Origin: a bacterium
GTDB taxonomy: Bacteria > Electryoneota > AABM5-125-24 > Hatepunaeales > Hatepunaeaceae
Length of the DNA stretch: 46,771 nucleotides
Direction: 5' to 3'
Assembly (NCBI GenBank): GCA_013202285.1
Contig: JABMRV010000057.1
Coordinates: forward strand, 1 to 46,771
This document shows positions 1 through 46,771 of this stretch, piece after piece. The notes beneath the pieces are model-generated. The model saw nothing but the letters and a program-made list of their open reading frames with translations. It was not told the origin of the DNA and searched no databases. Within the stretch, counting starts at the first letter, position 1, and the number at the start of each line of letters is the position of its first letter. Position numbers and translations under genes: made by a program.

Positions 1-1177
1 GCATCTCAAAATCAGCCACGACCTGTACGAGAGCGTTCGCTATCGGTCGATCGTCCTCTGCCGGGTCGGTTACAGTCCCAAAGAGATGTCCGACGCCCTC
101 GACGACGATCATGGTAACCGGTATGTCGAGACGCTGTATATTGGAAGCGTTGGCTTCAAAGCTAACGGTTCGCTCGTACTCGCCGAGTTCAAGCTCTCCG
201 GCGGAAGCGGTGAAAGTTACAACAAGCTCATCTCCGACTGCAATCTCACCTCCTTCGCAATCGATCTCAAGCCAATCAGGTTCATCGTCGGAGTCAGTAA
301 TTGTGAATTCCAACGCGTGCCATTCATCGTCAACTTCGGCGATGTTGGCGATGATAAGCTCAACCTCAGACGACCGCCCCTGGGGCACGGGTCCGAATGC
401 GATAAAGTCCGCTGACAGATCTGCCACGCCACCATAAACCGCGGCGTCAGATTCGACCCAACGGGGGTCTGCATTATCTTCGCCACCACCGCTTCCCAAT
501 CGACCGTTATAACCGTTATCGGTAAGGTCATGGAGCACCTGCCCTTCCGCTTCGTCAAAGCGGTAGTAAGCGACGAGCCCTTCCATATTATTGCTGATCA
601 GGCAGTTCATAGTGGCATTGATCTCCTCCTCGGAGCGGATGAAATTCCAGATACGCATTTCATCCAAACTTCCCCTTAACGCTTGGTTAGGATCAAAATT
701 ACCTCCGACAACATCTTGATCCTGCCCCAGGACAAGCCCGTTGTTGGCAATGGAAAAAGCGCCATCTGGCAGATTCCCGTTGTCAACCTCCTCGCCGTTG
801 AAATATACAGTCCATTGACCGTTGTTATTCCTTGTCAGGGCAACGTGGAACCACTCCTCTAAAGGGAATTCCGGACCTTCTGCGGGTGCCTGTCCTTTTA
901 AATGCGGTCTGAATCCTTCAATAAAAGCAAAGAAATGCAGGTATTCGTTATTTCCTGCATCATTTATTGCTCCCGAGATGATGGATGCCGCCGCATCTTC
1001 ACGGATGATATAGACCCAGTATTCAACCGTGCAGTTGGACAAGCCGTTTATTGCCTCGTGATCGAGACTGACATAGTCGTTATTGCCGTCAAATTCAAGT
1101 GCATATCCGGCATGCAAAGAATCCGGCAGAGCAAGGAGTAAAAACATGGCTACGAAGATAGAAACTGCGATTTTCAT
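1..1177 (-). CDS. Secreted LamG (concanavalin A-like lectin) domain protein, 5' part only; the CDS continues past the left window edge
   Basis: Absent from the ORF track because it is open-ended. The reverse strand shows AAGGAGG, 5 nt, then ATG at 1177..1175. My hand translation is stop-free down to position 2: MKIAVSIFVAMFLLLALPDSLHA/GYALEFDGNNDYVSLDH...WFHVALTRNNNGQWTVYFNGEEV...LRGSLDEMRIWNFIRSEEEI (signal peptide plus Laminin_G_3-type motifs). An Ig-like segment follows (FGPVPQGRSSEVELIIANI...), then GTVTDP..., resembling the start of a carboxypeptidase-regulatory-like domain. The + strand ORFs 86..415, 111..437, 822..1013 and 902..1141 are its shadows. Confidence 0.8.
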   Translation of the reverse strand, partial: MKIAVSIFVAMFLLLALPDSLHAGYALEFDGNNDYVSLDHEAINGLSNCTVEYWVYIIREDAAASIISGAINDAGNNEYLHFFAFIEGFRPHLKGQAPAEGPEFPLEEWFHVALTRNNNGQWTVYFNGEEVDNGNLPDGAFSIANNGLVLGQDQDVVGGNFDPNQALRGSLDEMRIWNFIRSEEEINATMNCLISNNMEGLVAYYRFDEAEGQVLHDLTDNGYNGRLGSGGGEDNADPRWVESDAAVYGGVADLSADFIAFGPVPQGRSSEVELIIANIAEVDDEWHALEFTITDSDDEPDWLEIDCEGGEIAVGDELVVTFTASAGELELGEYERTVSFEANASNIQRLDIPVTMIVVEGVGHLFGTVTDPAEDDRPIANALVQVVADFEM

Positions 1178-1245
1178 TACGACCTCCTTTGGTTTTATTG
1201 GAAGCTCAGAGGAGAAATTTTATGTTCGAGTTTATGTGTTGATTA

Positions 1246-4200
1246 CTACTTTATCAAAACAATTCTCTGAGTATGACACTGTTCTCCTGAGGCTAATCTG
1301 ACGAGATATATCCCGCTGGACAGGTCTTGTGCATTCAAGACCGTTTGGTAGTAACCCACCGATTGCCTTTCGTTCACAAGATTTGCAACCTCTCTTCCTG
1401 CAAGATCGTATAGCCTCAGTGTTATAAATCCACCCCTGTTGAGAGAGTAACTGATGCGGATGGTGGAGTTGAATGGATTCGGATAAGCAGAACTGATCCC
1501 GAATTTAACAGGTACAGCCGAAGATGCGGTCAACTGAACAACGGCGAAACCGTCCGTAGTGTAAACCGTCTCACCGGCAAGAACCGTGTATTCAGGAGTT
1601 GTCAGCCCATTATCCGTGAGTAACCTGATCTCAAGCGATTGACCCTCAAGAGCGCCGTCGATCTCGTTCGTCAATGGATCGTCACCCCAGATGGCTATAC
1701 CGCAGACGCCGTTTTGAAGAACGCCGCTGCCGACTAACTTGCCGTCAGTATAGACACCAATTTCAGCAGGTAACGATTGATCAGCCAACACAAGCAGACT
1801 CATATTAACACCGGTTACAACGTGAACAGGCAACTGACCCGGATCGTCGTAAACTGAAAAATGAGGAACGGATGCAAACGCGCCCTCGTCATCCGGTCGC
1901 TCATACCGGTAGATTAGATTCACAAATGCATCGACATTTACATAGTACCCCTGCCCCTCACGCATGTCACCCATGTTGCTGAAGTCCCAGTCGGGGATGT
2001 AGAAGTTACCGTGTCCGTCCTTGGCGATGATGAGATTGTTCTCTATCCCAGACAAAGCTATCGTTGTCTCAATCGGGAAGCGGGGATAGTAGGAAATCAA
2101 ATGCCAACCCTCAGTGAGTTCAATAGGATCATCACTGAGAACCAATATTCCCGAAAGACGGAAGATTGCTTCACTCCGCATCTTGAGTTGGTAACCCTGT
2201 GGAGCAAACCAGCCTAGTATATTGTTGTAGTCGTACTCCGGGATGTAGAACTGGCCCGCACCGTTCTTCATCATGATCAGCAGATCTTCTTCAACCAGCG
2301 GCGACATCAGTTCCCGGATGTCGTCGTTGTCATAGGGCTCAAAATTGAGTGAAACCGTGTTCCAGCCTATATTTAGGTTAAGCTCACGAAACCATGGTAT
2401 TCTGCCTTCCTGAACGTCCAGTCTTACCGGTAGGTGAGTATAACCGCCTCTGCCGTCGTGAATAAATACTAACTCTCCCTCAAAACGGTTGTCGGGTGGT
2501 AAATCGGTCGAGTTGAGATAGAGGTCGAATGCCTGATCACCACCTGCTTCGATCTCACCGGCTTCGGGGTCGATCTGGAACCACTCGCGCCGTTCAGACA
2601 ACTGCCATACTCCAAGACGATCAGGGGTCTGAACGATCCCCATCAGTACCCAGTTAAAGATGTCGAACTGGTTGGTGATGTGAATACCTCCAGGTCTGCT
2701 GCCGGCCGCCTCCATCTCCGCAACAAGAATAGCTTCGCCGTTGTCAAGATTTATCTTGTAAACTGCGATGTCAATCTCATCGGTGCGCGAGAACACATAG
2801 AGGTTATGACCGTCCGGATCGTAAAGCCAATAAGCCAGACCATAAATGCGCAGATCATCAGGACGGTTGAGAGTCTGAACGAGGTTGCCCTCGCGGTTGG
2901 TGGCGAAGATATTGGAAGTTATATCAGCCGACCAGAACCAATCGTTTTCCGGATCCCAGGTCAACGAACGGTACGATTGCGCTTCACCCTCAAGCGTTTC
3001 CACATGATCACCGTAAAGGCTGTAACCATAGAGTACGTTATCGTCCGCCCCCCAGATCAGTTCACCGTCATAAGTCAGATCGCGCATCCCGTAACGGGAC
3101 TCGTGCACCTGCTCAAACTCGCCGGTCTGCTCGCCTTCATTGTCAAAGACGTAGATCATGTTAGGGTTGCCACCGTTGTTGCCGCCGGACACGTAGAAAT
3201 GGTCTTCGGCGAAGGTGACACCGTTAATCATGTCATCTTCAACCATCTGTTCGGTGTTGTACATCGAGCGCAGTTGCCATGGCTCGGCATTTGCCTCACC
3301 GAGCAGGCGACGTTCGATCTGGTAAGTCAAGGGTCCGTTTCCGCCGTTATGAACGTCGAAGTTAATTGTTTCCTCCATGTCGGGTTCCAAAAACCATGTG
3401 ATGTTTTCCTCACTGGGTAAGCACACGGAGTGAAGCAGGGCAATGTCAAGTTCGTATTCACCGGCTTCTTCAAGTGAAATTTCATGAGTAAGAGGTAGAA
3501 AATCACTGGCGATAAAAGTAAGTTCATAGTCTCCAAGCGGAAGATTTTCAATGGAGTAGTTACCCTCATCGTCGGAGAAGCGTGAAATGACAGGGGGATC
3601 AAGATCGATGCTGGCGCCACTTATAAGATCGTGATATGCTGCACAGCTTATAACTCCGACGATATCCGCTACGTCATTATCTACAGACATGATTACCGAG
3701 ACTTCGATGAGCGATTCGGATAAATCATCGCGCTCCTCCTCTACCTCGACGAGTTCAACGAGAATCTGCATCCTGTAAATCCCGGCTTCAAGTTCCGTCG
3801 AGTTAAACAGGAGTTCAAACGTCTCCTCGCTGTCGTTTGCAATCACACCCGAATTCGGTTCAGCCAGGAGCCACCTCGGTTCTTCGATACCGTCGTCGAT
3901 CACTACCCAGCCCCACTCCTGGTTATCTGCCGAGCTGTAAATGGAATACCAGATGTTTTCACTGTCGTGGGTGATGCCGTAAGTACCGCCAGGCGTTCGG
4001 AATTCCCTCTCCTGGACGACTTGGACTTCCTCATTCTCCAAGTCGAGGTTAAGCTGCATAAGCCAGCCCAATTCGGATATCACCCACATATGCCCTGTGT
4101 CATGTTCCGGCACCCAGGTTATGGCATAACAAGCGGATGCCCGGATGTTCCCGCAACTGATAGTGGTTAAAACCTCGCCTTCGTCGGTCATCCTGCGCAG

Positions 4201-4785
4201 GTTTGCATCTCCTCCATAGGGATACGTCCAGAGGTTATTTCCGTCCCATGCCACACCGCAGGGAATATAACCAAGGTTGATAGTGGTTATCTGATTACCT
4301 TCGCGGTCGAGATTGATAAGTCTGTTCTGAGCATCGGTTGAGATCCATAAGGTTTCACCGTCCCAAGCTGCCGCCCAGGGTGTGAAATTGGTTCTAAAAT
4401 TACCAACAAACTCTTCCTCTTCGATATTCCAGAAGTAAACCTGGCTGTTGTCCCAATCGACGATGCACATTTCCTCTCCTACCCAAGCCATACCGCACCA
4501 TCCACGGTTGCGCTGACTATAGAAAGCCACTCTATCGCCGAAGTCGTCGCGCCTCGGACCGGGCGGGTGTCGCTCTTCATCCTCCGGAGTGGCAAATCTG
4601 ATCCTGAAGGAGACATCTATACCTCCATCATTACCAAGCGTCATTTCCACAGTTTCTTCTGCATCGACTTCCAAGGCGACTGCAACACCATACGGTGAGA
4701 GTGTTACATCGGCTTGTGCCGGATGAGAGTATAATACAATTAAAATCAATGTGATGAAGATGAGAAAAGAATTGTTTTTCAGCAT
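1246..4785 (-). CDS. T9SS-sorted secreted multi-domain protein, paralog of the giant ORF (propeller module, CarboxypepD_reg-like domain, second propeller-like region, GWN repeats, WGDDP module, T9SS C-terminal domain)
   Basis: The ORF track gives 1246..4803 from a TTG. An in-frame ATG at 4785 preceded by GGGAG gives MLKNNSFLIFITLILIVLYSHPAQA/DV, a clean signal peptide. The protein contains GPRRDDFGD followed by a propeller with WVPEHDTGHMW, HDSENIWY and VVIDDGIEEPRW, the same signatures as the giant ORF modules. It also has SRFSDDEGNYSIENLPLGDYELTF (CarboxypepD_reg-like) and ends in YPNPFNSTIRISY...SGIYLVRL...RIVLIK. It lies only 68 nt upstream of the LamG gene start, so the two are probably co-transcribed. 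Confidence 0.9.
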   Translation of the reverse strand: MLKNNSFLIFITLILIVLYSHPAQADVTLSPYGVAVALEVDAEETVEMTLGNDGGIDVSFRIRFATPEDEERHPPGPRRDDFGDRVAFYSQRNRGWCGMAWVGEEMCIVDWDNSQVYFWNIEEEEFVGNFRTNFTPWAAAWDGETLWISTDAQNRLINLDREGNQITTINLGYIPCGVAWDGNNLWTYPYGGDANLRRMTDEGEVLTTISCGNIRASACYAITWVPEHDTGHMWVISELGWLMQLNLDLENEEVQVVQEREFRTPGGTYGITHDSENIWYSIYSSADNQEWGWVVIDDGIEEPRWLLAEPNSGVIANDSEETFELLFNSTELEAGIYRMQILVELVEVEEERDDLSESLIEVSVIMSVDNDVADIVGVISCAAYHDLISGASIDLDPPVISRFSDDEGNYSIENLPLGDYELTFIASDFLPLTHEISLEEAGEYELDIALLHSVCLPSEENITWFLEPDMEETINFDVHNGGNGPLTYQIERRLLGEANAEPWQLRSMYNTEQMVEDDMINGVTFAEDHFYVSGGNNGGNPNMIYVFDNEGEQTGEFEQVHESRYGMRDLTYDGELIWGADDNVLYGYSLYGDHVETLEGEAQSYRSLTWDPENDWFWSADITSNIFATNREGNLVQTLNRPDDLRIYGLAYWLYDPDGHNLYVFSRTDEIDIAVYKINLDNGEAILVAEMEAAGSRPGGIHITNQFDIFNWVLMGIVQTPDRLGVWQLSERREWFQIDPEAGEIEAGGDQAFDLYLNSTDLPPDNRFEGELVFIHDGRGGYTHLPVRLDVQEGRIPWFRELNLNIGWNTVSLNFEPYDNDDIRELMSPLVEEDLLIMMKNGAGQFYIPEYDYNNILGWFAPQGYQLKMRSEAIFRLSGILVLSDDPIELTEGWHLISYYPRFPIETTIALSGIENNLIIAKDGHGNFYIPDWDFSNMGDMREGQGYYVNVDAFVNLIYRYERPDDEGAFASVPHFSVYDDPGQLPVHVVTGVNMSLLVLADQSLPAEIGVYTDGKLVGSGVLQNGVCGIAIWGDDPLTNEIDGALEGQSLEIRLLTDNGLTTPEYTVLAGETVYTTDGFAVVQLTASSAVPVKFGISSAYPNPFNSTIRISYSLNRGGFITLRLYDLAGREVANLVNERQSVGYYQTVLNAQDLSSGIYLVRLASGEQCHTQRIVLIK
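1249..1505 (-). other. T9SS type A C-terminal sorting domain (Por secretion tail pattern) of the 1,179-aa protein
   Basis: FGISSAYPNPFNSTIRISYSLNRGGFITLRLYDLAGREVANLVNERQSVGYYQTVLNAQDLSSGIYLVRLASGEQCHTQRIVLIK. This fits the canonical N-Y-P-N-P-F-N..T-x-I motif, the G-x-Y central motif and a terminal K. Family assignment is by pattern, not HMM. Confidence 0.8.
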
Positions 4786-4863
4786 TTTGGGCTCCCTGGT
4801 CAAGTGATGTTGTCGAGAAGAACTGAATGCTCTACGAGGTTTTAAAATGTGTGAAGTTTTTTG

Positions 4864-4892
4864 AGTTTAATCTAATTGTAATTATATGTCAA
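4864..4892 (-). promoter_or_regulatory. Sigma-70-like promoter candidate for the 1,179-aa/LamG genes
   Basis: The reverse strand reads TTGACA (4892..4887), a 17-nt spacer, then TAAACT (4869..4864). A perfect TATAAT also abuts the TTGACA (4886..4881). The site is about 80-100 nt upstream of the ATG at 4785. Consensus matching only; the promoter rules of this lineage are unknown. Confidence 0.35.
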
Positions 4893-5014
4893 CCTTTCTT
4901 ATTCACTACCTCACGGTCAGTTAAGTTTGAGATATGTTGAATCAGAAGCGGTGATAGTTCGAACGGTGGTTTTGGGGGGTTGGATCAGGGAATAGCAGCG
5001 GTATTAGTAAAAGT

Positions 5015-5443
5015 TCACCAACCCTTCTTCTTCATTACCTTTGCTGCACTGTCTTCCATCCGTTTTTCAAACAACGCTGCTTTACTCTTCTGTGCTTCCA
5101 TTACCAAATCTATCAACGTATTGATATCGGCAGGTTTTTCGAGGAATTCAATTGCGCCAAGCTTAAGTGCTTCTACACTTTTCTGTACAGTCGCTCTTCC
5201 TGTCAGCAACACAACCTGAGAATCGGGACTTTCCAGAAGTATTAACTTCAACGTCTCAATTCCATCCATACCGGGCATTGCCATATCAAGTATAATCGCA
5301 TCATAGTATTTTCCTTTTACCCGATTGATCCCTTTAATTCCACTCTCAGCAGTATCAACCTCGAGTCCGCGAGCTTCCATACGTTCCGCAAGAACTTCAG
5401 TGAAATCAACCTCGTCATCTATTAAGAGCACTCTCGAAGGCAT
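5015..5443 (-). CDS. Single-domain response regulator (CheY-like receiver plus a short C-terminal helix, no output domain)
   Basis: MPSRVLLIDDEVDF...AIILDMAMPGMDG...LLTGRA...KLGAIEFLEKP carries the receiver signatures (acidic pocket DD, phospho-acceptor D, T, K). GGAG lies upstream of the ATG, 22 nt after the preceding gene. Confidence 0.9.
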   Translation of the reverse strand: MPSRVLLIDDEVDFTEVLAERMEARGLEVDTAESGIKGINRVKGKYYDAIILDMAMPGMDGIETLKLILLESPDSQVVLLTGRATVQKSVEALKLGAIEFLEKPADINTLIDLVMEAQKSKAALFEKRMEDSAAKVMKKKGW

Positions 5444-5465
5444 TTGTTAATCTCCTCGGTTTTAT

Positions 5466-6137
5466 CTAATTTTCAAATGGGATAGAAATTTCAATCACGG
5501 TTCGGTCAGGATCATTGAAGATTTTCACCGTATCGCTTATACGCTTCAGCAGTAAATTGTAGTATTCGACATCAAAACCATCGTTTCCGAAATCTCTTGA
5601 AACACATTCAACCGATAGGGTTGCGTGCGATTCCCTTGAGTCAATTGAGACGGTGATTGTTTCGTCGGGATTTGAGACGGCTAATACCCGCCTGATGTAT
5701 AAGTAAAGCGCTTGCTGCACAAGAAAAGGACTGTTCATTATAGTAATCGGTTCGTTTGAAAACCGTGTTTTGAGATCGACTTTTTTCATATCTGCAAAAC
5801 GCTGACAGAGATCGGTCAGATTTTCCACCAAACGGTTTATCTCAAACTCACAAACGGGATCATCGACACCGTGAGCGAATGTATTAAGCCGTTTGATAAT
5901 ATCGACACCGCGCTGGGTCTGATTTGATACTCTATCGGCGAAACGCTGCAACCGTTCGTTCGGTATCGGTTGACCACTCTCAACCCCGTTCAGAAGATCA
6001 TCAAGTAATCCGGCTGTCTGATCTATAATTGAAATAACATTGTTTAATTCATGCGAAACAGATGCTGTTATGGCACCGAAGAATGCCAGACCATTTTCAC
6101 GCAACATCTGCTCCTGGTTGAGATCGTCATTGAGCAT
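5466..6137 (-). CDS. Histidine-kinase-like protein with an H-box but a degenerate ATP-binding domain (candidate Spo0B/ChpT-type histidine phosphotransferase)
   Basis: ITASVSHELNNVISII is a HisKA H-box. The C-terminal half (QQALYLYIRRVLAVS...ECVSRDFGNDGFD...) lacks a recognisable N-box Asn, a DxGxG G1 box and a GxGLGL G2 box. All of these are present in the neighbouring kinase 6513..8222. There is no TM segment. The start overlaps the stop of the upstream receiver gene by 11 nt. Confidence 0.75.
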   Translation of the reverse strand: MLNDDLNQEQMLRENGLAFFGAITASVSHELNNVISIIDQTAGLLDDLLNGVESGQPIPNERLQRFADRVSNQTQRGVDIIKRLNTFAHGVDDPVCEFEINRLVENLTDLCQRFADMKKVDLKTRFSNEPITIMNSPFLVQQALYLYIRRVLAVSNPDETITVSIDSRESHATLSVECVSRDFGNDGFDVEYYNLLLKRISDTVKIFNDPDRTVIEISIPFEN

Positions 6138-6504
6138 TTACACTCCGTATGGCTTCTTTCATCTTTGCGATCAGGTCTTCAAGATCGATCGGTTTTTCGA
6201 GGTAATCAAATGCTCCTTCAGGCTTCTCATCATGCTCCTCACCAAGGGAACCGTGACCGGTGATCAGCAGAACCGGAAGCCGTGGATGTTCCTTTTCTAT
6301 GATCTTCATCACTTCAGTGCCCGACATCACCGGCATCTTCAGGTCGAGAACAACAACATCATAAGTGTTTTTGCGCATCATCTCAACAGCATCGGAACCG
6401 TTGAGAGCAAAGTCGGCTTCCATACCGCGATACTCAAGTCGCTCAACCAGAGTTGTAACCAACTCCTCCTCGTCATCAATAAACAAAATCTTATATTTAT
6501 CCAT
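6127..6504 (-). CDS. Single-domain response regulator (receiver only)
   Basis: MDKYKILFIDDEEEL...VVVLDLKMPVMSG...LLITGHG...GAFDYLEKPID. A GGAGG RBS overlaps the stop codon of the upstream kinase gene. Confidence 0.9.
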   Translation of the reverse strand: MDKYKILFIDDEEELVTTLVERLEYRGMEADFALNGSDAVEMMRKNTYDVVVLDLKMPVMSGTEVMKIIEKEHPRLPVLLITGHGSLGEEHDEKPEGAFDYLEKPIDLEDLIAKMKEAIRSVNAQ

Positions 6505-6512
6505 AAATCCTC

Positions 6513-8222
6513 CTAATACTCCTTTTTCTTAATCGGTAGTGTCACTATGAAGCGGGTTCCTTCTCCGATCACACTTTCGACTTCGATCTCCCCCCCTAAC
6601 TTGTGGACGATATCATTGGTTATTGATAACCCAAGACCAGTACCAAACTCACCTCTGGTTGAATAAAACGGCTCGAAAATGTGCTCAAGATTCTCCTCGG
6701 GAATACCGGAGCCATTATCGGATATAAAGATACTAACTATGTCGCCTTCACGCTTGGCGGCTGAGACATCGATTTTCCCACCATCCTCAACTGCTTTGAA
6801 CGCATTATTCAGTATGTTGAGAAATATCTGCTGCAGTTGACCCCGATCACTTTCAATCGCGGGAAAATCAGCGGGGAAATTACATTTAATGTCAATGTTT
6901 CGATGAAGGGCTTCTTTTCCGAGAAAGCCCGCTACTTCACTCATAAGATGATCCAGATCGATAAGCTCCTTCCCAACGTCCATGCGCTTGGCGAAGCCTA
7001 ACAATCTATGAGTAACAGCGCTGCACCTATCAACCGATTTATGAATAGAGTTGACGAGTTCAATCGTCTTTCCCTTACGCGGGTAATCCTCGCTGAATTC
7101 AGCAATGTCCTTTAGAAGTCCCGCCTTCTCATTGATTATGGCGAGTGGGTTGTTTATCTCGTGTGCCACACTCGCTGCCATCCGACCGATTGTAGCCATT
7201 TTGTTGGTGTATTCTATGTTATGAAAAGCCTTGGCGCGCAGCTGATCTGCCTCACGAAAACGTTTTACCAGATAGGTCGCTCGCCAGTACACGAAGAGCA
7301 ATATCAGGATCACGCAGAACAGTAGAAACCACAGCAGGTCAGATCGACGCGAAATCCAATGTCCGAAAGGACTTTCATGCTGTTTCAGTGCAATAAGTAT
7401 GAAAGGAGTATTCTTAATATGGGCATATCCGAAAGTTATCCATTCTCCATTCTTCTTGAACTCCTCTATTACTTCAAGGTTACGAACTGGAAAAGACACC
7501 TCGAAGTTCATCTTATCCAGAACACCACCGCTGAATGCGGATGAAGTCTGTAGTATTCCATCTTTATTGATAATGAACACATCCGTTGAACGACTTAGAT
7601 GTTGTGAAAAAATCTGCTCCTTAAAAAGATCCATATCAATGGTTGCTCTCAAAACATAAAACTCACCATTTTGCTTCTCATCCTTGACAGCTATGACAAA
7701 ATGAGGGAAATTCCTATACCCCATGAAAACATCGCTGACAAATACCCCGCGCAGGTTGACTTCATGGAACCAGGATTGATCCTTGTAATTCCTGCCTTTC
7801 AGATTGTAGGGACCACTGTAAAACAACTGCGCACCGTCAGAATCGATGAGACCGAGATCGATGAATCCACCGAACGAACTCTTCAGGTTGCGAAAGGTCG
7901 ATGATAGACTTGCCTCACTGTTCAATCCTTCGAAGTACTGTTCATTAACGATCAGGGTAAGCGCAGACCGTCGTTCCTCGACCATTAGCTCCAGCATGTT
8001 TTTTGTACTGGATATAATCCGGGAGATTCCATACCGGTTTTCCGCACTGAAAGCCTTCTGGTCGAGATGGTAGGTAACCACGGTCATTATCATCAGCGGC
8101 GTCAGCGCTAAAAGCAATGAAAACAGTATGGAAAAACGCTTGAAACGCCGGTATGATCGAACAATGTTGAAGGTCTGCGGCTGCTGGATGTGTTCGGTTT
8201 TTTTCCTGCCCAGAGATGGCAT
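6513..8222 (-). CDS. Membrane sensor histidine kinase with a periplasmic Cache-like sensor domain
   Basis: Two hydrophobic segments (FSILFSLLLALTPLMIMTVV and LLWFLLFCVILILLFVYW) flank a roughly 250-aa Cache-like region (GLIDSDGAQLFYSGPYNLKGRNYKDQSWF...). Kinase boxes follow: H-box SVAHEINNPLA, N-box NILNNAFKA, G1 ISDNGSGIP, G2 GTGLGLSI. Confidence 0.92.
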   Translation of the reverse strand: MPSLGRKKTEHIQQPQTFNIVRSYRRFKRFSILFSLLLALTPLMIMTVVTYHLDQKAFSAENRYGISRIISSTKNMLELMVEERRSALTLIVNEQYFEGLNSEASLSSTFRNLKSSFGGFIDLGLIDSDGAQLFYSGPYNLKGRNYKDQSWFHEVNLRGVFVSDVFMGYRNFPHFVIAVKDEKQNGEFYVLRATIDMDLFKEQIFSQHLSRSTDVFIINKDGILQTSSAFSGGVLDKMNFEVSFPVRNLEVIEEFKKNGEWITFGYAHIKNTPFILIALKQHESPFGHWISRRSDLLWFLLFCVILILLFVYWRATYLVKRFREADQLRAKAFHNIEYTNKMATIGRMAASVAHEINNPLAIINEKAGLLKDIAEFSEDYPRKGKTIELVNSIHKSVDRCSAVTHRLLGFAKRMDVGKELIDLDHLMSEVAGFLGKEALHRNIDIKCNFPADFPAIESDRGQLQQIFLNILNNAFKAVEDGGKIDVSAAKREGDIVSIFISDNGSGIPEENLEHIFEPFYSTRGEFGTGLGLSITNDIVHKLGGEIEVESVIGEGTRFIVTLPIKKKEY

Positions 8223-8270
8223 ACTGTCACACTTTATATGAGTTTATTAATGTTACAAAAATCTGATCGA

Positions 8271-9518
8271 TTATTGTTCCTCATCATCCTGCTGCTTCCT
8301 TTTCAATTCCTCTTTCATCTCATTTATTTTCTTATACGCCTCTTTCATCGTGTCGGTGAGGACATCAATATCGACCGGTTTATGAAGATAAGCAAACGCA
8401 CCCAGCTCCTCAGCCAGAGCCTGCTCACGTTCCGAACCGTGTCCGGTCAGAATGATAACTTCAATATTGGGATGCTCCCGTTTTACTCTCTTCAGCACTT
8501 CCAACCCATCGATACCGGGCATCTTGAGATCCAGAACCATAACTTCAGGTTCGTCCTGCTTAACGGATTCGAGCGCCTGCTCGCCGTCATACACGATTGA
8601 AGATCCAAGATTGCGCGCTTCCAGTCGTTCGGACAATGTATGAACAAATTCCTTCTCATCATCCACTAACAGTATCTTTGAGGGCATTGATAGTTTCTCA
8701 GATGGTATAATGGGAGGTGGTGTGAATTTCGGACCTATTCGAGTACGGATTTCCCTGACGCCATTTACACTCGAAGCGATCTGTTTCAGTTTCTTCCTAT
8801 ACTGCTCCAACCGGAGGACATATTTATTGATCTTTATGGTGATGAGACCATCAATTGCTGTAACTTCCTCATCAAGTCCGGCTTCCACGAGCGAGAGGTT
8901 AACCGCAGTAGCTAACTTGAAATCTTCGGCAGCCTTTTGGGATTCCGGAGTCGTCATCACTGCGTCTTTCCCAGCGTTTTCACAAATAATATCGACTGCT
9001 TCAGCAACGGATGTATCCTGCATGGGAATAATAATATCAAACAAGCTCTCATCGTAAGGTGATTTTTCATACAGGAACTTAGTCCATGCACCCAGTTCCA
9101 TATCATCCTTGCGAATGATTTTCTGCGCTTCTTTTTCCGACTTGTTTTCAACACTCATCAAACGGCTAACGCGATAGTTGAAATTGGCGATAACACACAC
9201 CCGCATTACGTATGTCACGGTTCGTGGTATGAGAAGTCCTGCAAAGTCGTGCAGCAGTTGATTGTCTTGTGTAACAAGTTCGGCGAGTACTACTTTAAGA
9301 TATGCAATATTCTTCTCTCGCTCTCTGGTTATTTTGTTCATAAGGGGAATACGACCAGCCATAGTGCTAATGAGCTTTTCAGCGGATACTCCATATCGCC
9401 GTAATACCTCGGTGAATAGTTTCTCATCCAGACGGTTGAGATTCAGTCTTTCAGCAACTTGCTGGACAATCTCATCACCACCACAGTATGATCCGCTGAA
9501 TACCGTGACGACAGCCAT
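8271..9518 (-). CDS. Hybrid response regulator: N-terminal cytidylate-kinase-like (Cytidylate_kin2-type) domain fused to a C-terminal receiver
   Basis: The N-terminus MAVVTVFSGSYCGGDEIVQQVAERLNL resembles the cytidylate-kinase-like family start, with a degenerate P-loop (no GK[ST]). The C-terminus KILLVDDEKEF...VMVLDLKMPGIDG...ILTGHG...AYLHKPVD is a receiver, followed by a charged coiled tail. It is the first gene of the operon. Confidence 0.8.
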   Translation of the reverse strand: MAVVTVFSGSYCGGDEIVQQVAERLNLNRLDEKLFTEVLRRYGVSAEKLISTMAGRIPLMNKITREREKNIAYLKVVLAELVTQDNQLLHDFAGLLIPRTVTYVMRVCVIANFNYRVSRLMSVENKSEKEAQKIIRKDDMELGAWTKFLYEKSPYDESLFDIIIPMQDTSVAEAVDIICENAGKDAVMTTPESQKAAEDFKLATAVNLSLVEAGLDEEVTAIDGLITIKINKYVLRLEQYRKKLKQIASSVNGVREIRTRIGPKFTPPPIIPSEKLSMPSKILLVDDEKEFVHTLSERLEARNLGSSIVYDGEQALESVKQDEPEVMVLDLKMPGIDGLEVLKRVKREHPNIEVIILTGHGSEREQALAEELGAFAYLHKPVDIDVLTDTMKEAYKKINEMKEELKRKQQDDEEQ

Positions 9519-9562
9519 TTTCGTTTCCTTTATATGTTGATGTAAGTCGAATTTTCAAGGTT

Positions 9563-9591
9563 AATATATATATACTGTGAACCTTATGCAA
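9563..9591 (-). promoter_or_regulatory. Sigma-70-like promoter candidate for the phosphorelay operon
   Basis: The reverse strand reads TTGCAT (9591..9586), a 17-nt spacer, then TATATT (9568..9563), about 45 nt upstream of the ATG at 9518 in an AT-rich divergent intergenic region. Confidence 0.3.
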
Positions 9592-9797
9592 GTTAGCGTT
9601 ATCGTTACTTAGGTAATAACTGTTCAAATCAACCATAGCATTCTTGAGCGGCACTGTATAGGATGTTTGAGTTCAAGCGGAGTAAGGTGGCATCTGATTT
9701 GTTCAATCTCCGGAGTATAGGTTTGCTTGACTTGACTGCCTGCCTGTTATCGACTATCTTCTAACGGTAATTTACGTTAGTTCACTTTTACTGTATT

Positions 9798-12011
9798 GTG
9801 GCAGACAAACTTAATTCGATAAACGAAAACTCCGGCAAGAACAGACTCTTTTCCAGGCTGGTTGCCGGTTTATTCCCGTTCACAAGGTGGTTTGAGCATT
9901 ATTCCAAAGCAACCTTCAGGGCGGATTTTATTTCGGGACTGACAGTTGCATTAGTCTTGATTCCACAATCGATGGCTTATGCGCAGTTAGCTGGTTTACC
10001 TTCGTATTACGGGCTTTACGCAGCCTTCCTACCGCCGATTGTCGCCGCTATGTTCGGGTCGAGCCACCAGTTGGCGACCGGACCGGTTGCCGTCGTATCG
10101 TTAATGACCGCTACCGCATTAGAACCCCTCGCTACTTCCGGAAGTGAAGCCTATATAGCGTATGCAATACTCCTCGCCCTTTCTGTTGGCGTGTTCCAGT
10201 TCCTTCTTGGTATCCTGAGACTGGGCTTGGTGGTGAACTTCCTGTCACATCCGGTAGTCAACGGCTTTACAAATGCAGCGGCTCTGATAATCGCCACCTC
10301 GCAGCTTTCCAAGCTGTTCGGCGTCGATGTGGATAAGGCAGTACACCACTATGAAACAGTTATCAACGTTATTAAAGCCGCGCTTGAATCTACTCACTTG
10401 CCAACACTATTGCTTGCAGCACTGGCGTTCGCCATTATGTACGGTTTGAAGAAGCTGAATCCGAGAATCCCCAACGTTCTCGTCGCAGTGGGAGTAACTA
10501 CTGTTATCTCGTGGGCGGTTGGATTTGAGCATAACTATGTTGCTGATATTTCAAGTATTCATTCAGAGAACACCCGACAGGCAATCAGGACATTAAACAC
10601 GAGCTTGACGCAATTAGATTCGATAGTCCAGCATAAAGTCGAAATAAAGAACCTGAGGAATAAAGCTGTCAAGAAGAATGGTGATCACTCAGAAGAAATT
10701 ATAAATCTTCGTTACAAGATATCGATCTGTAACCTGAAAATTGCGGAACTGAAAGAGAAGGCAAGCGCTATTCGTACTCAACTTCGAGCCTGTCGTTTCC
10801 GAGCAGTTGATCCCGCAACTGCGGGAGGAACGACGACTCTGGACTTCTATTCTACCGGTGAGTTACCTTCGGGATTGAAGGATGATGGACGCCGGTGGCG
10901 GTTAAAAATCGGTCATGGACAAGTTGATGAAACCGGCATTACTCTAATCGGTGGTGGCGCCGTCGTTGGCAATATCCCAAGCGGTCTGCCTTCGATAGCA
11001 ATACCGAAGATCGATCTCGGAATCCTTACCGATCTCATCAGTATGGTTATTATAATATCGATCCTCGGTTTCATGGAGGCGATCTCGATCGCCAAAGCTA
11101 TGGCAGCCAGAACCGGACAGCGTCTCGATCCAAACCAGGAATTGATCGGTCAGGGATTGGCAAACATCGTTGGATCATTCGGTCAGAGTTATGCCTGCTC
11201 AGGTTCATTTTCAAGATCTGCCGTAAATTTGGGCGCAGGCGCTCTGACCGGTATGTCAAGCGTCTTCAGCAGTATGATTGTGGTGATTACGCTCTTATTC
11301 CTGACGCCGCTTCTCTATCACCTTCCGCAGTCAGTACTTGCGGCAGTCATTATGATGGCGGTGATCGGGTTATTGAATGTGAAGGGATTTATTCATGCCT
11401 GGCAAGCGCAGAAGTACGATGGAGTGATTGCCATAACCAGTTTTGTCTTTACCATTGCCTTTGCGCCTCACCTCGACAAGGGTTTAATGATCGGAGTGTT
11501 GTTGTCGTTGGGACATTATCTCTTCCGCAACATCAGACCGGATATTGCTCTTCTATCAAAGTTTAGCGACGGTACATTCCGAAGCATCAAACATTGGGGC
11601 TTGAAACAATGCAAACACATTGGCGTAATACGCTTCAACAGCGCCCTCATATTCGCGAATGTGAGTTTTCTCGAAGAACAGATCCTCGAATTGGAAGCAA
11701 GTATGCCGGAATTGAAGCATATCCTGATTGTTTGCAACGGGATAAATGAAATCGATGCTTCAGGAGAAGATATGTTGTCGCTGATTGTTGGACGAATGCG
11801 CGAAGCAGGATACGATGTATCACTGACCGGTTTGAACGACAATGTAAGGGCTGTGCTGAAGCGAACACACCTCTATGAAAAAATCGGCGAAGAACATCTC
11901 TACGGTAATGTCGCCAATGCAGTAATGAATATTCACGCCCAGACGCATCAAGTATCCGACGAGGCATCCTGTCCTTTGATTGAAGTCTGCTTTGAGGGTG
12001 ATGCGGAATAA
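9798..12011 (+). CDS. SulP-family anion transporter with a C-terminal STAS domain and an atypical internal coiled-coil insertion
   Basis: GTG start. FRADFISGLTVALVLIPQSMAYAQLAGLP and VVGNIPSGLPS are SulP core motifs, and there are multiple hydrophobic helices. The C-terminal HIGVIRFNSALIFANVSFLEE...ILIVCNGINEIDASGEDML...GYDVSLTGLNDNVRAVLKR has the STAS pattern. At 737 aa it is longer than the usual roughly 500-600 aa. Confidence 0.9.
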   Translation: MADKLNSINENSGKNRLFSRLVAGLFPFTRWFEHYSKATFRADFISGLTVALVLIPQSMAYAQLAGLPSYYGLYAAFLPPIVAAMFGSSHQLATGPVAVVSLMTATALEPLATSGSEAYIAYAILLALSVGVFQFLLGILRLGLVVNFLSHPVVNGFTNAAALIIATSQLSKLFGVDVDKAVHHYETVINVIKAALESTHLPTLLLAALAFAIMYGLKKLNPRIPNVLVAVGVTTVISWAVGFEHNYVADISSIHSENTRQAIRTLNTSLTQLDSIVQHKVEIKNLRNKAVKKNGDHSEEIINLRYKISICNLKIAELKEKASAIRTQLRACRFRAVDPATAGGTTTLDFYSTGELPSGLKDDGRRWRLKIGHGQVDETGITLIGGGAVVGNIPSGLPSIAIPKIDLGILTDLISMVIIISILGFMEAISIAKAMAARTGQRLDPNQELIGQGLANIVGSFGQSYACSGSFSRSAVNLGAGALTGMSSVFSSMIVVITLLFLTPLLYHLPQSVLAAVIMMAVIGLLNVKGFIHAWQAQKYDGVIAITSFVFTIAFAPHLDKGLMIGVLLSLGHYLFRNIRPDIALLSKFSDGTFRSIKHWGLKQCKHIGVIRFNSALIFANVSFLEEQILELEASMPELKHILIVCNGINEIDASGEDMLSLIVGRMREAGYDVSLTGLNDNVRAVLKRTHLYEKIGEEHLYGNVANAVMNIHAQTHQVSDEASCPLIEVCFEGDAE

Positions 12012-12370
12012 ATAAGAGTAACTCCCCGTTGTCAGACGCCATCGTTGATAGCAATATCTCATCGTGCTGCTGTATTTGACCAATCAAATCTCATTATTAA
12101 AACAACAGAACTTTTTTACAATTTCTGTCCGTATAACATCCTATAGGTTCTGCTTGTTCCACAAGAACGTGCCTCAGTACGGAGGAAAAACCTGTTGTTT
12201 TATGCCGTTTTTTTCCGTATATTCCACACTTTAACAGAATCCATGTCTGATTCAAAATTCAGTTGTTATTTTTCATAGAGTAAAATTAAGTATCAGAAGG
12301 GCTTCCCTCTCCAGCTTTCCTCGTTGAAGTTCCAGCCTTTCTTTCCGTCATCAATCAATAGGATCTGGTC

Positions 12371-12454
12371 ATGAAAAGATCAACAATCATTTCCCCGTGT
12401 TGTCTCTGTGCGGTATTGCTGCTAATAATAACGGCTCCGATTTTAGTCCGGGCT
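12371..12454 (+). other. Sec signal peptide of the giant protein
   Basis: Basic N-terminus (KR), hydrophobic core CAVLLLIITAPIL, and VRA/E cleavage-site pattern. Confidence 0.75.
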
Positions 12455-15400
12455 GAAATCCAGACCACTCCCAAGAGCAGTCATATTTCACCCGCGGATG
12501 AGACTTATTATCAGGAGGTAATACAACCGGCGAAAGCGAGGGGATTACTGACCGAAGCGCAGAATGCTTTCCTTAAACAATACAAGGCTCAACAACGAGC
12601 CGTAGCGAGTCGTATCGTCGATTTCCAGCCTCCATCCCGTGACAATCAGGGTGGACCTGACGAGTCGGGTTACGAATGGCGGGACAGTTACGAGAGACAT
12701 GGTCCGACATACGGCTGGATCGATGTCAGCGGATTCGACGGCGTAATCGACATCGGAATGGGTGACGACACAAACCACGGACCGTTCGACCTCGGCTTCG
12801 ATTTCGTGTATTACGGCGAGACTTTCAACTCAATTCGGATGTGCTCGAACGGCTGGGCATCCTTCACATACGACGGTAGTGACTATCGGTGGACCAATTA
12901 CAACGGATTCCCTGGTGAAGGGGCTCCTGCGAATTTTTTCGCGGTCTGCTATATGGATTATGACCCTGAACTCGGCGGCGGCAGCTACTATTACTGGTCG
13001 GACGAGAATATGGCGGTTCTGACCTGGGAGAACATCCCCTATATCGGCGATGAGAACCTGCGCTGGAGCTACCAGATGATCCTGACCCCGGACGGAATGA
13101 TAACGTACCAGTATGCACAGGTCAGCGGACCGGAAGATGAGATTCTCGTCGGTTTTCAGAATGCCGACGGCAGTCTGGGATTCGCAATTGCGATGGGACA
13201 GCAAGGCTACCTCGAAAATGGACTGGCGATTGGTATCTCGGACAACTGGGTCGATGAGAGGGATGTGAGTGAGGTGGGGTATTTTGATACAGATGGGATT
13301 TCATATCATGTCGCTGTTGCTGGAAACTATTCCTTTATAGCAGATGGTGAAAGTGGTCTTAGAATAATTGACATATCTAACCCTGAGAATCCCGACGAAT
13401 TAAGTTCCATAAATACACCAGATGTTGCTCGTGATGTTGCGGTTCTCAACAACTATGCTTATGTGGCAGATTTTAGTAGTCTTCGAATCGTTGACATTTC
13501 TGATCCGGCGAATCCATCTGAGGTTGGATCATACGATACACCAGGAAATGCTATGAGCGTTTCTGTTCGTGGAAATTACGTTTACGTTGCAGACCTCGAA
13601 AGCGGTCTTCGTATAATTGATGTATCCGATCCTGAAAATCCTGATGAAATTGGGTTTTTTGATACCCCTGATAGGGCGTGGGGTGTCACTGTGATAAATC
13701 ATTACGCATATGTGGCAGATGATCAGAGTGGACTTAGGGTGATTGACATTTCAGATCCGGAGAATCCGAGTGAGGTAGGCTCTTACAACACCCTAGGAAA
13801 TGCTGGTGATGTCATAGTTGTTGGTGATTTTGCCTATGTGGCTGATGGCAGAAGTGGTTTACATGTAATTGATATTTCTGACTCTCAAAATCCGAGCCTG
13901 ATAGGAACATATGATACACCAGGTGGAGCTGGTGATGTTACTGTCATCGGAAACTATGCTTATGTTGCTGATGATCAAAATGGTCTATGTGTAATTGACA
14001 TTTCTGATCCGAACAATATGGAGGAGGCTGATGCTTACGATACACCGGGAAATTCATGGGGTGTTTTTGTAATCGACGATTATGCCTACGTTGCAGATCA
14101 GGAAAGCGGTCTCCGCATCCTCGACGTATCGGACTTCGAGAAGCCGGACATGGCGTTGTCAACTAACCAATTGGACTTCGGTGAGGAGTGGGTCGGTTAC
14201 AGCGATGACATGATCATCGAAATCCGGAACAACGGCGACGCCGACCTGACCGTATCGGACGTTCATGTTGGGGCGGTCGGCTTCAGTACCGATTTTAACG
14301 GCTGGTTTGTTGTCGAACCGGATGGTGTTCATCAACTGACCGTCACTTTTGCGCCCGAAGGAACGGGCAATTTGGGGGGGGGGCTGACTATTATTTCGGA
14401 TAATCCCGGCTGGATAGAACAGGGCATGGTCGATTTGAACGGCATCGGCAGGGACAACCCGCCGGTGATGGTCGTTAATCCGGACGCTATCAGCACGGAT
14501 ATCAATATACCGGACAGCGAAGAGCACACGTTGACGATTTCCAATGGCGGTAGTTCGGTCCTTGAATTCGAGATCTTTCACAGGACAACCAGCAGACCTG
14601 CACGCGATGAAAATGTCCGTACATTACGCAGTATCACCTCCTCTAATTCACCCCTCCGAAACCCAGGGGAAGTAATCGATCTTTCCACTCCTGAAAACAT
14701 GGATGTGAGCGAGGTCGGTGCTCCACGTCGAGACCAGTTGGAACCGGGTTTCCTTGGTCGATACTACCACACCCAGGCAGATGCCAGTCCGCCGTTCCCG
14801 GGAGAGCTGATCATGGAGCGCATCGATGATCTGATCAACTTCGACTGGGGCGATGGCGGTCCTGGCGGCGGCGTGAGGAATGACAACTTCGGCGCACGTT
14901 GGACAGCCTTGTTCACTGTTGAGGAAGCCGGAGAATACACCTTCCGGGTAACCTCCGATGACGGTCAGAGGCTATATATCGACGGACAGCGGATCATCGA
15001 CAACTGGGTTGACCATGGCATGGAGAATCACGACATGGCACTCGACCTCGAACAGGGCGACCACGAGATTACGTATGAGTTCTACGAGAACAGTGGAGGT
15101 GCCGGGGCTCAGCTCCGCTGGATGCCTCCCGGGGAGGGTCAGTTCGAATTCATGCAGGGCTTCCCGTTTATCCCGTGGCTTACATGCGACCCAAACGAAG
15201 GCACCATCGAGGCTAATCAACAGATGGATATAACCGTAACCCTGATAACCGATGATCTTATCGAAGGCAGATATGAAGCAGATATCATTTTCCAGTCGAA
15301 CGATCCGCGATATGAAGAACAAGGTTTCCGCGTTCCTGTGGTGTTAAATACCACCGGTACAGCTCAGATTGAAACTGCTTGGGAACCCGGTTACTTTCAG

Positions 15401-18400
15401 GATCCACCTGTTGTCAATTATAACGTGCAATATGATCCTGAACTATATACGGGTTTCCCCTACCGGATACCGGTCACCATCAGCAATACAGGTAGCGCAG
15501 ACCTTGAAATATCCGGAATTGCATCCGATGAAGATGCCAATCCTGTATTCACTGCAGAACCCACTCAACTGACTATACCACCCGATAGACAGGAAGTTGT
15601 GGACTTCATCTTTAATGCTCCTTTGGATGCACCGGGTGAATACATTGCTGATATGATAATCAGTTCAAATGATGCTGATGAAGTCGATCGGGAATTACAT
15701 ATTCCGGTTTACGCCCAACCTCTCGCCGCTCCTGTAATCACGGTTAACCCAAACAGTATCGAAACAACTATTGACATTCCAAATGAGGAAGTACACACCC
15801 TGACAGTCACCAACGATGGAGGAGTAGGACTTGATTTTCTGATCGAACATACAATAATCCGTGAGCCGGATCGTGATGCGGCGACGCGGGGGTTGCGTAG
15901 AGTTGATCGAAAGAATGTGCCGCAGCGTGATAATCCGGGAGATGAGCTGCGGTCATACAACGTACCATACAATAGTACTTCAGGTCTGGCATGGGACGGT
16001 GAACTGATGTGGGGAAGCGCGTACAGCTCACAGAGGCTGTATGCCCTTGATCCTGAGAATGGTCAGGTTGTTTATGACGTGGCGGTAGGATATTCTCCTC
16101 TGGCGATGACCTTCGACGGCGAACTGCTCTGGGTTGGAGTCTGGCCGGGAAGCAATGTCCGGCTTTATGACCTCGAAGGCAACCAGGTTGAATCGATCAA
16201 CATGCCCTCCTCACCGGTTCACGGTCTGGCTTCAGACCTCGAGAATTACGTATTCCTCAATTCAAACCACACGATTCGGGTCCTCACAATTGACAATCGA
16301 CAGCAGGTCGGTTCCTTTAATCCCAGCGGGGCGATGGCGAATCAGGATTTCTGGAATATTCTGTGGGTGCCCGAGCATCCCGACGGACAACTCTGGGGAC
16401 TGTATCAAAACCGGATGTACCAGGCTTTCGTTGACGAAGATAACAACTGGGCATCCCAGGCTGTTCAGAATTTCGGCATCCGCACAGAATATCAACATGA
16501 CGGTATTGCTCACGATGGTGAAAACATATGGTACGGCATGTGGAGTCCGACAACATGGTATGTGATTGATGATGGTGTTGAAGAATTACGCTGGCTTACT
16601 TACGAGCCGACTGAAGGTTCGCTCGGTTCTGATGAAAGTATGGACATTACCGTTACACTCAATACTGAGGGACTGATCCAGGGCATCTATGAAGCTGACA
16701 TGATCTTCCGGTCCAACGATCCGCAGTATAACGAAGAAGGACTGATTGTTAACGTCCTGATGAGCACTGTTGGAGAGGTGCAAATAGATGTGAGCTGGGA
16801 ACCCGGCTTCGGTGACAATCCACCGGTGGTGGATTTCAACCAGCAGTTTGATCCGGGTTTGTTCACCGGCATCGAGTACCGAATCCCTGTCTTGATTGCC
16901 AATACAGGTAACGCCCACCTGGAGATTACCAACATTGCATCTGACGAACAGGGAGAACCTGTTTTCACCGCTGCTCCCACCGAGTTGATCATCCCGCCCG
17001 ATGGTGAGGAAGTCGTCGAGTTCATCTTCGCCGCACCTCTCAATTCGCCGGACAACTACAACTTCGACATGATAATCTATTGTAACGACATTGACCAGGC
17101 TGACCAGGAGTATCATATCGGTCTGCATGCTGAAGTTGATCTGCCCCCGGTAATAACCGTAACCCCGGATTTGATCGAGGATGAGCTGATCACCGGTGAA
17201 TCGGCACAGCATCAGGTAACACTCGGTAACGACGGTCCATCGACGCTCTGGTACACCAGCGATGCTGTAGTTACCGATCAGCCCGGGAGGGATGTCAATG
17301 AGCGCACTTTGCGGGAGGTTAAACTTACGGGACCGCGCCGTGACAACCTGGGTGATCAGATTGCCACGTTCACCTGGAATCGTGCTCCGGTCAATTATTA
17401 CAAGGCTGGCGCTTCCTATGACCCGGAGACCGGTCGGATGTGGGTTTCAACTTACATCCCCAACTGGCTGGGCGCCATAACCTTTGATGAAGAATACCAG
17501 GAGTTCACTGAGGATGTTCAATCCTGGCAACCCGGTGCACAGAATCCGATGAACATCGCCTGGCTGGACGGCGTTCTATATGTCGTTGCCTGGTCGAACC
17601 AGTGGATCGGCAGGTGGGACGCCGACCGCACCAACCTCGGCAATCTCGACATGCCGCGACATCCAACCGCTATAACGTCCAGCCAGGAAAATGGCTGGTT
17701 AATAACAATTTCTGATGCGGATTGGAACAATCTGAACTTCTATACAGTAAATGGAGACCAGGTGAGCGAGATCCATCGCGTCAACTGGCGGCAGGGACCG
17801 ACAGCCAATCAGCTCAGTCGTGGAATTGGCTGGGTTGACAAACACGATGAAGGTCAGATCTGGATTAACACTCTCAATCACATCTACCAGATGTATGTTG
17901 ACACTGAAAACTGGGATCAGACTGCCACGCATGTCTCCGACTTCGCCTGGAATAACGGCAATCACCAATGGGCTGGAGTGGGTCATGATCGTTTCAACCT
18001 TTGGCTGGGAGCTTACGGACAGCCAAACTGGATTATATATGACGACGGCATTATGGAGCTCTACTGGTTTGACTGGGATCCGCAGGAGGGCTCTATCGAG
18101 CTGGACGGTGAGGAGATCATAACGATTTTCCTGGATGCGGCTGGATTAAACGAAGGTCTTTATGCGGTCGACCTGCATATTCTCTCGAATGATCCCGATA
18201 GTTCCGACGTGGTGGTTCCCGTTTCGATGAATGTGATCGGGATGGCACATATTGATGCGGTATGGGCGCCAGGATTCGATCAGGATCCCTCGGTCGTCGA
18301 TTATAACGTCATGTTCGATCCGAATCTGTTCACCGGTTCGGAATACAGGATTCCCGTTACCATCTTGAATCTGGGAACGGCGAGGCTGGACATATCCGAT

Positions 18401-21400
18401 ATTTCTTCCAGCGAAGAAGCCAATCCCATGTTTACCGCCGAACCTCTCGAACTGCAGATCGCTCCGGGTGAGGAAGATGTTGTCGATTTTATCTTTGCCA
18501 CACCTCTGGATTCTCCCGATGATTACAACTTCGATATGATAATCTATAACAATGATGTCGATGAGGCAGACCGGGAGTATCACATTGCCCTGCATGCCAA
18601 TGTTAACAGACCACCGGTGATCTCGGTCAACCCGCAGGAAGTTATCGATGAGTTGAGTACCGGCGCGGTTGCTCATCACGAGATAACCGTCGATAATCAG
18701 GGTGAGTCGCTGCTGTGGTTTATTGCTGAAATAGATGTAACAGGTGAACCCCAGCGAGATGCCGGCATGAGACCTTTGCGGCGAGTCGGCAGTGCTGCCG
18801 GAACCGGTCGCGACCGCCGGGTCGAACCAGACGACATGGGCTATGAGTGGCGCGACAACCTCGAGGATGACGGTCCGGAGTACGAATGGCTCCTTCGTGG
18901 CGATTTCGAAAACGTACGCGAATGGTCTCTGGGCGATGACGCCAACACCGGCGCACTCCAGCTTGGTTTCACCTTCCCATTCTGGGATCAGGAGTATAGC
19001 CAGGTTTATCTCGACACCGACGGCTATATGTCGTTCACCTATGCGGGGACGCAGTATAACTTCTCAGGAGAGATTCCAAATTACCCGTTGGCTGCCAATC
19101 CGGGAAGCCCAAACCACTCCATGATAGCGCAGTACCAGACCGACATGACGTCGGGAACGGAGATATGGTACTGGACTAACGAGGAAGATATGGCGGTGAT
19201 GTGGTGGGCGGGGAATCATCAGTACTATCACCAGGTCATCCTCTATGACAATGGTTATGGTGTCATGCAGTACGGTCAAAATGCCAACGGCAGATCAGCC
19301 TACGTGGGGATTAACCTCGGCGACGGCGAACATGGCTGGTATGTCGCCGCGCCTGACCAGAATTACCTCGTTCCCGGGCGGGCAATTGCCTTTGGTCCGG
19401 CTAACGTCTGGTCGATCTGGATAACACTTGACCCGCTGGAGGGCGATGTACAGCCCGGAGCTGATCCGATGGCGCTCGATATGACTCTCGATGCCTTCGG
19501 TCTCGATGAAGGTCAATACACCGCGGAAGTTCTGTTCACATCGAACGACCCGGAGACGCCCGGGGTGATACTCAACGTTACTATGAATGTAATAGGTGCA
19601 CCTGACATCCTTCTCGAATGGGAACTCGGCTGGGTGGAAGATCCCTTTGAGGACAGCATCATCGACTGGAACGCTTATTTCGATCCCGATTTATATTCTG
19701 GTTTCGATTATGAAATTCCTGTCACTGTAACAAACGAAGGCGTAGTTCCTCTTGAGATTACTGAAATATCATCAAGTGAAGGTGGAGACCCGCTCTTTAC
19801 ATCCAATCTAATTGATGTGCTTACTCTCGATCCGAATGACCAGGCAGTCGTCACCCTCACATTCAATTCCGTGAATCCAGGCGACTTCGGAGCCGATGGT
19901 GATGAGCTCTATATGGTATTCTACTCCAACGATCCGCTTGATCCGGAGGTCAACGTTCGAGTGCATGCGCAACCGGTTGGACCACCTGTAATGGTTGTGG
20001 ATCCTGATGCAATCCAGACCGAGATTGCTATACCCGGCAGTGAAGAACATGTCCTTACGGTGACCAACAGTGGTGATAATATCCTTACCATCGAGATCGA
20101 AAAGGAGATCCTCGCCATGCCGGAGAGGATGCCCGCAGATCGCGACGTAATCTCCCGTACACTGCGCAGCGTTAACCGCGATGAACCTCGTCGAGATGCT
20201 CTTGGTGACCAGTTGGGAGAATATACCTGGAATAATGCACCGATCAACAGGTACAAGAATTGCGCTTACGACTATAATAACAAGTGGATGTGGCTCGGTA
20301 CTTATAGCACGAACTGGATCAAGGCAATCTCGTTCGATGATGATTATCAGCAATTCACTACCGAATTCAACGACTTCCGACCTGCCGGAAACCCGATGGA
20401 TATGGGCTGGTATAACGGTATCCTCTATGTCCAGCCCTGGGCTAACAACTTCTTGCTAAGATACGATGCCGATGGTAACAATCTCGGCAACGCCAACTTT
20501 AACTTCCGTCCTGCCGGAGTGGCGTTCAGCCACAAGATGGGTTTGATTTTCGCGCTGGAGGACTCACCAGACAACAACCGGAACATCCATGTTATGGAGA
20601 TAGATGAAAACGGGTATCCAGATCAGCAGATCGGTTTGATCGACAACTACCGTCCGATGTGCAACAACCAGTGGATGCGTAACGTCGAATGGGTCGATGC
20701 ACATCCCGATGGTCAGTTGTGGATACACACCTCCTCGAGGGCGCTCTATCAGATCTCGGTTGACACGGATAACTGGCAGGCGATCGAGCTCACTTCACAG
20801 TTGTCCAACTTCGGCAGCAACCAGGAGTACGACGGAGTTGCGCACGACGGGTACAACCTGTGGCACGGCGGTTATAGCCTGGATCGCTACTACATCATCG
20901 ATGATGGGGTTGAAGAGATTTACTGGCTGATATTTGAACCTGATGAGGCTACTCTTAACGCTGACGATAGTACCGAGATTCACGTTTATCTTAACACTGA
21001 GGATCTCATTGAGGGCAGATATGAAGCCGATCTTGTATTCACCTCAAACGATCCGCGATACCAAGCGGAAGACTTCCGGGTCAATATCGTATTGAATACC
21101 ATTGGAGAAGCCCAAATTGAAGCGACCTGGGTTCCCGGCTGGGATGAACAGGATCCGGTCGTCGATTACAATGTCGCGTTTGATCCCGACATGTTCAGCG
21201 GCGCTTCATATACGATTCCGGTTATTATCGCGAATATTGGCAATGCCAATCTTGAGATAACGAACATCCAGTCGGATGAAGGTGGAGCTCCGGTGTTTAC
21301 CGCAGAACCTACCGAACTTGTGATCCCACCAGACAACGAAGAAATCGTCGTATTCAGATTTGAAGCTCCCATCGATGCACCGAACAACTACAATGCCGAC

Positions 21401-24400
21401 ATGATCGTCTATTGCAACGACGCCGACGAAGCGGATCAGGAGTATCATATCGCGCTGCATGCTGATGCCGCAAGCCCACCGGTGATAACCGTCGATCCCA
21501 TGGAAATCATAGACGAGCTGACAACCGGTCAGGTGGTCGAACATGAAGTCACGGTTGGTAACGACGGACAGTCAACGCTTCGTTTCACGTCGGAGTTCGA
21601 GATAACACAGGAGCCCGGTCGTGATCTCGGCGGAAGAAGCCTGCGCAGCGTCCATCGTACTGGACCGCGACGCGACGCCGTTGAGGATATCCAGGATATG
21701 ATGTTCGCCGTTATTCAGGACGGGGAAGCCTGGGGATGGCTCGACGACGTGATGATGCAGCAGGATCCTCTCCTCGACAGGAACGCGAACTATGTTACTT
21801 TCAGAACTGCAGACACCTGGAACAGTATTGATTTCGAGGAATATGACGTCATTGTTTACCCCGGCAATCGTCAATCCGCCAATTTCTACACTGCTTATAA
21901 CAATAACCTCGCACGGTTCACCGAATATCTTGACGACGGAGGTGCTGCTTATACGGAGACCTCGGATAGTAATGCTCCGATCCGCACTCCCGGCGGATTC
22001 AACAACGACCAGGGAGGCGCTTCCAACGGTGTACTGGTAGTCAGTCCCAATCCTCAGGATGACAATTACAGTTTATTTGCCGAGATCTGCCAGAGTACAC
22101 AAAACAACAACTGGAACGAAGGGGAGGTTATCGAGGGCAATTCATGGCTGCATGGATCATATTCCATCGGTCAGTTCGATAATGCCGTTGGCAATGGCAC
22201 TATCGAATGGTACCAAATGATAGCCACTCCGCAAGGATCTCAACATGCCGGAGCGATAGCTTATGGTTTAGGTGACGGCTGTGTACTCGCAGTGAGTCAC
22301 CCTATCGGTCACTGCTGGCGGTACTATAATCAGGAAGGTATGTGGGGCGGCATCGCTGCTGAGATTCTCTACTACCTTACTGAATCTGTTGCCGAAGGTT
22401 GGTTCAGCCACGATCCTGTAGAAGGCGAGATTCAACCTGGCGGCGATCCTGTAGTGATAATAGTAACACTCAACGCCGCAGGATTAGATGAGGGTGACTA
22501 CGCCGCTGAACTGCGGATTAACTCCAACGATCCCATCGATCCGCAGGTGATAGTCGCTATTTCTTTCACTGTCACCGCGGCTCCGGATCTGGTTCTCGAA
22601 TGGGAGTTGGGCTATGTGGAAGATCCGTTCGAGGACAGCATACTCGATTGGAATCTTTATTATGATCCTGACTTCTATACCGGCGTTGATTATGAAATAC
22701 CGGTTACGGTTATGAACGAAGGAGTCATAGCGCTTGAGGTAACCGAAGTCTCTTCTTCGGAGGAGGGCGAACCGCTTTTCACATCCGATCTTGCCGATGT
22801 GCTGACACTTGCCCCGGGGGAGGAAGCGGTGGTTACGCTGACTTTCTATTCCGATCAGGCTGGCGAATTCGGCGCTGACGGTGAAGAGCTTTACATGGTC
22901 TTCTATTCGAACGATCCGAACGAAGAGCAGCTTACCGTGCGGGTGCATGCCACAGTTATCGCGGGTCCGAATATCCTGGTTGACCCACAGGCGATTGAAG
23001 ATGCCATGATGACACTGCATACCTCCAACCATCTCCTCACCGTTGGAAATGACGGCGGTAACCCGCTTCGATTTGAATTTGAATTGGAGGTATTGGCTGA
23101 ACCGGAACGCGACATTGCTTCTCGTACATTGCGCCGAATACATCGGGGCAATCCACGACGAGATGCTCTTGGTGACCAGTTGGGAGAATACACCTGGAAT
23201 AATGCCCCGATCAACAGGTACAAGAGCGCCGCTTACGACTTCAACAATGAATGGATGTGGCTCGGTACTTACAGCCCCAACTGGATTAAAGCTATCTCGT
23301 TCGATGATGATTACCAACAGTTCAACACCGAATTTAATGATTTTCAACCTGCCGGAAACCCGATGGATATGGCGTGGTATGACGGCATACTATACGTCAT
23401 TCCCTGGGCAAATAATTTCTTGTTGAGATATGACTCACAGGGCAATCGTCTCGGCAACGCCAATTTCGGTTTTCAAACCTGCGGGATTGCAGTTAGTCAA
23501 GAGCTTGGTCTGCTCTTTGTTCAAGAGACCTCACCCAACAACAACCGGAACATCCATGTTGTAGAGATAGATGAAAACGGGCTTCCCGGTCAGCAGATCG
23601 GTTTGATCGACAACTACCGTCCAATGTGCAACAACCAGTGGATGCGCAACTGTGAGTGGGTCGATGAACATCCCGACGGTCAGTTGTGGATACATACCTC
23701 ATCGAGGGTGCTCTACCAAATCTCGGTTGACACGGATAACTGGCAGGCGATCGAGCTCACTTCACAGTTGTCCAACTTCGGCAGCAACCAAGAGTACGAC
23801 GGAGTTACGCACGACGGGCTCAACATGTGGCACGGCGGTTATAGTATGACCAACTATATCATTTTCGATGATAACGTCGAGGAACTCCGCTGGCTCATGC
23901 TCTATGAAGACGACATTTCTCAAGCCAATCCGGCGGACTGGGTAGTGGTTAGATACAATGAATATGAAATCGAGCCCAATCAGGAGTTGATTTTCACAGT
24001 ACGTTTGAATTCAACCGATCTGCTTGTTGGTGATTATGAGGGAATAGTCCACATCTTCAATAACGATCCGAATATCGAAGAGCAGGATTTCGAGGTTCCC
24101 GTTCTGCTTCACGTAACAGGTATAGCCCAGGATATCGAGGTTTCATGGGCGGAGGAGAATGGTTTCCCAACTTCGATCGACTGGAACAGTGCGCACGAGG
24201 AATTGTACGTCGGTCAGCCTTACGATATGATTCTCACCGTTGGGAATTCAGCGGACAGTGACGGCGATCTTGTCATCGAGGATATTGTTGCAGACGATAA
24301 CAGTTTCTCAATCGATCCGGTCGGATTTACACTGAGCTCCGGCGAAACGCAGGATGTGATAATAACATTTGAAACTGCAGACGTCCCCGGTGAGTTCGAA

Positions 24401-27400
24401 GCGGTTCTGACCCTGTTTTCCGACGACCCGGACGAGGCTGAGGTTGACATAGCCCTCTATGCCCGAGCATATCATACGTTGAATATAGAGGTTGATCCGG
24501 GCGCTCTTACTGAGGAGCTTTATACCAACCTGACTACTGATCGCCGTCTGCACCTCACCAATGTGGGTAATGATAACCGCCACTTTTCAATCAAACACGA
24601 ATTCACCCTTGCACCTGAGCGTGATGAGAATGAACGTTCTCTGCGCCGTATCGATCCCGAAGCGTCGGGACCGGTGCGTGATGCGGTTGGGGATGCGCTG
24701 TACAATGTGCAGTCACCTATTGCCAGTAATCAATACCGGAACCTGGCATACGACCCGGATCTTAACTGGATGTGGCACCAGCAGTATTATTCTCCTTATC
24801 AGATGGTAGCCTGGGATCTTAACGACTTTACTCCCGGCGATGATGCCGCGCCTCCGGTGGTTCGCCAGTGGAACAACCCACGCGGCAATCCGATGGACCT
24901 GGCATTTCATGATGGCACCATCTATGTCATGCACCTCTGGAATGCCTGGCTCGGTCGCTACGACATCGACGGTCAAGATCTCGGCGTCATGAATCTCAAT
25001 CTCGACGGAGGGAGAGTAAATGGCGTGGCTATATCTCACAGCCTCGAGAGGCTGTTCGTAACCTCGGACGCTAGCCCTTACAACGTGTATGTCTTCGACC
25101 TGCAGGGCAACCGGATTGCCAATATGGGGAGTCTGACCGCTCGAACAGGCAACAACGTCTGCCGGTCGATTGAATGGGTCGATCAGCACGATGACGGACC
25201 GCTGTGGGCGCATCGCAGCAACAGGGTCTGGCAGATAGCTGTCGATACCGAAAACTGGCTGATGACTTCCACTCCGCTGAACTTCGCTACTGTAGGGGAG
25301 CAGGAGTATGATGGAATTGCACACGACAGGTACGACCTCTGGATTGCGGGTTATAACAGCCCCAGTATATTTGTTTATGATGACGGTATGATCGAATACT
25401 ACTGGTTGTTATACGACCCAGATGAAGGAAGCCTCCAGGAGAACGAGGATATGTACATTACGGTCACTTTCGATGCCACCGGGCTTATCGAAGGCAGATA
25501 TGAGGCTGTGCTGATCATCAAACCGGAAGACCCGGATATTTACACACTTGAAGTACCTGTTTCACTGGATGTGACGGCAGCGTCCGACATTGCCGTAAAA
25601 TGGGACAGCGAGATCGGGTATCCGGAGCTTGTCGATTGGAACGCCGAAGCCGCTTATGGCGACCAGGTGTTCACGGGAAGTCAGTACGACATTACCGTTA
25701 CCGTAGAGAATATCGGCGTGATCCCGCTTAACGTGGAGGGAATTTCTTCCGACAACCAGGTGTTCACTGCTGACCGCAATGTTATCAGCAACATCGGTCC
25801 TGGTGAAGAAGTTGATGTCACTCTGACCTTCGAAGCTGCCGATCCTGGTGACTATCAGGCAGCCGTTACTTTCACGACCGATTCCGAGATTCACCCCGAA
25901 CTGGTGATCGGACTACACGCCAATGCACCGAACCCGCCTTCTATAGCCTTGAATCCCGAATCTATCGAGACAACTCTGGGGTATGACGAAAAGGAGGATC
26001 ATGCACTCTTCGTGATTAATAACGGCGGAGCAGACCTGATCTGGAACACGGAGATTGAGTTCCTTTCCGAACCGCAGCAAATACCGCAGCGCGACATCAA
26101 ATCCCGTACCCTGCGCAGTGTAGGGAGATCTTCCGGTCCGACCCGTGATAATCCCGGTGATATCGTTGAAACATTCAGTTGGGCTCGAGCCGGTGTCAAT
26201 GTTTACAAGTCTGGTATTATATGGGAAGAGGAAAACGAATTACTGTGGGTCAATAACTACAGCAACGGTCAATGGGTTGGCGCACTCGATCCCGAGGACA
26301 ACTACCGTGAGGTTCGAGCATTCCAGACATCCGGTCAGAACGGTATGAATATGATTATGCGAGACGGCATAATCTGGACTATACCCTGGCCGAACGCTTG
26401 GATCGGCAGATGGGATCGCAACGGCAACAACATGGGCAATGTAGCTAATTCACCGCGACCAACAGCAATGACATACTGTGCGGAAGAGGATATTCTGATT
26501 ACCATCTCCGATCAGGAAGGTGGAGGCATTCCTGCCTGGGATATGCGTTTCTATGAGATAAACGGCGATCAGCTTAACATAGTTGGAAACTTCAACTACA
26601 AACAGTTTGCAAATAACCAGAACAGCCGTGGAATCGGCTGGGTTGAGAAGCATCCCAATGGTCAATTGTGGATAAATACACCAAACCACTTATGGCAGGT
26701 CAAGATTGATATGCGCAACTGGGAGATCGAGGAACTGGTGCAGGATTTCAACTGGAACAACGCCGGTTATGAATGGGCTGGTATCAGTCATAATGGTCAT
26801 AACCTTATTCTTGGGTCACATAACTCTGCAACTTATTTTGTTATGGATGACGGTGTAGCCGAGCATTACTGGTTATCGAATGAGCCGATGGAAGGTGTTG
26901 CCACTCCGGAGGACAGCAGTGAAGTTACGGTCACACTTGATGCGGGTTCACTGCCCGCCGGTGATTACGAAGCAGATCTGCATGTCTTCTCGAACGATCC
27001 TGATACAGGCGATTTAGCCATATATGTTCTGCTGCACATCGCTGAGGTGCGCAATCTTGTCGCATCACCCGATTCGCTGCATTTCGGCGAGGTTCTCGTT
27101 GACTCATCAGGCGATATGACGCTGACGTTGATCAATGCCGGTAACAGTGATCTGACCGTATCGGACATGACCATCGAGGGAAACTACTTCAGCATTGATT
27201 TCCAGGATGCATTTGTGATCCCGCCAGGTGACGAAATAGATATGACGGCAACTTTCGCTCCGGGGGATGAGGGAGTTTTCGTGGGTTCCCTGACCATCAC
27301 GTCCGATGACTTCGAGGAAGAGCAGACAGTTATTCCGTTGATCGGGTGGAGCAGACCGCGCATGCCCAACATCTATGTGCTGCCTATGACACTCGACTTC

Positions 27401-30400
27401 GGCGAAGTGTATGTCGCTGTTCCTGAAGACCGGATTTTCCGCATCGGAAACGATGGCGACGGTCCGTTGCGTATAACCAACATTTTCGCCGATGAGAACT
27501 ACATTGAAGTCGATTTCGCCGGCGAGTTCGTCGTTCAGCTCGGCGAGAGCCGCGATGTGACCGCAACCTTCACGCCTCAGCAGCCCGGAGCTATTCAGGC
27601 GACGATAACGATTGTATCGATCTATGACAACGAGGAGGATAATTACCTCGTCGATGTGGTCGGTGTGGGTATCGATCCTCCGGTGATAGTTGTAAATCCG
27701 GACTTAATCGATACTGATATGGACTATGAGGATGAGGAGCAGCATGTAATCACCGTCTATAACAATGGCGGATCAGTTCTTGAATTCGATACCAATCTCG
27801 ACATTCTTCAGGAACCGCCTCGCGACGCCGTCGGGGATCGTCGTCTGCGGCAGCTCCGTCAAGCCGGTCCTGTAAGGGGTATAAACAACGACCGTGAGAT
27901 CGAAGTCCCGGATGCCACTGTTCAAATGAATGTGAAAAACGGCGATGCTTCTCCTGCAGAACTGGAATTGTGGGAGAGCTATCTCAATCTGTTAGATGAG
28001 CTTGCCGATGTTCCACGTCGGGATCTGCGCGGGGAAGCTGACGACGCCGGTTACGAATGGCGTGATGACGCGGAAGCGGACGGTCCCGAATATAACTGGA
28101 TCGACATCACCGGTGACGGACAGCGTCTGAATGCCGCTGATGACTGGAACAGTGGAGTTCTCGAATTCGGCTGGGATTTCCCATACTACGGACAACAGTA
28201 CGATGCAATGAGAGTTTGTTCCAACGGCTGGATTACCCTTGACCGCAATTACAGTGGAAATGCCATCAACCTGCCTCGACCGGTTAATGCAGCCGCTCCG
28301 AATGCCCTGTTCTTAATCAATAACTATGACCTGAACCCCGGCGCTGGCGGCTCGATGTACTTCTGGACGAACAACATCGATATGGCTGTGATGAGCTGGA
28401 TCGACGTTCCCAGATACGGCAACAACCAGCAGCGCAGCACTTTCCAGATTGTACTGGCAGGAGACGGCTTCATTAAGTACCAATACGGAACACAGCAGAA
28501 TGCCGACGGTTCAGAATCCAACATAGGCTGGGAGAACCCGAACGGACAGCTCGGAGCGAGCATCATCTACCGTGAAGACGGACGGATCAGCGAGGGTTTG
28601 GCAATCGGAATCGGCACCGGAGAGATGTGGGGACAGTGGCTGTTCTGGGAGCCGCACATGGGATCGGTCAATATCGATGGTAACCTCAATATCACCATAA
28701 CGCTGCGCGCCGGAAACCTGCCGCCGGGAGACTACATTGCAGAACTGCACATTCTTTCAAACGACCCCGATATTCCCGATGTCATCGTCGATGTAACGAT
28801 GACAATCAACTCGCTGCGCGATATAGCAGTCAATCCGCTTGAACTTGATTTCGGCGAGGTACTGGTTGCCGATGCGGGAGAGATGACCATAGACATAGAC
28901 AATGCCGGGAACGTCGATCTGACGATTTCGAATGTTACGATCGACGGTAACTATTTCAGCTCCGATTTCGCCGGTGAATTCGTTCTCGGAAGAACTGCCA
29001 GCAGTGTCCTGACTGTAACATTCACTCCAGATGCTGAGGGCAGCCATGCCGGAACCTTAACCATCACCTCGAACGATCCCGATGAAAGTGATGTCGTTGT
29101 GGATCTGCTCGGTACGAGTCGTTTCCCGATTGCAGATATTATTGTCTCACCCGAAGCGCTGAACTTCGAGACGGTGTTCGTAGGTCAGAGCAGAGATCTG
29201 ACATTCACTATCGGTAGCGAGGGAGAGGATGACCTGCGGGTGTCGAACATCACCGTCGATGGCAATTATGTAACGACCAATTTCGAGGGAGAATTTACAC
29301 TTGCTCCCGGACAGCAGCGTGAATTCAGCGCAACATTTGCTCCTGAAGCGGAGGTGATGTTTGTCGGCGAGATCTTAATCGAGTCCAACGATCCTGATCA
29401 TCGCAACGGATATTCTCTCGAAATCCGCGGCACCGGCATTAATCCGCCGGTGATAGCGGTTAATCCCGGTTTCATCGACACCGATCTTAGTTACGGCGAG
29501 ACGAACGATTACCGGGTTGTATTGTCCAACAACGGTGGAGCCGATCTGATCTGGGACAGCGAACTTGAGATCGTCAGAGAAGCAATTGGCGGGAGATACT
29601 GGATTGATTGGGCTCCGGAGAACGGCACGGTTAGTGCAGGAGCTGACCAGGATCTGATCATCACTCTCGACTCAGACCTGCTGATAGGCGGCGCTTATGA
29701 AGCAAACCTGCACGTCACATCCAACGATCCGGAGAATGCTGATGTAATAGTAAGTGTCCTCCTGCACGTAATCGATGTTCCGAACATCGACCTGTCTGAA
29801 TCAACGCTGGAATTCGGTAATGTGAACGTCGGCGATGAGGATCAAATGTCGCTGTGGATATACAACAACGGCAACGGCGCGCTGACTGTTTCGGATATGG
29901 TGATCGACGGCGTCAATTTCGTTGCTGATTTCGACTGGGAATTCGAGATTGTCCCCGGAGACAGCGCAGAGGTGTTAGTATGGTTCTCACCGGCGGAGAT
30001 CAGTGCAGTTGAAGAGATTATGACCATCATCTCCAGCGATCCAGACGAGTGGCGAATACACGTTCCGATGACGGGAACCGGCATGGGAGCTGTTATCGTC
30101 GCCTCACCGACCGAACTCGACTTCAGAGAGGTCTTTGTAGGTGAGAGCAGGGATATGACGCTAACAATTCACAACGTCGGCAACGAAGATCTTGTCGTAT
30201 CCGAAATGGTGGTCGAGGGTGTTTACTTCAGCCTCGATTTCGGAGGTGAATTCATTGTCCAGCCTGACGGTCAGTATGATATTACTGTAACTATGATCCC
30301 CGAAGAAGATGCTGTATTAACAGGAGTTATCACCATCGTTTCCAACGATCCGTTCGAGGAAGCTGGATACGAGGTAGAAATCGGCGGCATCGGTGTCGAT

Positions 30401-33400
30401 CCACCTGTGATAGTGGTCGATCCTCAAGCCATCGAAGCACAACTCGCATTGAACGAGCAGGATGAGTATGTCGTTACCATAGCCAATGAGGGCGGATCGA
30501 ACCTTATCTGGACGACTGAATTCGATCTCATCCGGGAACCCAATCGTGATAACCGCAATCGCAACCTGCGGCGTGTCGGACCGCAGTTGCGTCAGATAGA
30601 GGCTCCCTCTGCCGCGTTGCAGGACAGAGTCAAGCAAGGCAATGCGAACTTACTTGACAGAATGAAATGGGAGAACTATGTCTCGCGGTTGGAAACGGAT
30701 GCAGACCGACCGCGAAGGGACCGCCGCAACAATCCCGACGGTTATGGTTATTACTGGATCGACAGTGATGAACACGGCGATCCGGAATTCGATTGGATCG
30801 ACATCAGTCAGGAAGGTCAGAGATTGAACGCCAGCGATGACTGGAACAGCGGCGTTATCAACCTGGGATGGGATTTCCCTTGGTATGACAGCGAATACAG
30901 CGCCATTCGCGTATGTTCCAACGGCTGGATTACATTCGATAGAGATTACTCAGGAACCGCCGTCGATCTACCGCGACCACTGAACGAGGCTGCACCGAAT
31001 GCTGTTCTGATGGTCAACAACTACGATCTTAATCCCGCCCAGGGCGGAGAGATGCGCTACTGGACAAATCATGCCGATATGGCAGTCGTAAGTTGGACGG
31101 ACGTACCTCTCGACCGGAATGCCGGTGTGATAACCACATTCCAGGTGATCCTGTATGCGGATGGTTTCGTCAAGTTCCAGTATGGACCTCAGCAGAACTC
31201 AGACGGTTCACGCAGCAATATCGGCTATGAGAGCCCCGACGGGCAATATGGTGCGAGTATTATCTACCGGGAAGGCGGTCGAGTCCATGCGGGACTGGCG
31301 ATCCAGATAGTTCCAGCGCTCGCAACTGAGCGCGGCTGGATTTCCTACAATCCTACCGGAGGTGTGGTTGACAGGAACGACATGCAGGAGATGATCGTCT
31401 CATTGAACGCCGAGAATCTGGATCTGGGAGATTATGTGGCGGACATTCATATTTTGTCAAACGATCTCGATAACAGTGATGTAACGTTCAACGTATTCCT
31501 GCAGGTCGGAAGTGTTCCCGACATAGTAGTTGATCCAGAGGCTCTTTCACTCGGTGAGGTCGAAGTCGATGGCAGCGGCGATTCGACGTTAACCATCAGC
31601 AATATCGGTGATGAGATTCTCACCATAAGCAACATGTACGTCGAAGGGAACTACTTCAGTATCGATTATAATGACGATCAACTGATTATTCAACCGGGCG
31701 GCGAGTATGAACTGACGGTGACGTTCAGTCCCGTTGCCATAGCCGAGCTCTCAGCAGCGCTGTTTATCATCTCCGACGATCCGAATGAGGGCGAACTTGT
31801 CGTTCCCCTGACGGGAGTCGGGCTCGGTGAAGGCTGGGTAATACTCGATGATAATGATCCGGTAAATATCACCACACATCTGAGCGACTACTACTCACGA
31901 ACGTCGTTTACCTCTGCCGGTACGTTCGAGCTTCGTCATCTTCGCATCATGCCCTTCAATGCTGGTCCGAATTTCGATGCTCCGTGCTTCATTTACCTTT
32001 TCAATGAGGACGAAGATCATAACCTCGATGAACGTATCTGGACTTACAGGATCAATCGTCTTGAAGCATGGAATGTTAATGATTTCGACGCCAACTGGAT
32101 AACGCTCACCATACCGGAAGCGTTCTGGCACAGGTTCACGACAGGTGAATCGTTCAGCATCATCTATGGAGCGGCTCCCGGTGGAGAGTTCGTCGAACAG
32201 GAGGGCTACGGCTGGTGGAACCTGTACGATGTGGAAGCTAACGCTCATCGCAGCTATGTTTCGACGTCGCTGACCAACGACCATCGCGTCTGGGAAGATG
32301 GCGAGCTTGACGGCGATCTGTTCATCCGCGCCGGAGGTATCTATACCAATACTATCCCCAACCGTGAACCGGTTTGGGTGGACGTGCCTCAGCCAATCCA
32401 GGTCGATGATGGTTCGCTGATTGAATTCACTGTATTCGGTGAGGACGAGGATGAAAACGAAATTCTCACCATCGAATACTTCTCCCGTGACCTGCCCGAT
32501 GCCGTGGACTTCACCGATCACGGCAACGGTAGCGGTACGTTCTCATGGCATACAACGTTCGATGACGCGGGTGAATACTTTGCCATCTTCACACTCAGTG
32601 ATGGAGAACTGGAAACGCAGACTGAAGTCCCGATTACTGTGAATGACGTTAATCGCCCACCGATCTGGATCGATCCTCCCGAATCGGTCGTCGTCGATGA
32701 AGGTGAAATCCTCGTGGTTGACATGCGCAGCATCGACACCGACAGAGATTCCTTGACAGTCGTTGTCGATCTGGGTGATCTACCCAACAACGTGGTTCTC
32801 GATCCTCGCGGCAGCGGGAGAGTGCTCCTGATCTGGGAGCCCGGCTTCGAAGATGCTGGGATTTATCCGGTATCATTTACTGTTTCAGATGCCGAATTCG
32901 ATGTGACCGCTGAAGTAGCGGTAGTAGTTCGAGATGTAAATCGCCCGCCCGTGTGGGTTGAATATCCTGAGAATAACACAGTGGATGGCTATGTCCAGCA
33001 GGATCTGAACATCATACTGCAAGCTGTCGATCCTGAGGGTGGACAGGTGCAATACCGCTGGGAATACGCCGCTGATCCACCTGCCGATCCGCAGGTTGAA
33101 ACCGCGGTCGTCGCTGAAAGGTTCGATTTCACCATGTCGCCTACTCTTCGAGAGTCCGGTGAATACTACGTGCGATTTATTGCTTCTGACGGCGAGACTG
33201 AATCAGCGATCATAATACTTGTCAATATACGTCCCGACCATTATATCATCCGTCCCTCAGGTGCGGCTCACATACTGTTGCTCGATCGGGTAGTCTATTA
33301 CGGCGAGAGCCTTGTCGAAGGCGGTGAAATCATCGGTGATGTCACCTTCGATGAGATCGGTGTGTTTACGCAGGAGGGTATCGTCTGCGGCGCCTTCCGT

Positions 33401-36400
33401 TTCAACGGTGAAAGTGAGAGAGCTTTGATAATCGCCTGGGGTGATTTCCGTTACACTGAAGACATTGTTGAGGGCTTTATACACGGTGAAGAGTTCACCT
33501 TCTATTACTGGGATCACGATCTGGGACTTGAATACGACGTGCGCCACGCCGTGAGAGCCGGTGCGACGAGATGGCGCTGGAACGGCTTCACACTGATGCA
33601 GTTATTCATCGGACCCGATCTTACACTGCCGATAAATATCCCGTTCGACGGGGAAATCTATCATCATGACTTCGGGGACGCATTCATTAACAATCAGGTT
33701 AACTGGGATGTCACGTTTACTTCGAGTGGTTCCGATCCGGTTGAAAACCTTGTACTTGAATTCAACGGTGCAGGTTTCAGTGTCGATGACAATGGACCGG
33801 TCGATCTCGCTGTCGGCGAGGAATGGAATGTCACCGTCACATTTGAACCCCAGGGTGTGGGCGATTTTGAAGCAACCCTGACGGCTCGCAACGATGATTT
33901 TGATTTCCTCACAATACAGCTTACAGGCGTAGGCATTCGTGTGAATCACTTTGTTGACTTCGAAATCACGGGAATTTATCACCGCATCGAAATACTTCGT
34001 GCCACCCTGCAGGGAGACACCCTCGAAGAAAATGATGAGATAGCTGTCTATACTCCGGGAGGAGTCTGCGCTGGTGCAACAGTGATCGGCGGAGCAGGTC
34101 CCTATTATCTGTCCGCCTGGGGAGACGATCCCGAAACGGGTGATGTGGATGGTTTCACTGCTGATGAGGAGTTCACCTTCAAGTTCTGGGACGACTCCGA
34201 TACGCAGGAATATGAGGCGAGAGCTGTCCTCGTCAATGGATTACCGGTATGGACTGAGGAAGGATTTTCAGTCGTATCGCTGAGTGTGAGCGATCAACAT
34301 TTCAACTGGATCGAAACCGAGACGGCTCATACGATGAGCATCACCAATGTTGATCTGCGCGGCATTGACGGCGAGGGTAACTGGCTGTCGGCAGGTGACG
34401 AGATTGCCGTTGTAACGCCGCTCGGACTTGTCGTAGGTGGAATCTATATCCAGGGAGACGGACCTTATGAATTCCCCGCCTATGGCGACAATCCGGCGAC
34501 AGATAACGCTGTGGAAGGCTTCCTGCGGGATGAACCGATGTATTTCCACGTCTGGATAGCGGCAGATACAATGGAATACCTCGCCAGAACTGAGTGGCAT
34601 CAGAATGATGTCTCCGAATGGCGCTCGGGGCGCACGAGCCGTGTGATTCTGTCGGTTGTGGACAGCAACATACCACCGCTTTGGCGGCCTCTCGAACGGG
34701 TCGATGGTCGCGAGGGTGTACGCGTTCAGTTCTCGGTTGTCACTTACGATCCCAATAGTGATCCAGTCTCAGTGAGGCTGGTCGAAGCCGACCTGCCTGA
34801 GGATATTCAATTCGAACGTCCAAGTCCGGATGCGGGTACTCTAACATGGATGCCCGGATATGAACATGCAGCTCAATACAGCGCGCTGTTTGAGGCGTAT
34901 GACGGGTGGGATATTGAATATCTCCTGGTCGCAATCCACATTGAGAATTACAATCGTTCACCGGCGTTGGCGAATATCGGTGATTTTGAGATCACCGAGG
35001 GTCAGCCGTTTGCTATCGTTCTTGAACTGCACTCGCCCGAACCTGACGGTGACCAAGTAGAGTTCTCATCGGGCGAACTCCCATACGGCGCCACCATGGA
35101 GGACAACCTGTTCTACTGGACGCCCAATTTTGATCAGGATGGCACCTACGACATCACTTTCCGTGTTACCGACTTCGGTCAGCCACCGGCATACGATGAG
35201 GAAACAGTCACTCTTACGGTTCTTGATTCTAATCGTCATCCGGTTTGGATACCTGTAGATCCGATAACCTCTCGTGAAGGCGCTTTTATCCAGTTCATTG
35301 TGCGAGCTTACGACCGTGATGACTTGTTGGGGCGCGGTGAGGATAACTTGAGTCTGAGCGCCGGTAACCTGCCGAACAGGGGATTGTTCGAGGATCGCGG
35401 CGATGGCATCGGTTTATTCAGCTGGCAAACGAATCGCCTGTCAAGCGGTCAATACCACCCGTATTTCGTCGCCTTCGATGGACAGTACGGGGATACACTC
35501 GTGGTTGACCTGACTGTCCTCAATGCCAATCTTCCGCCTCGTATCGCTAATATTGAATCGCAGGAAGTGATGGTTGGGGATTTACTCGAGTTGCCTGTAA
35601 CTGCTGAGGACAGCGATCCGGGCGATCAGGTACAGCTTGAACTGATTGCCGAAAACCTGCCCGATGGAGCCGAGTTTGAAGACCTCGGTGAGGGTCAAGG
35701 AATGCTCACATGGCAGCCCGATTACGACCAGCGTGGAGTCTATCCGAATGTAAGATTCACCTCCATCGACCCCGACGGTTCGCGTGATGTGGAGTCGGTA
35801 GTGTTTACAGCGCTCATTGTGGATGAAGATGCGCCGGTAATTTCACAGTTCGCGCCTGATCGCGGGGAAATCGTGCGCAATAATGAACCTGCAATTGCAG
35901 CGAATATACTCGATGAACAGAGTGAGATTGAAGAGTTAATCTTCGTGTTCGACAACGAGGCTATCCAGGACTTCGAGTACGACCCGAACAGCGGTAATCT
36001 CCACTATCAGCCGCGACAGGCGCTATCTGAGGGCAAGCATCGTTACCTTGTCAGAGCAGTCGATACATACAGCAACGTCGCTGTTGAGGCGGTAGAGTTC
36101 ATCGTAAACAGCAATGCCGGTGTAATACAGGTGGATTCGCTGCGCGAATTTACCCAGCGAGAGATGATCTCTATCACAGGTTCCGCCGAGCCCTTCCTGA
36201 CAGTCGAACTGTGGCGGAGTAACAGCCTGTTGATGCAGACCGAAGCCGACGAGCGCGGTAATTACCGTCTAAGTAATGTCGCCCTGATCGACGGTCTGAA
36301 CATCTTTGCTGTCCGAGGATGGGATGGTGCGGGTAACGTTGCTCAACCGGCATGGGTACAGACCTATCGCGATGTCGAACCACCTGTCGTTGAATTACTG

Positions 36401-39400
36401 TCACCCGGTCTTTACAGCGCCAGTCAGACTCCACTCATTGAGATTCTAATTGATGATGCCGGTATAGGCGTGAGCGACGGTCAGGGTGAGAACGAGAGGC
36501 TTGGTATCGAGATGACCTTCGACGGTGATTGGATTAATGATTTCACTTTCGAGAATGACCTTGTTTCTTACCAGGTGCAGGACACCCTGACCGAAGGTGA
36601 GCATCTCATATCCATCTCTGCCGTCGATCGTCTCGGTAACTCCAATGAGCAACCGGTTATCTTCAGGTTCTTGGTTGATAGTGAGCCGCCAAACGCAGAG
36701 CACACCTGGTTCAGCCAGGAGGAAGTCGATTCAATATCCAACCGTAAACCTCCGATAACCATTGCAGTACACGACCCTCGTCCTTCGAGTCAGATAGATG
36801 AGGAATCAATATACCTCGCCCTCGATAATGAACCACTTGATTTCGATTGGGTCAGTTTGGACGGAGAGACTGGTTCGCTGACCTATACGTTTGCTGAAGA
36901 TGATTCGCTTGACTTGGGAACCTACGTACTTTCCATAGAGGTTGCGGATCTGGCTGGCAACAGTTTCGCCGCTTCCGGTCGATTCTGCATCACCGAAATA
37001 CAGGATGTAAATCCGCCTTATTTTAGTAACTTCTTCCCACCACCAAGTACAGTTGCAGGCGGCGGCGCCAGGGCGGAAGAAGGCGGTGGTGTAGATGCTG
37101 ACACAATCGCATTTATCATCGGCGATGATGACTCCGGGGTGGATGAAGAGACAGTCTGGGTGATGATAATTGCCCTCAACGACCCCGATGATCCGAGAGA
37201 CAACGACACGACCATCTATGAAGGGGAAGACCTGTTTCTGTCACCGCAGGGACATGCGAGAGTTCCTGTAATGAAACGGCTTGGTGGACTGGCTGATAAT
37301 ATGCCCTCCGAGATGCCCGGACTTGAGGAAGGCTTGAACGAGATTAATGTCTTTGGCGCAGACGATGATGGTAACGAAGGAGGAGAACAATGGGGCTTCT
37401 TCTACGATGATACACCTCCCGATGCACCTCAGTTGGATGAGCCCGAGAACCAGTATGTGAACAGTGACGAATTGACCGTCACCGGTACGACCGGAGGAGA
37501 CTCTCCCGAATACGAGGAGGATTACGAAAACGAAACGGAAGTCCTCATCTACCTGAATGATGAGCTTGCAGCCACCATCGATTCCGATTGGGACTCTGAG
37601 TTCAGTGCAAATCTGACACTCACTGAGGGCGATAACACTATTTACGCTGTTGTTGTTGACGCCGGCGGTAACGAATCAGATCCCAGCAACTCCCTGGAGA
37701 TATTCTTCGACCTTTCCGAGCCTGAAATCGATGATTTCACCGCGGTGAATGGACCCCACCTGGCGACAGGAACTCCGTCGTTTACGGCAACGGTGAACGA
37801 TCAGGGCAGCGGTATCGACGAAGAAAACATAAGCCTTACAATCGGTGAGGCATTGGAAGTGCCGGTGCAATACAATGCGGAGGAAAACCTTCTGACCGCC
37901 CAAGTGAGCCAGGACGACGAACTTGAAGATGGCGAATACACGGCTAATCTGGTAGTTCACGACTTCGCGGGTAATACCGACTCCTCAGATTACGAGTTCG
38001 ATATAGACACCGCACCGCCCGATCCGCCGATAGTGGTGAGCTTTGAACGATACACCGGTATTAACAGGGTGTCGCTTACCGGTGAAGGTGAGATCGGAAC
38101 AGATGTCGTCGTATTCCTTGATGACGAGGAGATTGGCGAGATCCAGCTCGCCGATGCAGTTGAGTTCGAGTTCCAATACACAGCTCAGTCTCTTCCTGAT
38201 ACATCTTATGTCACATTGATAGCAGTCGATGCAGCTGAGACCGAGAGTGATCCAACAGATCCGGAAATGTTGGTCGTCGATACTGACCCTCCGGAATTCA
38301 GCCATACTTCCCCGTACCATGGCGAGATGGTTGAAGCGGAAACTCTAAGTGAGGTCACACTGTTTATCGACGACCCTATTTCGGGAATTGACGCAAATGA
38401 GTTTGAATTTACGCTGCGCGGTGATCCTTTCAACTTTATCAGTACTGAGACGGACAGCGGTTACTGGCTTACGGCGGATGTAAGCGAGGTTGAATTCAAC
38501 AACGATGAAACAGTTGAAGTAACTGCTTCCGCCTGTGATGTGTCATCTCCGGCGAACCTGGGTCAGTTATCCTGGGAATTCATCACCCATTTCAACCAGG
38601 CTCCTGAAGTTCTGCTGCCCGACACCAGCTTCAATGAAGATGAGCAGCTGACTCTCGACATGCATGACTACATCTCCGACAGCGATAACTCCTTCGATGA
38701 ACTTGAGCTGGTAGAGCAGATCCTCGACAACGAAGAATATGCAAATCTTATCTACGACGCTGAGGAAGGCTTCCTGCATCTGTTTGCCGAACCGGACTGG
38801 TTCGGTGACCTGGAGTTGACTGTTCAGGCAACAGATCCGGAAGAAGCTGCCGGTGCTGATACTGCAGCCATCGAAGTTGTGCCGGTGAATGATCCACCGA
38901 GTTTCCAGGATGTTCCTGAAGATGCCTCTATCTTCGTAGGTGAGGAATTTGCTATGCAGCTCAACGCGGAGGATATCGATCCCGATGATGAACTCATATT
39001 CATGTCCAACACCGAGTTGTTCGACGTCGGGGAGAACGGTCAGATACTGTTCACTCCAAGCGATGAAGAACAGGGTCTGCATGTAATCGAATTCTACGTG
39101 TTCGACTTGGAGAACGCCGGTGACACAACCTTGTTCCATCTATATATTACCCTCGAAAACCAGCCGGTTGAACTGATCGGACAGATCGGGGATATCGAGA
39201 TTGACGAGGACGCCGAATCGCTCCTGTTCGTCGATCTGGACGATATATTCGAGGACGCCGATGTGGATACCATCAACTTCCTCATCGAATACGACAGCGA
39301 TGGTATCCTGATCGAAATAGACCTGGAAACAAATGAAGCAACTCTAAATCTCGATCCTGATTTCAACGGCGAGGTTAATGTTACGATAACCGCCGATGAC

Positions 39401-42400
39401 CTGAAAGGATCACAGGCTTCTGACGAGTTACTGGTGAACGTTCTATCGGTGAACGATCCTCCGCGACAGGTAGGCTTGCTGCCCTATTATATCCTGACCT
39501 ACGAAGGTGATGGAGAAGTGATCATCGCTCGTATGGACACTGTGTTCATCGACGTCGATGAGGGGGAGATCGTCTATGATTGGGATGATACCGAGCATGT
39601 CAATGTTGAAATGGACGAAAACCTGGTGCTGAGTGTCATTCCCGCAGACGACTGGACGGGCATCGAATCGTTTATCCTGACAGTGGAGGATGGAATTAAT
39701 CCCGGAGAACGAAATCCGCAGCGTGATGCGGCGACGCTCATAGAGATAACCATCGACGTTCAGCCTGTAAATGAGCCGCCACAGGCGCTAATCGACGATC
39801 CTTATGCAATCGAAATGCTGGAGGATCAGGAACCGCTGGTTATTCAGCCTCCGATCTCCGAGATGTTCATGGATCCCGATCCCGGTGATCAGATCGAGAT
39901 TACCTGGGATGTTCTCGACGGTCCGATCGAACTGTCATTCGATCAGAACGAAGAATATCTCGTCGCTACCATCATTGAGGAGAATTTCAACGGCAGCTTT
40001 GACTATCCGATTACCGCTGGCGATTGGCTAGGCGAGACTGTAACCGTAACGCTAGCGTTCACGGTTCTGGCAGTAAATGACCCGCCGGAAGTAATCCAGG
40101 CGATAGCGGATGTTGAAGTCGATGAGGACGCCGATCCGCGCCGGATTGAGATCGTCGATCTGGATAATATATTCATCGACATCGATGGCGACGATCTGAT
40201 ATTCACCTTCGAAGGCGATCCCGCGCTTCTCAACATGGATGTCGATGAAGATAACATGTTGTTCTTCACCGCTGCGGATAATTTCAATATCCCTGATGGC
40301 GTTGAAATCACTGTCTATGCGGACGATGGTCACGATCAACAGCTCGGAGGAATCTTCGGTCGGGGCGACCCAACCGCAGAGGATGCCTTGCGCGATGCTG
40401 GGCCAGTAAGGGTATTGCGTACAGCCCATGATCCTCAAGAAATAACAGACCGAGATTCGACGCAGGAACGGCAGTTGCGTTCTGTCGATTATTTGTGGAA
40501 GCCGACTGAAGTCGGCTCTCCCGGTTCTACTCTATTTAATCAACCTCGTCGTGATGATGCAGTGAGTACTTCGTTTGTCCTCACCATCAATCCGGTCAAC
40601 GACCCGCCAGTGGTTGTCAACCCAATCGGTGATGTTGAGATCGATGAGGACTACGGAGTCCTTGAAGTCGCCGACCTGAATGATGTCTTCGAAGACCCTG
40701 AGGGTGATGAACTCACCTTCGCAATTCTCGAGGGTATTGAAGAATTGAACCTGACTATCGACGAGGAAACCGGAGTTCTGACACTTGAACCGGCATCGAA
40801 TTATAACGGTGAGTCAGAAGTTGTTATCGCGGCTGACGACGGACACGGTGAGGTCAGGATCTCCTCTACGGTTCAATTCAATGATGGACTGCGGCAGTCC
40901 CGACTTATTCGGGATGGTATGATGCAGCGTGCCATCAGGCGCGTGAAAGTCGCTGATACTGAACGAACGCCAAGCCGTGACCTCGCTGTCGATGACCGGT
41001 TCATGGTCAACATTATTCCCGTCAACGACCCGCCCGGATGGGAGGATACGCATGGTGACAGCATTGAATTCGTGGTAACCGATCTGATAAGCTTTGAGCT
41101 GACAGCATTCGATATCGACGGAGATGATCTCTCAATAACGTTCGACGATCGCAACGGCATTCCTGAAGCTGCGGATTTCACAGATCATGCGGATGGTACG
41201 GCGTCATTCTACTGGCAAACCGGTTATGATGACGATGGCGTCTATGACCCGCTGTTCCGTGTTTCAGATGGCTCCCTCTCCACCCTATTGGGAATCAGGA
41301 TCATTGTTTCGGGAACGCGGGAACAGGTGATAAGCCTGGGTGAAGGCTGGAACATCGCTTCGCTGAACATCGAACCTGCCGAGGAATTCTGGAGCGATGG
41401 CGAAGACCGCGGTCCGGATATCTACTTGATGCTGGAAGCGTTCGTCAACGATAATGACGAACAACTTCTCTTCCTGATAAAGGATCAGAACGGCGATTTC
41501 TGCCTGCCGTCCTGGGATTTCTACGGCATTGATTTCTGGAACACTCAGCATGGCTACTGGATCAGCATGGACGCCGCTTGGGACGCAAGCTGGTACGGAT
41601 CGCCGATACTGGCTTATGCACCGATTGATATAACAGCGGGTTGGAATATAATTCCCTACTATCCCATATACGACCTTGATGCCAGTGAGGAGAGCGATTA
41701 TTATGTTCTTTCTCCAATCATTGAGCATGTACTGAGTGCCAAGGATGCTGTGGGTAACTTCATGTCTCCGGTCAACAACTTCTCGAACATGTCGCCATGG
41801 ACGCCTGGACAGGGCTATCAGCTCAGGGTCGATGAGAATATTACCCTGGAGTATCCTGAACCGCTGGATGAGGCAGGAGTGCGCACTTCATCGGATGTGA
41901 CAGACGGACGCTGGACTGCACCGGTGGCAACGGGTGAGAACATGAGTGTACTGATCAATTCACTAACCGATCATTATTCTTCTGATGGCAACCAGATAGC
42001 TGCCTTCAGTCGATCATCGGGTCGTCTCGTCGGCGTCGGCATAGTTAACGAAGGCTCCTGCGGACTTGCAGTATGGGGTGATGATCCTTATACAGAAGAA
42101 AAAGAAGGATTGTCGGATGGAGATGAGTTCAATCTGGTTCTCTGGAATACCGACAGCGGGGAAGAACTCAACCTGGCACCATTAACCTGGCACATTGGCA
42201 GCGGATTGAACTATACCGCAGATGAGCTAATCGTTCTCGATGCAGTCGTAGAAATTCCGATACCGGATGATTTCTCGCTGTTCCGGAACTACCCGAACCC
42301 GTTCAATCCATCCACACGGATAGGTTTTGAATTGCCGCGAGAGTCAGATGTGACACTGTCTGTTCTTGACATTTCCGGTCGTCTGCTCGAAGTCATAGTC

Positions 42401-42529
42401 TCAGGCACTTTACCAGCGGGACATCACAACGCCACATGGAGTGCTGATAACATGCCGACCGGTGTTTACATCTTCACTCTGGAAACTGAAGGAGTTAAAC
42501 TGGTTACAAAAGGTGTGCTGATTCGATAG
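12371..42529 (+). CDS. Giant (10,052 aa) T9SS-sorted mosaic surface protein / putative adhesin
   Basis: A single ATG..TAG frame of 30,159 nt. It opens with the signal peptide [29 protein letters not shown]. Recognisable domains run throughout (sub-features below), and it ends in a T9SS tail. A strong rho-independent terminator lies about 110 nt downstream. Confidence 0.93.
   Translation: [10052 protein letters not shown]
12650..13245 (+). other. NIDO-like module, copy 1 of 4
   Basis: [28 protein letters not shown]...[29 protein letters not shown]...[19 protein letters not shown]...[17 protein letters not shown]...GLAIGIS. The same roughly 190-aa pattern recurs at about 18825, 28040 and 30731. 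The NIDO resemblance is my pattern judgement. Confidence 0.55.
13265..14145 (+). repeat. Seven tandem LVIVD repeats (period about 42 aa), predicted beta-propeller
   Basis: [13 protein letters not shown] / [13 protein letters not shown] / [13 protein letters not shown] / [13 protein letters not shown] / [13 protein letters not shown] / [13 protein letters not shown] / [13 protein letters not shown], each preceded by [NDG]-[YF]-A-Y-V-A-D. This is the LVIVD repeat signature. Confidence 0.85.
14146..14590 (+). other. ASH / choice-of-anchor-D-like Ig domain plus a short Ig-like domain
   Basis: [42 protein letters not shown]...[32 protein letters not shown], then [38 protein letters not shown]. 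Confidence 0.7.
14374..14383 (+). repeat. G10 homopolymer inside the giant ORF (codons L668-G671)
   Basis: aat ttG GGG GGG GGG ctg. This is the longest homopolymer I saw inside a coding region in the window. Confidence 0.95.
14738..15150 (+). other. PA14 domain
   Basis: [13 protein letters not shown]...[62 protein letters not shown]...[25 protein letters not shown]. This is the classical PA14 motif set. Confidence 0.85.
15940..16590 (+). other. Unassigned beta-propeller-like payload module, copy 1 of 6
   Basis: [12 protein letters not shown]...[11 protein letters not shown]...[31 protein letters not shown]...[11 protein letters not shown]...[12 protein letters not shown]. Confidence 0.6.
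17355..18065 (+). other. Unassigned beta-propeller-like payload module, copy 2
   Basis: [30 protein letters not shown]...[11 protein letters not shown]...[13 protein letters not shown]. Confidence 0.6.
18825..19400 (+). other. NIDO-like module, copy 2
   Basis: [20 protein letters not shown]...[27 protein letters not shown]...[15 protein letters not shown]...[17 protein letters not shown]. Confidence 0.55.
20205..20925 (+). other. Unassigned beta-propeller-like payload module, copy 3 (close duplicate of copy 4)
   Basis: [63 protein letters not shown]...[12 protein letters not shown]. Confidence 0.6.
21690..22405 (+). other. Unique alpha/beta-type payload module (flavodoxin/GATase1-like sequence pattern, function unknown)
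   Basis: [14 protein letters not shown]...[33 protein letters not shown]...[15 protein letters not shown]...[16 protein letters not shown]. It occurs once in the protein. The fold guess is weak. Confidence 0.35.
23175..23895 (+). other. Unassigned beta-propeller-like payload module, copy 4
   Basis: [63 protein letters not shown]...[13 protein letters not shown]. Confidence 0.6.
24690..25405 (+). other. Unassigned beta-propeller-like payload module, copy 5
   Basis: [30 protein letters not shown]...[12 protein letters not shown]...[13 protein letters not shown]. Confidence 0.6.
26160..26875 (+). other. Unassigned beta-propeller-like payload module, copy 6
   Basis: [30 protein letters not shown]...[12 protein letters not shown]...[13 protein letters not shown]. 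Confidence 0.6.
28040..28620 (+). other. NIDO-like module, copy 3
   Basis: [30 protein letters not shown]...[27 protein letters not shown]...[19 protein letters not shown]...[18 protein letters not shown]. Confidence 0.55.
30731..31310 (+). other. NIDO-like module, copy 4
   Basis: [31 protein letters not shown]...[27 protein letters not shown]...[19 protein letters not shown]...[18 protein letters not shown]. Confidence 0.55.
31830..32345 (+). other. Single-copy module of about 170 aa, unknown family (possibly a beta-sandwich)
   Basis: [47 protein letters not shown]...[25 protein letters not shown]...[11 protein letters not shown]. I recognise no motif here. Confidence 0.3.
32360..33235 (+). 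repeat. Three cadherin-like / He_PIG-type Ig domains
   Basis: Units are bounded by [10 protein letters not shown] and [10 protein letters not shown], with internal D.D.D...L........LP....F.D.G.G...F.W.P...D.G.Y.....V.D patterns. Confidence 0.65.
33236..34660 (+). repeat. Three copies of an unassigned WGDDP module of about 115 aa, with one ASH domain (about 33610..33935) between copies 1 and 2
   Basis: [43 protein letters not shown] / [42 protein letters not shown] / [42 protein letters not shown]. Confidence 0.55.
34660..35825 (+). repeat. Four cadherin-like / He_PIG-type Ig domains
   Basis: Units are separated by [16 protein letters not shown] and NANLPPRI. Internal patterns include [34 protein letters not shown] and [13 protein letters not shown]. 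Confidence 0.65.
35821..38590 (+). repeat. Nine bacterial Ig-like domains of two alternating types
   Basis: Type 1 occurs 6 times: P..........P.I.A.I.D..SGID/SGVD...I.L.......Y....G.L......L.EG.H.....V.D.AGN. Type 2 occurs 3 times: ..ITGSAEP...V.L...........D..GN......L.EG.N.I.A...D.AGN.S.P. Confidence 0.6.
38595..41320 (+). repeat. Eight cadherin-like repeats, mostly ending in VNDPP/VNEPP (tandem-95-like), two of them He_PIG-like
   Basis: The repeat-terminating motifs [40 protein letters not shown] and IIPVNDPP recur. Acidic D.D.D stretches are typical of Ca-binding cadherin-like folds. Confidence 0.7.
41320..42266 (+). other. Conserved C-terminal cassette (two GWN..KD..G.F..P.WDF repeats plus a WGDDP module) shared with the 1,179-aa paralog
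   Basis: [13 protein letters not shown]...[46 protein letters not shown]...[72 protein letters not shown]. The paralog has the same order at about 1506..2375 (-). Confidence 0.6.
42267..42526 (+). other. T9SS type A C-terminal sorting domain of the giant protein
   Basis: [87 protein letters not shown]. Confidence 0.85.
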
Positions 42530-42542
42530 ATAATTCGTACCA

Positions 42543-42610
42543 CAGTCCCGACGCTTCGGGACTGCGGTCGTTAGTACTGGTTTTCACTGCAGAGTGGGGA
42601 CACTCTGCAG
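42543..42610 (+). other. Two perfect GC-rich hairpins immediately after the giant ORF stop
   Basis: CAGTCCCG-acgctt-CGGGACTG (42543..42564) and CTGCAGAGTG-ggga-CACTCTGCAG (42587..42610). Neither is followed by a T-run. Confidence 0.6.
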
Positions 42611-42636
42611 CACATAAGAGTGTCTATCCACCTCTA

Positions 42637-42683
42637 CCCCGGCATTCCTTCTGAAACAGCGAGTGCCGGGGTTTTCTTTTTTT
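42637..42683 (+). terminator. Rho-independent terminator of the giant gene
   Basis: CCCCGGCA (42637..42644), a 19-nt loop, TGCCGGGG (42664..42671), followed by TTTTCTTTTTTT (42672..42683). Confidence 0.75.
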
Positions 42684-42722
42684 GGCAAATATAAGAAACC
42701 GTTTCGGAAGCGATACTGCTGC

Positions 42723-42751
42723 TTGACTTGTAACTTATGTTTGGTTAATAT
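42723..42751 (+). promoter_or_regulatory. Sigma-70-like promoter candidate upstream of the nucleotidyltransferase gene
   Basis: TTGACT (42723..42728), a 17-nt spacer, TAATAT (42746..42751). It would give a leader of about 210 nt containing a perfect 16-nt palindrome TCCGTCAGCTGACGGA (42767..42782). Confidence 0.4.
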
Positions 42752-42869
42752 GTTTCTGGTTCTTCGTCCGTCAGCTGACGGATTGGTGGGGCGGACATTC
42801 CTGTCTGTCACTTTTTGGGGAGCGTCAACTTCAGTCGGCGAATCCGTCGTATTGCGGATATAATAGAAT

Positions 42870-42909
42870 AATCTGAAACACGACTTGCGAGCAAGTCATG
42901 CCACCCGCC
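42870..42909. repeat. Intergenic palindromic repeat, copy 1 (40 nt)
   Basis: aatctgaaacacgacttgcgagcaagtcatgccacccgcc matches 44403..44442 at 37/40. It contains the inverted repeat GACTTGC..GCAAGTC. An associated 18-mer, aacttcagtcggcgaatcc, lies at 42827..42845. Confidence 0.8.
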
Positions 42910-42968
42910 AATGCGCCGTCATTTCAGCGTAATTCAAAGAGTACTAATAAACATTCTGAGTCTATAAT

Positions 42969-44381
42969 TTGGCTGATAGAAGAGATAATCGTCTGAATAA
43001 GATAATCGATGTCCTGCATGACGCCGGCGGCAGACCGATGCTAGTAGGCGGATGCGTCAGAGACAAGATTATGGGTATCGAAAGCAAGGATGTCGATATC
43101 GAAGTTTACGGGCTGTCCATCGAAGACCTGTATGACTGTCTTGCTCCGTTCAAACCGAAGATGATTGGCAAATCGTTCGGAGTCATCATGGTCGATGATT
43201 TTGACATCAGCCTACCGCGACGTGATAGCAAAGTTCCTGAGACCGCGGAGAAAAAAGGACACCGGGCGTTCGACATCTCTACCGATCCAAATTTGTCCTT
43301 TTCTGAGGCTGCTTCCCGGCGTGATTTTATGATAAACGCCATACTTGAAGATGCGTTCACCGGTGAGATCATCGATCCTCATAGCGGCGTCAGGGATATA
43401 AAGCAGAAAGTGATTCGGCATGTCGATGCCGATCATTTCAGCGAGGATTCGCTACGGGTGCTCAGAGCGGTTCAGTTTTCAGCGCGATTCGGCTTTGATA
43501 TTGCTGCTGAAACATTGGAGCTCTGCCGCAGCATCGACCTTACGGATCTGCCCAAAGAGAGGATACGAGAAGAAATTTTCAAACTGTTGGTGAAAGGGAA
43601 AAGCCTGCTTGAGCACGGTATTCCGGCGTTGATCCAGACTGGTGCAATCACTGTTTTCCCAGAGATTGTGAATATGCTGTATTGTAAACTTGATCCTGAG
43701 ATTCATTCCGAACAGCATCCGCGATATCTTGAATCAGACAGGGAAATCCCTCTACATAATGCCTTGGTTCATACTGCGTTTGCGCTGCAGCATGCCGCGG
43801 ATAATTTCGCATTTCCATCTGACAATGACCGGTTCAGGCTGATGCTGGGAATCCTCTGTCATCACATGAAAAAACCGGACACTTCAGATCATGATCCCGG
43901 AAACAGGCAGACTGAAGAAACTGTCTCAAATGCAAAACGTTTCCTGAAGAGGCTTACTGATGCAAAAGAGCTGATTAACGGAGTTCTGTCTCTCGTGAAA
44001 AACCACCTGTTTCCTCTCGACCTTGCGCAAGGAAAAGACTGCATACCCGATGATACACTCTTGAGACGTCTTGTGCTGAGGGTGAATATCGATGAACTTC
44101 TCCTGCTCGCAGAGGCCGATATGTTTGCCACTCACTCGTTTGAGAATCCAAGACAACTGATTAATTCAACACGCAGGATGTTTCATGAACGTATGGATGC
44201 TATCGGCATCCGGGATTCTGTGCCGGAACCGATCATCCAGGGGCATGATCTCATCTCTGAGGGCATGAAACCGGGACCTGAACTGGGCAGGATACTTAAG
44301 GAGCTTTTCGAGAGACAGTTGGATGGTGAGTTCGATACGCTTGGGGGTGGTCTAAATGTTTACAGGGAATTGTACGGGTGA
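42969..44381 (+). CDS. Class II tRNA nucleotidyltransferase (CCA-adding enzyme / poly(A) polymerase family) with an HD-like C-terminal region
   Basis: TTG start per the ORF track; the conserved head starts too early for the first internal ATG. Motifs: MLVGGCVRDKIMG...KDVDIEV (GG.VRD plus DxD), RRDFMINAI, EDSLRVLRAVQFSARFGF. The C-terminal helical region has LCHHMKKPD where HD-domain enzymes have HD. CCA-adding versus A-adding or PAP activity cannot be told from sequence by eye. Confidence 0.8.
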   Translation: MADRRDNRLNKIIDVLHDAGGRPMLVGGCVRDKIMGIESKDVDIEVYGLSIEDLYDCLAPFKPKMIGKSFGVIMVDDFDISLPRRDSKVPETAEKKGHRAFDISTDPNLSFSEAASRRDFMINAILEDAFTGEIIDPHSGVRDIKQKVIRHVDADHFSEDSLRVLRAVQFSARFGFDIAAETLELCRSIDLTDLPKERIREEIFKLLVKGKSLLEHGIPALIQTGAITVFPEIVNMLYCKLDPEIHSEQHPRYLESDREIPLHNALVHTAFALQHAADNFAFPSDNDRFRLMLGILCHHMKKPDTSDHDPGNRQTEETVSNAKRFLKRLTDAKELINGVLSLVKNHLFPLDLAQGKDCIPDDTLLRRLVLRVNIDELLLLAEADMFATHSFENPRQLINSTRRMFHERMDAIGIRDSVPEPIIQGHDLISEGMKPGPELGRILKELFERQLDGEFDTLGGGLNVYRELYG

Positions 44382-44402
44382 CGGATTCATCTAAGAACCA
44401 AT

Positions 44403-44461
44403 AATTTGAAACACGACTTGCAAGCAAGTCGTGCCACCCGCCGACTTTAGTCGGCGAATCC
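44403..44461. repeat. Intergenic palindromic repeat, copy 2 (40 nt) plus the adjacent 18-mer forming a second hairpin
   Basis: aatttgaaacacgacttgcaagcaagtcgtgccacccgcc has the stem CACGACTTGC/GCAAGTCGTG. It is followed by CGCCGAC-ttta-GTCGGCG and acTTTTc. It may double as the terminator of the preceding gene. Confidence 0.8.
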
Positions 44462-44512
44462 ACTTTTCAGTACCGGGAAGAGGAAGTATCGAATCTAAAG
44501 GAGTTGTCAACA

Positions 44513-46678
44513 ATGGCTTTGAAGGTAAATCAGGTGGATAACCACAGTGGAATATCGAAACAGGATGCCAGGCAAACCGATGCCGGTCCAAGAGAGGATG
44601 AATTTATCGAGGAATTTGAGAAAGAACTCGAAGTCCTTTTTGAGAATGTTATTGAGAGTATTCCTCCTGAATATCAGTATCCCGACCAATGCCGAGCACG
44701 AATAAAGTACTTTGATAAAGTTTATAGAACACCCAATTTCAAGAAGACTCCCTGGAAACTGTCATCGGACATCATCGCGCAGGAGAAAAAAGTCGGCATC
44801 GTCGAGGTTTATTACATTCAGGAGATGCCAACTGCGGATGAAGGACCTTTTCTTAAACGGGAAGTCGAGCTGATCAATACTATTGCCAATCGGTTGGGTG
44901 ATTTCATACATCACCAGTATCTCCTGCAGGTTCAAGATGATGCAGAGCATGACGAGATTGATTCAAAACAAAACAGGACGCTTGAATGGCGGATAGCGCT
45001 GGGAATGACGCGCAGGATAGATCGGGCGATGTTCCTCAACATCACCCGAAAACTGCTCAATCACCTCGCCTGGAGCGACATTAGTGAGGCTAAGGAAATA
45101 CAGCAGCGGATCGATTCTGATGAACCCACCGAAATGAGTATCCTTGCAGGCGAGATAGGTGATGTAGAGGCTGACAATCAGCAGAACATCCTGGATCTCA
45201 GCGACGAAGTATTCGATATTGCTCAGGAGAATCTGCCATCGGCGGGTTTACTCTCGCTCATACAGGACTGGATGCAGGAATATCGCGCCGGTTTTCTGCT
45301 TAAAACCCTGATTAATATGAACTCCTCAATGGGTGAGATCAGTGATGCAATTCGACGTTTTGTACATCTTGTCCCCAAAGGAGTTGAACTTTCGTCTGCT
45401 GCCAGGGAGGGTCTGCGGGTGTCGCTTATCAGGCGGTTTCTTACCGATCAACTCGATTATATCAAGATCGCAAAGGACTACGTGGAGATAAGAGATTTCC
45501 ACGAACTGATGAAATGCATAATCTTCCCTGCCGATGGTCATGGACAGCTTGGCGGGAAGAGCGCAGGGTTGTTCCTCGCACGTCACATAATTAAGAAGCA
45601 TGGCGCTGAGAACGAGCTGTTGCGGAATATCGTGTATCCGAAGACATGGTTTATCTCTTCAGACGGATTGAACAGTTTTCTGCATTATAACAACCTTGAA
45701 GAGGTTTCCGAACAGAAATATAAGGACACGGAACAGATCCGGCAGGAATATCCTTCTATTATTCAGCGATTCAGAAGATCCCAATTCACTCCGGAGGTGT
45801 TCCAGGGACTCTCGATGGCTCTGGATGATTTCGGTGAGAATCCCATAATTGTCCGCAGTTCAAGTCTGCTCGAAGATCGCTTTGGAGCAGCGTTTTCGCG
45901 AATGTACAGGAGCTTCTTCCTCAGCAATCAGGGAAGCAAGGCTGAACGCCGCCAGGCATTAATGGAGGCGATTGCCGAGGTTTACGCTTCGACTTACTGT
46001 GCCGATGCCATAGAATATCGTGCGGAAACAGGTTTTATCGATTATCGCGAGGAGATGGGGGTCATCATCCAGGAGATAATAGGCAACAGAATTGGGAATT
46101 ATTTCCTGCCAACTTTTACCGGAAGCGCCCTCAGCAGCAATGAATTCCTCTGGTCTTCACAGCTTCATCAGGAAGATGGTTTGATACGGCTGGTTCCCGG
46201 TTTGAGTACTCGCCCAATGGAAAACCACAGCGGTGACTCTCCAATACTAATTGCTCCCGGGAAACCCAACCTCAGGATGTATGCGAAAGACGATGAGATC
46301 ATCCGAAAAGCTCCCGTTAACATCAACGTGATAAATCTGGAGACCAACAGCTTAGAATCGGTCAACATCCGCGATTTCCTGCACGAAAACGGTCCACAAC
46401 TCCCCGGTGTTCAGGAGATAATTTCAGTGGTACAGGAAAACCGGCTCAAGCAGTTATCGATGGAGGATATCGATTTCGAGCATGATGAAATAGTGGTTAC
46501 ATTTGAGGGATTGTTCGCAAACACATCGTTTGTCGAGACAGTAAATAAAATATTGAATACGCTGAAGGAGACGATGGATACGCCTGTGGATATAGAGTTT
46601 GCTTATGACGGGAAGAATCTGTTTCTTCTCCAGTTCAGACCTCAGAGTTTCGCAACTCCGGCTTTCAGACCTAAATAG
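44513..46678 (+). CDS. PEP/pyruvate-binding (PPDK_N / ATP-grasp) domain protein with an N-terminal extension of about 340 aa of unknown function
   Basis: The ORF track starts at TTG 44504. The ATG at 44513 has AAGGAG 9 nt upstream. Motifs: GGKSAGLFLA, IIVRSSSLLEDRFGAAFSRMY, PVDIEFAYDGKNLFLLQFRPQ. No phosphohistidine swivel domain and no PEP-utilizer TIM-barrel domain follow. Confidence 0.8.
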   Translation: MALKVNQVDNHSGISKQDARQTDAGPREDEFIEEFEKELEVLFENVIESIPPEYQYPDQCRARIKYFDKVYRTPNFKKTPWKLSSDIIAQEKKVGIVEVYYIQEMPTADEGPFLKREVELINTIANRLGDFIHHQYLLQVQDDAEHDEIDSKQNRTLEWRIALGMTRRIDRAMFLNITRKLLNHLAWSDISEAKEIQQRIDSDEPTEMSILAGEIGDVEADNQQNILDLSDEVFDIAQENLPSAGLLSLIQDWMQEYRAGFLLKTLINMNSSMGEISDAIRRFVHLVPKGVELSSAAREGLRVSLIRRFLTDQLDYIKIAKDYVEIRDFHELMKCIIFPADGHGQLGGKSAGLFLARHIIKKHGAENELLRNIVYPKTWFISSDGLNSFLHYNNLEEVSEQKYKDTEQIRQEYPSIIQRFRRSQFTPEVFQGLSMALDDFGENPIIVRSSSLLEDRFGAAFSRMYRSFFLSNQGSKAERRQALMEAIAEVYASTYCADAIEYRAETGFIDYREEMGVIIQEIIGNRIGNYFLPTFTGSALSSNEFLWSSQLHQEDGLIRLVPGLSTRPMENHSGDSPILIAPGKPNLRMYAKDDEIIRKAPVNINVINLETNSLESVNIRDFLHENGPQLPGVQEIISVVQENRLKQLSMEDIDFEHDEIVVTFEGLFANTSFVETVNKILNTLKETMDTPVDIEFAYDGKNLFLLQFRPQSFATPAFRPK

Positions 46679-46771
46679 TGTTTGTTGAAAAATTTCCTTC
46701 TGTGTAATTCCTGCGCAGTAGGCTGTCTGAGAATGTCATCTATCCGCTGGAAGACGCCCTCGTCTTCCAGC

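What the first reader, a model, noticed from the sequence alone, without database searches (positions are those of the whole stretch)
12371..42529. One uninterrupted 30,159-nt ORF encoding a 10,052-aa T9SS-sorted mosaic protein
A single frame runs from the ATG to the TAG across 64% of the window. It opens with a Sec signal peptide and closes with a YPNPFNPSTRIGFEL...GVYIFTLE...KGVLIR tail, the T9SS type A sorting pattern. By hand I can delimit roughly 85 modules. The design is regular: Ig/ASH spacer triplets carry non-Ig 'payload' modules (4 NIDO-like, LVIVD propeller, PA14, 6 unassigned propellers, 1 alpha/beta module). A stalk of cadherin-like, Ig-like and VNDPP repeats follows, then an anchoring cassette. 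Several payload families are ones I cannot name. Proteins of this size are rare, and this one is organised like a string of exchangeable cassettes rather than a monotonous repeat protein.
Basis: partly seen in the sequence, partly recalled or inferred. Interest (0 to 1): 0.8.

Follow-up and report, generated by a model that had tools for sequence, protein, structure and literature searches.

The report
Giant modular T9SS surface protein
The 30-kb reading frame is real and encodes a 10,052-residue secreted surface fibre of an uncultured Calditrichota-like bacterium; it is an extreme member of a lineage-specific family of modular surface proteins, and the unusual point is that its binding heads appear to be inserted inside immunoglobulin-like domains.

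Summary
Window 12371-42529 (+) is one stop-free ORF of 10,052 codons. It has a Sec-type N-terminus and a C-terminal domain that passes the curated cut-offs of PF18962 and TIGR04183 (T9SS type A).

A stalk of cadherin-like, Big_13-like and VNDPP repeats follows, then a terminal cassette.

One refinement: the "Ig triplets" are one complete ASH Ig plus the two halves of a second ASH Ig split by the payload. Eleven payloads look nested in Ig domains, giving about 73 domains rather than 85. This rests on sequence tests only; the AlphaFold test failed.

The protein is not unique. P is a family of at least 786 cluster representatives. In the genome scan it appeared only in Calditrichota/Electryoneota MAGs, where P, N and U are shuffled between Ig domains and many proteins end in X110-CTD. 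A 1,185-aa paralogue lies in the same window.

Best reading: a T9SS-exported, multivalent surface adhesin or binding fibre. It is a new variant of a known kind, of moderate interest. T9SS machinery and read support could not be tested.

The parts
12371..42529 (+). Whole ORF, 10,052 aa, ATG to TAG.
12371..12454 (+). Sec-type signal peptide, aa 1-28 (MKRS / hydrophobic core / VRA|E). No lipobox.
   Evidence: Read from the sequence. No predictor was run.
12623..13255 (+). N1, the first copy of the N module (aa 85-295). It is the only copy not nested in an Ig.
   Evidence: Own HMM, 4 copies with E 1e-97 to 1e-104. A 14-sequence profile hits the N-terminal region of a RemA-family protein, PDB chain 8gl6_D, at E 9.5e-5. 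Pfam NIDO is sub-threshold.
13256..14137 (+). LVIVD beta-propeller, seven 42-aa repeats (aa 296-589).
   Evidence: PF08309 at 292 bits with 7 stretches. The 42-aa register is shown and the DNA repeat family D4.
14138..31825 (+). Cassette array (aa 590-6485). 17-18 complete ASH/HYDIN-type Ig domains alternate with 11 ASH Ig domains that each carry a nested payload.
14768..15145 (+). PA14 payload (aa 800-925), nested between Ig halves 710-743 and 935-996.
   Evidence: PF07691 at 79-80 bits. Halves tested.
15920..16624 (+). P1 propeller payload (aa 1184-1418).
17333..18097 (+). P2 propeller payload (aa 1655-1909).
18794..19414 (+). N2 payload (aa 2142-2348).
20186..20956 (+). P3 propeller payload (aa 2606-2862). 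This is the copy that was modelled.
   Evidence: AF2 pLDDT 83.2, pTM 0.83. Foldseek against PDB.
21653..22396 (+). U payload (aa 3095-3342). Single copy here, with no curated family.
   Evidence: Two stand-alone homologues. No Pfam, NCBIfam or PDB sequence match. 12 near-full-length copies in related MAG loci.
23153..23923 (+). P4 propeller payload (aa 3595-3851), 79% identical to P3.
   Evidence: DNA repeats D1/D2.
24671..25435 (+). P5 propeller payload (aa 4101-4355).
26138..26902 (+). P6 propeller payload (aa 4590-4844).
28004..28633 (+). N3 payload (aa 5212-5421).
30701..31330 (+). N4 payload (aa 6111-6320).
31826..32362 (+). Y module (aa 6486-6664). Single copy, no family.
   Evidence: No relative found in the JGI metagenome scan.
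32363..41323 (+). Stalk (aa 6665-9651): 8 cadherin-like/Big_9, 3 X110, 1 ASH, 8 Big_13-like and 6 VNDPP repeats, plus Arg-rich linkers.
41324..41929 (+). Z module (aa 9652-9853). No family.
41930..42250 (+). Last X110 module (aa 9854-9960), the conserved partner of the CTD.
   Evidence: X110(-X110)-CTD ends 19 related loci and the paralogue in this window.
42290..42526 (+). T9SS type A C-terminal sorting domain (aa 9974-10052).
   Evidence: PF18962 at 29.4 bits against 27. TIGR04183 at 29.9 against 23.
1246..4803 (-). Small paralogue, 1,185 aa: signal peptide, half Ig, P, CarboxypepD_reg, X110, type A CTD.
   Evidence: TIGR04183 at 42.8 bits. Own HMMs: P at E 9e-27, X110 at E 3e-12.

Best explanation
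The ORF is a real gene for a giant cell-surface fibre of an uncultured Calditrichota/Electryoneota-type bacterium (FCB superphylum).

**Export (inferred from the established T9SS pathway).** The protein crosses the inner membrane by Sec. The type IX secretion system recognises its type A C-terminal domain and moves it across the outer membrane. As for other type A cargo, the CTD is then probably removed and the protein tethered to the surface.

**Layout (shown by domain mapping).** The X110 module sits just before the CTD and forms the conserved base. About 3,000 aa of cadherin-like, Big_13-like and VNDPP beta-sandwich repeats form a stalk. The distal 6,400 aa display 13 non-Ig heads:
- N1 and a 7-bladed LVIVD propeller at the tip.
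- 11 further heads (PA14, six small P propellers, three N modules, one U module).

**Nested heads (sequence evidence only).** Each of the 11 heads is inserted into a loop of an ASH-type Ig domain, and these alternate with complete ASH Ig domains. On this reading the Ig rod runs on uninterrupted and the heads project sideways.

**Function (inferred).** Multivalent binding of polymers, particles or other cells. This rests on three points:
- PA14 is a carbohydrate-binding module.
- N is related to the head region of RemA-family lectin adhesins.
- Propellers are typical ligand-binding platforms.

**Size (inferred).** With about 57 beta-sandwich domains in series at roughly 4 nm each, the fibre would be on the order of 200 nm long.

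**Family.** The gene is the largest member seen here of a lineage-specific multigene family built by shuffling payload-in-Ig cassettes.
For: **Real gene**
- 10,052 stop-free codons, P about e^-482, while the other frames hold 156-747 stops.
- Every domain hit lies in this one frame.

**T9SS cargo**
- The CTD passes both curated cut-offs at the extreme C-terminus, and the N-terminus is Sec-like.
- A second CTD protein lies in the window.
- 19 related loci end in a CTD.

**Nested payloads**
- In the spacer alignment, each payload is preceded by the first third and followed by the last two thirds of an ASH Ig.
- All 11 joined halves align to the protein's own ASH HMM as one stretch, positions ~13-97. 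They score 4-14 bits above the C-half alone, and the swapped-order control breaks into separate hits.
- 8 of 10 joined halves match Pfam HYDIN_VesB_CFA65-like_Ig, and a ninth matches only BACON_2. Each match is a single stretch across the junction; 4 of the HYDIN matches pass the gathering cut-off.
- Stand-alone homologues P0001, P0152 and P0153 read signal peptide, N-half, payload, C-half.

**P is a propeller**
- AF2 pLDDT 83, pTM 0.83, all-beta.
- Foldseek gives E 2e-9 to 4e-7 and TM 0.5-0.65 to 5-bladed glutaminyl cyclases, YjiK and NHL.

**N module**
- The profile matches RemA-family chain 8gl6_D, aa 51-206, at E 9.5e-5. This improved from 0.002 with a deeper profile.

**Family**
- The P profile finds 786 representatives at E<=1e-3, many with several copies.
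- All 65 GTDB loci lie in 13 Calditrichota/Electryoneota-type MAGs (PMC9324843).
- Architectures shuffle P, N and U between ASH Ig domains.
- A 15-kb open frame with 10 P copies occurs in a metagenome contig.

**Extracellular signature**
- pI 4.05 and K 0.4%, shared with the other CTD protein (K 0.8%). Cytoplasmic neighbours have K 4-8%.
Against: - No T9SS core gene could be searched for in the source genome. The window holds none, and I found no paper linking Calditrichota with T9SS.
- The C. abyssi genome paper reports no Bacteroidetes-type gliding machinery (PMC5317091).
- The nested-Ig topology rests on sequence only. The AF2 model of a whole N2 cassette was low-confidence (pLDDT 52) and its fold search was meaningless.
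- The binding function is inferred from domain types. No ligand is known for P, N, U, Y, Z or X110.
- The nearest structural neighbours of P are enzymes (glutaminyl cyclases).
- Relative P0004 carries an S8 peptidase-like region and a parallel beta-helix-like repeat region. I read these from its sequence and did not scan them.
- No reads or independent assembly of this gene were available.
Confidence: 0.7

Rival explanations
1. Assembly artefact. The ORF is inflated or chimeric because repeated cassettes of one or several family genes were mis-joined or collapsed in a metagenome assembly.
For: - The source genome appears to hold many paralogues; related MAGs have up to 16 loci each.
- A 71-nt exact repeat and 80-86% identity over ~700 nt link P3 and P4, 2,967 nt apart.
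- No reads or second assembly were available.
Against: - All other module copies are only 28-38% identical, so there are few shared k-mers.
- The frame and domain boundaries stay intact through about 73 domains.
- The order is coherent: tip, array, stalk, base, CTD.
- Independent MAGs and metagenome contigs carry open frames of the same design over 6.8-15 kb.
Confidence: 0.08
2. Enzyme-display scaffold or polyprotein. The payloads are mainly catalytic (for example cyclase- or hydrolase-like) rather than adhesive. The conserved Arg-rich junction motif may be a processing site that releases or activates individual units after export.
For: - The best structural matches of P are glutaminyl cyclases.
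- 141 P copies keep polar residues conserved: two His, several Asp, one Glu.
- Relative P0004 has an S8 peptidase-like head in the same scaffold, read by eye.
- The lineage is described as proteolytic, with many secreted S8 proteases (PMC9324843).
- The motif R[DE]-x(2-9)-R-x-[LI]-R sits at the N-terminal junction of all 11 nested payloads: 14 hits against 0.1 expected.
Against: - Identity to the cyclases is 10-13% with TM only 0.55-0.65, similar to non-enzymatic NHL/WD propellers.
- No enzyme family HMM hits any part of this protein.
- PA14, LVIVD and NIDO-like domains are binding-type modules.
- Cleavage at one junction of a nested domain would not release it.
Confidence: 0.15
3. Gliding-motility adhesin. 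The protein would be a SprB/RemA-type mobile adhesin propelled along the cell surface by the T9SS/gliding motor.
For: - It is type A CTD cargo.
- The N module is related to the N-terminal region of a RemA-family protein.
- It is very long and repetitive, like SprB (own knowledge).
Against: - The genome paper on the only cultivated relative reports flagella and type IV pili but no Bacteroidetes-type gliding machinery (PMC5317091).
- Electryoneota MAGs encode flagella (PMC9324843).
- Apart from the N module there is no similarity to SprB or RemA. SprB-type cargo normally carries a type B CTD (own knowledge).
Confidence: 0.07

Closest known systems
T9SS type A cargo adhesins of Bacteroidota (Flavobacterium johnsoniae RemA/RemZ; SprB as the giant example)
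   Same: - Sec signal peptide plus a C-terminal type A sorting domain above curated cut-offs.
- A long chain of beta-sandwich repeats carrying lectin-type heads.
- The N module matches aa 51-206 of the RemA-family chain 8gl6_D at E 9.5e-5.
   Different: - The host is outside Bacteroidota (Calditrichota/Electryoneota-type).
- At 10,052 aa it is larger than SprB (about 6,500 aa, own knowledge).
- The heads are nested in ASH Ig domains.
- Most payload families (P, U, Y, Z, X110) have no curated model.
- The cultivated relative is reported to lack the gliding machinery (PMC5317091).
Giant repetitive Ca2+-dependent surface adhesins exported by T1SS (LapA, SiiE, MpIBP-type) and other very large extracellular proteins (for example Giant1-5 of Apilactobacillus kunkeei, PMC12863079)
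   Same: - A rod of tandem Ig/cadherin-like repeats with ligand-binding modules distal to the cell.
- Very acidic composition.
- Weak hits to Ca_tandemer and tandem-95 repeat models.
   Different: - The export signal is a T9SS CTD, not an RTX/T1SS signal.
- The binding modules are spread along 6,400 aa and inserted in Ig domains, not clustered at one end.
- Repeats have diverged to 28-38% identity rather than being near-identical.
ASH / HYDIN / choice-of-anchor D Ig-like domains (PF15780, PF22544, NF012200)
   Same: 17-18 complete copies pass the curated cut-offs.
   Different: Eleven further copies are interrupted at one fixed loop (own-HMM positions ~38-46) by inserts of 190-270 aa. I know of no described array of this kind, but I ran no literature search for one.
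PA14 as an inserted domain in GH3 beta-glucosidases/xylosidases
   Same: PA14 here also sits as an insert inside another domain. The NCBIfam Xyl3A model aligns only over its PA14 insert region. That PA14 is an insertion module is own knowledge (Rigden, Mello and Galperin 2004).
   Different: The host domain here is an Ig-like sandwich in a fibre, not a glycosidase catalytic domain.
Five-bladed beta-propellers (plant/bacterial glutaminyl cyclases 2iwa, 3nol, 3mbr; YjiK 3qqz) and NHL propellers
   Same: The AF2 model of P matches them at Foldseek E 2e-9 to 4e-7 and TM 0.5-0.65. A sequence profile gives weak NHL hits at E about 0.01.
   Different: - 10-13% identity.
- No Pfam or NCBIfam hit.
- P has its own conserved motifs: PxRD..GD, WV..H..G.LW, HDG.N.W, DDG..E..W.

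Membership tests
T9SS type A cargo | C-terminal sorting domain (TIGR04183 / PF18962) at the extreme C-terminus, above the curated cut-off | tested here: met
   TIGR04183 at 29.9 bits against 23, aa 9974-10047. PF18962 at 29.4 against 27.
T9SS type A cargo | N-terminal Sec signal peptide | tested here: met
   By inspection only: MKRS, a 20-residue hydrophobic core, then VRA|E. No signal-peptide predictor was available.
T9SS type A cargo | T9SS machinery (SprA/Sov, PorV, PorU, PorKLMN/GldKLMN) in the same genome | not testable with these tools
   None of the 7 flanking complete genes is a T9SS component. The source genome is not among the GTDB representatives (best match 61%). Indirect support only: a second CTD protein in the window, and CTDs in 19 related loci.
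T9SS type A cargo | CTD removal and surface attachment after export | not testable with these tools
   This needs experiment.
LVIVD repeat beta-propeller (PF08309) | Tandem 42-aa LVIVD repeats above the gathering score | tested here: met
   292 bits against 20.2, 7 stretches. The 42-aa register is shown.
PA14 (PF07691) | Match above the gathering score | tested here: met
   79.4-80.4 bits against 24, aa 807-924.
NIDO (PF06119) | Match above the gathering score over most of the profile | tested here: not met
   3 of this protein's 4 copies (4 of 14 family members scanned) hit only profile positions ~79-120 of 186. The window copies score 13.6-17.6 bits against 25, and the best family E-value is 5e-4. 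"NIDO-like" is a lead, not membership.
RemA-family adhesin N-terminal region | Significant sequence similarity to the N-terminal region of RemA/RemZ | tested here: inconclusive
   The 14-sequence profile hits 8gl6_D aa 51-206 at E 9.5e-5, 25.5 bits. That region is not resolved in the structure, where only the CTD is seen (PMC10994853), so the fold cannot be compared. The AF2 model of the N cassette failed.
ASH / HYDIN / choice-of-anchor D Ig | Matches above curated cut-offs | tested here: met
   PF22544 up to 167 bits per 1,000 aa, PF15780 up to 140, NF012200 at 213.6 against 45. 17 complete copies by own HMM.
Domain-in-domain (nested) architecture | The two flanks of each payload together form one complete host domain | tested here: met
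   At sequence level only. 11 of 11 joined flanks align as one stretch to the ASH HMM and the swap control fails. Pfam matches run across the junction in 9 of 10, 8 of them to HYDIN. The structural test was inconclusive.
Bacterial cadherin-like / Big_9 / Big_13 repeats | Matches above gathering scores in the stalk | tested here: met
   Big_9 at 73.9-94.1 bits against 23.6, Cadherin_4 at 51-54 against 25.1, Cadherin_5 at 49.5-57.6 against 26.5, Big_13 at 75.7-86.5 against 27. NF012211 tandem-95 stays below its cut-off, 54.8 against 90.
Glutaminyl cyclase (five-bladed propeller) | Family-level sequence match and conserved active site | tested here: not met
   There is fold resemblance only: TM 0.55-0.65, 10-13% identity. 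No Pfam or NCBIfam hit. Active-site residues were not compared.

The most novel reading that the evidence does not exclude
The family would be a combinatorial surface-display system. A payload inserted in an ASH Ig domain would be a self-contained, portable cassette, marked by the conserved junction motif RD-x-R-x-LR...PRRD. Such cassettes would be copied and swapped between dozens of paralogues, and possibly moved by small rolling-circle replicons. The cell would then carry a repertoire of fibres with different orders and sets of binding heads, and this 10,052-aa gene would be the extreme product of that process.
Probability: 0.2. Interest if true: 0.7.

Novelty: new variant of a known kind. 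Interest (0 to 1): 0.45.

Why it matters
Giant T9SS-sorted adhesins are known, so the size and the sorting signal alone add little. Four things would be worth knowing.

1. **A regular array of 11 nested Ig domains.** Such an array would give a simple structural rule for building a rigid rod with side-mounted heads.
2. **Six unannotated module families.** P, N, U, X110, Y and Z make up much of the surface proteome of Calditrichota/Electryoneota, yet have no curated model. P alone has at least 786 cluster representatives. Defining them would improve annotation of these widespread sediment bacteria.
3. **X110-CTD as a conserved base** for T9SS cargo outside Bacteroidota.
4. **Near-absence of lysine** in these exported proteins, which points to a strong, unexplained constraint on the extracellular proteome of a protein-degrading lineage.

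Tried and rejected
- **AF2 of a whole N2 cassette** (aa 2078-2412, 5-row alignment) gave pLDDT 52 and pTM 0.43. Its Foldseek search returned only meaningless matches at TM <= 0.16. It yielded no structural proof of nesting and no fold for N.
- **Exact-protein look-ups of two neighbours** found nothing on record.
- **The word-indexed protein search** found only 1-2 relatives per module. The exhaustive profile search found 786 for P, so the low counts were a sensitivity limit, not rarity.
- **A metagenome scan with the single-copy Y module** found nothing. The second scan, with the P profile, gave only 5 loci.
- **U, Y, Z and X110** had no Pfam, NCBIfam or PDB sequence match, even with deeper profiles.
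- **Literature searches** for Calditrichota plus T9SS returned nothing.
- **The Rep protein of the 4.4-kb circle** has no relative in the plasmid, phage or IMG/VR collections.
- **Promoter and terminator scans** gave only consensus-level matches near background. One is a terminator-like hairpin at 42785-42809, about 260 nt after the stop.
- **Horizontal transfer** was considered and set aside as the reason for the higher G+C of the gene (about 0.51 against 0.44-0.48 in the flanks). The lysine-poor, Asp/Glu/Gly-rich composition may account for it; this was not tested.
Full report
**1. The observation**

The window holds one ORF at 12371..42529 on the + strand, 10,052 aa, starting at ATG. My own translation shows a single stop at the end (TAG), an in-frame stop just upstream ending at 12361, and no ambiguous bases. 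At this base composition the chance of 10,052 codons without a stop is about e^-482. The other five frames across the same span hold 156 to 747 stops.

**2. Could it be an assembly artefact?**

The internal repeats are old.
- Copies of the same module are 28-38% identical in protein.
- The best DNA repeats are 80-86% over 300 nt.
- The exception is P3/P4: 79% protein identity and a longest exact shared stretch of 71 nt at 20753 vs 23720, spaced 2,967 nt apart.

A repeat-mediated gain or loss of that one unit cannot be excluded without reads. Wholesale collapse or chimerism is unlikely, for two reasons. About 73 domains keep their frame and boundaries, and the order is coherent (tip, array, stalk, base, sorting signal).

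No independent copy of the gene was found.
- Exact look-ups of two neighbouring proteins returned nothing.
- The best match among 185,579 GTDB species representatives is 61%.
- The JGI metagenome collection holds no relative of the single-copy Y module.

**3. Curated models**

Pfam and NCBIfam scans of the protein in overlapping 1,000-aa pieces gave these matches.

| Model | Score | Cut-off | Position |
|---|---|---|---|
| LVIVD (7 stretches) | 292 bits | 20.2 | aa ~296-589 |
| PA14 | 79-80 bits | 24 | aa 807-924 |
| ASH / HYDIN / choice-of-anchor D Ig | NF012200 up to 213.6 bits | 45 | aa 590-7190 |
| Big_9, He_PIG, Big_13, Cadherin_4, Cadherin_5 | above gathering scores | - | aa 6700-9650 |
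| PF18962 (sorting domain) | 29.4 bits | 27 | extreme C-terminus |
| TIGR04183 (sorting domain) | 29.9 bits | 23 | aa 9974-10047 |

**4. Domain map**

HMMs built from the protein's own repeats give this map.

| aa range | Module |
|---|---|
| 1-28 | Signal peptide |
| 85-295 | N1 |
| 296-589 | Seven LVIVD repeats |
| 590-7189 | 17 complete ASH Ig domains, plus a weak one at 5691-5801 |
| 800-925 | PA14 |
| 1184, 1655, 2606, 3595, 4101, 4590 (starts) | P1-P6 |
| 2142, 5212, 6111 (starts) | N2-N4 |
| 3095-3342 | U |
| 6486-6664 | Y |
| 6665-9651 | Stalk: 8 cadherin-like, 3 X110, 1 ASH, 8 Big_13-like and 6 VNDPP repeats |
| 9652-9853 | Z |
| 9854-9960 | Fourth and last X110 |
| 9974-10052 | CTD |

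**5. The main refinement: payloads nested in Ig domains**

Aligning the spacers shows that every payload is followed by the last two thirds of an ASH Ig. One complete Ig comes next. The first third of another ASH Ig then runs into the next payload. I tested whether the two partial pieces around a payload are halves of one domain.
- Joined in silico, all 11 pairs align to the protein's own ASH HMM as one stretch, positions ~13-97. They score 4-14 bits above the C-half alone. Joined in swapped order, they break into separate hits.
- Against Pfam, 8 of 10 joined pairs match HYDIN_VesB_CFA65-like_Ig, and a ninth matches only BACON_2. Each match is one stretch across the junction, and four of the HYDIN matches are above the gathering score.
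- The inserts are 190-270 aa and always sit at the same loop.
- Small stand-alone relatives have the same layout of signal peptide, N-half, payload, C-half: P0001 with P, and P0152 and P0153 with U.

The "Ig triplets" are therefore one complete Ig plus one Ig with a nested payload. The total is about 73 domains, not 85.

The structural test failed. AF2 of a whole N2 cassette gave pLDDT 52 and a meaningless fold search. The nesting claim therefore rests on sequence.

**6. The payload modules**

*P.* AF2 with an 8-row alignment gave pLDDT 83.2 and pTM 0.83, all beta. Foldseek against the PDB gives five-bladed glutaminyl cyclases (2iwa, 3nol, 3mbr), YjiK and NHL propellers at E 2e-9 to 4e-7, TM 0.5-0.65 and 10-13% identity. 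"Unassigned propeller" is right. Across 141 copies the conserved positions form the motifs PxRD..GD, WV..H..G.LW, HDG.N.W and DDG..E..W. That pattern points to a conserved polar site of unknown role.

*N.* Pfam NIDO appears only below threshold, covering a fifth of the profile. Three of this protein's four copies hit it, as do 4 of 14 family members scanned. A 14-sequence profile hits PDB chain 8gl6_D at aa 51-206 with E 9.5e-5, improved from 0.002 with four sequences. The depositors call that chain RemA. The paper identifies it as RemZ (Fjoh_0803), a homologue of the gliding lectin adhesin RemA, with only its CTD resolved (PMC10994853). The link is therefore by sequence only.

*U, Y, Z and X110.* None has a Pfam, NCBIfam or PDB sequence match.

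**7. The family**

The exhaustive profile search with P found 786 cluster representatives at E<=1e-3 and 158 at E<=1e-30. Many are 2,000-6,900 aa long with up to nine matched stretches of the P profile. The word-indexed search found only two, which was a sensitivity limit.

The top hit, P0004, is a 5,080-aa fragment. It has the same cassettes behind what reads by eye as a subtilase-like region and a parallel beta-helix-like repeat region.

In GTDB, all 65 loci lie in 13 MAGs. They are labelled Calditrichaeota, Caldithrix, AABM5-125-24 or Ca. Hatepunaea meridiana. Ca. Hatepunaea meridiana belongs to Ca. Electryoneota in the FCB superphylum (PMC9324843). One MAG holds up to 16 loci.

Annotated with my HMMs, these loci show P, N and U in many different orders between ASH Ig domains.
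- 28 of 65 loci are open across the whole ~6.8-kb locus.
- 19 end in X110(-X110)-CTD.

A metagenome contig carries a 15-kb open frame with 10 P copies and one U. The closest relatives align collinearly to aa ~1575-4100 at only 35-39% identity, with payload swaps; L009 has U where this protein has P2.

The window's other CTD protein (1246-4803, minus strand, 1,185 aa) is a small paralogue. Its layout is signal peptide, half Ig, P, CarboxypepD_reg, X110, CTD.

**8. Mechanism**

*Shown:* the Sec-type N-terminus, the type A CTD, the domain order, the nested-Ig sequence signature, the propeller fold of P, and family membership.

*Inferred from the established T9SS pathway:*
- Sec export.
- Recognition of the CTD by the SprA/PorV translocon.
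- CTD removal and surface tethering.

*Inferred from domain types:* multivalent binding through PA14, the propellers and the RemA-like N modules.

*Inferred from general Ig-domain dimensions:* a fibre on the order of 200 nm.

The T9SS is described as unique to the FCB superphylum (PMC12421860, abstract as listed), which fits the host. I could not search the source genome for the machinery. The C. abyssi genome paper reports no Bacteroidetes-type gliding genes (PMC5317091), which argues against a SprB-like motility role.

**9. Unexplained features**

- *Lysine.* The protein has 43 lysines in 10,052 residues (0.4%) and pI 4.05. The other CTD protein has 0.8% K and the homologues 0.2-1.4%. Cytoplasmic neighbours have 4-8%.
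- *Junction motif.* The motif R[DE]-x(2-9)-R-x-[LI]-R occurs 14 times against 0.1 expected. It sits once at the N-terminal junction of each of the 11 nested payloads and three times in stalk linkers. In most cases a (G)P(R)RD element follows about 8-20 aa later.

**10. Verdict**

This is a real, very large, T9SS-type surface protein. It is a new variant of a known kind, and its interest is moderate. Size and sorting signal are not new, since over 41,000 proteins above 5,000 aa are in UniProtKB (PMC11573180). The points of interest are the regular payload-in-Ig design, the set of unannotated module families and the combinatorial family behind it.

Noticed in passing
window 1246-4803 (-): A second T9SS type A cargo of 1,185 aa (TIGR04183 at 42.8 bits). 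It is a small paralogue of the giant: signal peptide, half Ig, P propeller (aa 83-320), CarboxypepD_reg, X110 (aa 1013-1091), CTD. It has K 0.8% and pI 4.14.
   Followed up: yes
L001-L004 (Logan SRR25617327, SRR25640004, SRR25582507, SRR25617371): A contig of 4,434 nt (4,377 nt in the fourth sample) recovered in different rotations from four samples. Three of the four copies have a 30-nt terminal overlap, which gives a 4,404-bp circle. It encodes a Rep_1 (PF01446) rolling-circle protein with a weak IS91 zinc-finger hit. It also carries about 2 kb homologous to giant aa 5093-5446 and 6002-6567 (46-55% protein, 63-69% DNA identity), as ORFs of 327 and 351 aa without signal peptides. The Rep has no relative in the plasmid, phage or IMG/VR collections. 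It may be a mobilised fragment of a family gene.
   Followed up: partly
window 12371-42529 and 1246-4803; homologues P0001-P0004, P0152, P0153: Extreme lysine depletion in the exported proteins: 0.4% in the giant (43 K in 10,052 aa), 0.8% in the paralogue and 0.2-1.4% in the homologues. The cytoplasmic neighbours have 4-8%. Asp+Glu is 18% and Cys 0.3%. The cause is unknown.
   Followed up: partly
giant aa 745, 1164, 1640, 2129, 2591, 3084, 3580, 4084, 4574, 5151, 6055, 9341, 9361, 9514 (first at window ~14603): A conserved Arg-rich junction motif, R[DE]-x(2-9)-R-x-[LI]-R, followed in most cases by (G)P(R)RD. It occurs 14 times against 0.1 expected, once before each nested payload and three times in stalk linkers. 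Arg is 12.1% in these junctions against 3.8% overall. The role is unknown; a processing site or an electrostatic latch are possibilities.
   Followed up: partly
window 20138-20814 vs 23105-23781: A comparatively recent duplication inside the gene. P3 and P4 are 79% identical in protein and 80-86% in DNA, with a 71-nt exact repeat spaced 2,967 nt apart. This is the one place where a short-read assembly could have gained or lost a unit.
   Followed up: partly
window 1-1245 (-), runs off the window start: A partial ORF of at least 406 aa with a signal-peptide-like start (MKIAVSIFVAMFLLLALPDSLHAG) followed by YALEFDGNNDYVSLDH. From memory this resembles LamG/concanavalin-type lectin domains. It was not scanned.
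   Followed up: no
window 5466-6137 (-) and 6513-8222 (-), 8271-9518 (-): A two-component cluster next to the giant gene. It holds a dCache sensor histidine kinase (569 aa), a short 223-aa HisKA-only ORF that lacks an ATPase domain hit, and a fusion of a cytidylate-kinase-like domain with a receiver domain. No link to the giant gene was tested.
   Followed up: no
P0004 (5,080-aa fragment from the representative library): The closest large relative carries the same P/N cassettes. They sit behind what reads by eye as a subtilase-like segment and a parallel beta-helix-like repeat segment, so some family members may display enzymes on the same scaffold. Its domains were not scanned.
   Followed up: no
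window 12001-42000 vs flanks: G+C is about 0.50-0.53 across the giant gene, against 0.44-0.48 in the flanking genes. The Lys-poor, Asp/Glu/Gly-rich composition may explain this rather than foreign origin. It was not tested further.
   Followed up: no

Follow-up and report, generated by a model that had tools for sequence, protein, structure and literature searches.

The Arg-rich motif repeated along a giant T9SS protein in the DNA analysed here (46,771 nt in full, called the window) holds up, at the level of sequence, as a real element under selection, and another protein probably docks or cuts there. Our preferred reading, at a probability of about 0.45, is that it is a portable short linear motif, disordered and read in trans, with an Arg-specific endopeptidase as the most plausible partner; such an enzyme would nick the Ig domain carrying the motif without releasing the payload module. 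The initial annotation, which had proposed Arg-specific processing that releases or exposes the payloads, is partly supported.

The giant ORF (12371..42529, plus strand; 10,052 aa) carries all 11 motif copies reported earlier; every one is in frame, two of them located to within 1-2 nt, and the five example peptides quoted with them are exactly reproduced. Its product starts with a hydrophobic segment (MKRSTIISPCCLCAVLLLIITAPILVRAE) that appears signal-like by eye and contains a dedicated host Ig in 12 copies, of which 11 are split by payloads of four unrelated folds (PA14, 5-bladed propeller, NIDO-like, and alpha/beta). The C-terminal part consists of cadherin-like/Big_9 repeats and then a T9SS type A C-terminal sorting domain (Por_Secre_tail; 42290..42511, plus strand, aa 9974-10047), which matches PF18962 at 28.6 bits (cut-off 27) and TIGR04183 at 30 bits (cut-off 23). 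Judged by the sequence of this domain, the product is a T9SS type A cargo. A T9SS paralogue of 1185 aa is encoded at 1246..4803 on the minus strand (PF18962, 43.6 bits).

The motif is bipartite, with E-P-x-R-D-x3-R-x-[LVI]-R-x-[VITA] followed by a spacer of 5-54 aa and then P-x-R-D. The core expression RD-x(3,4)-R-x-LR has 13 matches in the 10,052-aa protein, compared to a mean of 0.008 and a maximum of 1 in 2000 composition-preserving shuffles, and at least 14 motif copies are present, including three beyond the range given in the initial annotation. Paralogous units are only 22-59% identical, yet the motif columns are invariant, unlike the surrounding Ig; when the 11 junctions were aligned with two foreign ones, the invariant columns were P, D, R, L, and R in the motif but only N and G in the Ig. 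Codons for the invariant Arg (CGC/CGT/CGA/AGG/AGA) and Leu (TTA/TTG/CTG) residues vary synonymously across copies; therefore, what is repeated and maintained is the protein sequence rather than the DNA.

Motif copies in the split Igs of the giant ORF are all on the plus strand. In U1 (Ig halves at 14459-14584 and 15176-15352), the arm to the PA14 payload (14594..14734) reads RPARDENVRTLRSI, a 45 aa spacer, and APRRD. The 5-bladed propeller of U2 (halves 15728-15859 and 16577-16765) is preceded by EPDRDAATRGLRRVDRKNVPQRD at 15863..15931. Other propellers follow QPGRDVNERTLREVKLTGPRRD in U3 (17279..17344; halves 17144-17275 and 18050-18235), PADRDVISRTLRSVNRDEPRRD in U5 (20132..20197; halves 19982-20113 and 20909-21097), EPERDIASRTLRRIHRGNPRRD in U7 (23099..23164; halves 22967-23095 and 23879-24118), APERDENERSLRRIDPEASGPVRD in U8 (24611..24682; halves 24479-24607 and 25391-25576), and IPQRDIKSRTLRSVGRSSGPTRD in U9 (26081..26149; halves 25934-26062 and 26855-27040). 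The alpha/beta payload of U6 (halves 21476-21607 and 22400-22576) comes after EPGRDLGGRSLRSVHRTGPRRD at 21611..21676. NIDO-like payloads follow EPQRDAGMRPLRRVGSAAGTGRD in U4 (18746..18814; halves 18611-18742 and 19418-19591), EPPRDAVGDRRLRQL with a spacer of about 50 aa and VPRRD in U10 (27812..28024; halves 27677-27805 and 28634-28807), and EPNRDNRNRNLRRV with a spacer of about 45 aa and RPRRD in U12 (30536..30721; halves 30401-30532 and 31325-31507). The terminal P-R-R-D of U1, U10, and U12 lies 45-60 aa beyond the R-x-LR core (aa 785-788, 5215-5218, and 6114-6117). Two sites reported earlier have the P-x-RD part only, and both are present: QPPSRD (12626..12643, plus strand) adjoins the N-terminal NIDO-like module, which has no host Ig, and PPGPRRDDFGD (4528..4560, minus strand) is placed on the outgoing arm of a propeller-carrying split Ig in the 1185-aa paralogue. 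A second propeller-carrying split Ig in the paralogue has no motif.

The motif had been described as following a short Ig domain, but the preceding element is a half-domain. It comprises strands A-C of an ASH/HYDIN-type Ig, and strands C'-G come after the payload; motif and payload thus appear to interrupt one Ig domain at its C-C' connection, with the motif as the outgoing arm. From strand C, the chain runs through the motif and payload into a short return connection and would then complete the Ig with strands C'-G. We infer the pairing of the two halves from model confidence values, profile matches, and an unsplit copy. A complete-Ig HMM matches only profile positions of about 57-117 directly after each payload, and directly ahead of the motif it gives a weak match restricted to positions 26-52 in 4 of 11 units. 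Half-domain HMMs find first and second halves that alternate strictly, with 12 strong matches for each. When halves were joined in silico with the motif and payload taken out, six spliced Igs matched Pfam in one stretch over the splice, five of them to PF22544 (ASH/HYDIN/CFA65/VesB-like Ig) and one to BACON_2, covering positions 14-97 of a profile of about 100; two of the six pass the gathering score (28.6 and 30.7 vs. 25.5). The halves alone had no match to Pfam Ig models. An unsplit host Ig (29444..29770, plus strand, aa 5692-5800) has neither motif nor payload, its halves being bridged by REAIGG only, and thus provides a natural control for the two halves forming one domain; its match to profile positions 17-95 scores 16.9 bits and stays under the cut-off.

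Across 151 representative homologues and the 10,052-aa protein, 430 half-pairs occur in order, of which 412 are split by 26-700 aa, 15 are unsplit, and 3 are more than 700 aa apart. At least 35 payload clusters use this one Ig subfamily as a general socket. In contrast to the long, disordered outgoing arm, the return connection is short and ordered, with a conserved DDG-x-x-E-x-x-W and high pLDDT; no conserved Arg motif was found on the return side of the payload. Some units have minimal arms (e.g., EPERGPRRDNPGD); therefore, the 16-20-residue Arg-rich extension is not required for geometric closure of the insertion.

AlphaFold2 models indicate that the motif is a disordered, exposed loop outside any folded core, which goes against the refuting condition set in the initial annotation, that it belongs to the flanking folds. 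The model of the U3 propeller unit (pLDDT 90.6, pTM 0.80) falls below pLDDT 50 only at residues 53-68, which are the motif (DVNERTLREVKLTGPR), while block-mean pLDDT is 88-97 in both Ig halves (these are confidence values, from which contacts were not read). The U6 alpha/beta unit modelled with both flanking complete Igs (pLDDT 82.6) falls below 50 only at residues 174-194, the whole motif (GRDLGGRSLRSVHRTGPRRDA), so the motif is given no placement even with neighbouring domains included.

Conservation of the motif extends well outside the present locus to many related proteins of uncultured bacteria, which goes against the second such condition, a lack of conservation beyond the locus. The family sample consisted of the 10,052-aa protein and the 151 representatives, which are <50% identical to one another; it was retrieved with a profile containing motif columns, which introduces a mild bias. 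There were 183 motif matches, 157 of them (86%) no more than 25 aa downstream of a half-Ig. Among 153 copies, the core Arg residues are kept at 153/153 and 152/153, and 122 copies have a D-to-R spacing of 3. In motif-using proteins, part 1 is found at 153 of 210 junctions and P-x-RD at 195 of 210, at propeller, alpha/beta, NIDO-like, and PA14 payloads. The claim that the motif precedes every non-Ig payload is correct for the 11 nested payloads here but not family-wide, where 34 of 131 split-Ig proteins use neither part. Motif usage follows the protein or lineage, not the payload type.

The motif also occurs in a second context, the F-G loops of cadherin-like repeats. Two tandem copies with a terminal PRRD (40379..40558, plus strand, aa 9337-9396; LRDAGPVRVLRTA, then DRDSTQERQLRSV, then QPRRDD) lie in a cadherin-like/tandem-95 repeat, in the loop that leads to its last strand (SFVLTINPVNDPP). 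A degenerate copy (40898..41005, plus strand, aa 9510-9545; IRDGMMQRAIRRV, then TPSRD) is in the equivalent loop of the next repeat. Both contexts display the loop inside a beta-sandwich, but the cadherin-like loop has no orphan half-domain.

In alpha2-macroglobulin and C3, the MG6 beta-sandwich is broken by an insert with a flexible, protease-accessible stretch, and in C3/C4/C5 a furin site inside the split MG6 domain separates LNK from the anaphylatoxin domain (PMC9156758). The shared sandwich, to which both chains of C3 contribute, keeps them together as a single molecule after the furin cut (PMC9156758). The present protein is likewise predicted to have a beta-sandwich interrupted by an insert with a flexible stretch. 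Homology was rejected (Foldseek TM to A2M/C3 chains only 0.13-0.20, reflecting generic Ig arrays; CGEQ absent; no Pfam A2M families), and the likeness is an analogy only. Unlike C3, the present protein has no thioester and has 11 insertions with interchangeable payloads. The C3 furin site is a run of arginines, whereas the motif here is R-x-[LVI]-R and its cleavage is putative. A minimal furin site is R-x-x-R, and the SKI-1/S1P site is R-x-aliphatic-x. The present cores, R-[TGPSNRQ]-L-R, contain the minimal R-x-x-R and are exposed in the models; as a lead only, they share P4 Arg, P1 Arg, aliphatic P2, small P1', and aliphatic P2' with convertase/subtilase sites. An optimal furin/kexin site (R-x-[K/R]-R) was rejected because basic P2 is absent from all motif cores; R-x-[KR]-R has only 3 matches in 10,052 aa, none at the cores, with two of them overlapping the RPRRD that ends the U12 motif. 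Convertase sites have no counterpart of the flanking E-P-x-R-D and P-x-R-D, and no convertase-like gene was found in the window.

Gingipain polyproteins (RgpA/Kgp/HagA) of Porphyromonas gingivalis are T9SS cargo that undergo multi-site Arg/Lys-specific processing, and their adhesin fragments remain non-covalently associated (PMC10319874). The present protein is also T9SS cargo, but gingipains carry their own C25 catalytic domain and it carries none. Pfam and NCBIfam scans of the giant ORF and its six neighbours within the window found no C25-like, trypsin-like, or other peptidase, so none of the Arg-specific secreted proteases suggested earlier for a search of the genome is encoded there; gingipain-type self-processing is not supported, as a C25 or other Arg/Lys-specific catalytic domain is absent from these genes. 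Gingipain cuts fall between domains, with fragments associating through adhesin-binding motifs, whereas the motif site here is intradomain. The integrin beta I domain is inserted in the hybrid domain as a nested beta-sandwich insertion with its termini close together. Here, too, a globular domain appears to sit in a loop of an Ig-like sandwich, but integrin-type insertions are single and fixed and have no conserved disordered arm motif, unlike the present general socket. Oomycete RxLR motifs lie no more than about 60 aa past the signal peptide in small effectors, usually followed by dEER; this identity was rejected, since the present protein is bacterial and 10,052 aa long, with its copies at internal positions (aa 745-9520), and the letter match is coincidental.

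These features bear differently on the possible functions. Cleavage between an Ig and the next module that frees or exposes payloads in a gingipain-like manner, as the initial annotation supposed, would fit an exposed, disordered, Arg-rich, conserved loop in a T9SS cargo, and gingipain polyproteins are indeed cut at multiple sites (PMC10319874). We now regard this as very unlikely. The payload is nested; therefore, a single cut would leave it covalently bound via its C-terminus to the second Ig half (strands C'-G), and because that half is predicted to pack on the first (strands A-C), release is not implied by one cut. The return side has no matching Arg site, and neither the ORF nor the window encodes a peptidase. 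More generally, because the motif lies inside domains, cleavage there would not obviously release anything, and the case for a processing site is weaker for it. What stands of the earlier proposal is the site itself, as the exposed, disordered R-x-[LVI]-R loop of the models is a credible protease site. A functionless linker that hitch-hiked during duplication of a half-Ig-plus-linker unit within or between genes is disfavoured and highly improbable; the modules are paralogous and motif use tracks protein or lineage, but the motif is invariant among divergent units while the Ig around it is not, codons differ synonymously, and the motif persists across representatives <50% identical and recurs in an unrelated domain context.

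An intramolecular role, in which the charged arm aids folding or solubility of the nested insertion or acts as an electrostatic latch on an acidic payload or Ig surface, seems unlikely. In its folding-aid version, the arm would prevent the orphan first half-Ig from losing solubility or register before its second half is made ~260 residues later. The arm always comes after an orphan half-Ig, 11 similar split Igs per chain carry a risk of mis-pairing, and only the outgoing connection is long and disordered. However, many units fold, judging by models and conservation, with a minimal arm or no motif; 34 proteins of the same architecture have none; the cadherin-like F-G loops carry the motif without any orphan half; and AlphaFold2 docks it nowhere. 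A multivalent binding epitope is a somewhat doubtful but more serious possibility. Arg-rich loops on rigid beta-sandwich scaffolds along a fibre would bind an anionic partner without cleavage, such as the bacterium's own anionic LPS or polysaccharide, eDNA, sulfated or uronic polysaccharides, or a receptor. The loops lie inside two types of beta-sandwich rather than between domains, at least 14 copies are spread along one protein, and tandem copies occur. The 10,052-aa protein has a net charge of -1397 and 0.4% Lys, Arg makes up 18% of the outgoing arms vs. 3.1% elsewhere (a six-fold enrichment), and the motif loops are its sole basic patches; in the family comparison, motif users are more acidic than non-users. 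This acidity is just as compatible with an electrostatic or binding role, but the conserved Pro, Asp, inter-Arg aliphatic residue, Val/Ile, and exact spacing exceed generic electrostatic needs.

Recognition in trans is the most likely function because the motif combines strong conservation, fixed spacing, disorder, and protein-by-protein use irrespective of payload fold. The most plausible reader would be a secreted Arg-specific endopeptidase cutting at R-x-[LVI]-R, with predicted subsites of P4 Arg, P2 aliphatic, P1 Arg, small P1', and aliphatic P2'. Such a putative cut would nick the host Ig and leave the payload attached, and by analogy with C3 and the gingipain adhesins, the fragments may be held together through their common beta-sandwich.

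The giant T9SS cargo protein of this contig (10,052 aa; 12371..42529, plus strand) is built around immunoglobulin-like domains that are split by their payloads. The initial annotation described a short Ig domain ahead of the payloads; profiles, splices, and an unsplit copy indicate that this segment of about 45 residues (PPVITVxP...H.LTV.N.G..L.F) is not a whole domain but a first half. An HMM of the giant's own complete Igs matches directly after every payload with its second half only (positions about 57-117 of 121), and directly before the Arg-rich motif at positions 26-52 only, weakly, in four of 11 units. HMMs of the half-domains detect first and second halves in strict alternation, with 12 strong matches to each. 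Six half-pairs spliced in silico, each a first half joined to the second half behind its payload, yielded a Pfam Ig match (PF22544, BACON_2, OCRL ASH) that ran in one stretch across the splice (positions 14-97 of 100 in the PF22544 profile; two of the six above gathering score), and half-Igs alone had no Pfam match. One of the 12 host Ig copies is naturally unsplit (aa 5692-5800; 29444-29770), with its halves joined by REAIGG, and it likewise gives a single-stretch Ig match, although a weak one. In unit U1, Pfam places PA14 at residues 111-228, followed by Ig profile positions 49-91 only. Based on these five lines of sequence evidence, payload and motif are predicted to interrupt a single Ig between its strands C and C', with a complete Ig next. 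We infer the pairing of the two halves from model confidence values, profiles, and the unsplit copy. Because the payloads are plugged in sideways, the Igs (the giant's modules are 22-59% identical to one another) form a continuous stalk from which the payloads hang. Standard domain scans report "short" or "half" Igs because the domain is split, and these are now parsed as pieces of one Ig.

The motif lies in the outgoing arm, which is the linker from the first half-Ig to the payload. All 11 motif coordinates in the initial annotation map into the giant (nine are exactly in frame, and the other two are off by 1-2 nt), and the peptides quoted there are reproduced in its translation. Three extra copies fall outside the originally annotated range (two at aa 9337-9396 and one at aa 9510-9545). 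The giant has 13 matches to the core RD-x(3,4)-R-x-LR; composition-preserving shuffles gave a mean of 0.008 and a maximum of 1. The motif is bipartite, consisting of part 1 (E-P-x-R-D-x3-R-x-L-R-x-[VI]) and part 2 (P-x-R-D). The spacer between the two parts is short in eight units (about 5-8 residues) and long, at 45-60 residues, in U1 (14594-14734), U10 (27812-28024), and U12 (30536-30721). The long spacers of U10 and U12 have similar stretches in common (ELELWESYLNLLDEL and LLDRMKWENYVSRLE). When the 11 junctions were aligned with two from other organisms, P, D, R, L, and R of the motif were invariant, and only N and G were invariant in the preceding Ig. Synonymous codons for the invariant Arg and Leu differ from copy to copy, so what is maintained in the repeat is its protein sequence; this variation, together with conservation in proteins less than 50% identical, rules out a DNA-level repeat or recombination site. 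The N-terminal region of the giant (aa 1-700; 12371-14470) contains a NIDO-like module preceded by QPPSRD and without a host Ig, thus P-x-RD is also present at an ordinary boundary of an N-terminal module. After this module come an LVIVD-repeat propeller (choice-of-anchor B-like) and a complete Ig of the choice-of-anchor D-like type.

Structure prediction with AF2 indicated disorder in the motif. The model of propeller unit U3 (aa 1589-1960, 372 aa; 33-sequence alignment) has a mean pLDDT of 90.6 and a pTM of 0.80. Its pLDDT falls below 50 at residues 53-68 only (DVNERTLREVKLTGPR); block means are 88-97 in both Ig halves, and the return connection is confident. The payload is modeled as a 5-bladed propeller like those of bacterial and plant glutaminyl cyclase and olfactomedin. 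The model of alpha/beta unit U6 (aa 2910-3530), which includes the complete Igs on either side, has a pLDDT of 82.6, and values below 50 occur at residues 174-194 only (GRDLGGRSLRSVHRTGPRRDA), which is the whole motif. Because the motif is the sole stretch below 50 in the two models, it is predicted to lie outside the folded core in both payload contexts, and it docks on no neighboring domain in the model. A role in the folded core, for example as a propeller velcro strand, is ruled out by the models for part 1 and the spacer, and in the alpha/beta unit also for P-R-R-D. The propeller-unit model becomes more confident from approximately the R-D of PRRD on.

The motif is conserved outside the locus. 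Of three relatives detected by a word-index search, two have both motif parts and one has P-R-R-D only. The same type of search with the 13-sequence junction alignment gave no match at E ≤1e-3, an uninformative outcome given the short profile and the huge database. An exhaustive profile search against 1.84 billion representative proteins matched 13,055 proteins at E ≤1e-3 and 975 at ≤1e-30, many of them multi-module giants, with the motif kept in proteins less than 50% identical. The best 150 of the 13,055 matches, together with the giant, contain 430 ordered pairs of first and second halves, which are split by 26-700 aa in 412 cases, unsplit in 15, and more than 700 aa apart in three. Among 186 propeller units, 99 have part 1 (loose pattern) and 162 have P-x-RD; the corresponding numbers for 226 units with other payloads are 54 and 82. 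All-against-all BLAST grouped the non-propeller payloads into 35 clusters, including YWTD/NHL-like propellers, several alpha/beta modules, and jelly-roll-like modules. The motif is found with the alpha/beta, NIDO-like, and PA14 clusters; other clusters lack it. This variety of unrelated payloads suggests that the split Ig is a general plug-in architecture for giant surface proteins.

Motif use follows the protein. Part 1 is used by 68 proteins, at 153 of their 210 junctions, and P-x-RD occurs at 195 of the 210; 29 proteins have P-x-RD only, and 34 have neither part. The proposal that the motif stands directly before every non-Ig payload therefore holds for the 11 nested payloads of the giant but not for the family. 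The consensus of the 153 copies is E-P-E-R-D-x3-R-[STAGN]-[LVI]-R-[SRGN]-[VTIA]-x(about 7)-G-P-R-R-D-[DEN]-[PAL]-G-[DE], and the D-to-R spacing is exactly 3 in 122 of them. In seven family members that lack the Arg-rich motif (P0081, P0084, P0107, P0111, P0120, P0136, and P0143), the outgoing arm often carries another conserved motif of the [IL]GFYADESR type (e.g., "rnigfyadesr," "rdiafyadesr," and "rnygdyadrsrev"), which suggests that linear motifs specific to particular lineages are generally placed in this arm. In family member P0013, a payload-free host Ig around aa 1931 keeps part 1 in a 22-residue loop (ILAEPGRDQNRRIVRSAGGDDFLR); this loop and the giant's unsplit copy look like before or after states of payload insertion or loss. 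A related-locus search with single unit U7 found one locus, inside another giant ORF and without usable context, and family member P0001 is on a 3.6-kb contig without informative neighbors; a contig search for the response regulator of the window returned no record.

The motif also has a second structural context. There were 183 motif hits in 152 proteins, and 157 of the 183 lie within 25 aa after a first-half Ig. Some remaining hits follow divergent half-Igs. Others, including the giant's three extra copies, lie between the ADDG.G and final F.LTI.PVNDPP strands of cadherin-like/tandem-95 repeats, which is the F-G loop of an unrelated beta-sandwich. Some copies are in tandem, with the P-R-R-D of the first also serving as the start of the second. 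This second context and the tandem copies show that the motif is portable; in both contexts it is inside a domain and on a loop.

The giant is acidic (18% Asp plus Glu; net charge -1397), and its C-terminus is a T9SS type A sorting domain (Pfam and NCBIfam). Lys makes up 0.4% of the giant and 0.8% of its paralogue in the same window, compared to 2.7-8.2% in neighboring cytoplasmic and membrane ORFs. Lys scarcity was considered as a correlate of motif use and rejected: Lys is scarce across the family (median 0.71%, with values below 0.1% in some members), and motif users (median 0.55%) have only a little less of it than non-users (0.94%), so it fails to discriminate between them. Motif users are more acidic than non-users. 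Possible reasons for Lys scarcity include protease avoidance, protection from chemical modification, and acidic surface-protein adaptation. The paralogue (1246-4803, minus strand; 1185 aa) contains two propeller-bearing split Igs as well as a CarboxypepD_reg-like domain and a T9SS C-terminal domain. The P-R-RD noted before its propeller is present in the arm of the first split Ig (PPGPRRDDFGD); the second (aa about 455-790) has no motif.

Other ORFs in the window encode two histidine kinases, a response regulator, a SulP transporter, a CCA/polyA-polymerase-like enzyme, and a PEP-utilizing enzyme. The best named relatives of the last neighbor (about 50% identity) are from Candidatus Hatepunaea, Calditrichota, Zixibacteria, and Bacteroidota, which points to an uncultured FCB-group bacterium as the probable source. 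The PEP/pyruvate-binding ORF (44504-46678, plus strand; 724 aa) looks N-terminally short: relatives at ≤55% identity have about 1060 aa, often with a nucleotidyltransferase domain, and its two closest relatives (79-92% identity) also have 721-727 aa. A 223-aa ORF (5466-6137, minus strand) with a HisKA domain only adjoins a complete histidine kinase and may be a fragment. Among the payloads, the alpha/beta family has a strongly conserved His/Cys stretch (consensus VGHPxGHCWxNxNxxGMWGS; VSHPIGHCWRYYNQEGMWGG in U6, about 22290-22330, giant aa about 3309-3320) and a second conserved segment, ERFxEYIDGGG...ET. These stretches matched no Pfam or NCBIfam family, and the His/Cys stretch could be a catalytic or metal site.

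Conserved motifs in disordered loops are a hallmark of recognition by another protein. The motif is conserved, has fixed spacing, and is disordered on loops inside beta-sandwiches throughout a protein, whatever the payload fold. We infer that it is a short linear motif read by another macromolecule, and functionless hitch-hiking appears very improbable. Our first choice, with a probability of roughly 0.45, is limited proteolysis at R-x-[LVI]-R by an Arg-specific secreted endopeptidase. The candidate site would have Arg at P4, an aliphatic P2, Arg at P1, a small P1', and an aliphatic P2', a layout that resembles minimal furin and SKI-1-type sites and that we treat as a lead. The ORFs neighboring the giant in the window encode no peptidase. 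A cut in the arm would fall within the host Ig, so that the domain would be nicked and the payload would stay attached. Payload release, proposed in the initial annotation as a possible outcome of cleavage, is for this reason also very doubtful.

Arg makes up 18% of the arms vs. 3.1% of the rest of the giant. A multivalent binding epitope for an anionic partner is a less likely explanation than proteolysis, but it is the leading alternative. An intramolecular role, as an aid to folding or solubility or as an electrostatic latch, is rather unlikely; minimal-arm units exist (e.g., EPERGPRRDNPGD), which indicates that the Arg-rich extension is dispensable for closing the insertion. An extended form of the proteolysis reading, to which we give little credence, is that the giant is a precursor cut once per arm into a fiber of about 12 pieces held only by split beta-sandwich complementation. 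Each fragment would carry a payload and second half-Ig at its start and the first half of the next Ig at its end. The principle is common to C3 MG6 and donor-strand-complemented pili; single-gene origin would set the proposed fiber apart. If true, this would be a secreted modular surface filament, non-covalently concatenated from the product of one gene, and its modules could be exchanged, shed, or mechanically released.

Limited proteolysis without payload loss has precedents. Alpha2-macroglobulin and C3 have LNK and a bait or anaphylatoxin insert in MG6, with furin processing there in complement members (PMC9156758), and processed gingipain fragments remain non-covalently associated (PMC10319874). 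Nested beta-sandwich insertions, and protease sites within such inserts, are known kinds. The use of one Ig subtype as a serial general socket, the portable Arg-rich motif in one arm, and the very large family size are new. The arm, propeller unit, NIDO-like units, and alpha/beta payload matched no Pfam or NCBIfam family. A PDB sequence search found weak NHL/YWTD propeller repeats only and no family for the arm or split socket, and searches of the available literature turned up nothing relevant on a split-Ig socket, on giant modular proteins secreted by T9SS, or on secreted proteins depleted in Lys.

These proteins represent a large unannotated family of giant T9SS surface proteins in uncultured bacteria, in which one Ig subtype is the universal socket. 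In many members, the same disordered Arg-rich motif is present in one arm of every plug. As a cleavage site or binding epitope, the motif would be a handle on the maturation or attachment of giant adhesin-like proteins. A protease site would predict nicked but assembled fibers, and a binding epitope would predict multivalent attachment to an anionic partner.

What the first reader, a model, noticed from the sequence alone, without database searches (positions are those of the whole stretch)
14374..14383. G10 homopolymer in the giant ORF where a slip in either direction gives an almost immediate stop: candidate phase-variation switch
The sequence is aat ttG GGG GGG GGG ctg act att att tcg gat aat, codons 668-671 (LGGG). 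Deleting one G gives ...ggc TGA, a stop in the next codon. Adding one G gives gct gac tat tat ttc gga TAA, a stop after 6 codons. Either slip would leave a secreted fragment of about 670 aa (NIDO-like module, LVIVD propeller and a partial ASH domain). That fragment would lack the remaining 9,380 aa and the T9SS sorting tail. Tracts of 8 or more G are classical slipped-strand mispairing switches for surface proteins in several bacteria. Switching off a 30-kb gene would also be an obvious cost-saving or antigenic escape route. It is equally a hotspot for sequencing error, so the true tract length matters.
Basis: partly seen in the sequence, partly recalled or inferred. Interest (0 to 1): 0.65.

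Follow-up and report, generated by a model that had tools for sequence, protein, structure and literature searches.

The report
Slippery G10 run in giant gene
A run of ten G's near the start of a 10,052-codon surface-protein gene is real, and public assemblies of the same organism carry nine G's there, which cuts the protein off at residue 671; this is a plausible but unproven example of an ordinary slipped-strand on/off switch.

Summary
G10 lies at 14374..14383 and encodes LGGG, codons 668-671 of ORF 12371..42529. Losing one G gives a stop at the next codon. Gaining one gives a stop six codons later.

New evidence: Logan contigs of two public freshwater runs (X1, X2) match the window almost perfectly over 40 kb. 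Both carry G9 at this tract, and that is the only insertion or deletion in those 40 kb. So an in-frame and a truncating allele both appear in public data.

The tract is an outlier. GGG is the rarest Gly codon in the gene (8%). The five other GGG tripeptides avoid it. Only 1.2% of codon-shuffled versions of the gene contain a G/C run of 10 or more.

The downstream gene is functional: dN/dS is 0.19 against a related species.

Three limits remain. The one relative that covers the site has an interrupted run (G7-T-GG, LGGW), so the tract is not conserved. Only contigs were available, not reads, so mixed lengths within a sample and reversibility are untested. The genome-wide tract background is unknown.

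Verdict: a real hotspot for slippage mutations that gives ON and OFF alleles of a giant T9SS cargo gene. It would be a new member of a well-known kind. It is not shown to be an evolved switch. Interest is modest.

The parts
14374..14383 (+). G10 homopolymer: last base of Leu668 (TTG) plus Gly669-671 (GGG GGG GGG). This is the slippage-prone tract. Public runs X1 and X2 have G9 here.
12371..42529 (+). Giant ORF of 10,052 aa. It contains LVIVD beta-propeller repeats, many HYDIN/VesB/ASH-type Ig domains, PA14, Big_9, cadherin-like, He_PIG and Big_13 domains, and a C-terminal T9SS sorting domain.
   Evidence: dN/dS 0.19 against orthologue L019 over the last 1977 codons
12371..12454 (+). Probable Sec signal peptide: MKRSTIISPCCLCAVLLLIITAPILVRA, followed by EIQ.
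   Evidence: Read directly from the translation. No predictor was run.
14144..14404 (+). First HYDIN/VesB/ASH-type Ig domain (aa 592-678), which holds the tract. In the model, LGGG lies inside the penultimate beta-strand.
   Evidence: Pfam PF22544 and PF15780; AlphaFold2 model with pLDDT 91, strand E79-91 = aa 666-678
14385..14387 (+). TGA that becomes in-frame in the G9 allele (and in G12), ending translation after residue 671.
14401..14403 (+). TAA that becomes in-frame in the G11 allele (and in G8), ending translation after 677 residues.
42290..42511 (+). T9SS C-terminal sorting domain (Por_Secre_tail / FlgD_ig), lost in any frameshifted allele.
   Evidence: PF18962, 28.6 bits against a cut-off of 27; PF13860, 32.4 bits

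Best explanation
The G10 run is a real hotspot for slipped-strand mispairing. It lies 2 kb into a 30-kb gene for a giant cell-surface protein sorted by the T9SS, in an uncultured FCB-group bacterium. With ten G's the whole 10,052-aa protein is made (ON). Loss of one G during replication puts a TGA in frame right after the tract. That yields a 671-aa fragment that ends inside an Ig-domain strand and lacks the T9SS tail (OFF). Both alleles occur in public data from near-identical populations. The tract therefore acts in practice as a heritable ON/OFF toggle that could in principle reverse.

Shown here: the tract, the reading-frame consequences, the G9/G10 difference between assemblies, the codon-usage anomaly, and purifying selection on the downstream gene.

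Inferred: slippage as the cause, reversibility, the fate of the fragment, and any adaptive value. Because the long tract is absent from the nearest relative, it is more likely a recent hotspot specific to this lineage than an old, conserved contingency locus.
For: G10 and the frame consequences.

X1 has a 2,248-nt contig at depth 7.3 that runs through the tract with one G left out. X2 has a 322-nt contig at depth 3.9 with the same deletion. Over window 4400..44399 this is the only indel, alongside about 5 SNPs. The other homopolymers (C7 at 6590, T7 at 8198) agree.

No indexed run holds the 31-mers that span G10, so the Logan assemblies consistently lack G10. The window contig is an independent deposit held by JGI/IMG and NCBI.

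The two SNPs downstream in the ORF that separate the G9 contigs from the window are both synonymous. dN/dS is 0.19 against orthologue L019.

GGG makes up 8% of the ORF's Gly codons. The five other GGG tripeptides use only GGC, GGT and GGA. The codon-shuffle test gives P = 0.012 for a run of 10 or more.

Long G/C runs are rare in the background: none of 7 or more in 22.7 kb from congeners, and one C8 in 212.7 kb of all fetched loci.

Established knowledge: in-frame poly-G/C tracts of 7-8 or more are the standard substrate of translational phase variation (PMC6321876, PMC3786947). Spurious Illumina indels in homopolymers are a problem mainly above about 14 bp (PMC8808543).
Against: Only assembled contigs were available, and they drop minority variants. 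No sample is shown to hold both lengths, and no reversal has been observed.

Depths are low. The X2 contig ends 11 nt after the tract, so its support rests on few k-mers.

The one orthologue that covers the site (X5, marine sediment, depth 2.7) has G7-T-GG and is in frame. The criterion of conservation in relatives (PMC11466379) therefore fails.

P = 0.012 is modest for a 10,052-codon gene.

The mismatch-repair status of the organism and its genome-wide tract content are unknown. G9 in X1 and X2 could be a single fixed loss-of-function mutation.
Confidence: 0.55

Rival explanations
1. One-off loss-of-function mutation. The tract is an incidental hotspot. The G9 allele in the X1/X2 population is a recent frameshift that is fixed or in the majority (early pseudogenisation or gene loss). 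There is no meaningful reversible switching and no selection for the tract.
For: The long tract is not conserved in the nearest relative. X1 and X2 come from one study and share three SNPs against the window, so their G9 may reflect a single event. Divergence is so low (about 5 SNPs in 40 kb) that an inactivated 28-kb ORF would not yet show decay.
Against: A G9 tract is itself highly prone to slippage, so reversion to G10 is expected at a rate far above the point-mutation rate (general knowledge; PMC2831843 measured about 1000-fold for a poly-A tract). The codon-usage anomaly is not explained. Both downstream SNPs are synonymous, though with only two SNPs this is weak.
Confidence: 0.25
2. Sequencing or assembly artefact. 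Only one length exists in nature, and either the window or the Logan contigs miscall the homopolymer.
For: Homopolymers are known sources of error (PMC8808543). Depths are low, at 7.3 and 3.9. The X2 contig ends 11 nt past the tract, and X2 has no coverage from 14395 to 14615. That fits a loss of read quality after a G run.
Against: Two runs give the same G9. The X1 contig passes through the tract and continues for 2 kb. k = 31 spans a 10-nt run, so the de Bruijn graph cannot collapse it. No other homopolymer or indel discrepancy appears in 40 kb. Illumina homopolymer indels are mainly a problem above about 14 bp (PMC8808543). If G9 were the only true state, a 28-kb open frame under dN/dS 0.19 sitting behind a frameshift would still imply a very recent slip at this tract.
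Confidence: 0.15
3. Recoding. The genomic state is G9, and the full-length protein is made at a low level by RNA-polymerase slippage on the G run or by -1 ribosomal frameshifting on G GGG GGG. Either route would restore exactly LGGG-L.
For: The sequence G GGG GGG fits the X XXY YYZ slippery pattern. A -1 shift on the G9 allele regenerates the G10 protein sequence (direct reading of the sequence). Such rescue of indels is documented in general (PMC5009743).
Against: There is no stimulatory RNA structure downstream (z = -0.05). Both the window and the X5 relative are in frame at the DNA level, so a frameshifted arrangement is not the conserved state. No RNA runs hold the locus.
Confidence: 0.05

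Closest known systems
Poly-G/C translational phase variation in Campylobacter jejuni and Neisseria (for example hmbR and hpuAB)
   Same: An in-frame G tract of 8 or more in the 5' part of a surface-protein gene. A change of one base causes a frameshift and early stop. Tract length differs between closely related populations (PMC6321876, PMC3786947).
   Different: This organism is an uncultured, apparently free-living FCB-group bacterium from a freshwater metagenome. Only one tract is known. Switching rate, reversibility and phenotype are untested. The tract is not conserved in the nearest relative.
Bartonella krasnovii badE adhesin mononucleotide repeats (A9 and G9 contingency locus)
   Same: A long repetitive surface adhesin gene gated by mononucleotide runs. 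The same two tests apply: codon-shuffle over-representation and conservation in relatives. The G9 repeat of badE is likewise specific to a few strains (PMC11466379).
   Different: badE switching was seen experimentally and repeatedly during host passage. Here there is only a G9/G10 difference between assemblies. badE is a trimeric autotransporter, whereas this gene encodes a T9SS cargo of 10,052 aa.
Listeria monocytogenes inlA 5' poly-A tract
   Same: A homopolymer near the 5' end of a surface-protein gene. Frameshifted alleles occur in natural strains, and reversion is about 1000-fold above the point-mutation rate (PMC2831843).
   Different: That tract is poly-A rather than poly-G and lies at codon 8 rather than codon 668. 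Reversion there was measured experimentally.
Giant T9SS-secreted surface adhesins of Bacteroidota such as Flavobacterium johnsoniae SprB (from my own knowledge, not tested here)
   Same: A very large, repetitive, Ig-domain-rich protein with a Sec signal peptide and a C-terminal T9SS sorting domain.
   Different: No sequence orthology was shown. The domain set is different (LVIVD, ASH/choice-of-anchor-D, PA14). No poly-G switching of T9SS cargo turned up in the paper library.

Membership tests
Translational phase variation by a simple sequence repeat (contingency locus) | Uninterrupted mononucleotide G/C tract of at least 7-8 inside the reading frame | tested here: met
   G10 at 14374..14383 in codons 668-671. 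The cut-off is from PMC6321876.
Translational phase variation by a simple sequence repeat (contingency locus) | A tract-length change of one base shifts the frame and truncates the product | tested here: met
   -1G gives 671 aa and +1G gives 677 aa, against 10,052 aa.
Translational phase variation by a simple sequence repeat (contingency locus) | Tract length varies among closely related strains or populations | tested here: met
   Window has G10. X1 and X2 contigs have G9. This is the only indel in 40 kb. Caveats: contigs only, low depth, and X1 and X2 come from one study.
Translational phase variation by a simple sequence repeat (contingency locus) | High-frequency, reversible switching, with mixed lengths within a population | not testable with these tools
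   All runs that hold the locus are kept as contigs, which drop minority variants.
Translational phase variation by a simple sequence repeat (contingency locus) | Tract over-represented relative to a codon-shuffled expectation | tested here: met
   P = 0.012 for a G/C run of 10 or more in 5000 codon shuffles. GGG is 8% of Gly codons, and the other GGG tripeptides avoid it. The genome-wide baseline is not available.
Translational phase variation by a simple sequence repeat (contingency locus) | Tract conserved in related strains or species | tested here: not met
   The X5 relative has CTG GGG GGG TGG (G7-T-GG, LGGW), in frame. No other relative covers the site.
Translational phase variation by a simple sequence repeat (contingency locus) | ON/OFF phenotype of the gene product | not testable with these tools
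   The organism is uncultured. No RNA or protein data were found.
T9SS cargo protein | N-terminal Sec signal peptide and a C-terminal sorting domain of type A | tested here: met
   PF18962 Por_Secre_tail scores 28.6 bits (cut-off 27) at the extreme C-terminus. The signal-peptide-like N-terminus was read from the translation.
T9SS cargo protein | T9SS machinery genes present in the genome | not testable with these tools
   Only the 46.8-kb window is available. A second ORF with a Por tail at 1246..4803 fits a T9SS organism.
Programmed -1 frameshifting or transcriptional slippage | Slippery site plus a stimulatory element, with the shifted arrangement conserved in relatives | tested here: not met
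   The slippery-like G GGG GGG is present. There is no downstream structure (z = -0.05). The window and the X5 relative are both in frame.

The most novel reading that the evidence does not exclude
The tract is an evolved contingency locus. It would let a free-living, uncultured FCB-group bacterium stochastically switch off a 30-kb, 10,052-aa T9SS surface protein, for example to escape phage or grazers or to save cost. ON and OFF subpopulations would be directly visible in environmental metagenomes. That would extend repeat-based phase variation, described mostly in host-associated pathogens, to giant adhesins of environmental lineages.
Probability: 0.22. Interest if true: 0.55.

Novelty: new member of a known kind. 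Interest (0 to 1): 0.36.

Why it matters
If the switch is real, it would be a case of homopolymer phase variation outside the usual host-adapted pathogens. It would gate one of the largest bacterial genes, which takes about 30 kb to transcribe and translate, in an uncultured environmental lineage, and it would be detectable from metagenomes alone.

There is also a practical point. The tract decides whether annotation pipelines call this locus one 10,052-aa protein or a 671-aa fragment plus a long leaderless ORF. Giant genes that appear split in MAGs may therefore hide this kind of polymorphism.

The mechanism itself is textbook, so the conceptual gain is modest.

Tried and rejected
Orthologue searches around the tract found nothing useful.
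- Two protein searches were run. One was swamped by LVIVD repeats. The best hit of the other was 42% identical, from Ca. Hatepunaea.
- Genome and metagenome contig scans with the tract-bearing segment found no relative.
- Scans with the neighbouring SulP gene found homologues at about 60% identity without a syntenic giant gene.

Exact-sequence look-ups also failed.
- The hypothetical G9 (671 aa) and G11 (677 aa) products and the downstream ORFs are not in the collection.
- Look-ups of the window's own neighbouring genes were not on record.

Other attempts:
- Relatives in 12 further runs (X4, X6-X15, X17) do not cover the tract.
- A downstream RNA structure that could drive programmed frameshifting was not found (z = -0.05).
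- A de Bruijn collapse of the homopolymer was rejected, because k = 31 is longer than the 10-nt tract.
- An error-prone long-read origin of the window was rejected, because no other homopolymer or indel discrepancy with the Illumina-type contigs appears in 40 kb.

Full report
**1. Observation**

The window reads ...ggcaatttGGGGGGGGGGctgactatt... with the ten G's at exactly 14374..14383.

I simulated the slips:
- Deleting one G gives ...NLGGG followed by TGA, a 671-aa product.
- Adding one G gives ...NLGGGADYYFG followed by TAA, a 677-aa product.
- Changes of two G's also stop within a few codons.

The tract is the only G/C run of 8 or more in 46.8 kb. The next longest are C7 and G6.

**2. Is it more than chance?**

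A dinucleotide-preserving shuffle of the window produced a run of 10 or more in 4 of 100 trials.

A test that respects coding is sharper. GGG is the rarest glycine codon of the ORF (65 of 812, 8.0%). The five other Gly-Gly-Gly tripeptides use only GGC, GGT and GGA. The only GGG-GGG codon pairs in the ORF are the two in the tract.

I shuffled synonymous codons within the ORF 5000 times, the test used for the Bartonella badE locus (PMC11466379). A G/C run of 10 or more appeared in 1.2% of shuffles, and a run of 9 or more in 6.2%. Runs of 7 or more are not over-represented: 1 observed against 1.5 expected.

Sequence from related organisms (22.7 kb) has no G/C run of 7 or more. All 212.7 kb of fetched loci hold a single C8.

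The tract is therefore a moderate outlier. The near-immediate off-frame stops are not remarkable by themselves.

**3. The gene**

Pfam finds the following domains:
- seven LVIVD repeats, forming a beta-propeller;
- a HYDIN/VesB/ASH-type Ig domain at aa 592-678, which contains the tract;
- PA14 and many further ASH/choice-of-anchor-D-like Ig domains;
- He_PIG, Big_9, Big_13 and cadherin-like domains;
- a C-terminal Por_Secre_tail/FlgD_ig T9SS sorting domain.

The N-terminus looks like a Sec signal peptide (MKRSTIISPCCLCAVLLLIITAPILVRA, then EIQ; read). This is a giant, adhesin-like T9SS cargo.

Its neighbours are a second Por-tailed protein, a Cache histidine kinase, a response regulator, a SulP transporter, a CCA-adding enzyme and a PPDK_N protein. 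The weak best hits point to FCB-group candidate phyla, for example Ca. Hatepunaea of the Electryoneota. I did not establish the phylum.

An AlphaFold2 model of aa 588-700, built with six paralogous domains of the same protein as the alignment, has pLDDT 91. It places LGGG inside the penultimate beta-strand, aa 666-678. The G9 product would therefore end in the middle of a strand and lack the last strand.

The paralogous domains have FVGS, HAGT, FVGE, VEEI, LSAA or FEAT at this position. GGG is tolerated there but not required.

Without the C-terminal domain the fragment would not be a T9SS substrate. This is an inference.

**4. Key new evidence: tract length differs between assemblies**

Two public freshwater-metagenome runs from one study (X1 and X2) hold this locus. 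I laid their Logan contigs on the window.
- X1 has a 2,248-nt contig at depth 7.3 that runs through the tract and continues. It has exactly one G left out.
- X2 has a 322-nt contig at depth 3.9 with the same deletion. It ends 11 nt past the tract, so its support is weaker.

I extended the comparison to window 4400..44399. The tract is the only insertion or deletion. Five SNPs accompany it: 8797, 16063, 32638, 42884 and 43330. The other homopolymers (C7, T7) agree.

The two SNPs inside the giant ORF downstream of the tract are synonymous.

A search of the run index with 90 nt centred on the tract found no run that holds the 31-mers spanning G10. X1 holds 4 of 7 sampled words and X2 holds 2 of 7.

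The window is a 46,771-nt contig held independently by JGI/IMG and NCBI.

So an in-frame allele (G10) and a truncating allele (G9) both appear in public assemblies of populations that differ by about 0.01%.

**5. Is the downstream gene alive?**

A related species has an orthologue of the last 6 kb of the giant gene, at 88.7% nucleotide identity (L019, ENA ERZ24794679). dN/dS is 0.19 over 1,977 aligned codons.

The gene is therefore maintained by purifying selection, and the in-frame state is the functional one. Even if G9 were the only true state in nature, a 28-kb open frame behind it would imply a very recent slip.

**6. Conservation of the tract**

Searches by protein, by degenerate DNA pattern and by synteny found no orthologue of the 5' region in the genome or metagenome collections.

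I used a 94.6%-identical fragment of the upstream region (L017) to find runs of relatives and laid 13 of them on the tract. One contig covers it, from X5, a marine-sediment run (250 nt, depth 2.7). It spans 14294..14529 without gaps. The other runs do not cover the site.

Rebuilt from the listed differences, the X5 sequence reads AAT CTG GGG GGG TGG CTG, that is NLGGWL. The run is G7-T-GG and is in frame. The surrounding 54 codons show 13 synonymous and 6 non-synonymous codon changes.

The long tract is therefore not conserved. A single G/T difference separates G10 from an interrupted run that would be much more stable. Without an outgroup the direction of change is unknown.

This fails one of the two criteria for an evolved contingency locus (PMC11466379). 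The same paper, however, accepts a strain-specific G9 in badE as a working hotspot.

**7. Rival explanations**

- Artefact. Illumina homopolymer indels are mainly a problem above about 14 bp (PMC8808543). k = 31 spans the tract. Two runs agree, and nothing else in 40 kb disagrees. I give this 0.15. It stays open because depths are low and no reads could be inspected.
- One-off inactivation. X1 and X2 share SNPs and come from one study, so their G9 may be a single event. The divergence is too small for an inactivated ORF to show decay. I give this 0.25. It shades into the main hypothesis, since a G9 tract should revert readily.
- Recoding. A -1 ribosomal shift, or insertion of one G by RNA polymerase, on the G9 allele would regenerate exactly LGGG-L. 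There is no stimulatory structure (z = -0.05), and the in-frame arrangement is the one seen in the window and in the relative. I give this 0.05.

**8. Verdict**

The most likely account (0.55) is a true slipped-strand hotspot that produces ON (G10) and OFF (G9) alleles of a giant T9SS cargo gene. It works like the poly-G switches of Campylobacter and Neisseria (PMC6321876, PMC3786947) and like the mononucleotide repeats of Bartonella badE (PMC11466379).

Membership in the class of evolved contingency loci is not established. Conservation was tested and not met. Reversibility and mixed lengths within a population could not be tested.

It is a new member of a known kind. I found no paper that links T9SS cargo with slipped-strand switching. 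Interest is modest.

Noticed in passing
window 20622..23590: A Logan contig of X2 joins 20622 to 23590 and skips 2,967 nt (989 codons, in frame) inside the giant ORF. The two sides are paralogous modules about 80% identical that share a 33-nt identical stretch. This is either a de Bruijn mis-join or a real in-frame deletion of one module.
   Followed up: partly
window 1246..4803 (- strand): A second T9SS cargo candidate of 1,185 aa, with a CarboxypepD_reg-like domain and a Por_Secre_tail. It has no long G/C tract.
   Followed up: partly
L019 6156..8440, compared with window 42530..42968: The related species carries three extra genes between the giant gene and the CCA-enzyme gene: a PEGA/redoxin protein, a small protein with FlgD_ig and a Por tail, and an AhpC/TSA protein. 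They are absent from the window.
   Followed up: no
window 7147..7189: A short stretch of the histidine-kinase gene has a k-mer depth of about 30 in X1, against about 7 elsewhere, and the contigs diverge on both sides. It is probably a conserved HATPase motif shared with other community members.
   Followed up: no
runs X5-X15, found through L017: The window's population is in freshwater metagenomes. Its relatives at 80-95% identity appear mostly in marine, estuarine, cold-seep and other sediment runs.
   Followed up: no
window 12371..42529: The protein database search did not return the 10,052-aa protein itself or its Logan fragments for queries taken from inside it. A neighbouring gene's product was returned. 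Very long proteins may be missing from the word index, so the absence of giant orthologues in those searches is weak evidence.
   Followed up: partly

Follow-up and report, generated by a model that had tools for sequence, protein, structure and literature searches.

Two open reading frames in the analysed stretch of DNA (the window, 46,771 nt) carry a repeated module, and this locus raises the question of what kind of domain the module is and what it does in the proteins that bear it. A first-pass annotation had described six copies in a giant ORF and one in a neighbouring gene. A hidden Markov model (HMM) built from the seven segments proposed there detects six full-length copies, and no others, in the giant protein, plus a single one in the neighbour. 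In its refined limits, each copy begins with the R of RDxxGD at the N-terminus and ends with the W that closes DDGxxExxW; these limits agree with the proposed ones within ~35 nt. The ORFs and copies are the following:

12371..42529, plus strand: giant ORF, 10,052 aa, with six propeller copies
1246..4803, minus strand: neighbouring ORF, 1,185 aa from the TTG at 4803, or 1,179 aa from the ATG at 4785
15923..16594, plus strand: propeller copy 1, giant protein aa 1185-1408, 224 aa (HMM match aa 1180-1413)
17336..18067, plus strand: propeller copy 2, giant protein aa 1656-1899, 244 aa (HMM match aa 1651-1905)
20189..20926, plus strand: propeller copy 3, giant protein aa 2607-2852, 246 aa (HMM match aa 2602-2858)
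23156..23893, plus strand: propeller copy 4, giant protein aa 3596-3841, 246 aa (HMM match aa 3591-3846)
24674..25405, plus strand: propeller copy 5, giant protein aa 4102-4345, 244 aa (HMM match aa 4097-4351)
26141..26872, plus strand: propeller copy 6, giant protein aa 4591-4834, 244 aa (HMM match aa 4586-4840)
3871..4554, minus strand: propeller copy of the neighbour, aa 84-311 counted from the TTG at 4803, 228 aa (HMM match aa 79-316)

Copy 1 and the copy of the neighbour belong to a short subtype. In pairwise BLASTP with the database size fixed at 1e8, copies 3 and 4 share 82% identity (E 1.6e-152), whereas the other pairs share 24-42% (E 1e-60 to 1e-5). Three pairs are weaker, including copy 5 and copy 6 against the neighbour (E 0.2 and 0.003, respectively), but they are joined via the other copies. 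All three sequence motifs that had been noticed earlier are present. The columns that are invariant in seven of seven copies comprise an N-terminal P-R-D-G-D, one D, W-V-x-x-H-x-x-G-x-x-W, Q...D..N, G..H and DD..E..W. A weak match of the family HMM to the neighbour protein at aa ~505-760, covering the generic first three blades only, was considered as an eighth copy and rejected.

The first-pass annotation had also stated that divergence between copies is high except for copies 3 and 4. The identities bear this out, but the similarity of copies 3 and 4 does not reflect a uniformly lower divergence. Their third-codon-position identity forms a mosaic of high-identity tracts, and these tracts are recent and gene-conversion-like; tighter constraint alone was rejected as an explanation, since such identity is not uniform. 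The dN/dS comparison that had been suggested between copies gives 0.13 for copy 3 versus copy 4. This purifying selection shows that the copies have a function, but not which function.

The giant protein contains many Ig-like domains (HYDIN/ASH/choice-of-anchor D, Big_9, He_PIG and cadherin-like), together with seven LVIVD repeats and one PA14 domain. It begins with a signal-peptide-like segment and ends with a T9SS type A sorting domain. The neighbour protein consists, from the N- to the C-terminus, of a putative signal peptide, an Ig-like domain, a PRRD linker, the propeller, an Ig-like domain, CarboxypepD_reg, a second propeller-like region and a T9SS sorting domain. Por_Secre_tail scores 30.3 bits in the giant protein and 43.6 bits in the neighbour (cutoff 27), and TIGR04183 scores 29.6 against a cutoff of 23. 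Hydrophobic N-terminal segments can be read from both translations. With a sorting domain above cutoff and a signal-peptide-like N-terminus, both proteins are predicted T9SS cargo. An exact look-up of the neighbour protein returned no record; the protein is a member of a conserved orthologue family of ~1,180 aa. A conserved gene neighbourhood was considered and rejected, as two orthologues of this family share no informative genes around them, the only genes of note nearby being other T9SS cargo genes.

Neither the copies nor 36 diverse relatives attain the cutoff of any Pfam-A or NCBIfam model, in agreement with the earlier statement that the family could not be placed. A family profile searched against a library of 1.84 billion proteins matches 182 cluster representatives at E<=1e-30, which gives the family independent support, and the best 150 proteins contain 275 full-length copies, with up to ~10 copies per protein. 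A literature search found no description of the propeller module or of its PxRDDxGD / RxLR linker in the papers covered, and neither is described in Pfam or NCBIfam. Judged by sequence, the module is a new domain family outside the curated Pfam/NCBIfam families. Named matches come from metagenome-assembled genomes (MAGs) of Calditrichota and Ca. Hatepunaea (Electryoneota), and carry only the names "hypothetical" or "T9SS sorting domain-containing"; two relatives have the source names 'sugar lactone lactonase YvrE' and 'beta-propeller fold protein YncE'. The bearers are uncultured Calditrichota/Electryoneota-type bacteria, in whose giant secreted surface proteins the module is repeated along the chain; it also occurs singly in small secreted proteins. 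The order Ig, PxRDDxGD, propeller, Ig is kept even in proteins of 385-564 aa.

A four-copy locus search found seven loci in three MAGs; its narrow peptide patterns mean that this number under-samples the taxonomic range. The signature W-V-x-x-H-P-[DN]-G-Q-L-W, used as a DNA pattern, was absent from the viral contigs searched. A word-indexed protein search gave no match with copy 3 alone as the query and only four matches with a 36-sequence profile. The word index appears to miss domains buried in giant proteins, which were found by the exhaustive profile search.

The proposal of a beta-propeller-like fold is supported by AlphaFold2 models of copy 1 (pLDDT 79, pTM 0.80) and copy 3 (pLDDT 80, pTM 0.84), both built from the seven aligned sequences. 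Both models are all-beta, with 20-21 strands forming five four-stranded blades in a ring closed by the N-terminal strand, and on these models the module is predicted to be a five-bladed beta-propeller of 225-245 residues. Full-length Foldseek matches are to five-bladed proteins only, namely 3mbr, 2iwa, 3nol and 3nok (TM 0.58-0.73) and YjiK 3qqz (TM 0.59-0.62). The type I glutaminyl cyclase 3mbr is the top match of copy 1 (TM 0.73), and members of this enzyme family also lead the full-length matches of copy 3. In BFVD, phage baseplate and tail-spike proteins contain similar five-bladed propellers (TMq 0.63-0.72).

The chain enters via the conserved P-x-R-D-x-x-G-D and lays down the outermost strand of blade 5 first, closing the ring, before passing through blades 1 to 5. 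It leaves via the conserved D-D-G-x-x-E-x-x-W turn and a helix, beside the point of entry. As entry and exit are adjacent, both termini lie on one face. The conserved A-B and C-D turns would lie there too; these hold the H of WVxxHxxGxLW and the HDG of HDGxNLW. The top and bottom faces were set from the strand order and the propeller convention rather than from coordinates.

Several known propeller families were compared with the module. The type I glutaminyl cyclases (Glu_cyclase_2, PF05096; 3MBR, 2IWA/2FAW, 3NOL, 3NOK) are likewise single-domain, five-bladed proteins of ~230-250 residues, but they share only 12-18% identity with the module despite TM values of 0.58-0.73 (normalised both ways). 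In addition, the cyclases are stand-alone enzymes, whereas the module sits between Ig-like domains, up to ~10 times per protein. The Pfam Glu_cyclase_2 model scores 10.2 bits in the neighbour copy (cutoff 22.3) and matches two of the 36 diverse members below cutoff, at best with E 5.6e-4. In PDB sequence searches, no glutaminyl cyclase was among the matches at E<=10 of the seven-copy profile and the neighbour copy, nor among the 60 best matches listed for the 36-sequence profile.

In the papaya cyclase CpQC, E69, N155 and K225 are catalytic and strictly conserved in plant-type cyclases, and Q24 is conserved in most (PMC5837995). The test for such residues in the module was indirect and made on the family alignment, because the PDB sequence searches gave no cyclase to align residue by residue. 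In an alignment of 142 sequences, Lys accounts for at most 23% of a column, Glu rises above 54% only at E1405 in the C-terminal cap, and Asn rises above 45% only at N1385 in blade 5. No position in aa 1215-1266 (second half of blade 1, and blade 2 before the C-D turn) reaches 60% conservation. The cyclase E/N/K set is without a conserved counterpart, which argues that the module is not a cyclase. The likeness to glutaminyl cyclases, earlier offered as a loose comparison, holds at the level of the fold only. A structural calcium ion on the propeller axis of glutaminyl cyclase is noted in a figure legend (PMC7948796, Fig. 1). In the module, conserved Asp and His residues lie at the A-B turns of blades 1, 4 and 5, an arrangement that would fit an axial calcium site.

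Propellers of the NHL, YVTN/YncE and SGL types have generic blade features in common with the module, and the earlier comparison with NHL/YncE-like propellers holds to that extent. The family profile matches the archaeal S-layer YVTN protein 1L0Q (E 2e-15), the designed Pizza and Tako proteins, the Brat NHL domain and virginiamycin B lyase, all at profile positions ~12-150. These matches leave out the family-specific blades 4-5 and the termini, and the NHL, YVTN and SGL families have 6-8 blades, whereas the module has five. Pfam NHL matches two of the 36 members (best E 0.0041), and Pfam SGL (SMP-30/gluconolactonase, PF08450) scores 20.7 bits in copy 1 against a cutoff of 26.3, over 51 residues only. 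The module thus falls outside the six-bladed SGL family and the NHL and YVTN families, with six or seven blades. The YjiK / SdiA-regulated family (PF06977; 3QQZ) is five-bladed and of similar size, with TM 0.59/0.62 to the copy 3 model and a weak Pfam match in one family member (E 0.015). YjiK has no significant sequence relationship to the module and, as a protein that stands alone in enteric bacteria, differs from it in context. Giant modular surface proteins of the T9SS/adhesin type likewise have a C-terminal T9SS sorting domain and long Ig-like runs, interspersed with PA14, cadherin-like and LVIVD domains; the module and its linker set the present proteins apart.

The distribution of conservation gives indications about function. 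In 142 diverse copies, the mean entropy is 3.39 bits in the D-A loops and 3.37 bits in the B-C loops, compared with 2.19 bits in the A-B turns, 2.40 bits in the C-D turns and 2.33 bits in the A strands. The D-A and B-C loops, on one face, are the most variable and carry most of the length variation. The A-B and C-D turns, both termini and blades 4-5 are conserved, blades 4-5 more so than blades 1-3. H1336, H1381, D1382, D1401 and E1405 are 94-99% conserved in these copies and invariant in all seven copies of the window. The earlier suggestion of diversified surfaces on a common scaffold fits these values, with binding as the inferred part of it.

The favoured reading, with a probability of roughly 0.55, is that the modules are plug-in, ligand-binding five-bladed propellers set between the Ig-like domains of a T9SS-exported surface fibre. 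The termini face would serve for structural closure and docking towards the Ig stalk, and the opposite face, formed by the D-A and B-C loops, would be the putative ligand-binding surface. The giant protein may present six different propeller faces, along with PA14, LVIVD and other modules, on one long fibre. Such a fibre could serve multivalent attachment or capture, the likely targets being glycans or proteins on particles or other cells. The repeats, the fold with its blade count, the export signal, the spread of the family and the pattern of conservation are shown by the analysis, whereas we infer binding as the function, the type of ligand and, from the strand order, the identity of each face.

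It is unlikely, though the strongest of the alternatives, that the modules are passive structural beads, which space, stiffen or protease-shield the fibre without a specific ligand, with the loop variability as neutral drift. Giant repetitive surface proteins often hold spacer domains, and both the concentration of conservation in core and closure elements and the variable face without a conserved surface motif would be expected of beads. However, a stalk is already supplied by the Ig-like domains, and the propeller shares its slot, in alternation, with PA14 and other recognised modules of the binding type. The retention of divergent copies in one protein, the single-copy members in small secreted proteins and the dN/dS value also speak against beads.

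Somewhat less probable is an enzymatic role, in which the conserved His/His/Asp/Asp/Glu would act as a metal-dependent or acid-base site of a diverged glutaminyl-cyclase-like or lactonase/lyase-like enzyme, making the giant protein a multi-catalytic array. Two His, several Asp and one Glu are near-invariant and could make up a metal site or a catalytic site rather than a structural clamp, and an enzyme family is the top fold match. The profiles of SGL/lactonase, virginiamycin B lyase and Drp35 propellers also match weakly, which points the same way, but these matches cover generic blades only and lie under the Pfam cutoffs. The missing counterparts of the CpQC residues also argue against this role; moreover, variability is highest in the loops of the face that usually holds the active site, and the conserved residues lie at A-B turns and termini, beside the attachment points of the flanking Ig domains.

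A three-part linker lies upstream of every inserted module within the window:

15866..15922, plus strand: linker before copy 1, PDRD-AAT-RGLRRV-DRKNV-PQ, then RDNPGD
17282-17335, plus strand: three-part linker before copy 2
20132-20188, plus strand: three-part linker before copy 3
23102-23155, plus strand: three-part linker before copy 4
24614-24673, plus strand: three-part linker before copy 5
26084-26140, plus strand: three-part linker before copy 6

The linker is also kept in relatives on other contigs, with RxLR in 127 of 244 upstream regions, and its RDxxG part, at the N-terminus of the module and directly upstream of the closing strand, is 94-98% conserved. By analogy with gingipain/HagA adhesin processing, these Arg-rich linkers (EPxRD...RxLRxV...PxRD) might be cut by an Arg- or dibasic-specific protease, so that Ig-plus-propeller units of a polyprotein are released or rearranged at the surface; this maturation would be compatible with a binding role, and the regular placement and retention of the linkers favour it, as does a relative with ~10 copies that NCBI names S8 family serine peptidase, but it is the least probable alternative, as RDxxG may simply be part of the fold and conserved linkers can be purely structural.

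It is similarly doubtful that the closure-face cluster (R/D of PxRD, H of WVxxH, HD of HDG, DD of DDG and E of ExxW) is a metal or catalytic centre and, separately, that the RxLR...PRRD linkers are processing sites. If either were true, the giant protein of 10,052 aa would, as a polyprotein or an array of enzymes, deliver many propeller units to the cell surface, and Calditrichota/Electryoneota-type bacteria would have an enzyme or a maturation system that is new and specific to them.

Under the ligand-binding reading, the module is a new family of an ordinary kind, and no general principle is changed. It defines a domain family missed by the curated libraries, in hundreds of very large secreted proteins of poorly known FCB-group bacteria. 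A family model with boundaries, the five-blade assignment and a face map would improve the annotation of giant genes, and the face map would indicate surfaces for the study of attachment to particles, prey or substrates.

Separately, a G10 tract at 14374-14383 was observed to vary in length between datasets.

The repeated propeller module of the giant protein and its neighbour is a real feature of the window, and the first-pass annotation had described it correctly. The seven segments that it named align over their full length when translated, with twenty invariant columns: P-x-R-D-x-x-G-D at the N-terminus, one Asp, W-V-x-x-H-x-x-G-x-x-W, Q...D..N and G..H in the inner part, and D-D-x-x-x-E-x-x-W at the C-terminus. 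Searching with an HMM of this seven-copy alignment recovers the module at full length exactly six times in the giant protein and once in the neighbour, and the refined limits lie at most about 35 nt from those first proposed. In pairwise BLASTP, copies 3 and 4 are 82% identical (E 1.6e-152), and the remaining pairs share 24-42% identity.

Propeller module copies and the ORFs encoding them
12371..42529, + strand, giant ORF, 10,052 aa
1246..4803, - strand, neighbour ORF upstream of the giant ORF, 1,179 aa counted from the ATG at 4785
15923-16594, 17336-18067, 20189-20926, 23156-23893, 24674-25405 and 26141-26872, + strand, copies 1 to 6
3871-4554, - strand, neighbour copy

None of the seven copies reaches the cutoff of a Pfam-A or NCBIfam model, and the same holds for 36 diverse relatives, in line with the earlier statement that the module could not be placed in a named family. 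The sub-threshold matches all belong to beta-propeller families (SGL, DUF6923, Glu_cyclase_2, NHL and Lactonase). Public names on relatives are generic or derive from other domains, such as 'hypothetical protein', 'T9SS type A sorting domain-containing protein', 'DUF1573...', 'choice-of-anchor D...', 'S8 family serine peptidase' and two COG-style generic propeller names. The module represents a domain family that is new but of a familiar type: a beta-propeller carried by a giant adhesin-like surface protein. It is useful in annotation and offers binding studies a target, and is in principle unsurprising.

The propeller-like fold that had been guessed is recovered by AlphaFold2, both for copy 1 (pLDDT 79, pTM 0.80, with the seven window copies as input alignment) and for copy 3 (pLDDT 80, pTM 0.84). 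Both models are all-beta: a single strand at the N-terminus is followed by four four-stranded blades, a three-stranded fifth blade and a short C-terminal helix. Because of this strand order, the module is modelled as a five-bladed propeller in which the N-terminal strand completes the last blade.

DSSP assignments for the copy 1 model served to label strands A-D of each blade, and column entropy was calculated over 142 sequences.

Mean column entropy by structural element (142 sequences)
D-A loops, 3.39 bits
B-C loops, 3.37 bits
C-D turns, 2.40 bits
A strands, 2.33 bits
A-B turns, 2.19 bits

Blades 1-3 vary more (2.68-2.84 bits) than blades 4 and 5 (2.36 and 2.24 bits), and the most conserved segments are the N-terminal RDxxGD (1.24 bits) and the C-terminal DGxxExxW (1.85 bits). 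In the usual propeller convention, the D-A and B-C loops lie on one face and the A-B and C-D turns on the opposite face. By this convention, with faces set from strand order rather than coordinates, both termini would be found on the conserved face. Such an arrangement is that of a plug-in domain whose variable face is directed away from the carrier chain. The earlier suggestion of diversified surfaces on a common scaffold gains support from this pattern, since the D-A and B-C loops are the most variable parts and the termini are placed, from strand order, on the conserved face.

The module is predicted to be a ligand-binding domain displayed many times on a T9SS-exported fibre (probability roughly 0.55). 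Recognition would fall to the variable face, and the conserved face and termini would close the propeller and dock it. Phage baseplate and tail-spike proteins hold similar five-bladed propellers (BFVD search), which may offer a weak analogy for a recognition role; no match to the module signature was found in viral contigs. A passive structural bead is an unlikely reading of the module.

An enzymatic role has been considered in view of structural similarity to type I glutaminyl cyclases, whose five-bladed propeller carries a structural calcium ion (PMC7948796). In Foldseek searches against the PDB, these enzymes were the only matches covering both query and target for copy 1 (3mbr, 2iwa/2faw, 3nol and 3nok; TM 0.69-0.73). 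Copy 3 matched the same structures with TM 0.58-0.66 and E. coli YjiK (3qqz) with TM 0.59/0.62. WD40, NHL and YncE structures gave only partial matches (TM about 0.5 or below), as expected because those proteins are six- to eight-bladed. The cyclase active site is described as E69, N155 and K225, strictly conserved in orthologues, together with Q24 (papaya numbering; PMC5837995). Counterparts were sought in columns of the 142-sequence non-redundant family alignment, an indirect test compared with a residue-level structural alignment. Lys does not exceed 23% in any column, the only strongly conserved Glu (94%) lies in the C-terminal cap, the only well-conserved Asn lies in blade 5, and every position of aa 1215-1266 (giant-protein numbering; second half of blade 1 and blade 2 up to its C-D turn) is below 60% conservation. 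In addition, PDB sequence searches returned no cyclase, either among all matches at E<=10 for the seven-copy profile and the neighbour copy or among the 60 best for the 36-sequence profile. Glutaminyl cyclase identity was therefore rejected: column conservation and sequence searches indicate that the architecture is shared but membership of the enzyme family probably is not. That the module is an enzyme of any kind is less likely again than the bead.

A profile search with the seven copies against 1.84 billion cluster representatives gave 3,814 matches at E<=1e-3, 607 at E<=1e-10 and 182 at E<=1e-30, with generic propellers among the weak tail. The best 150 proteins hold 275 full-length copies, up to 8 per protein (up to 10 matched stretches). 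These are very diverse, as 213 of the 275 are left after removing pairs with at least 55% identity. The exact signature WV[DPE]xHP[DEN]G[QP][LI]W occurs in 51 of them and the relaxed form W[VI]xxHxxGx[LIMF]W in 206. Many host proteins are giant (2,000-6,900 aa); others, of 385-690 aa, consist of a signal peptide, Ig-like domain, PxRDDxGD, propeller and Ig-like domain, in that order. Orthologues of the neighbour form a compact group of ~1,180-aa proteins, and no informative shared genes were found near two of them. Named source organisms are a Calditrichota/'Calditrichaeota' MAG, Candidatus Hatepunaea meridiana (Candidatus Electryoneota, FCB group) and unclassified 'bacterium'. A published description of the Electryoneota MAGs notes their wealth of secreted proteases (PMC9324843). 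Two freshwater-metagenome runs contain 80-85% of sampled words of the window DNA.

In the N-terminal half of the giant protein, the repeated unit consists of about three Ig-like domains, a linker and an inserted module; the C-terminal half is built from Ig-like, cadherin-like and tandem-95 repeats, followed at its end by a T9SS sorting domain. The linker reads EPxRD - x3-4 - RxLRxV - x3-6 - PxRDxxGD. It is followed by the six propellers, by a PA14 domain, by three of the four copies of a 'GYEWRD' module and by one further unassigned module. This three-part Arg-rich linker precedes nearly every inserted module, not propellers alone. Relatives from other contigs keep the linker as well, with RxLR in 127 of 244 upstream regions, and the linker may serve as a site of processing or recognition; proteolytic processing, compatible with binding, is the least probable of the alternatives.

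Linkers and GYEWRD modules of the giant ORF
15866-15922, 17282-17335, 20132-20188, 23102-23155, 24614-24673 and 26084-26140, + strand, linkers before copies 1 to 6
aa ~743-789, 2127-2150, 3082-3103, 5149-5220 and 6057-6120, similar linkers
~12650-13240, 18830-19400, 28040-28610 and 30740-31300, + strand, GYEWRD modules

The GYEWRD module, likewise of unassigned type (aa ~95-290, 2155-2345, 5225-5415 and 6125-6310) starts with G-Y-E-W-R-D...G-P-x-Y-x-W-I-D, and its sole match is a weak one to Pfam NIDO. A third module type occurs once, after a PRRD linker (aa ~3100-3340, window ~21670-22390), and has no Pfam or NCBIfam match at the thresholds used. The neighbour holds a second propeller-like region (aa ~505-760, window ~2524-3291, - strand), whose match to the profile is confined to the generic first three blades, with the blade 4-5 signature missing, as in its orthologues.

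Copies 3 and 4 had been noted as unusually alike. Their 82% identity confirms this, but the likeness is not uniform and falls into mosaic tracts. They lie within a larger duplication (~aa 2350-2860 and 3344-3850) whose Ig-like parts are only 59-68% identical. The dN/dS comparison between copies that the first-pass annotation had proposed gave, for the propeller part of these two, 0.13 with a dS of 0.85; synonymous sites in their flanks are saturated. In a sliding window, third-codon-position identity is 0.83-0.97 over aa 2735-2839, 0.57-0.77 over aa 2600-2690, and ~0.35 around aa 2690-2734 and in the flanking Ig-like domains. Uniformly slower divergence was rejected because of this mosaic, which suggests intragenic gene conversion and is best accounted for by recent conversion or recombination of copy 3 with copy 4. 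The mosaic region spans window ~20150-20930 and ~23120-23900. One contig of run X2 joins 20622 to 23590 within the high-identity tract, an in-frame skip of 2,967 nt (989 codons) with 33 shared bases, and is either a real recombinant that has lost one cassette or a jump made by the assembler.

Three ORFs lie in the interval that separates the neighbour gene from the SulP transporter gene, itself upstream of the giant gene.

ORFs within 5466-9518
minus strand, 223-aa histidine-kinase ORF with a sub-threshold HisKA match only
minus strand, histidine-kinase ORF with full dCache-HisKA-HATPase
minus strand, response-regulator receiver fused to a cytidylate-kinase-like domain

The only homopolymer of at least 8 nt in the window is a G10 tract at 14374-14383 (codons 668-671 of the giant ORF). 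In contigs from two independent freshwater-metagenome runs the tract is one G shorter, which places a stop codon immediately after ...NLGGG; either the giant surface-protein gene is switched by phase variation here, or the homopolymer was misread in sequencing.
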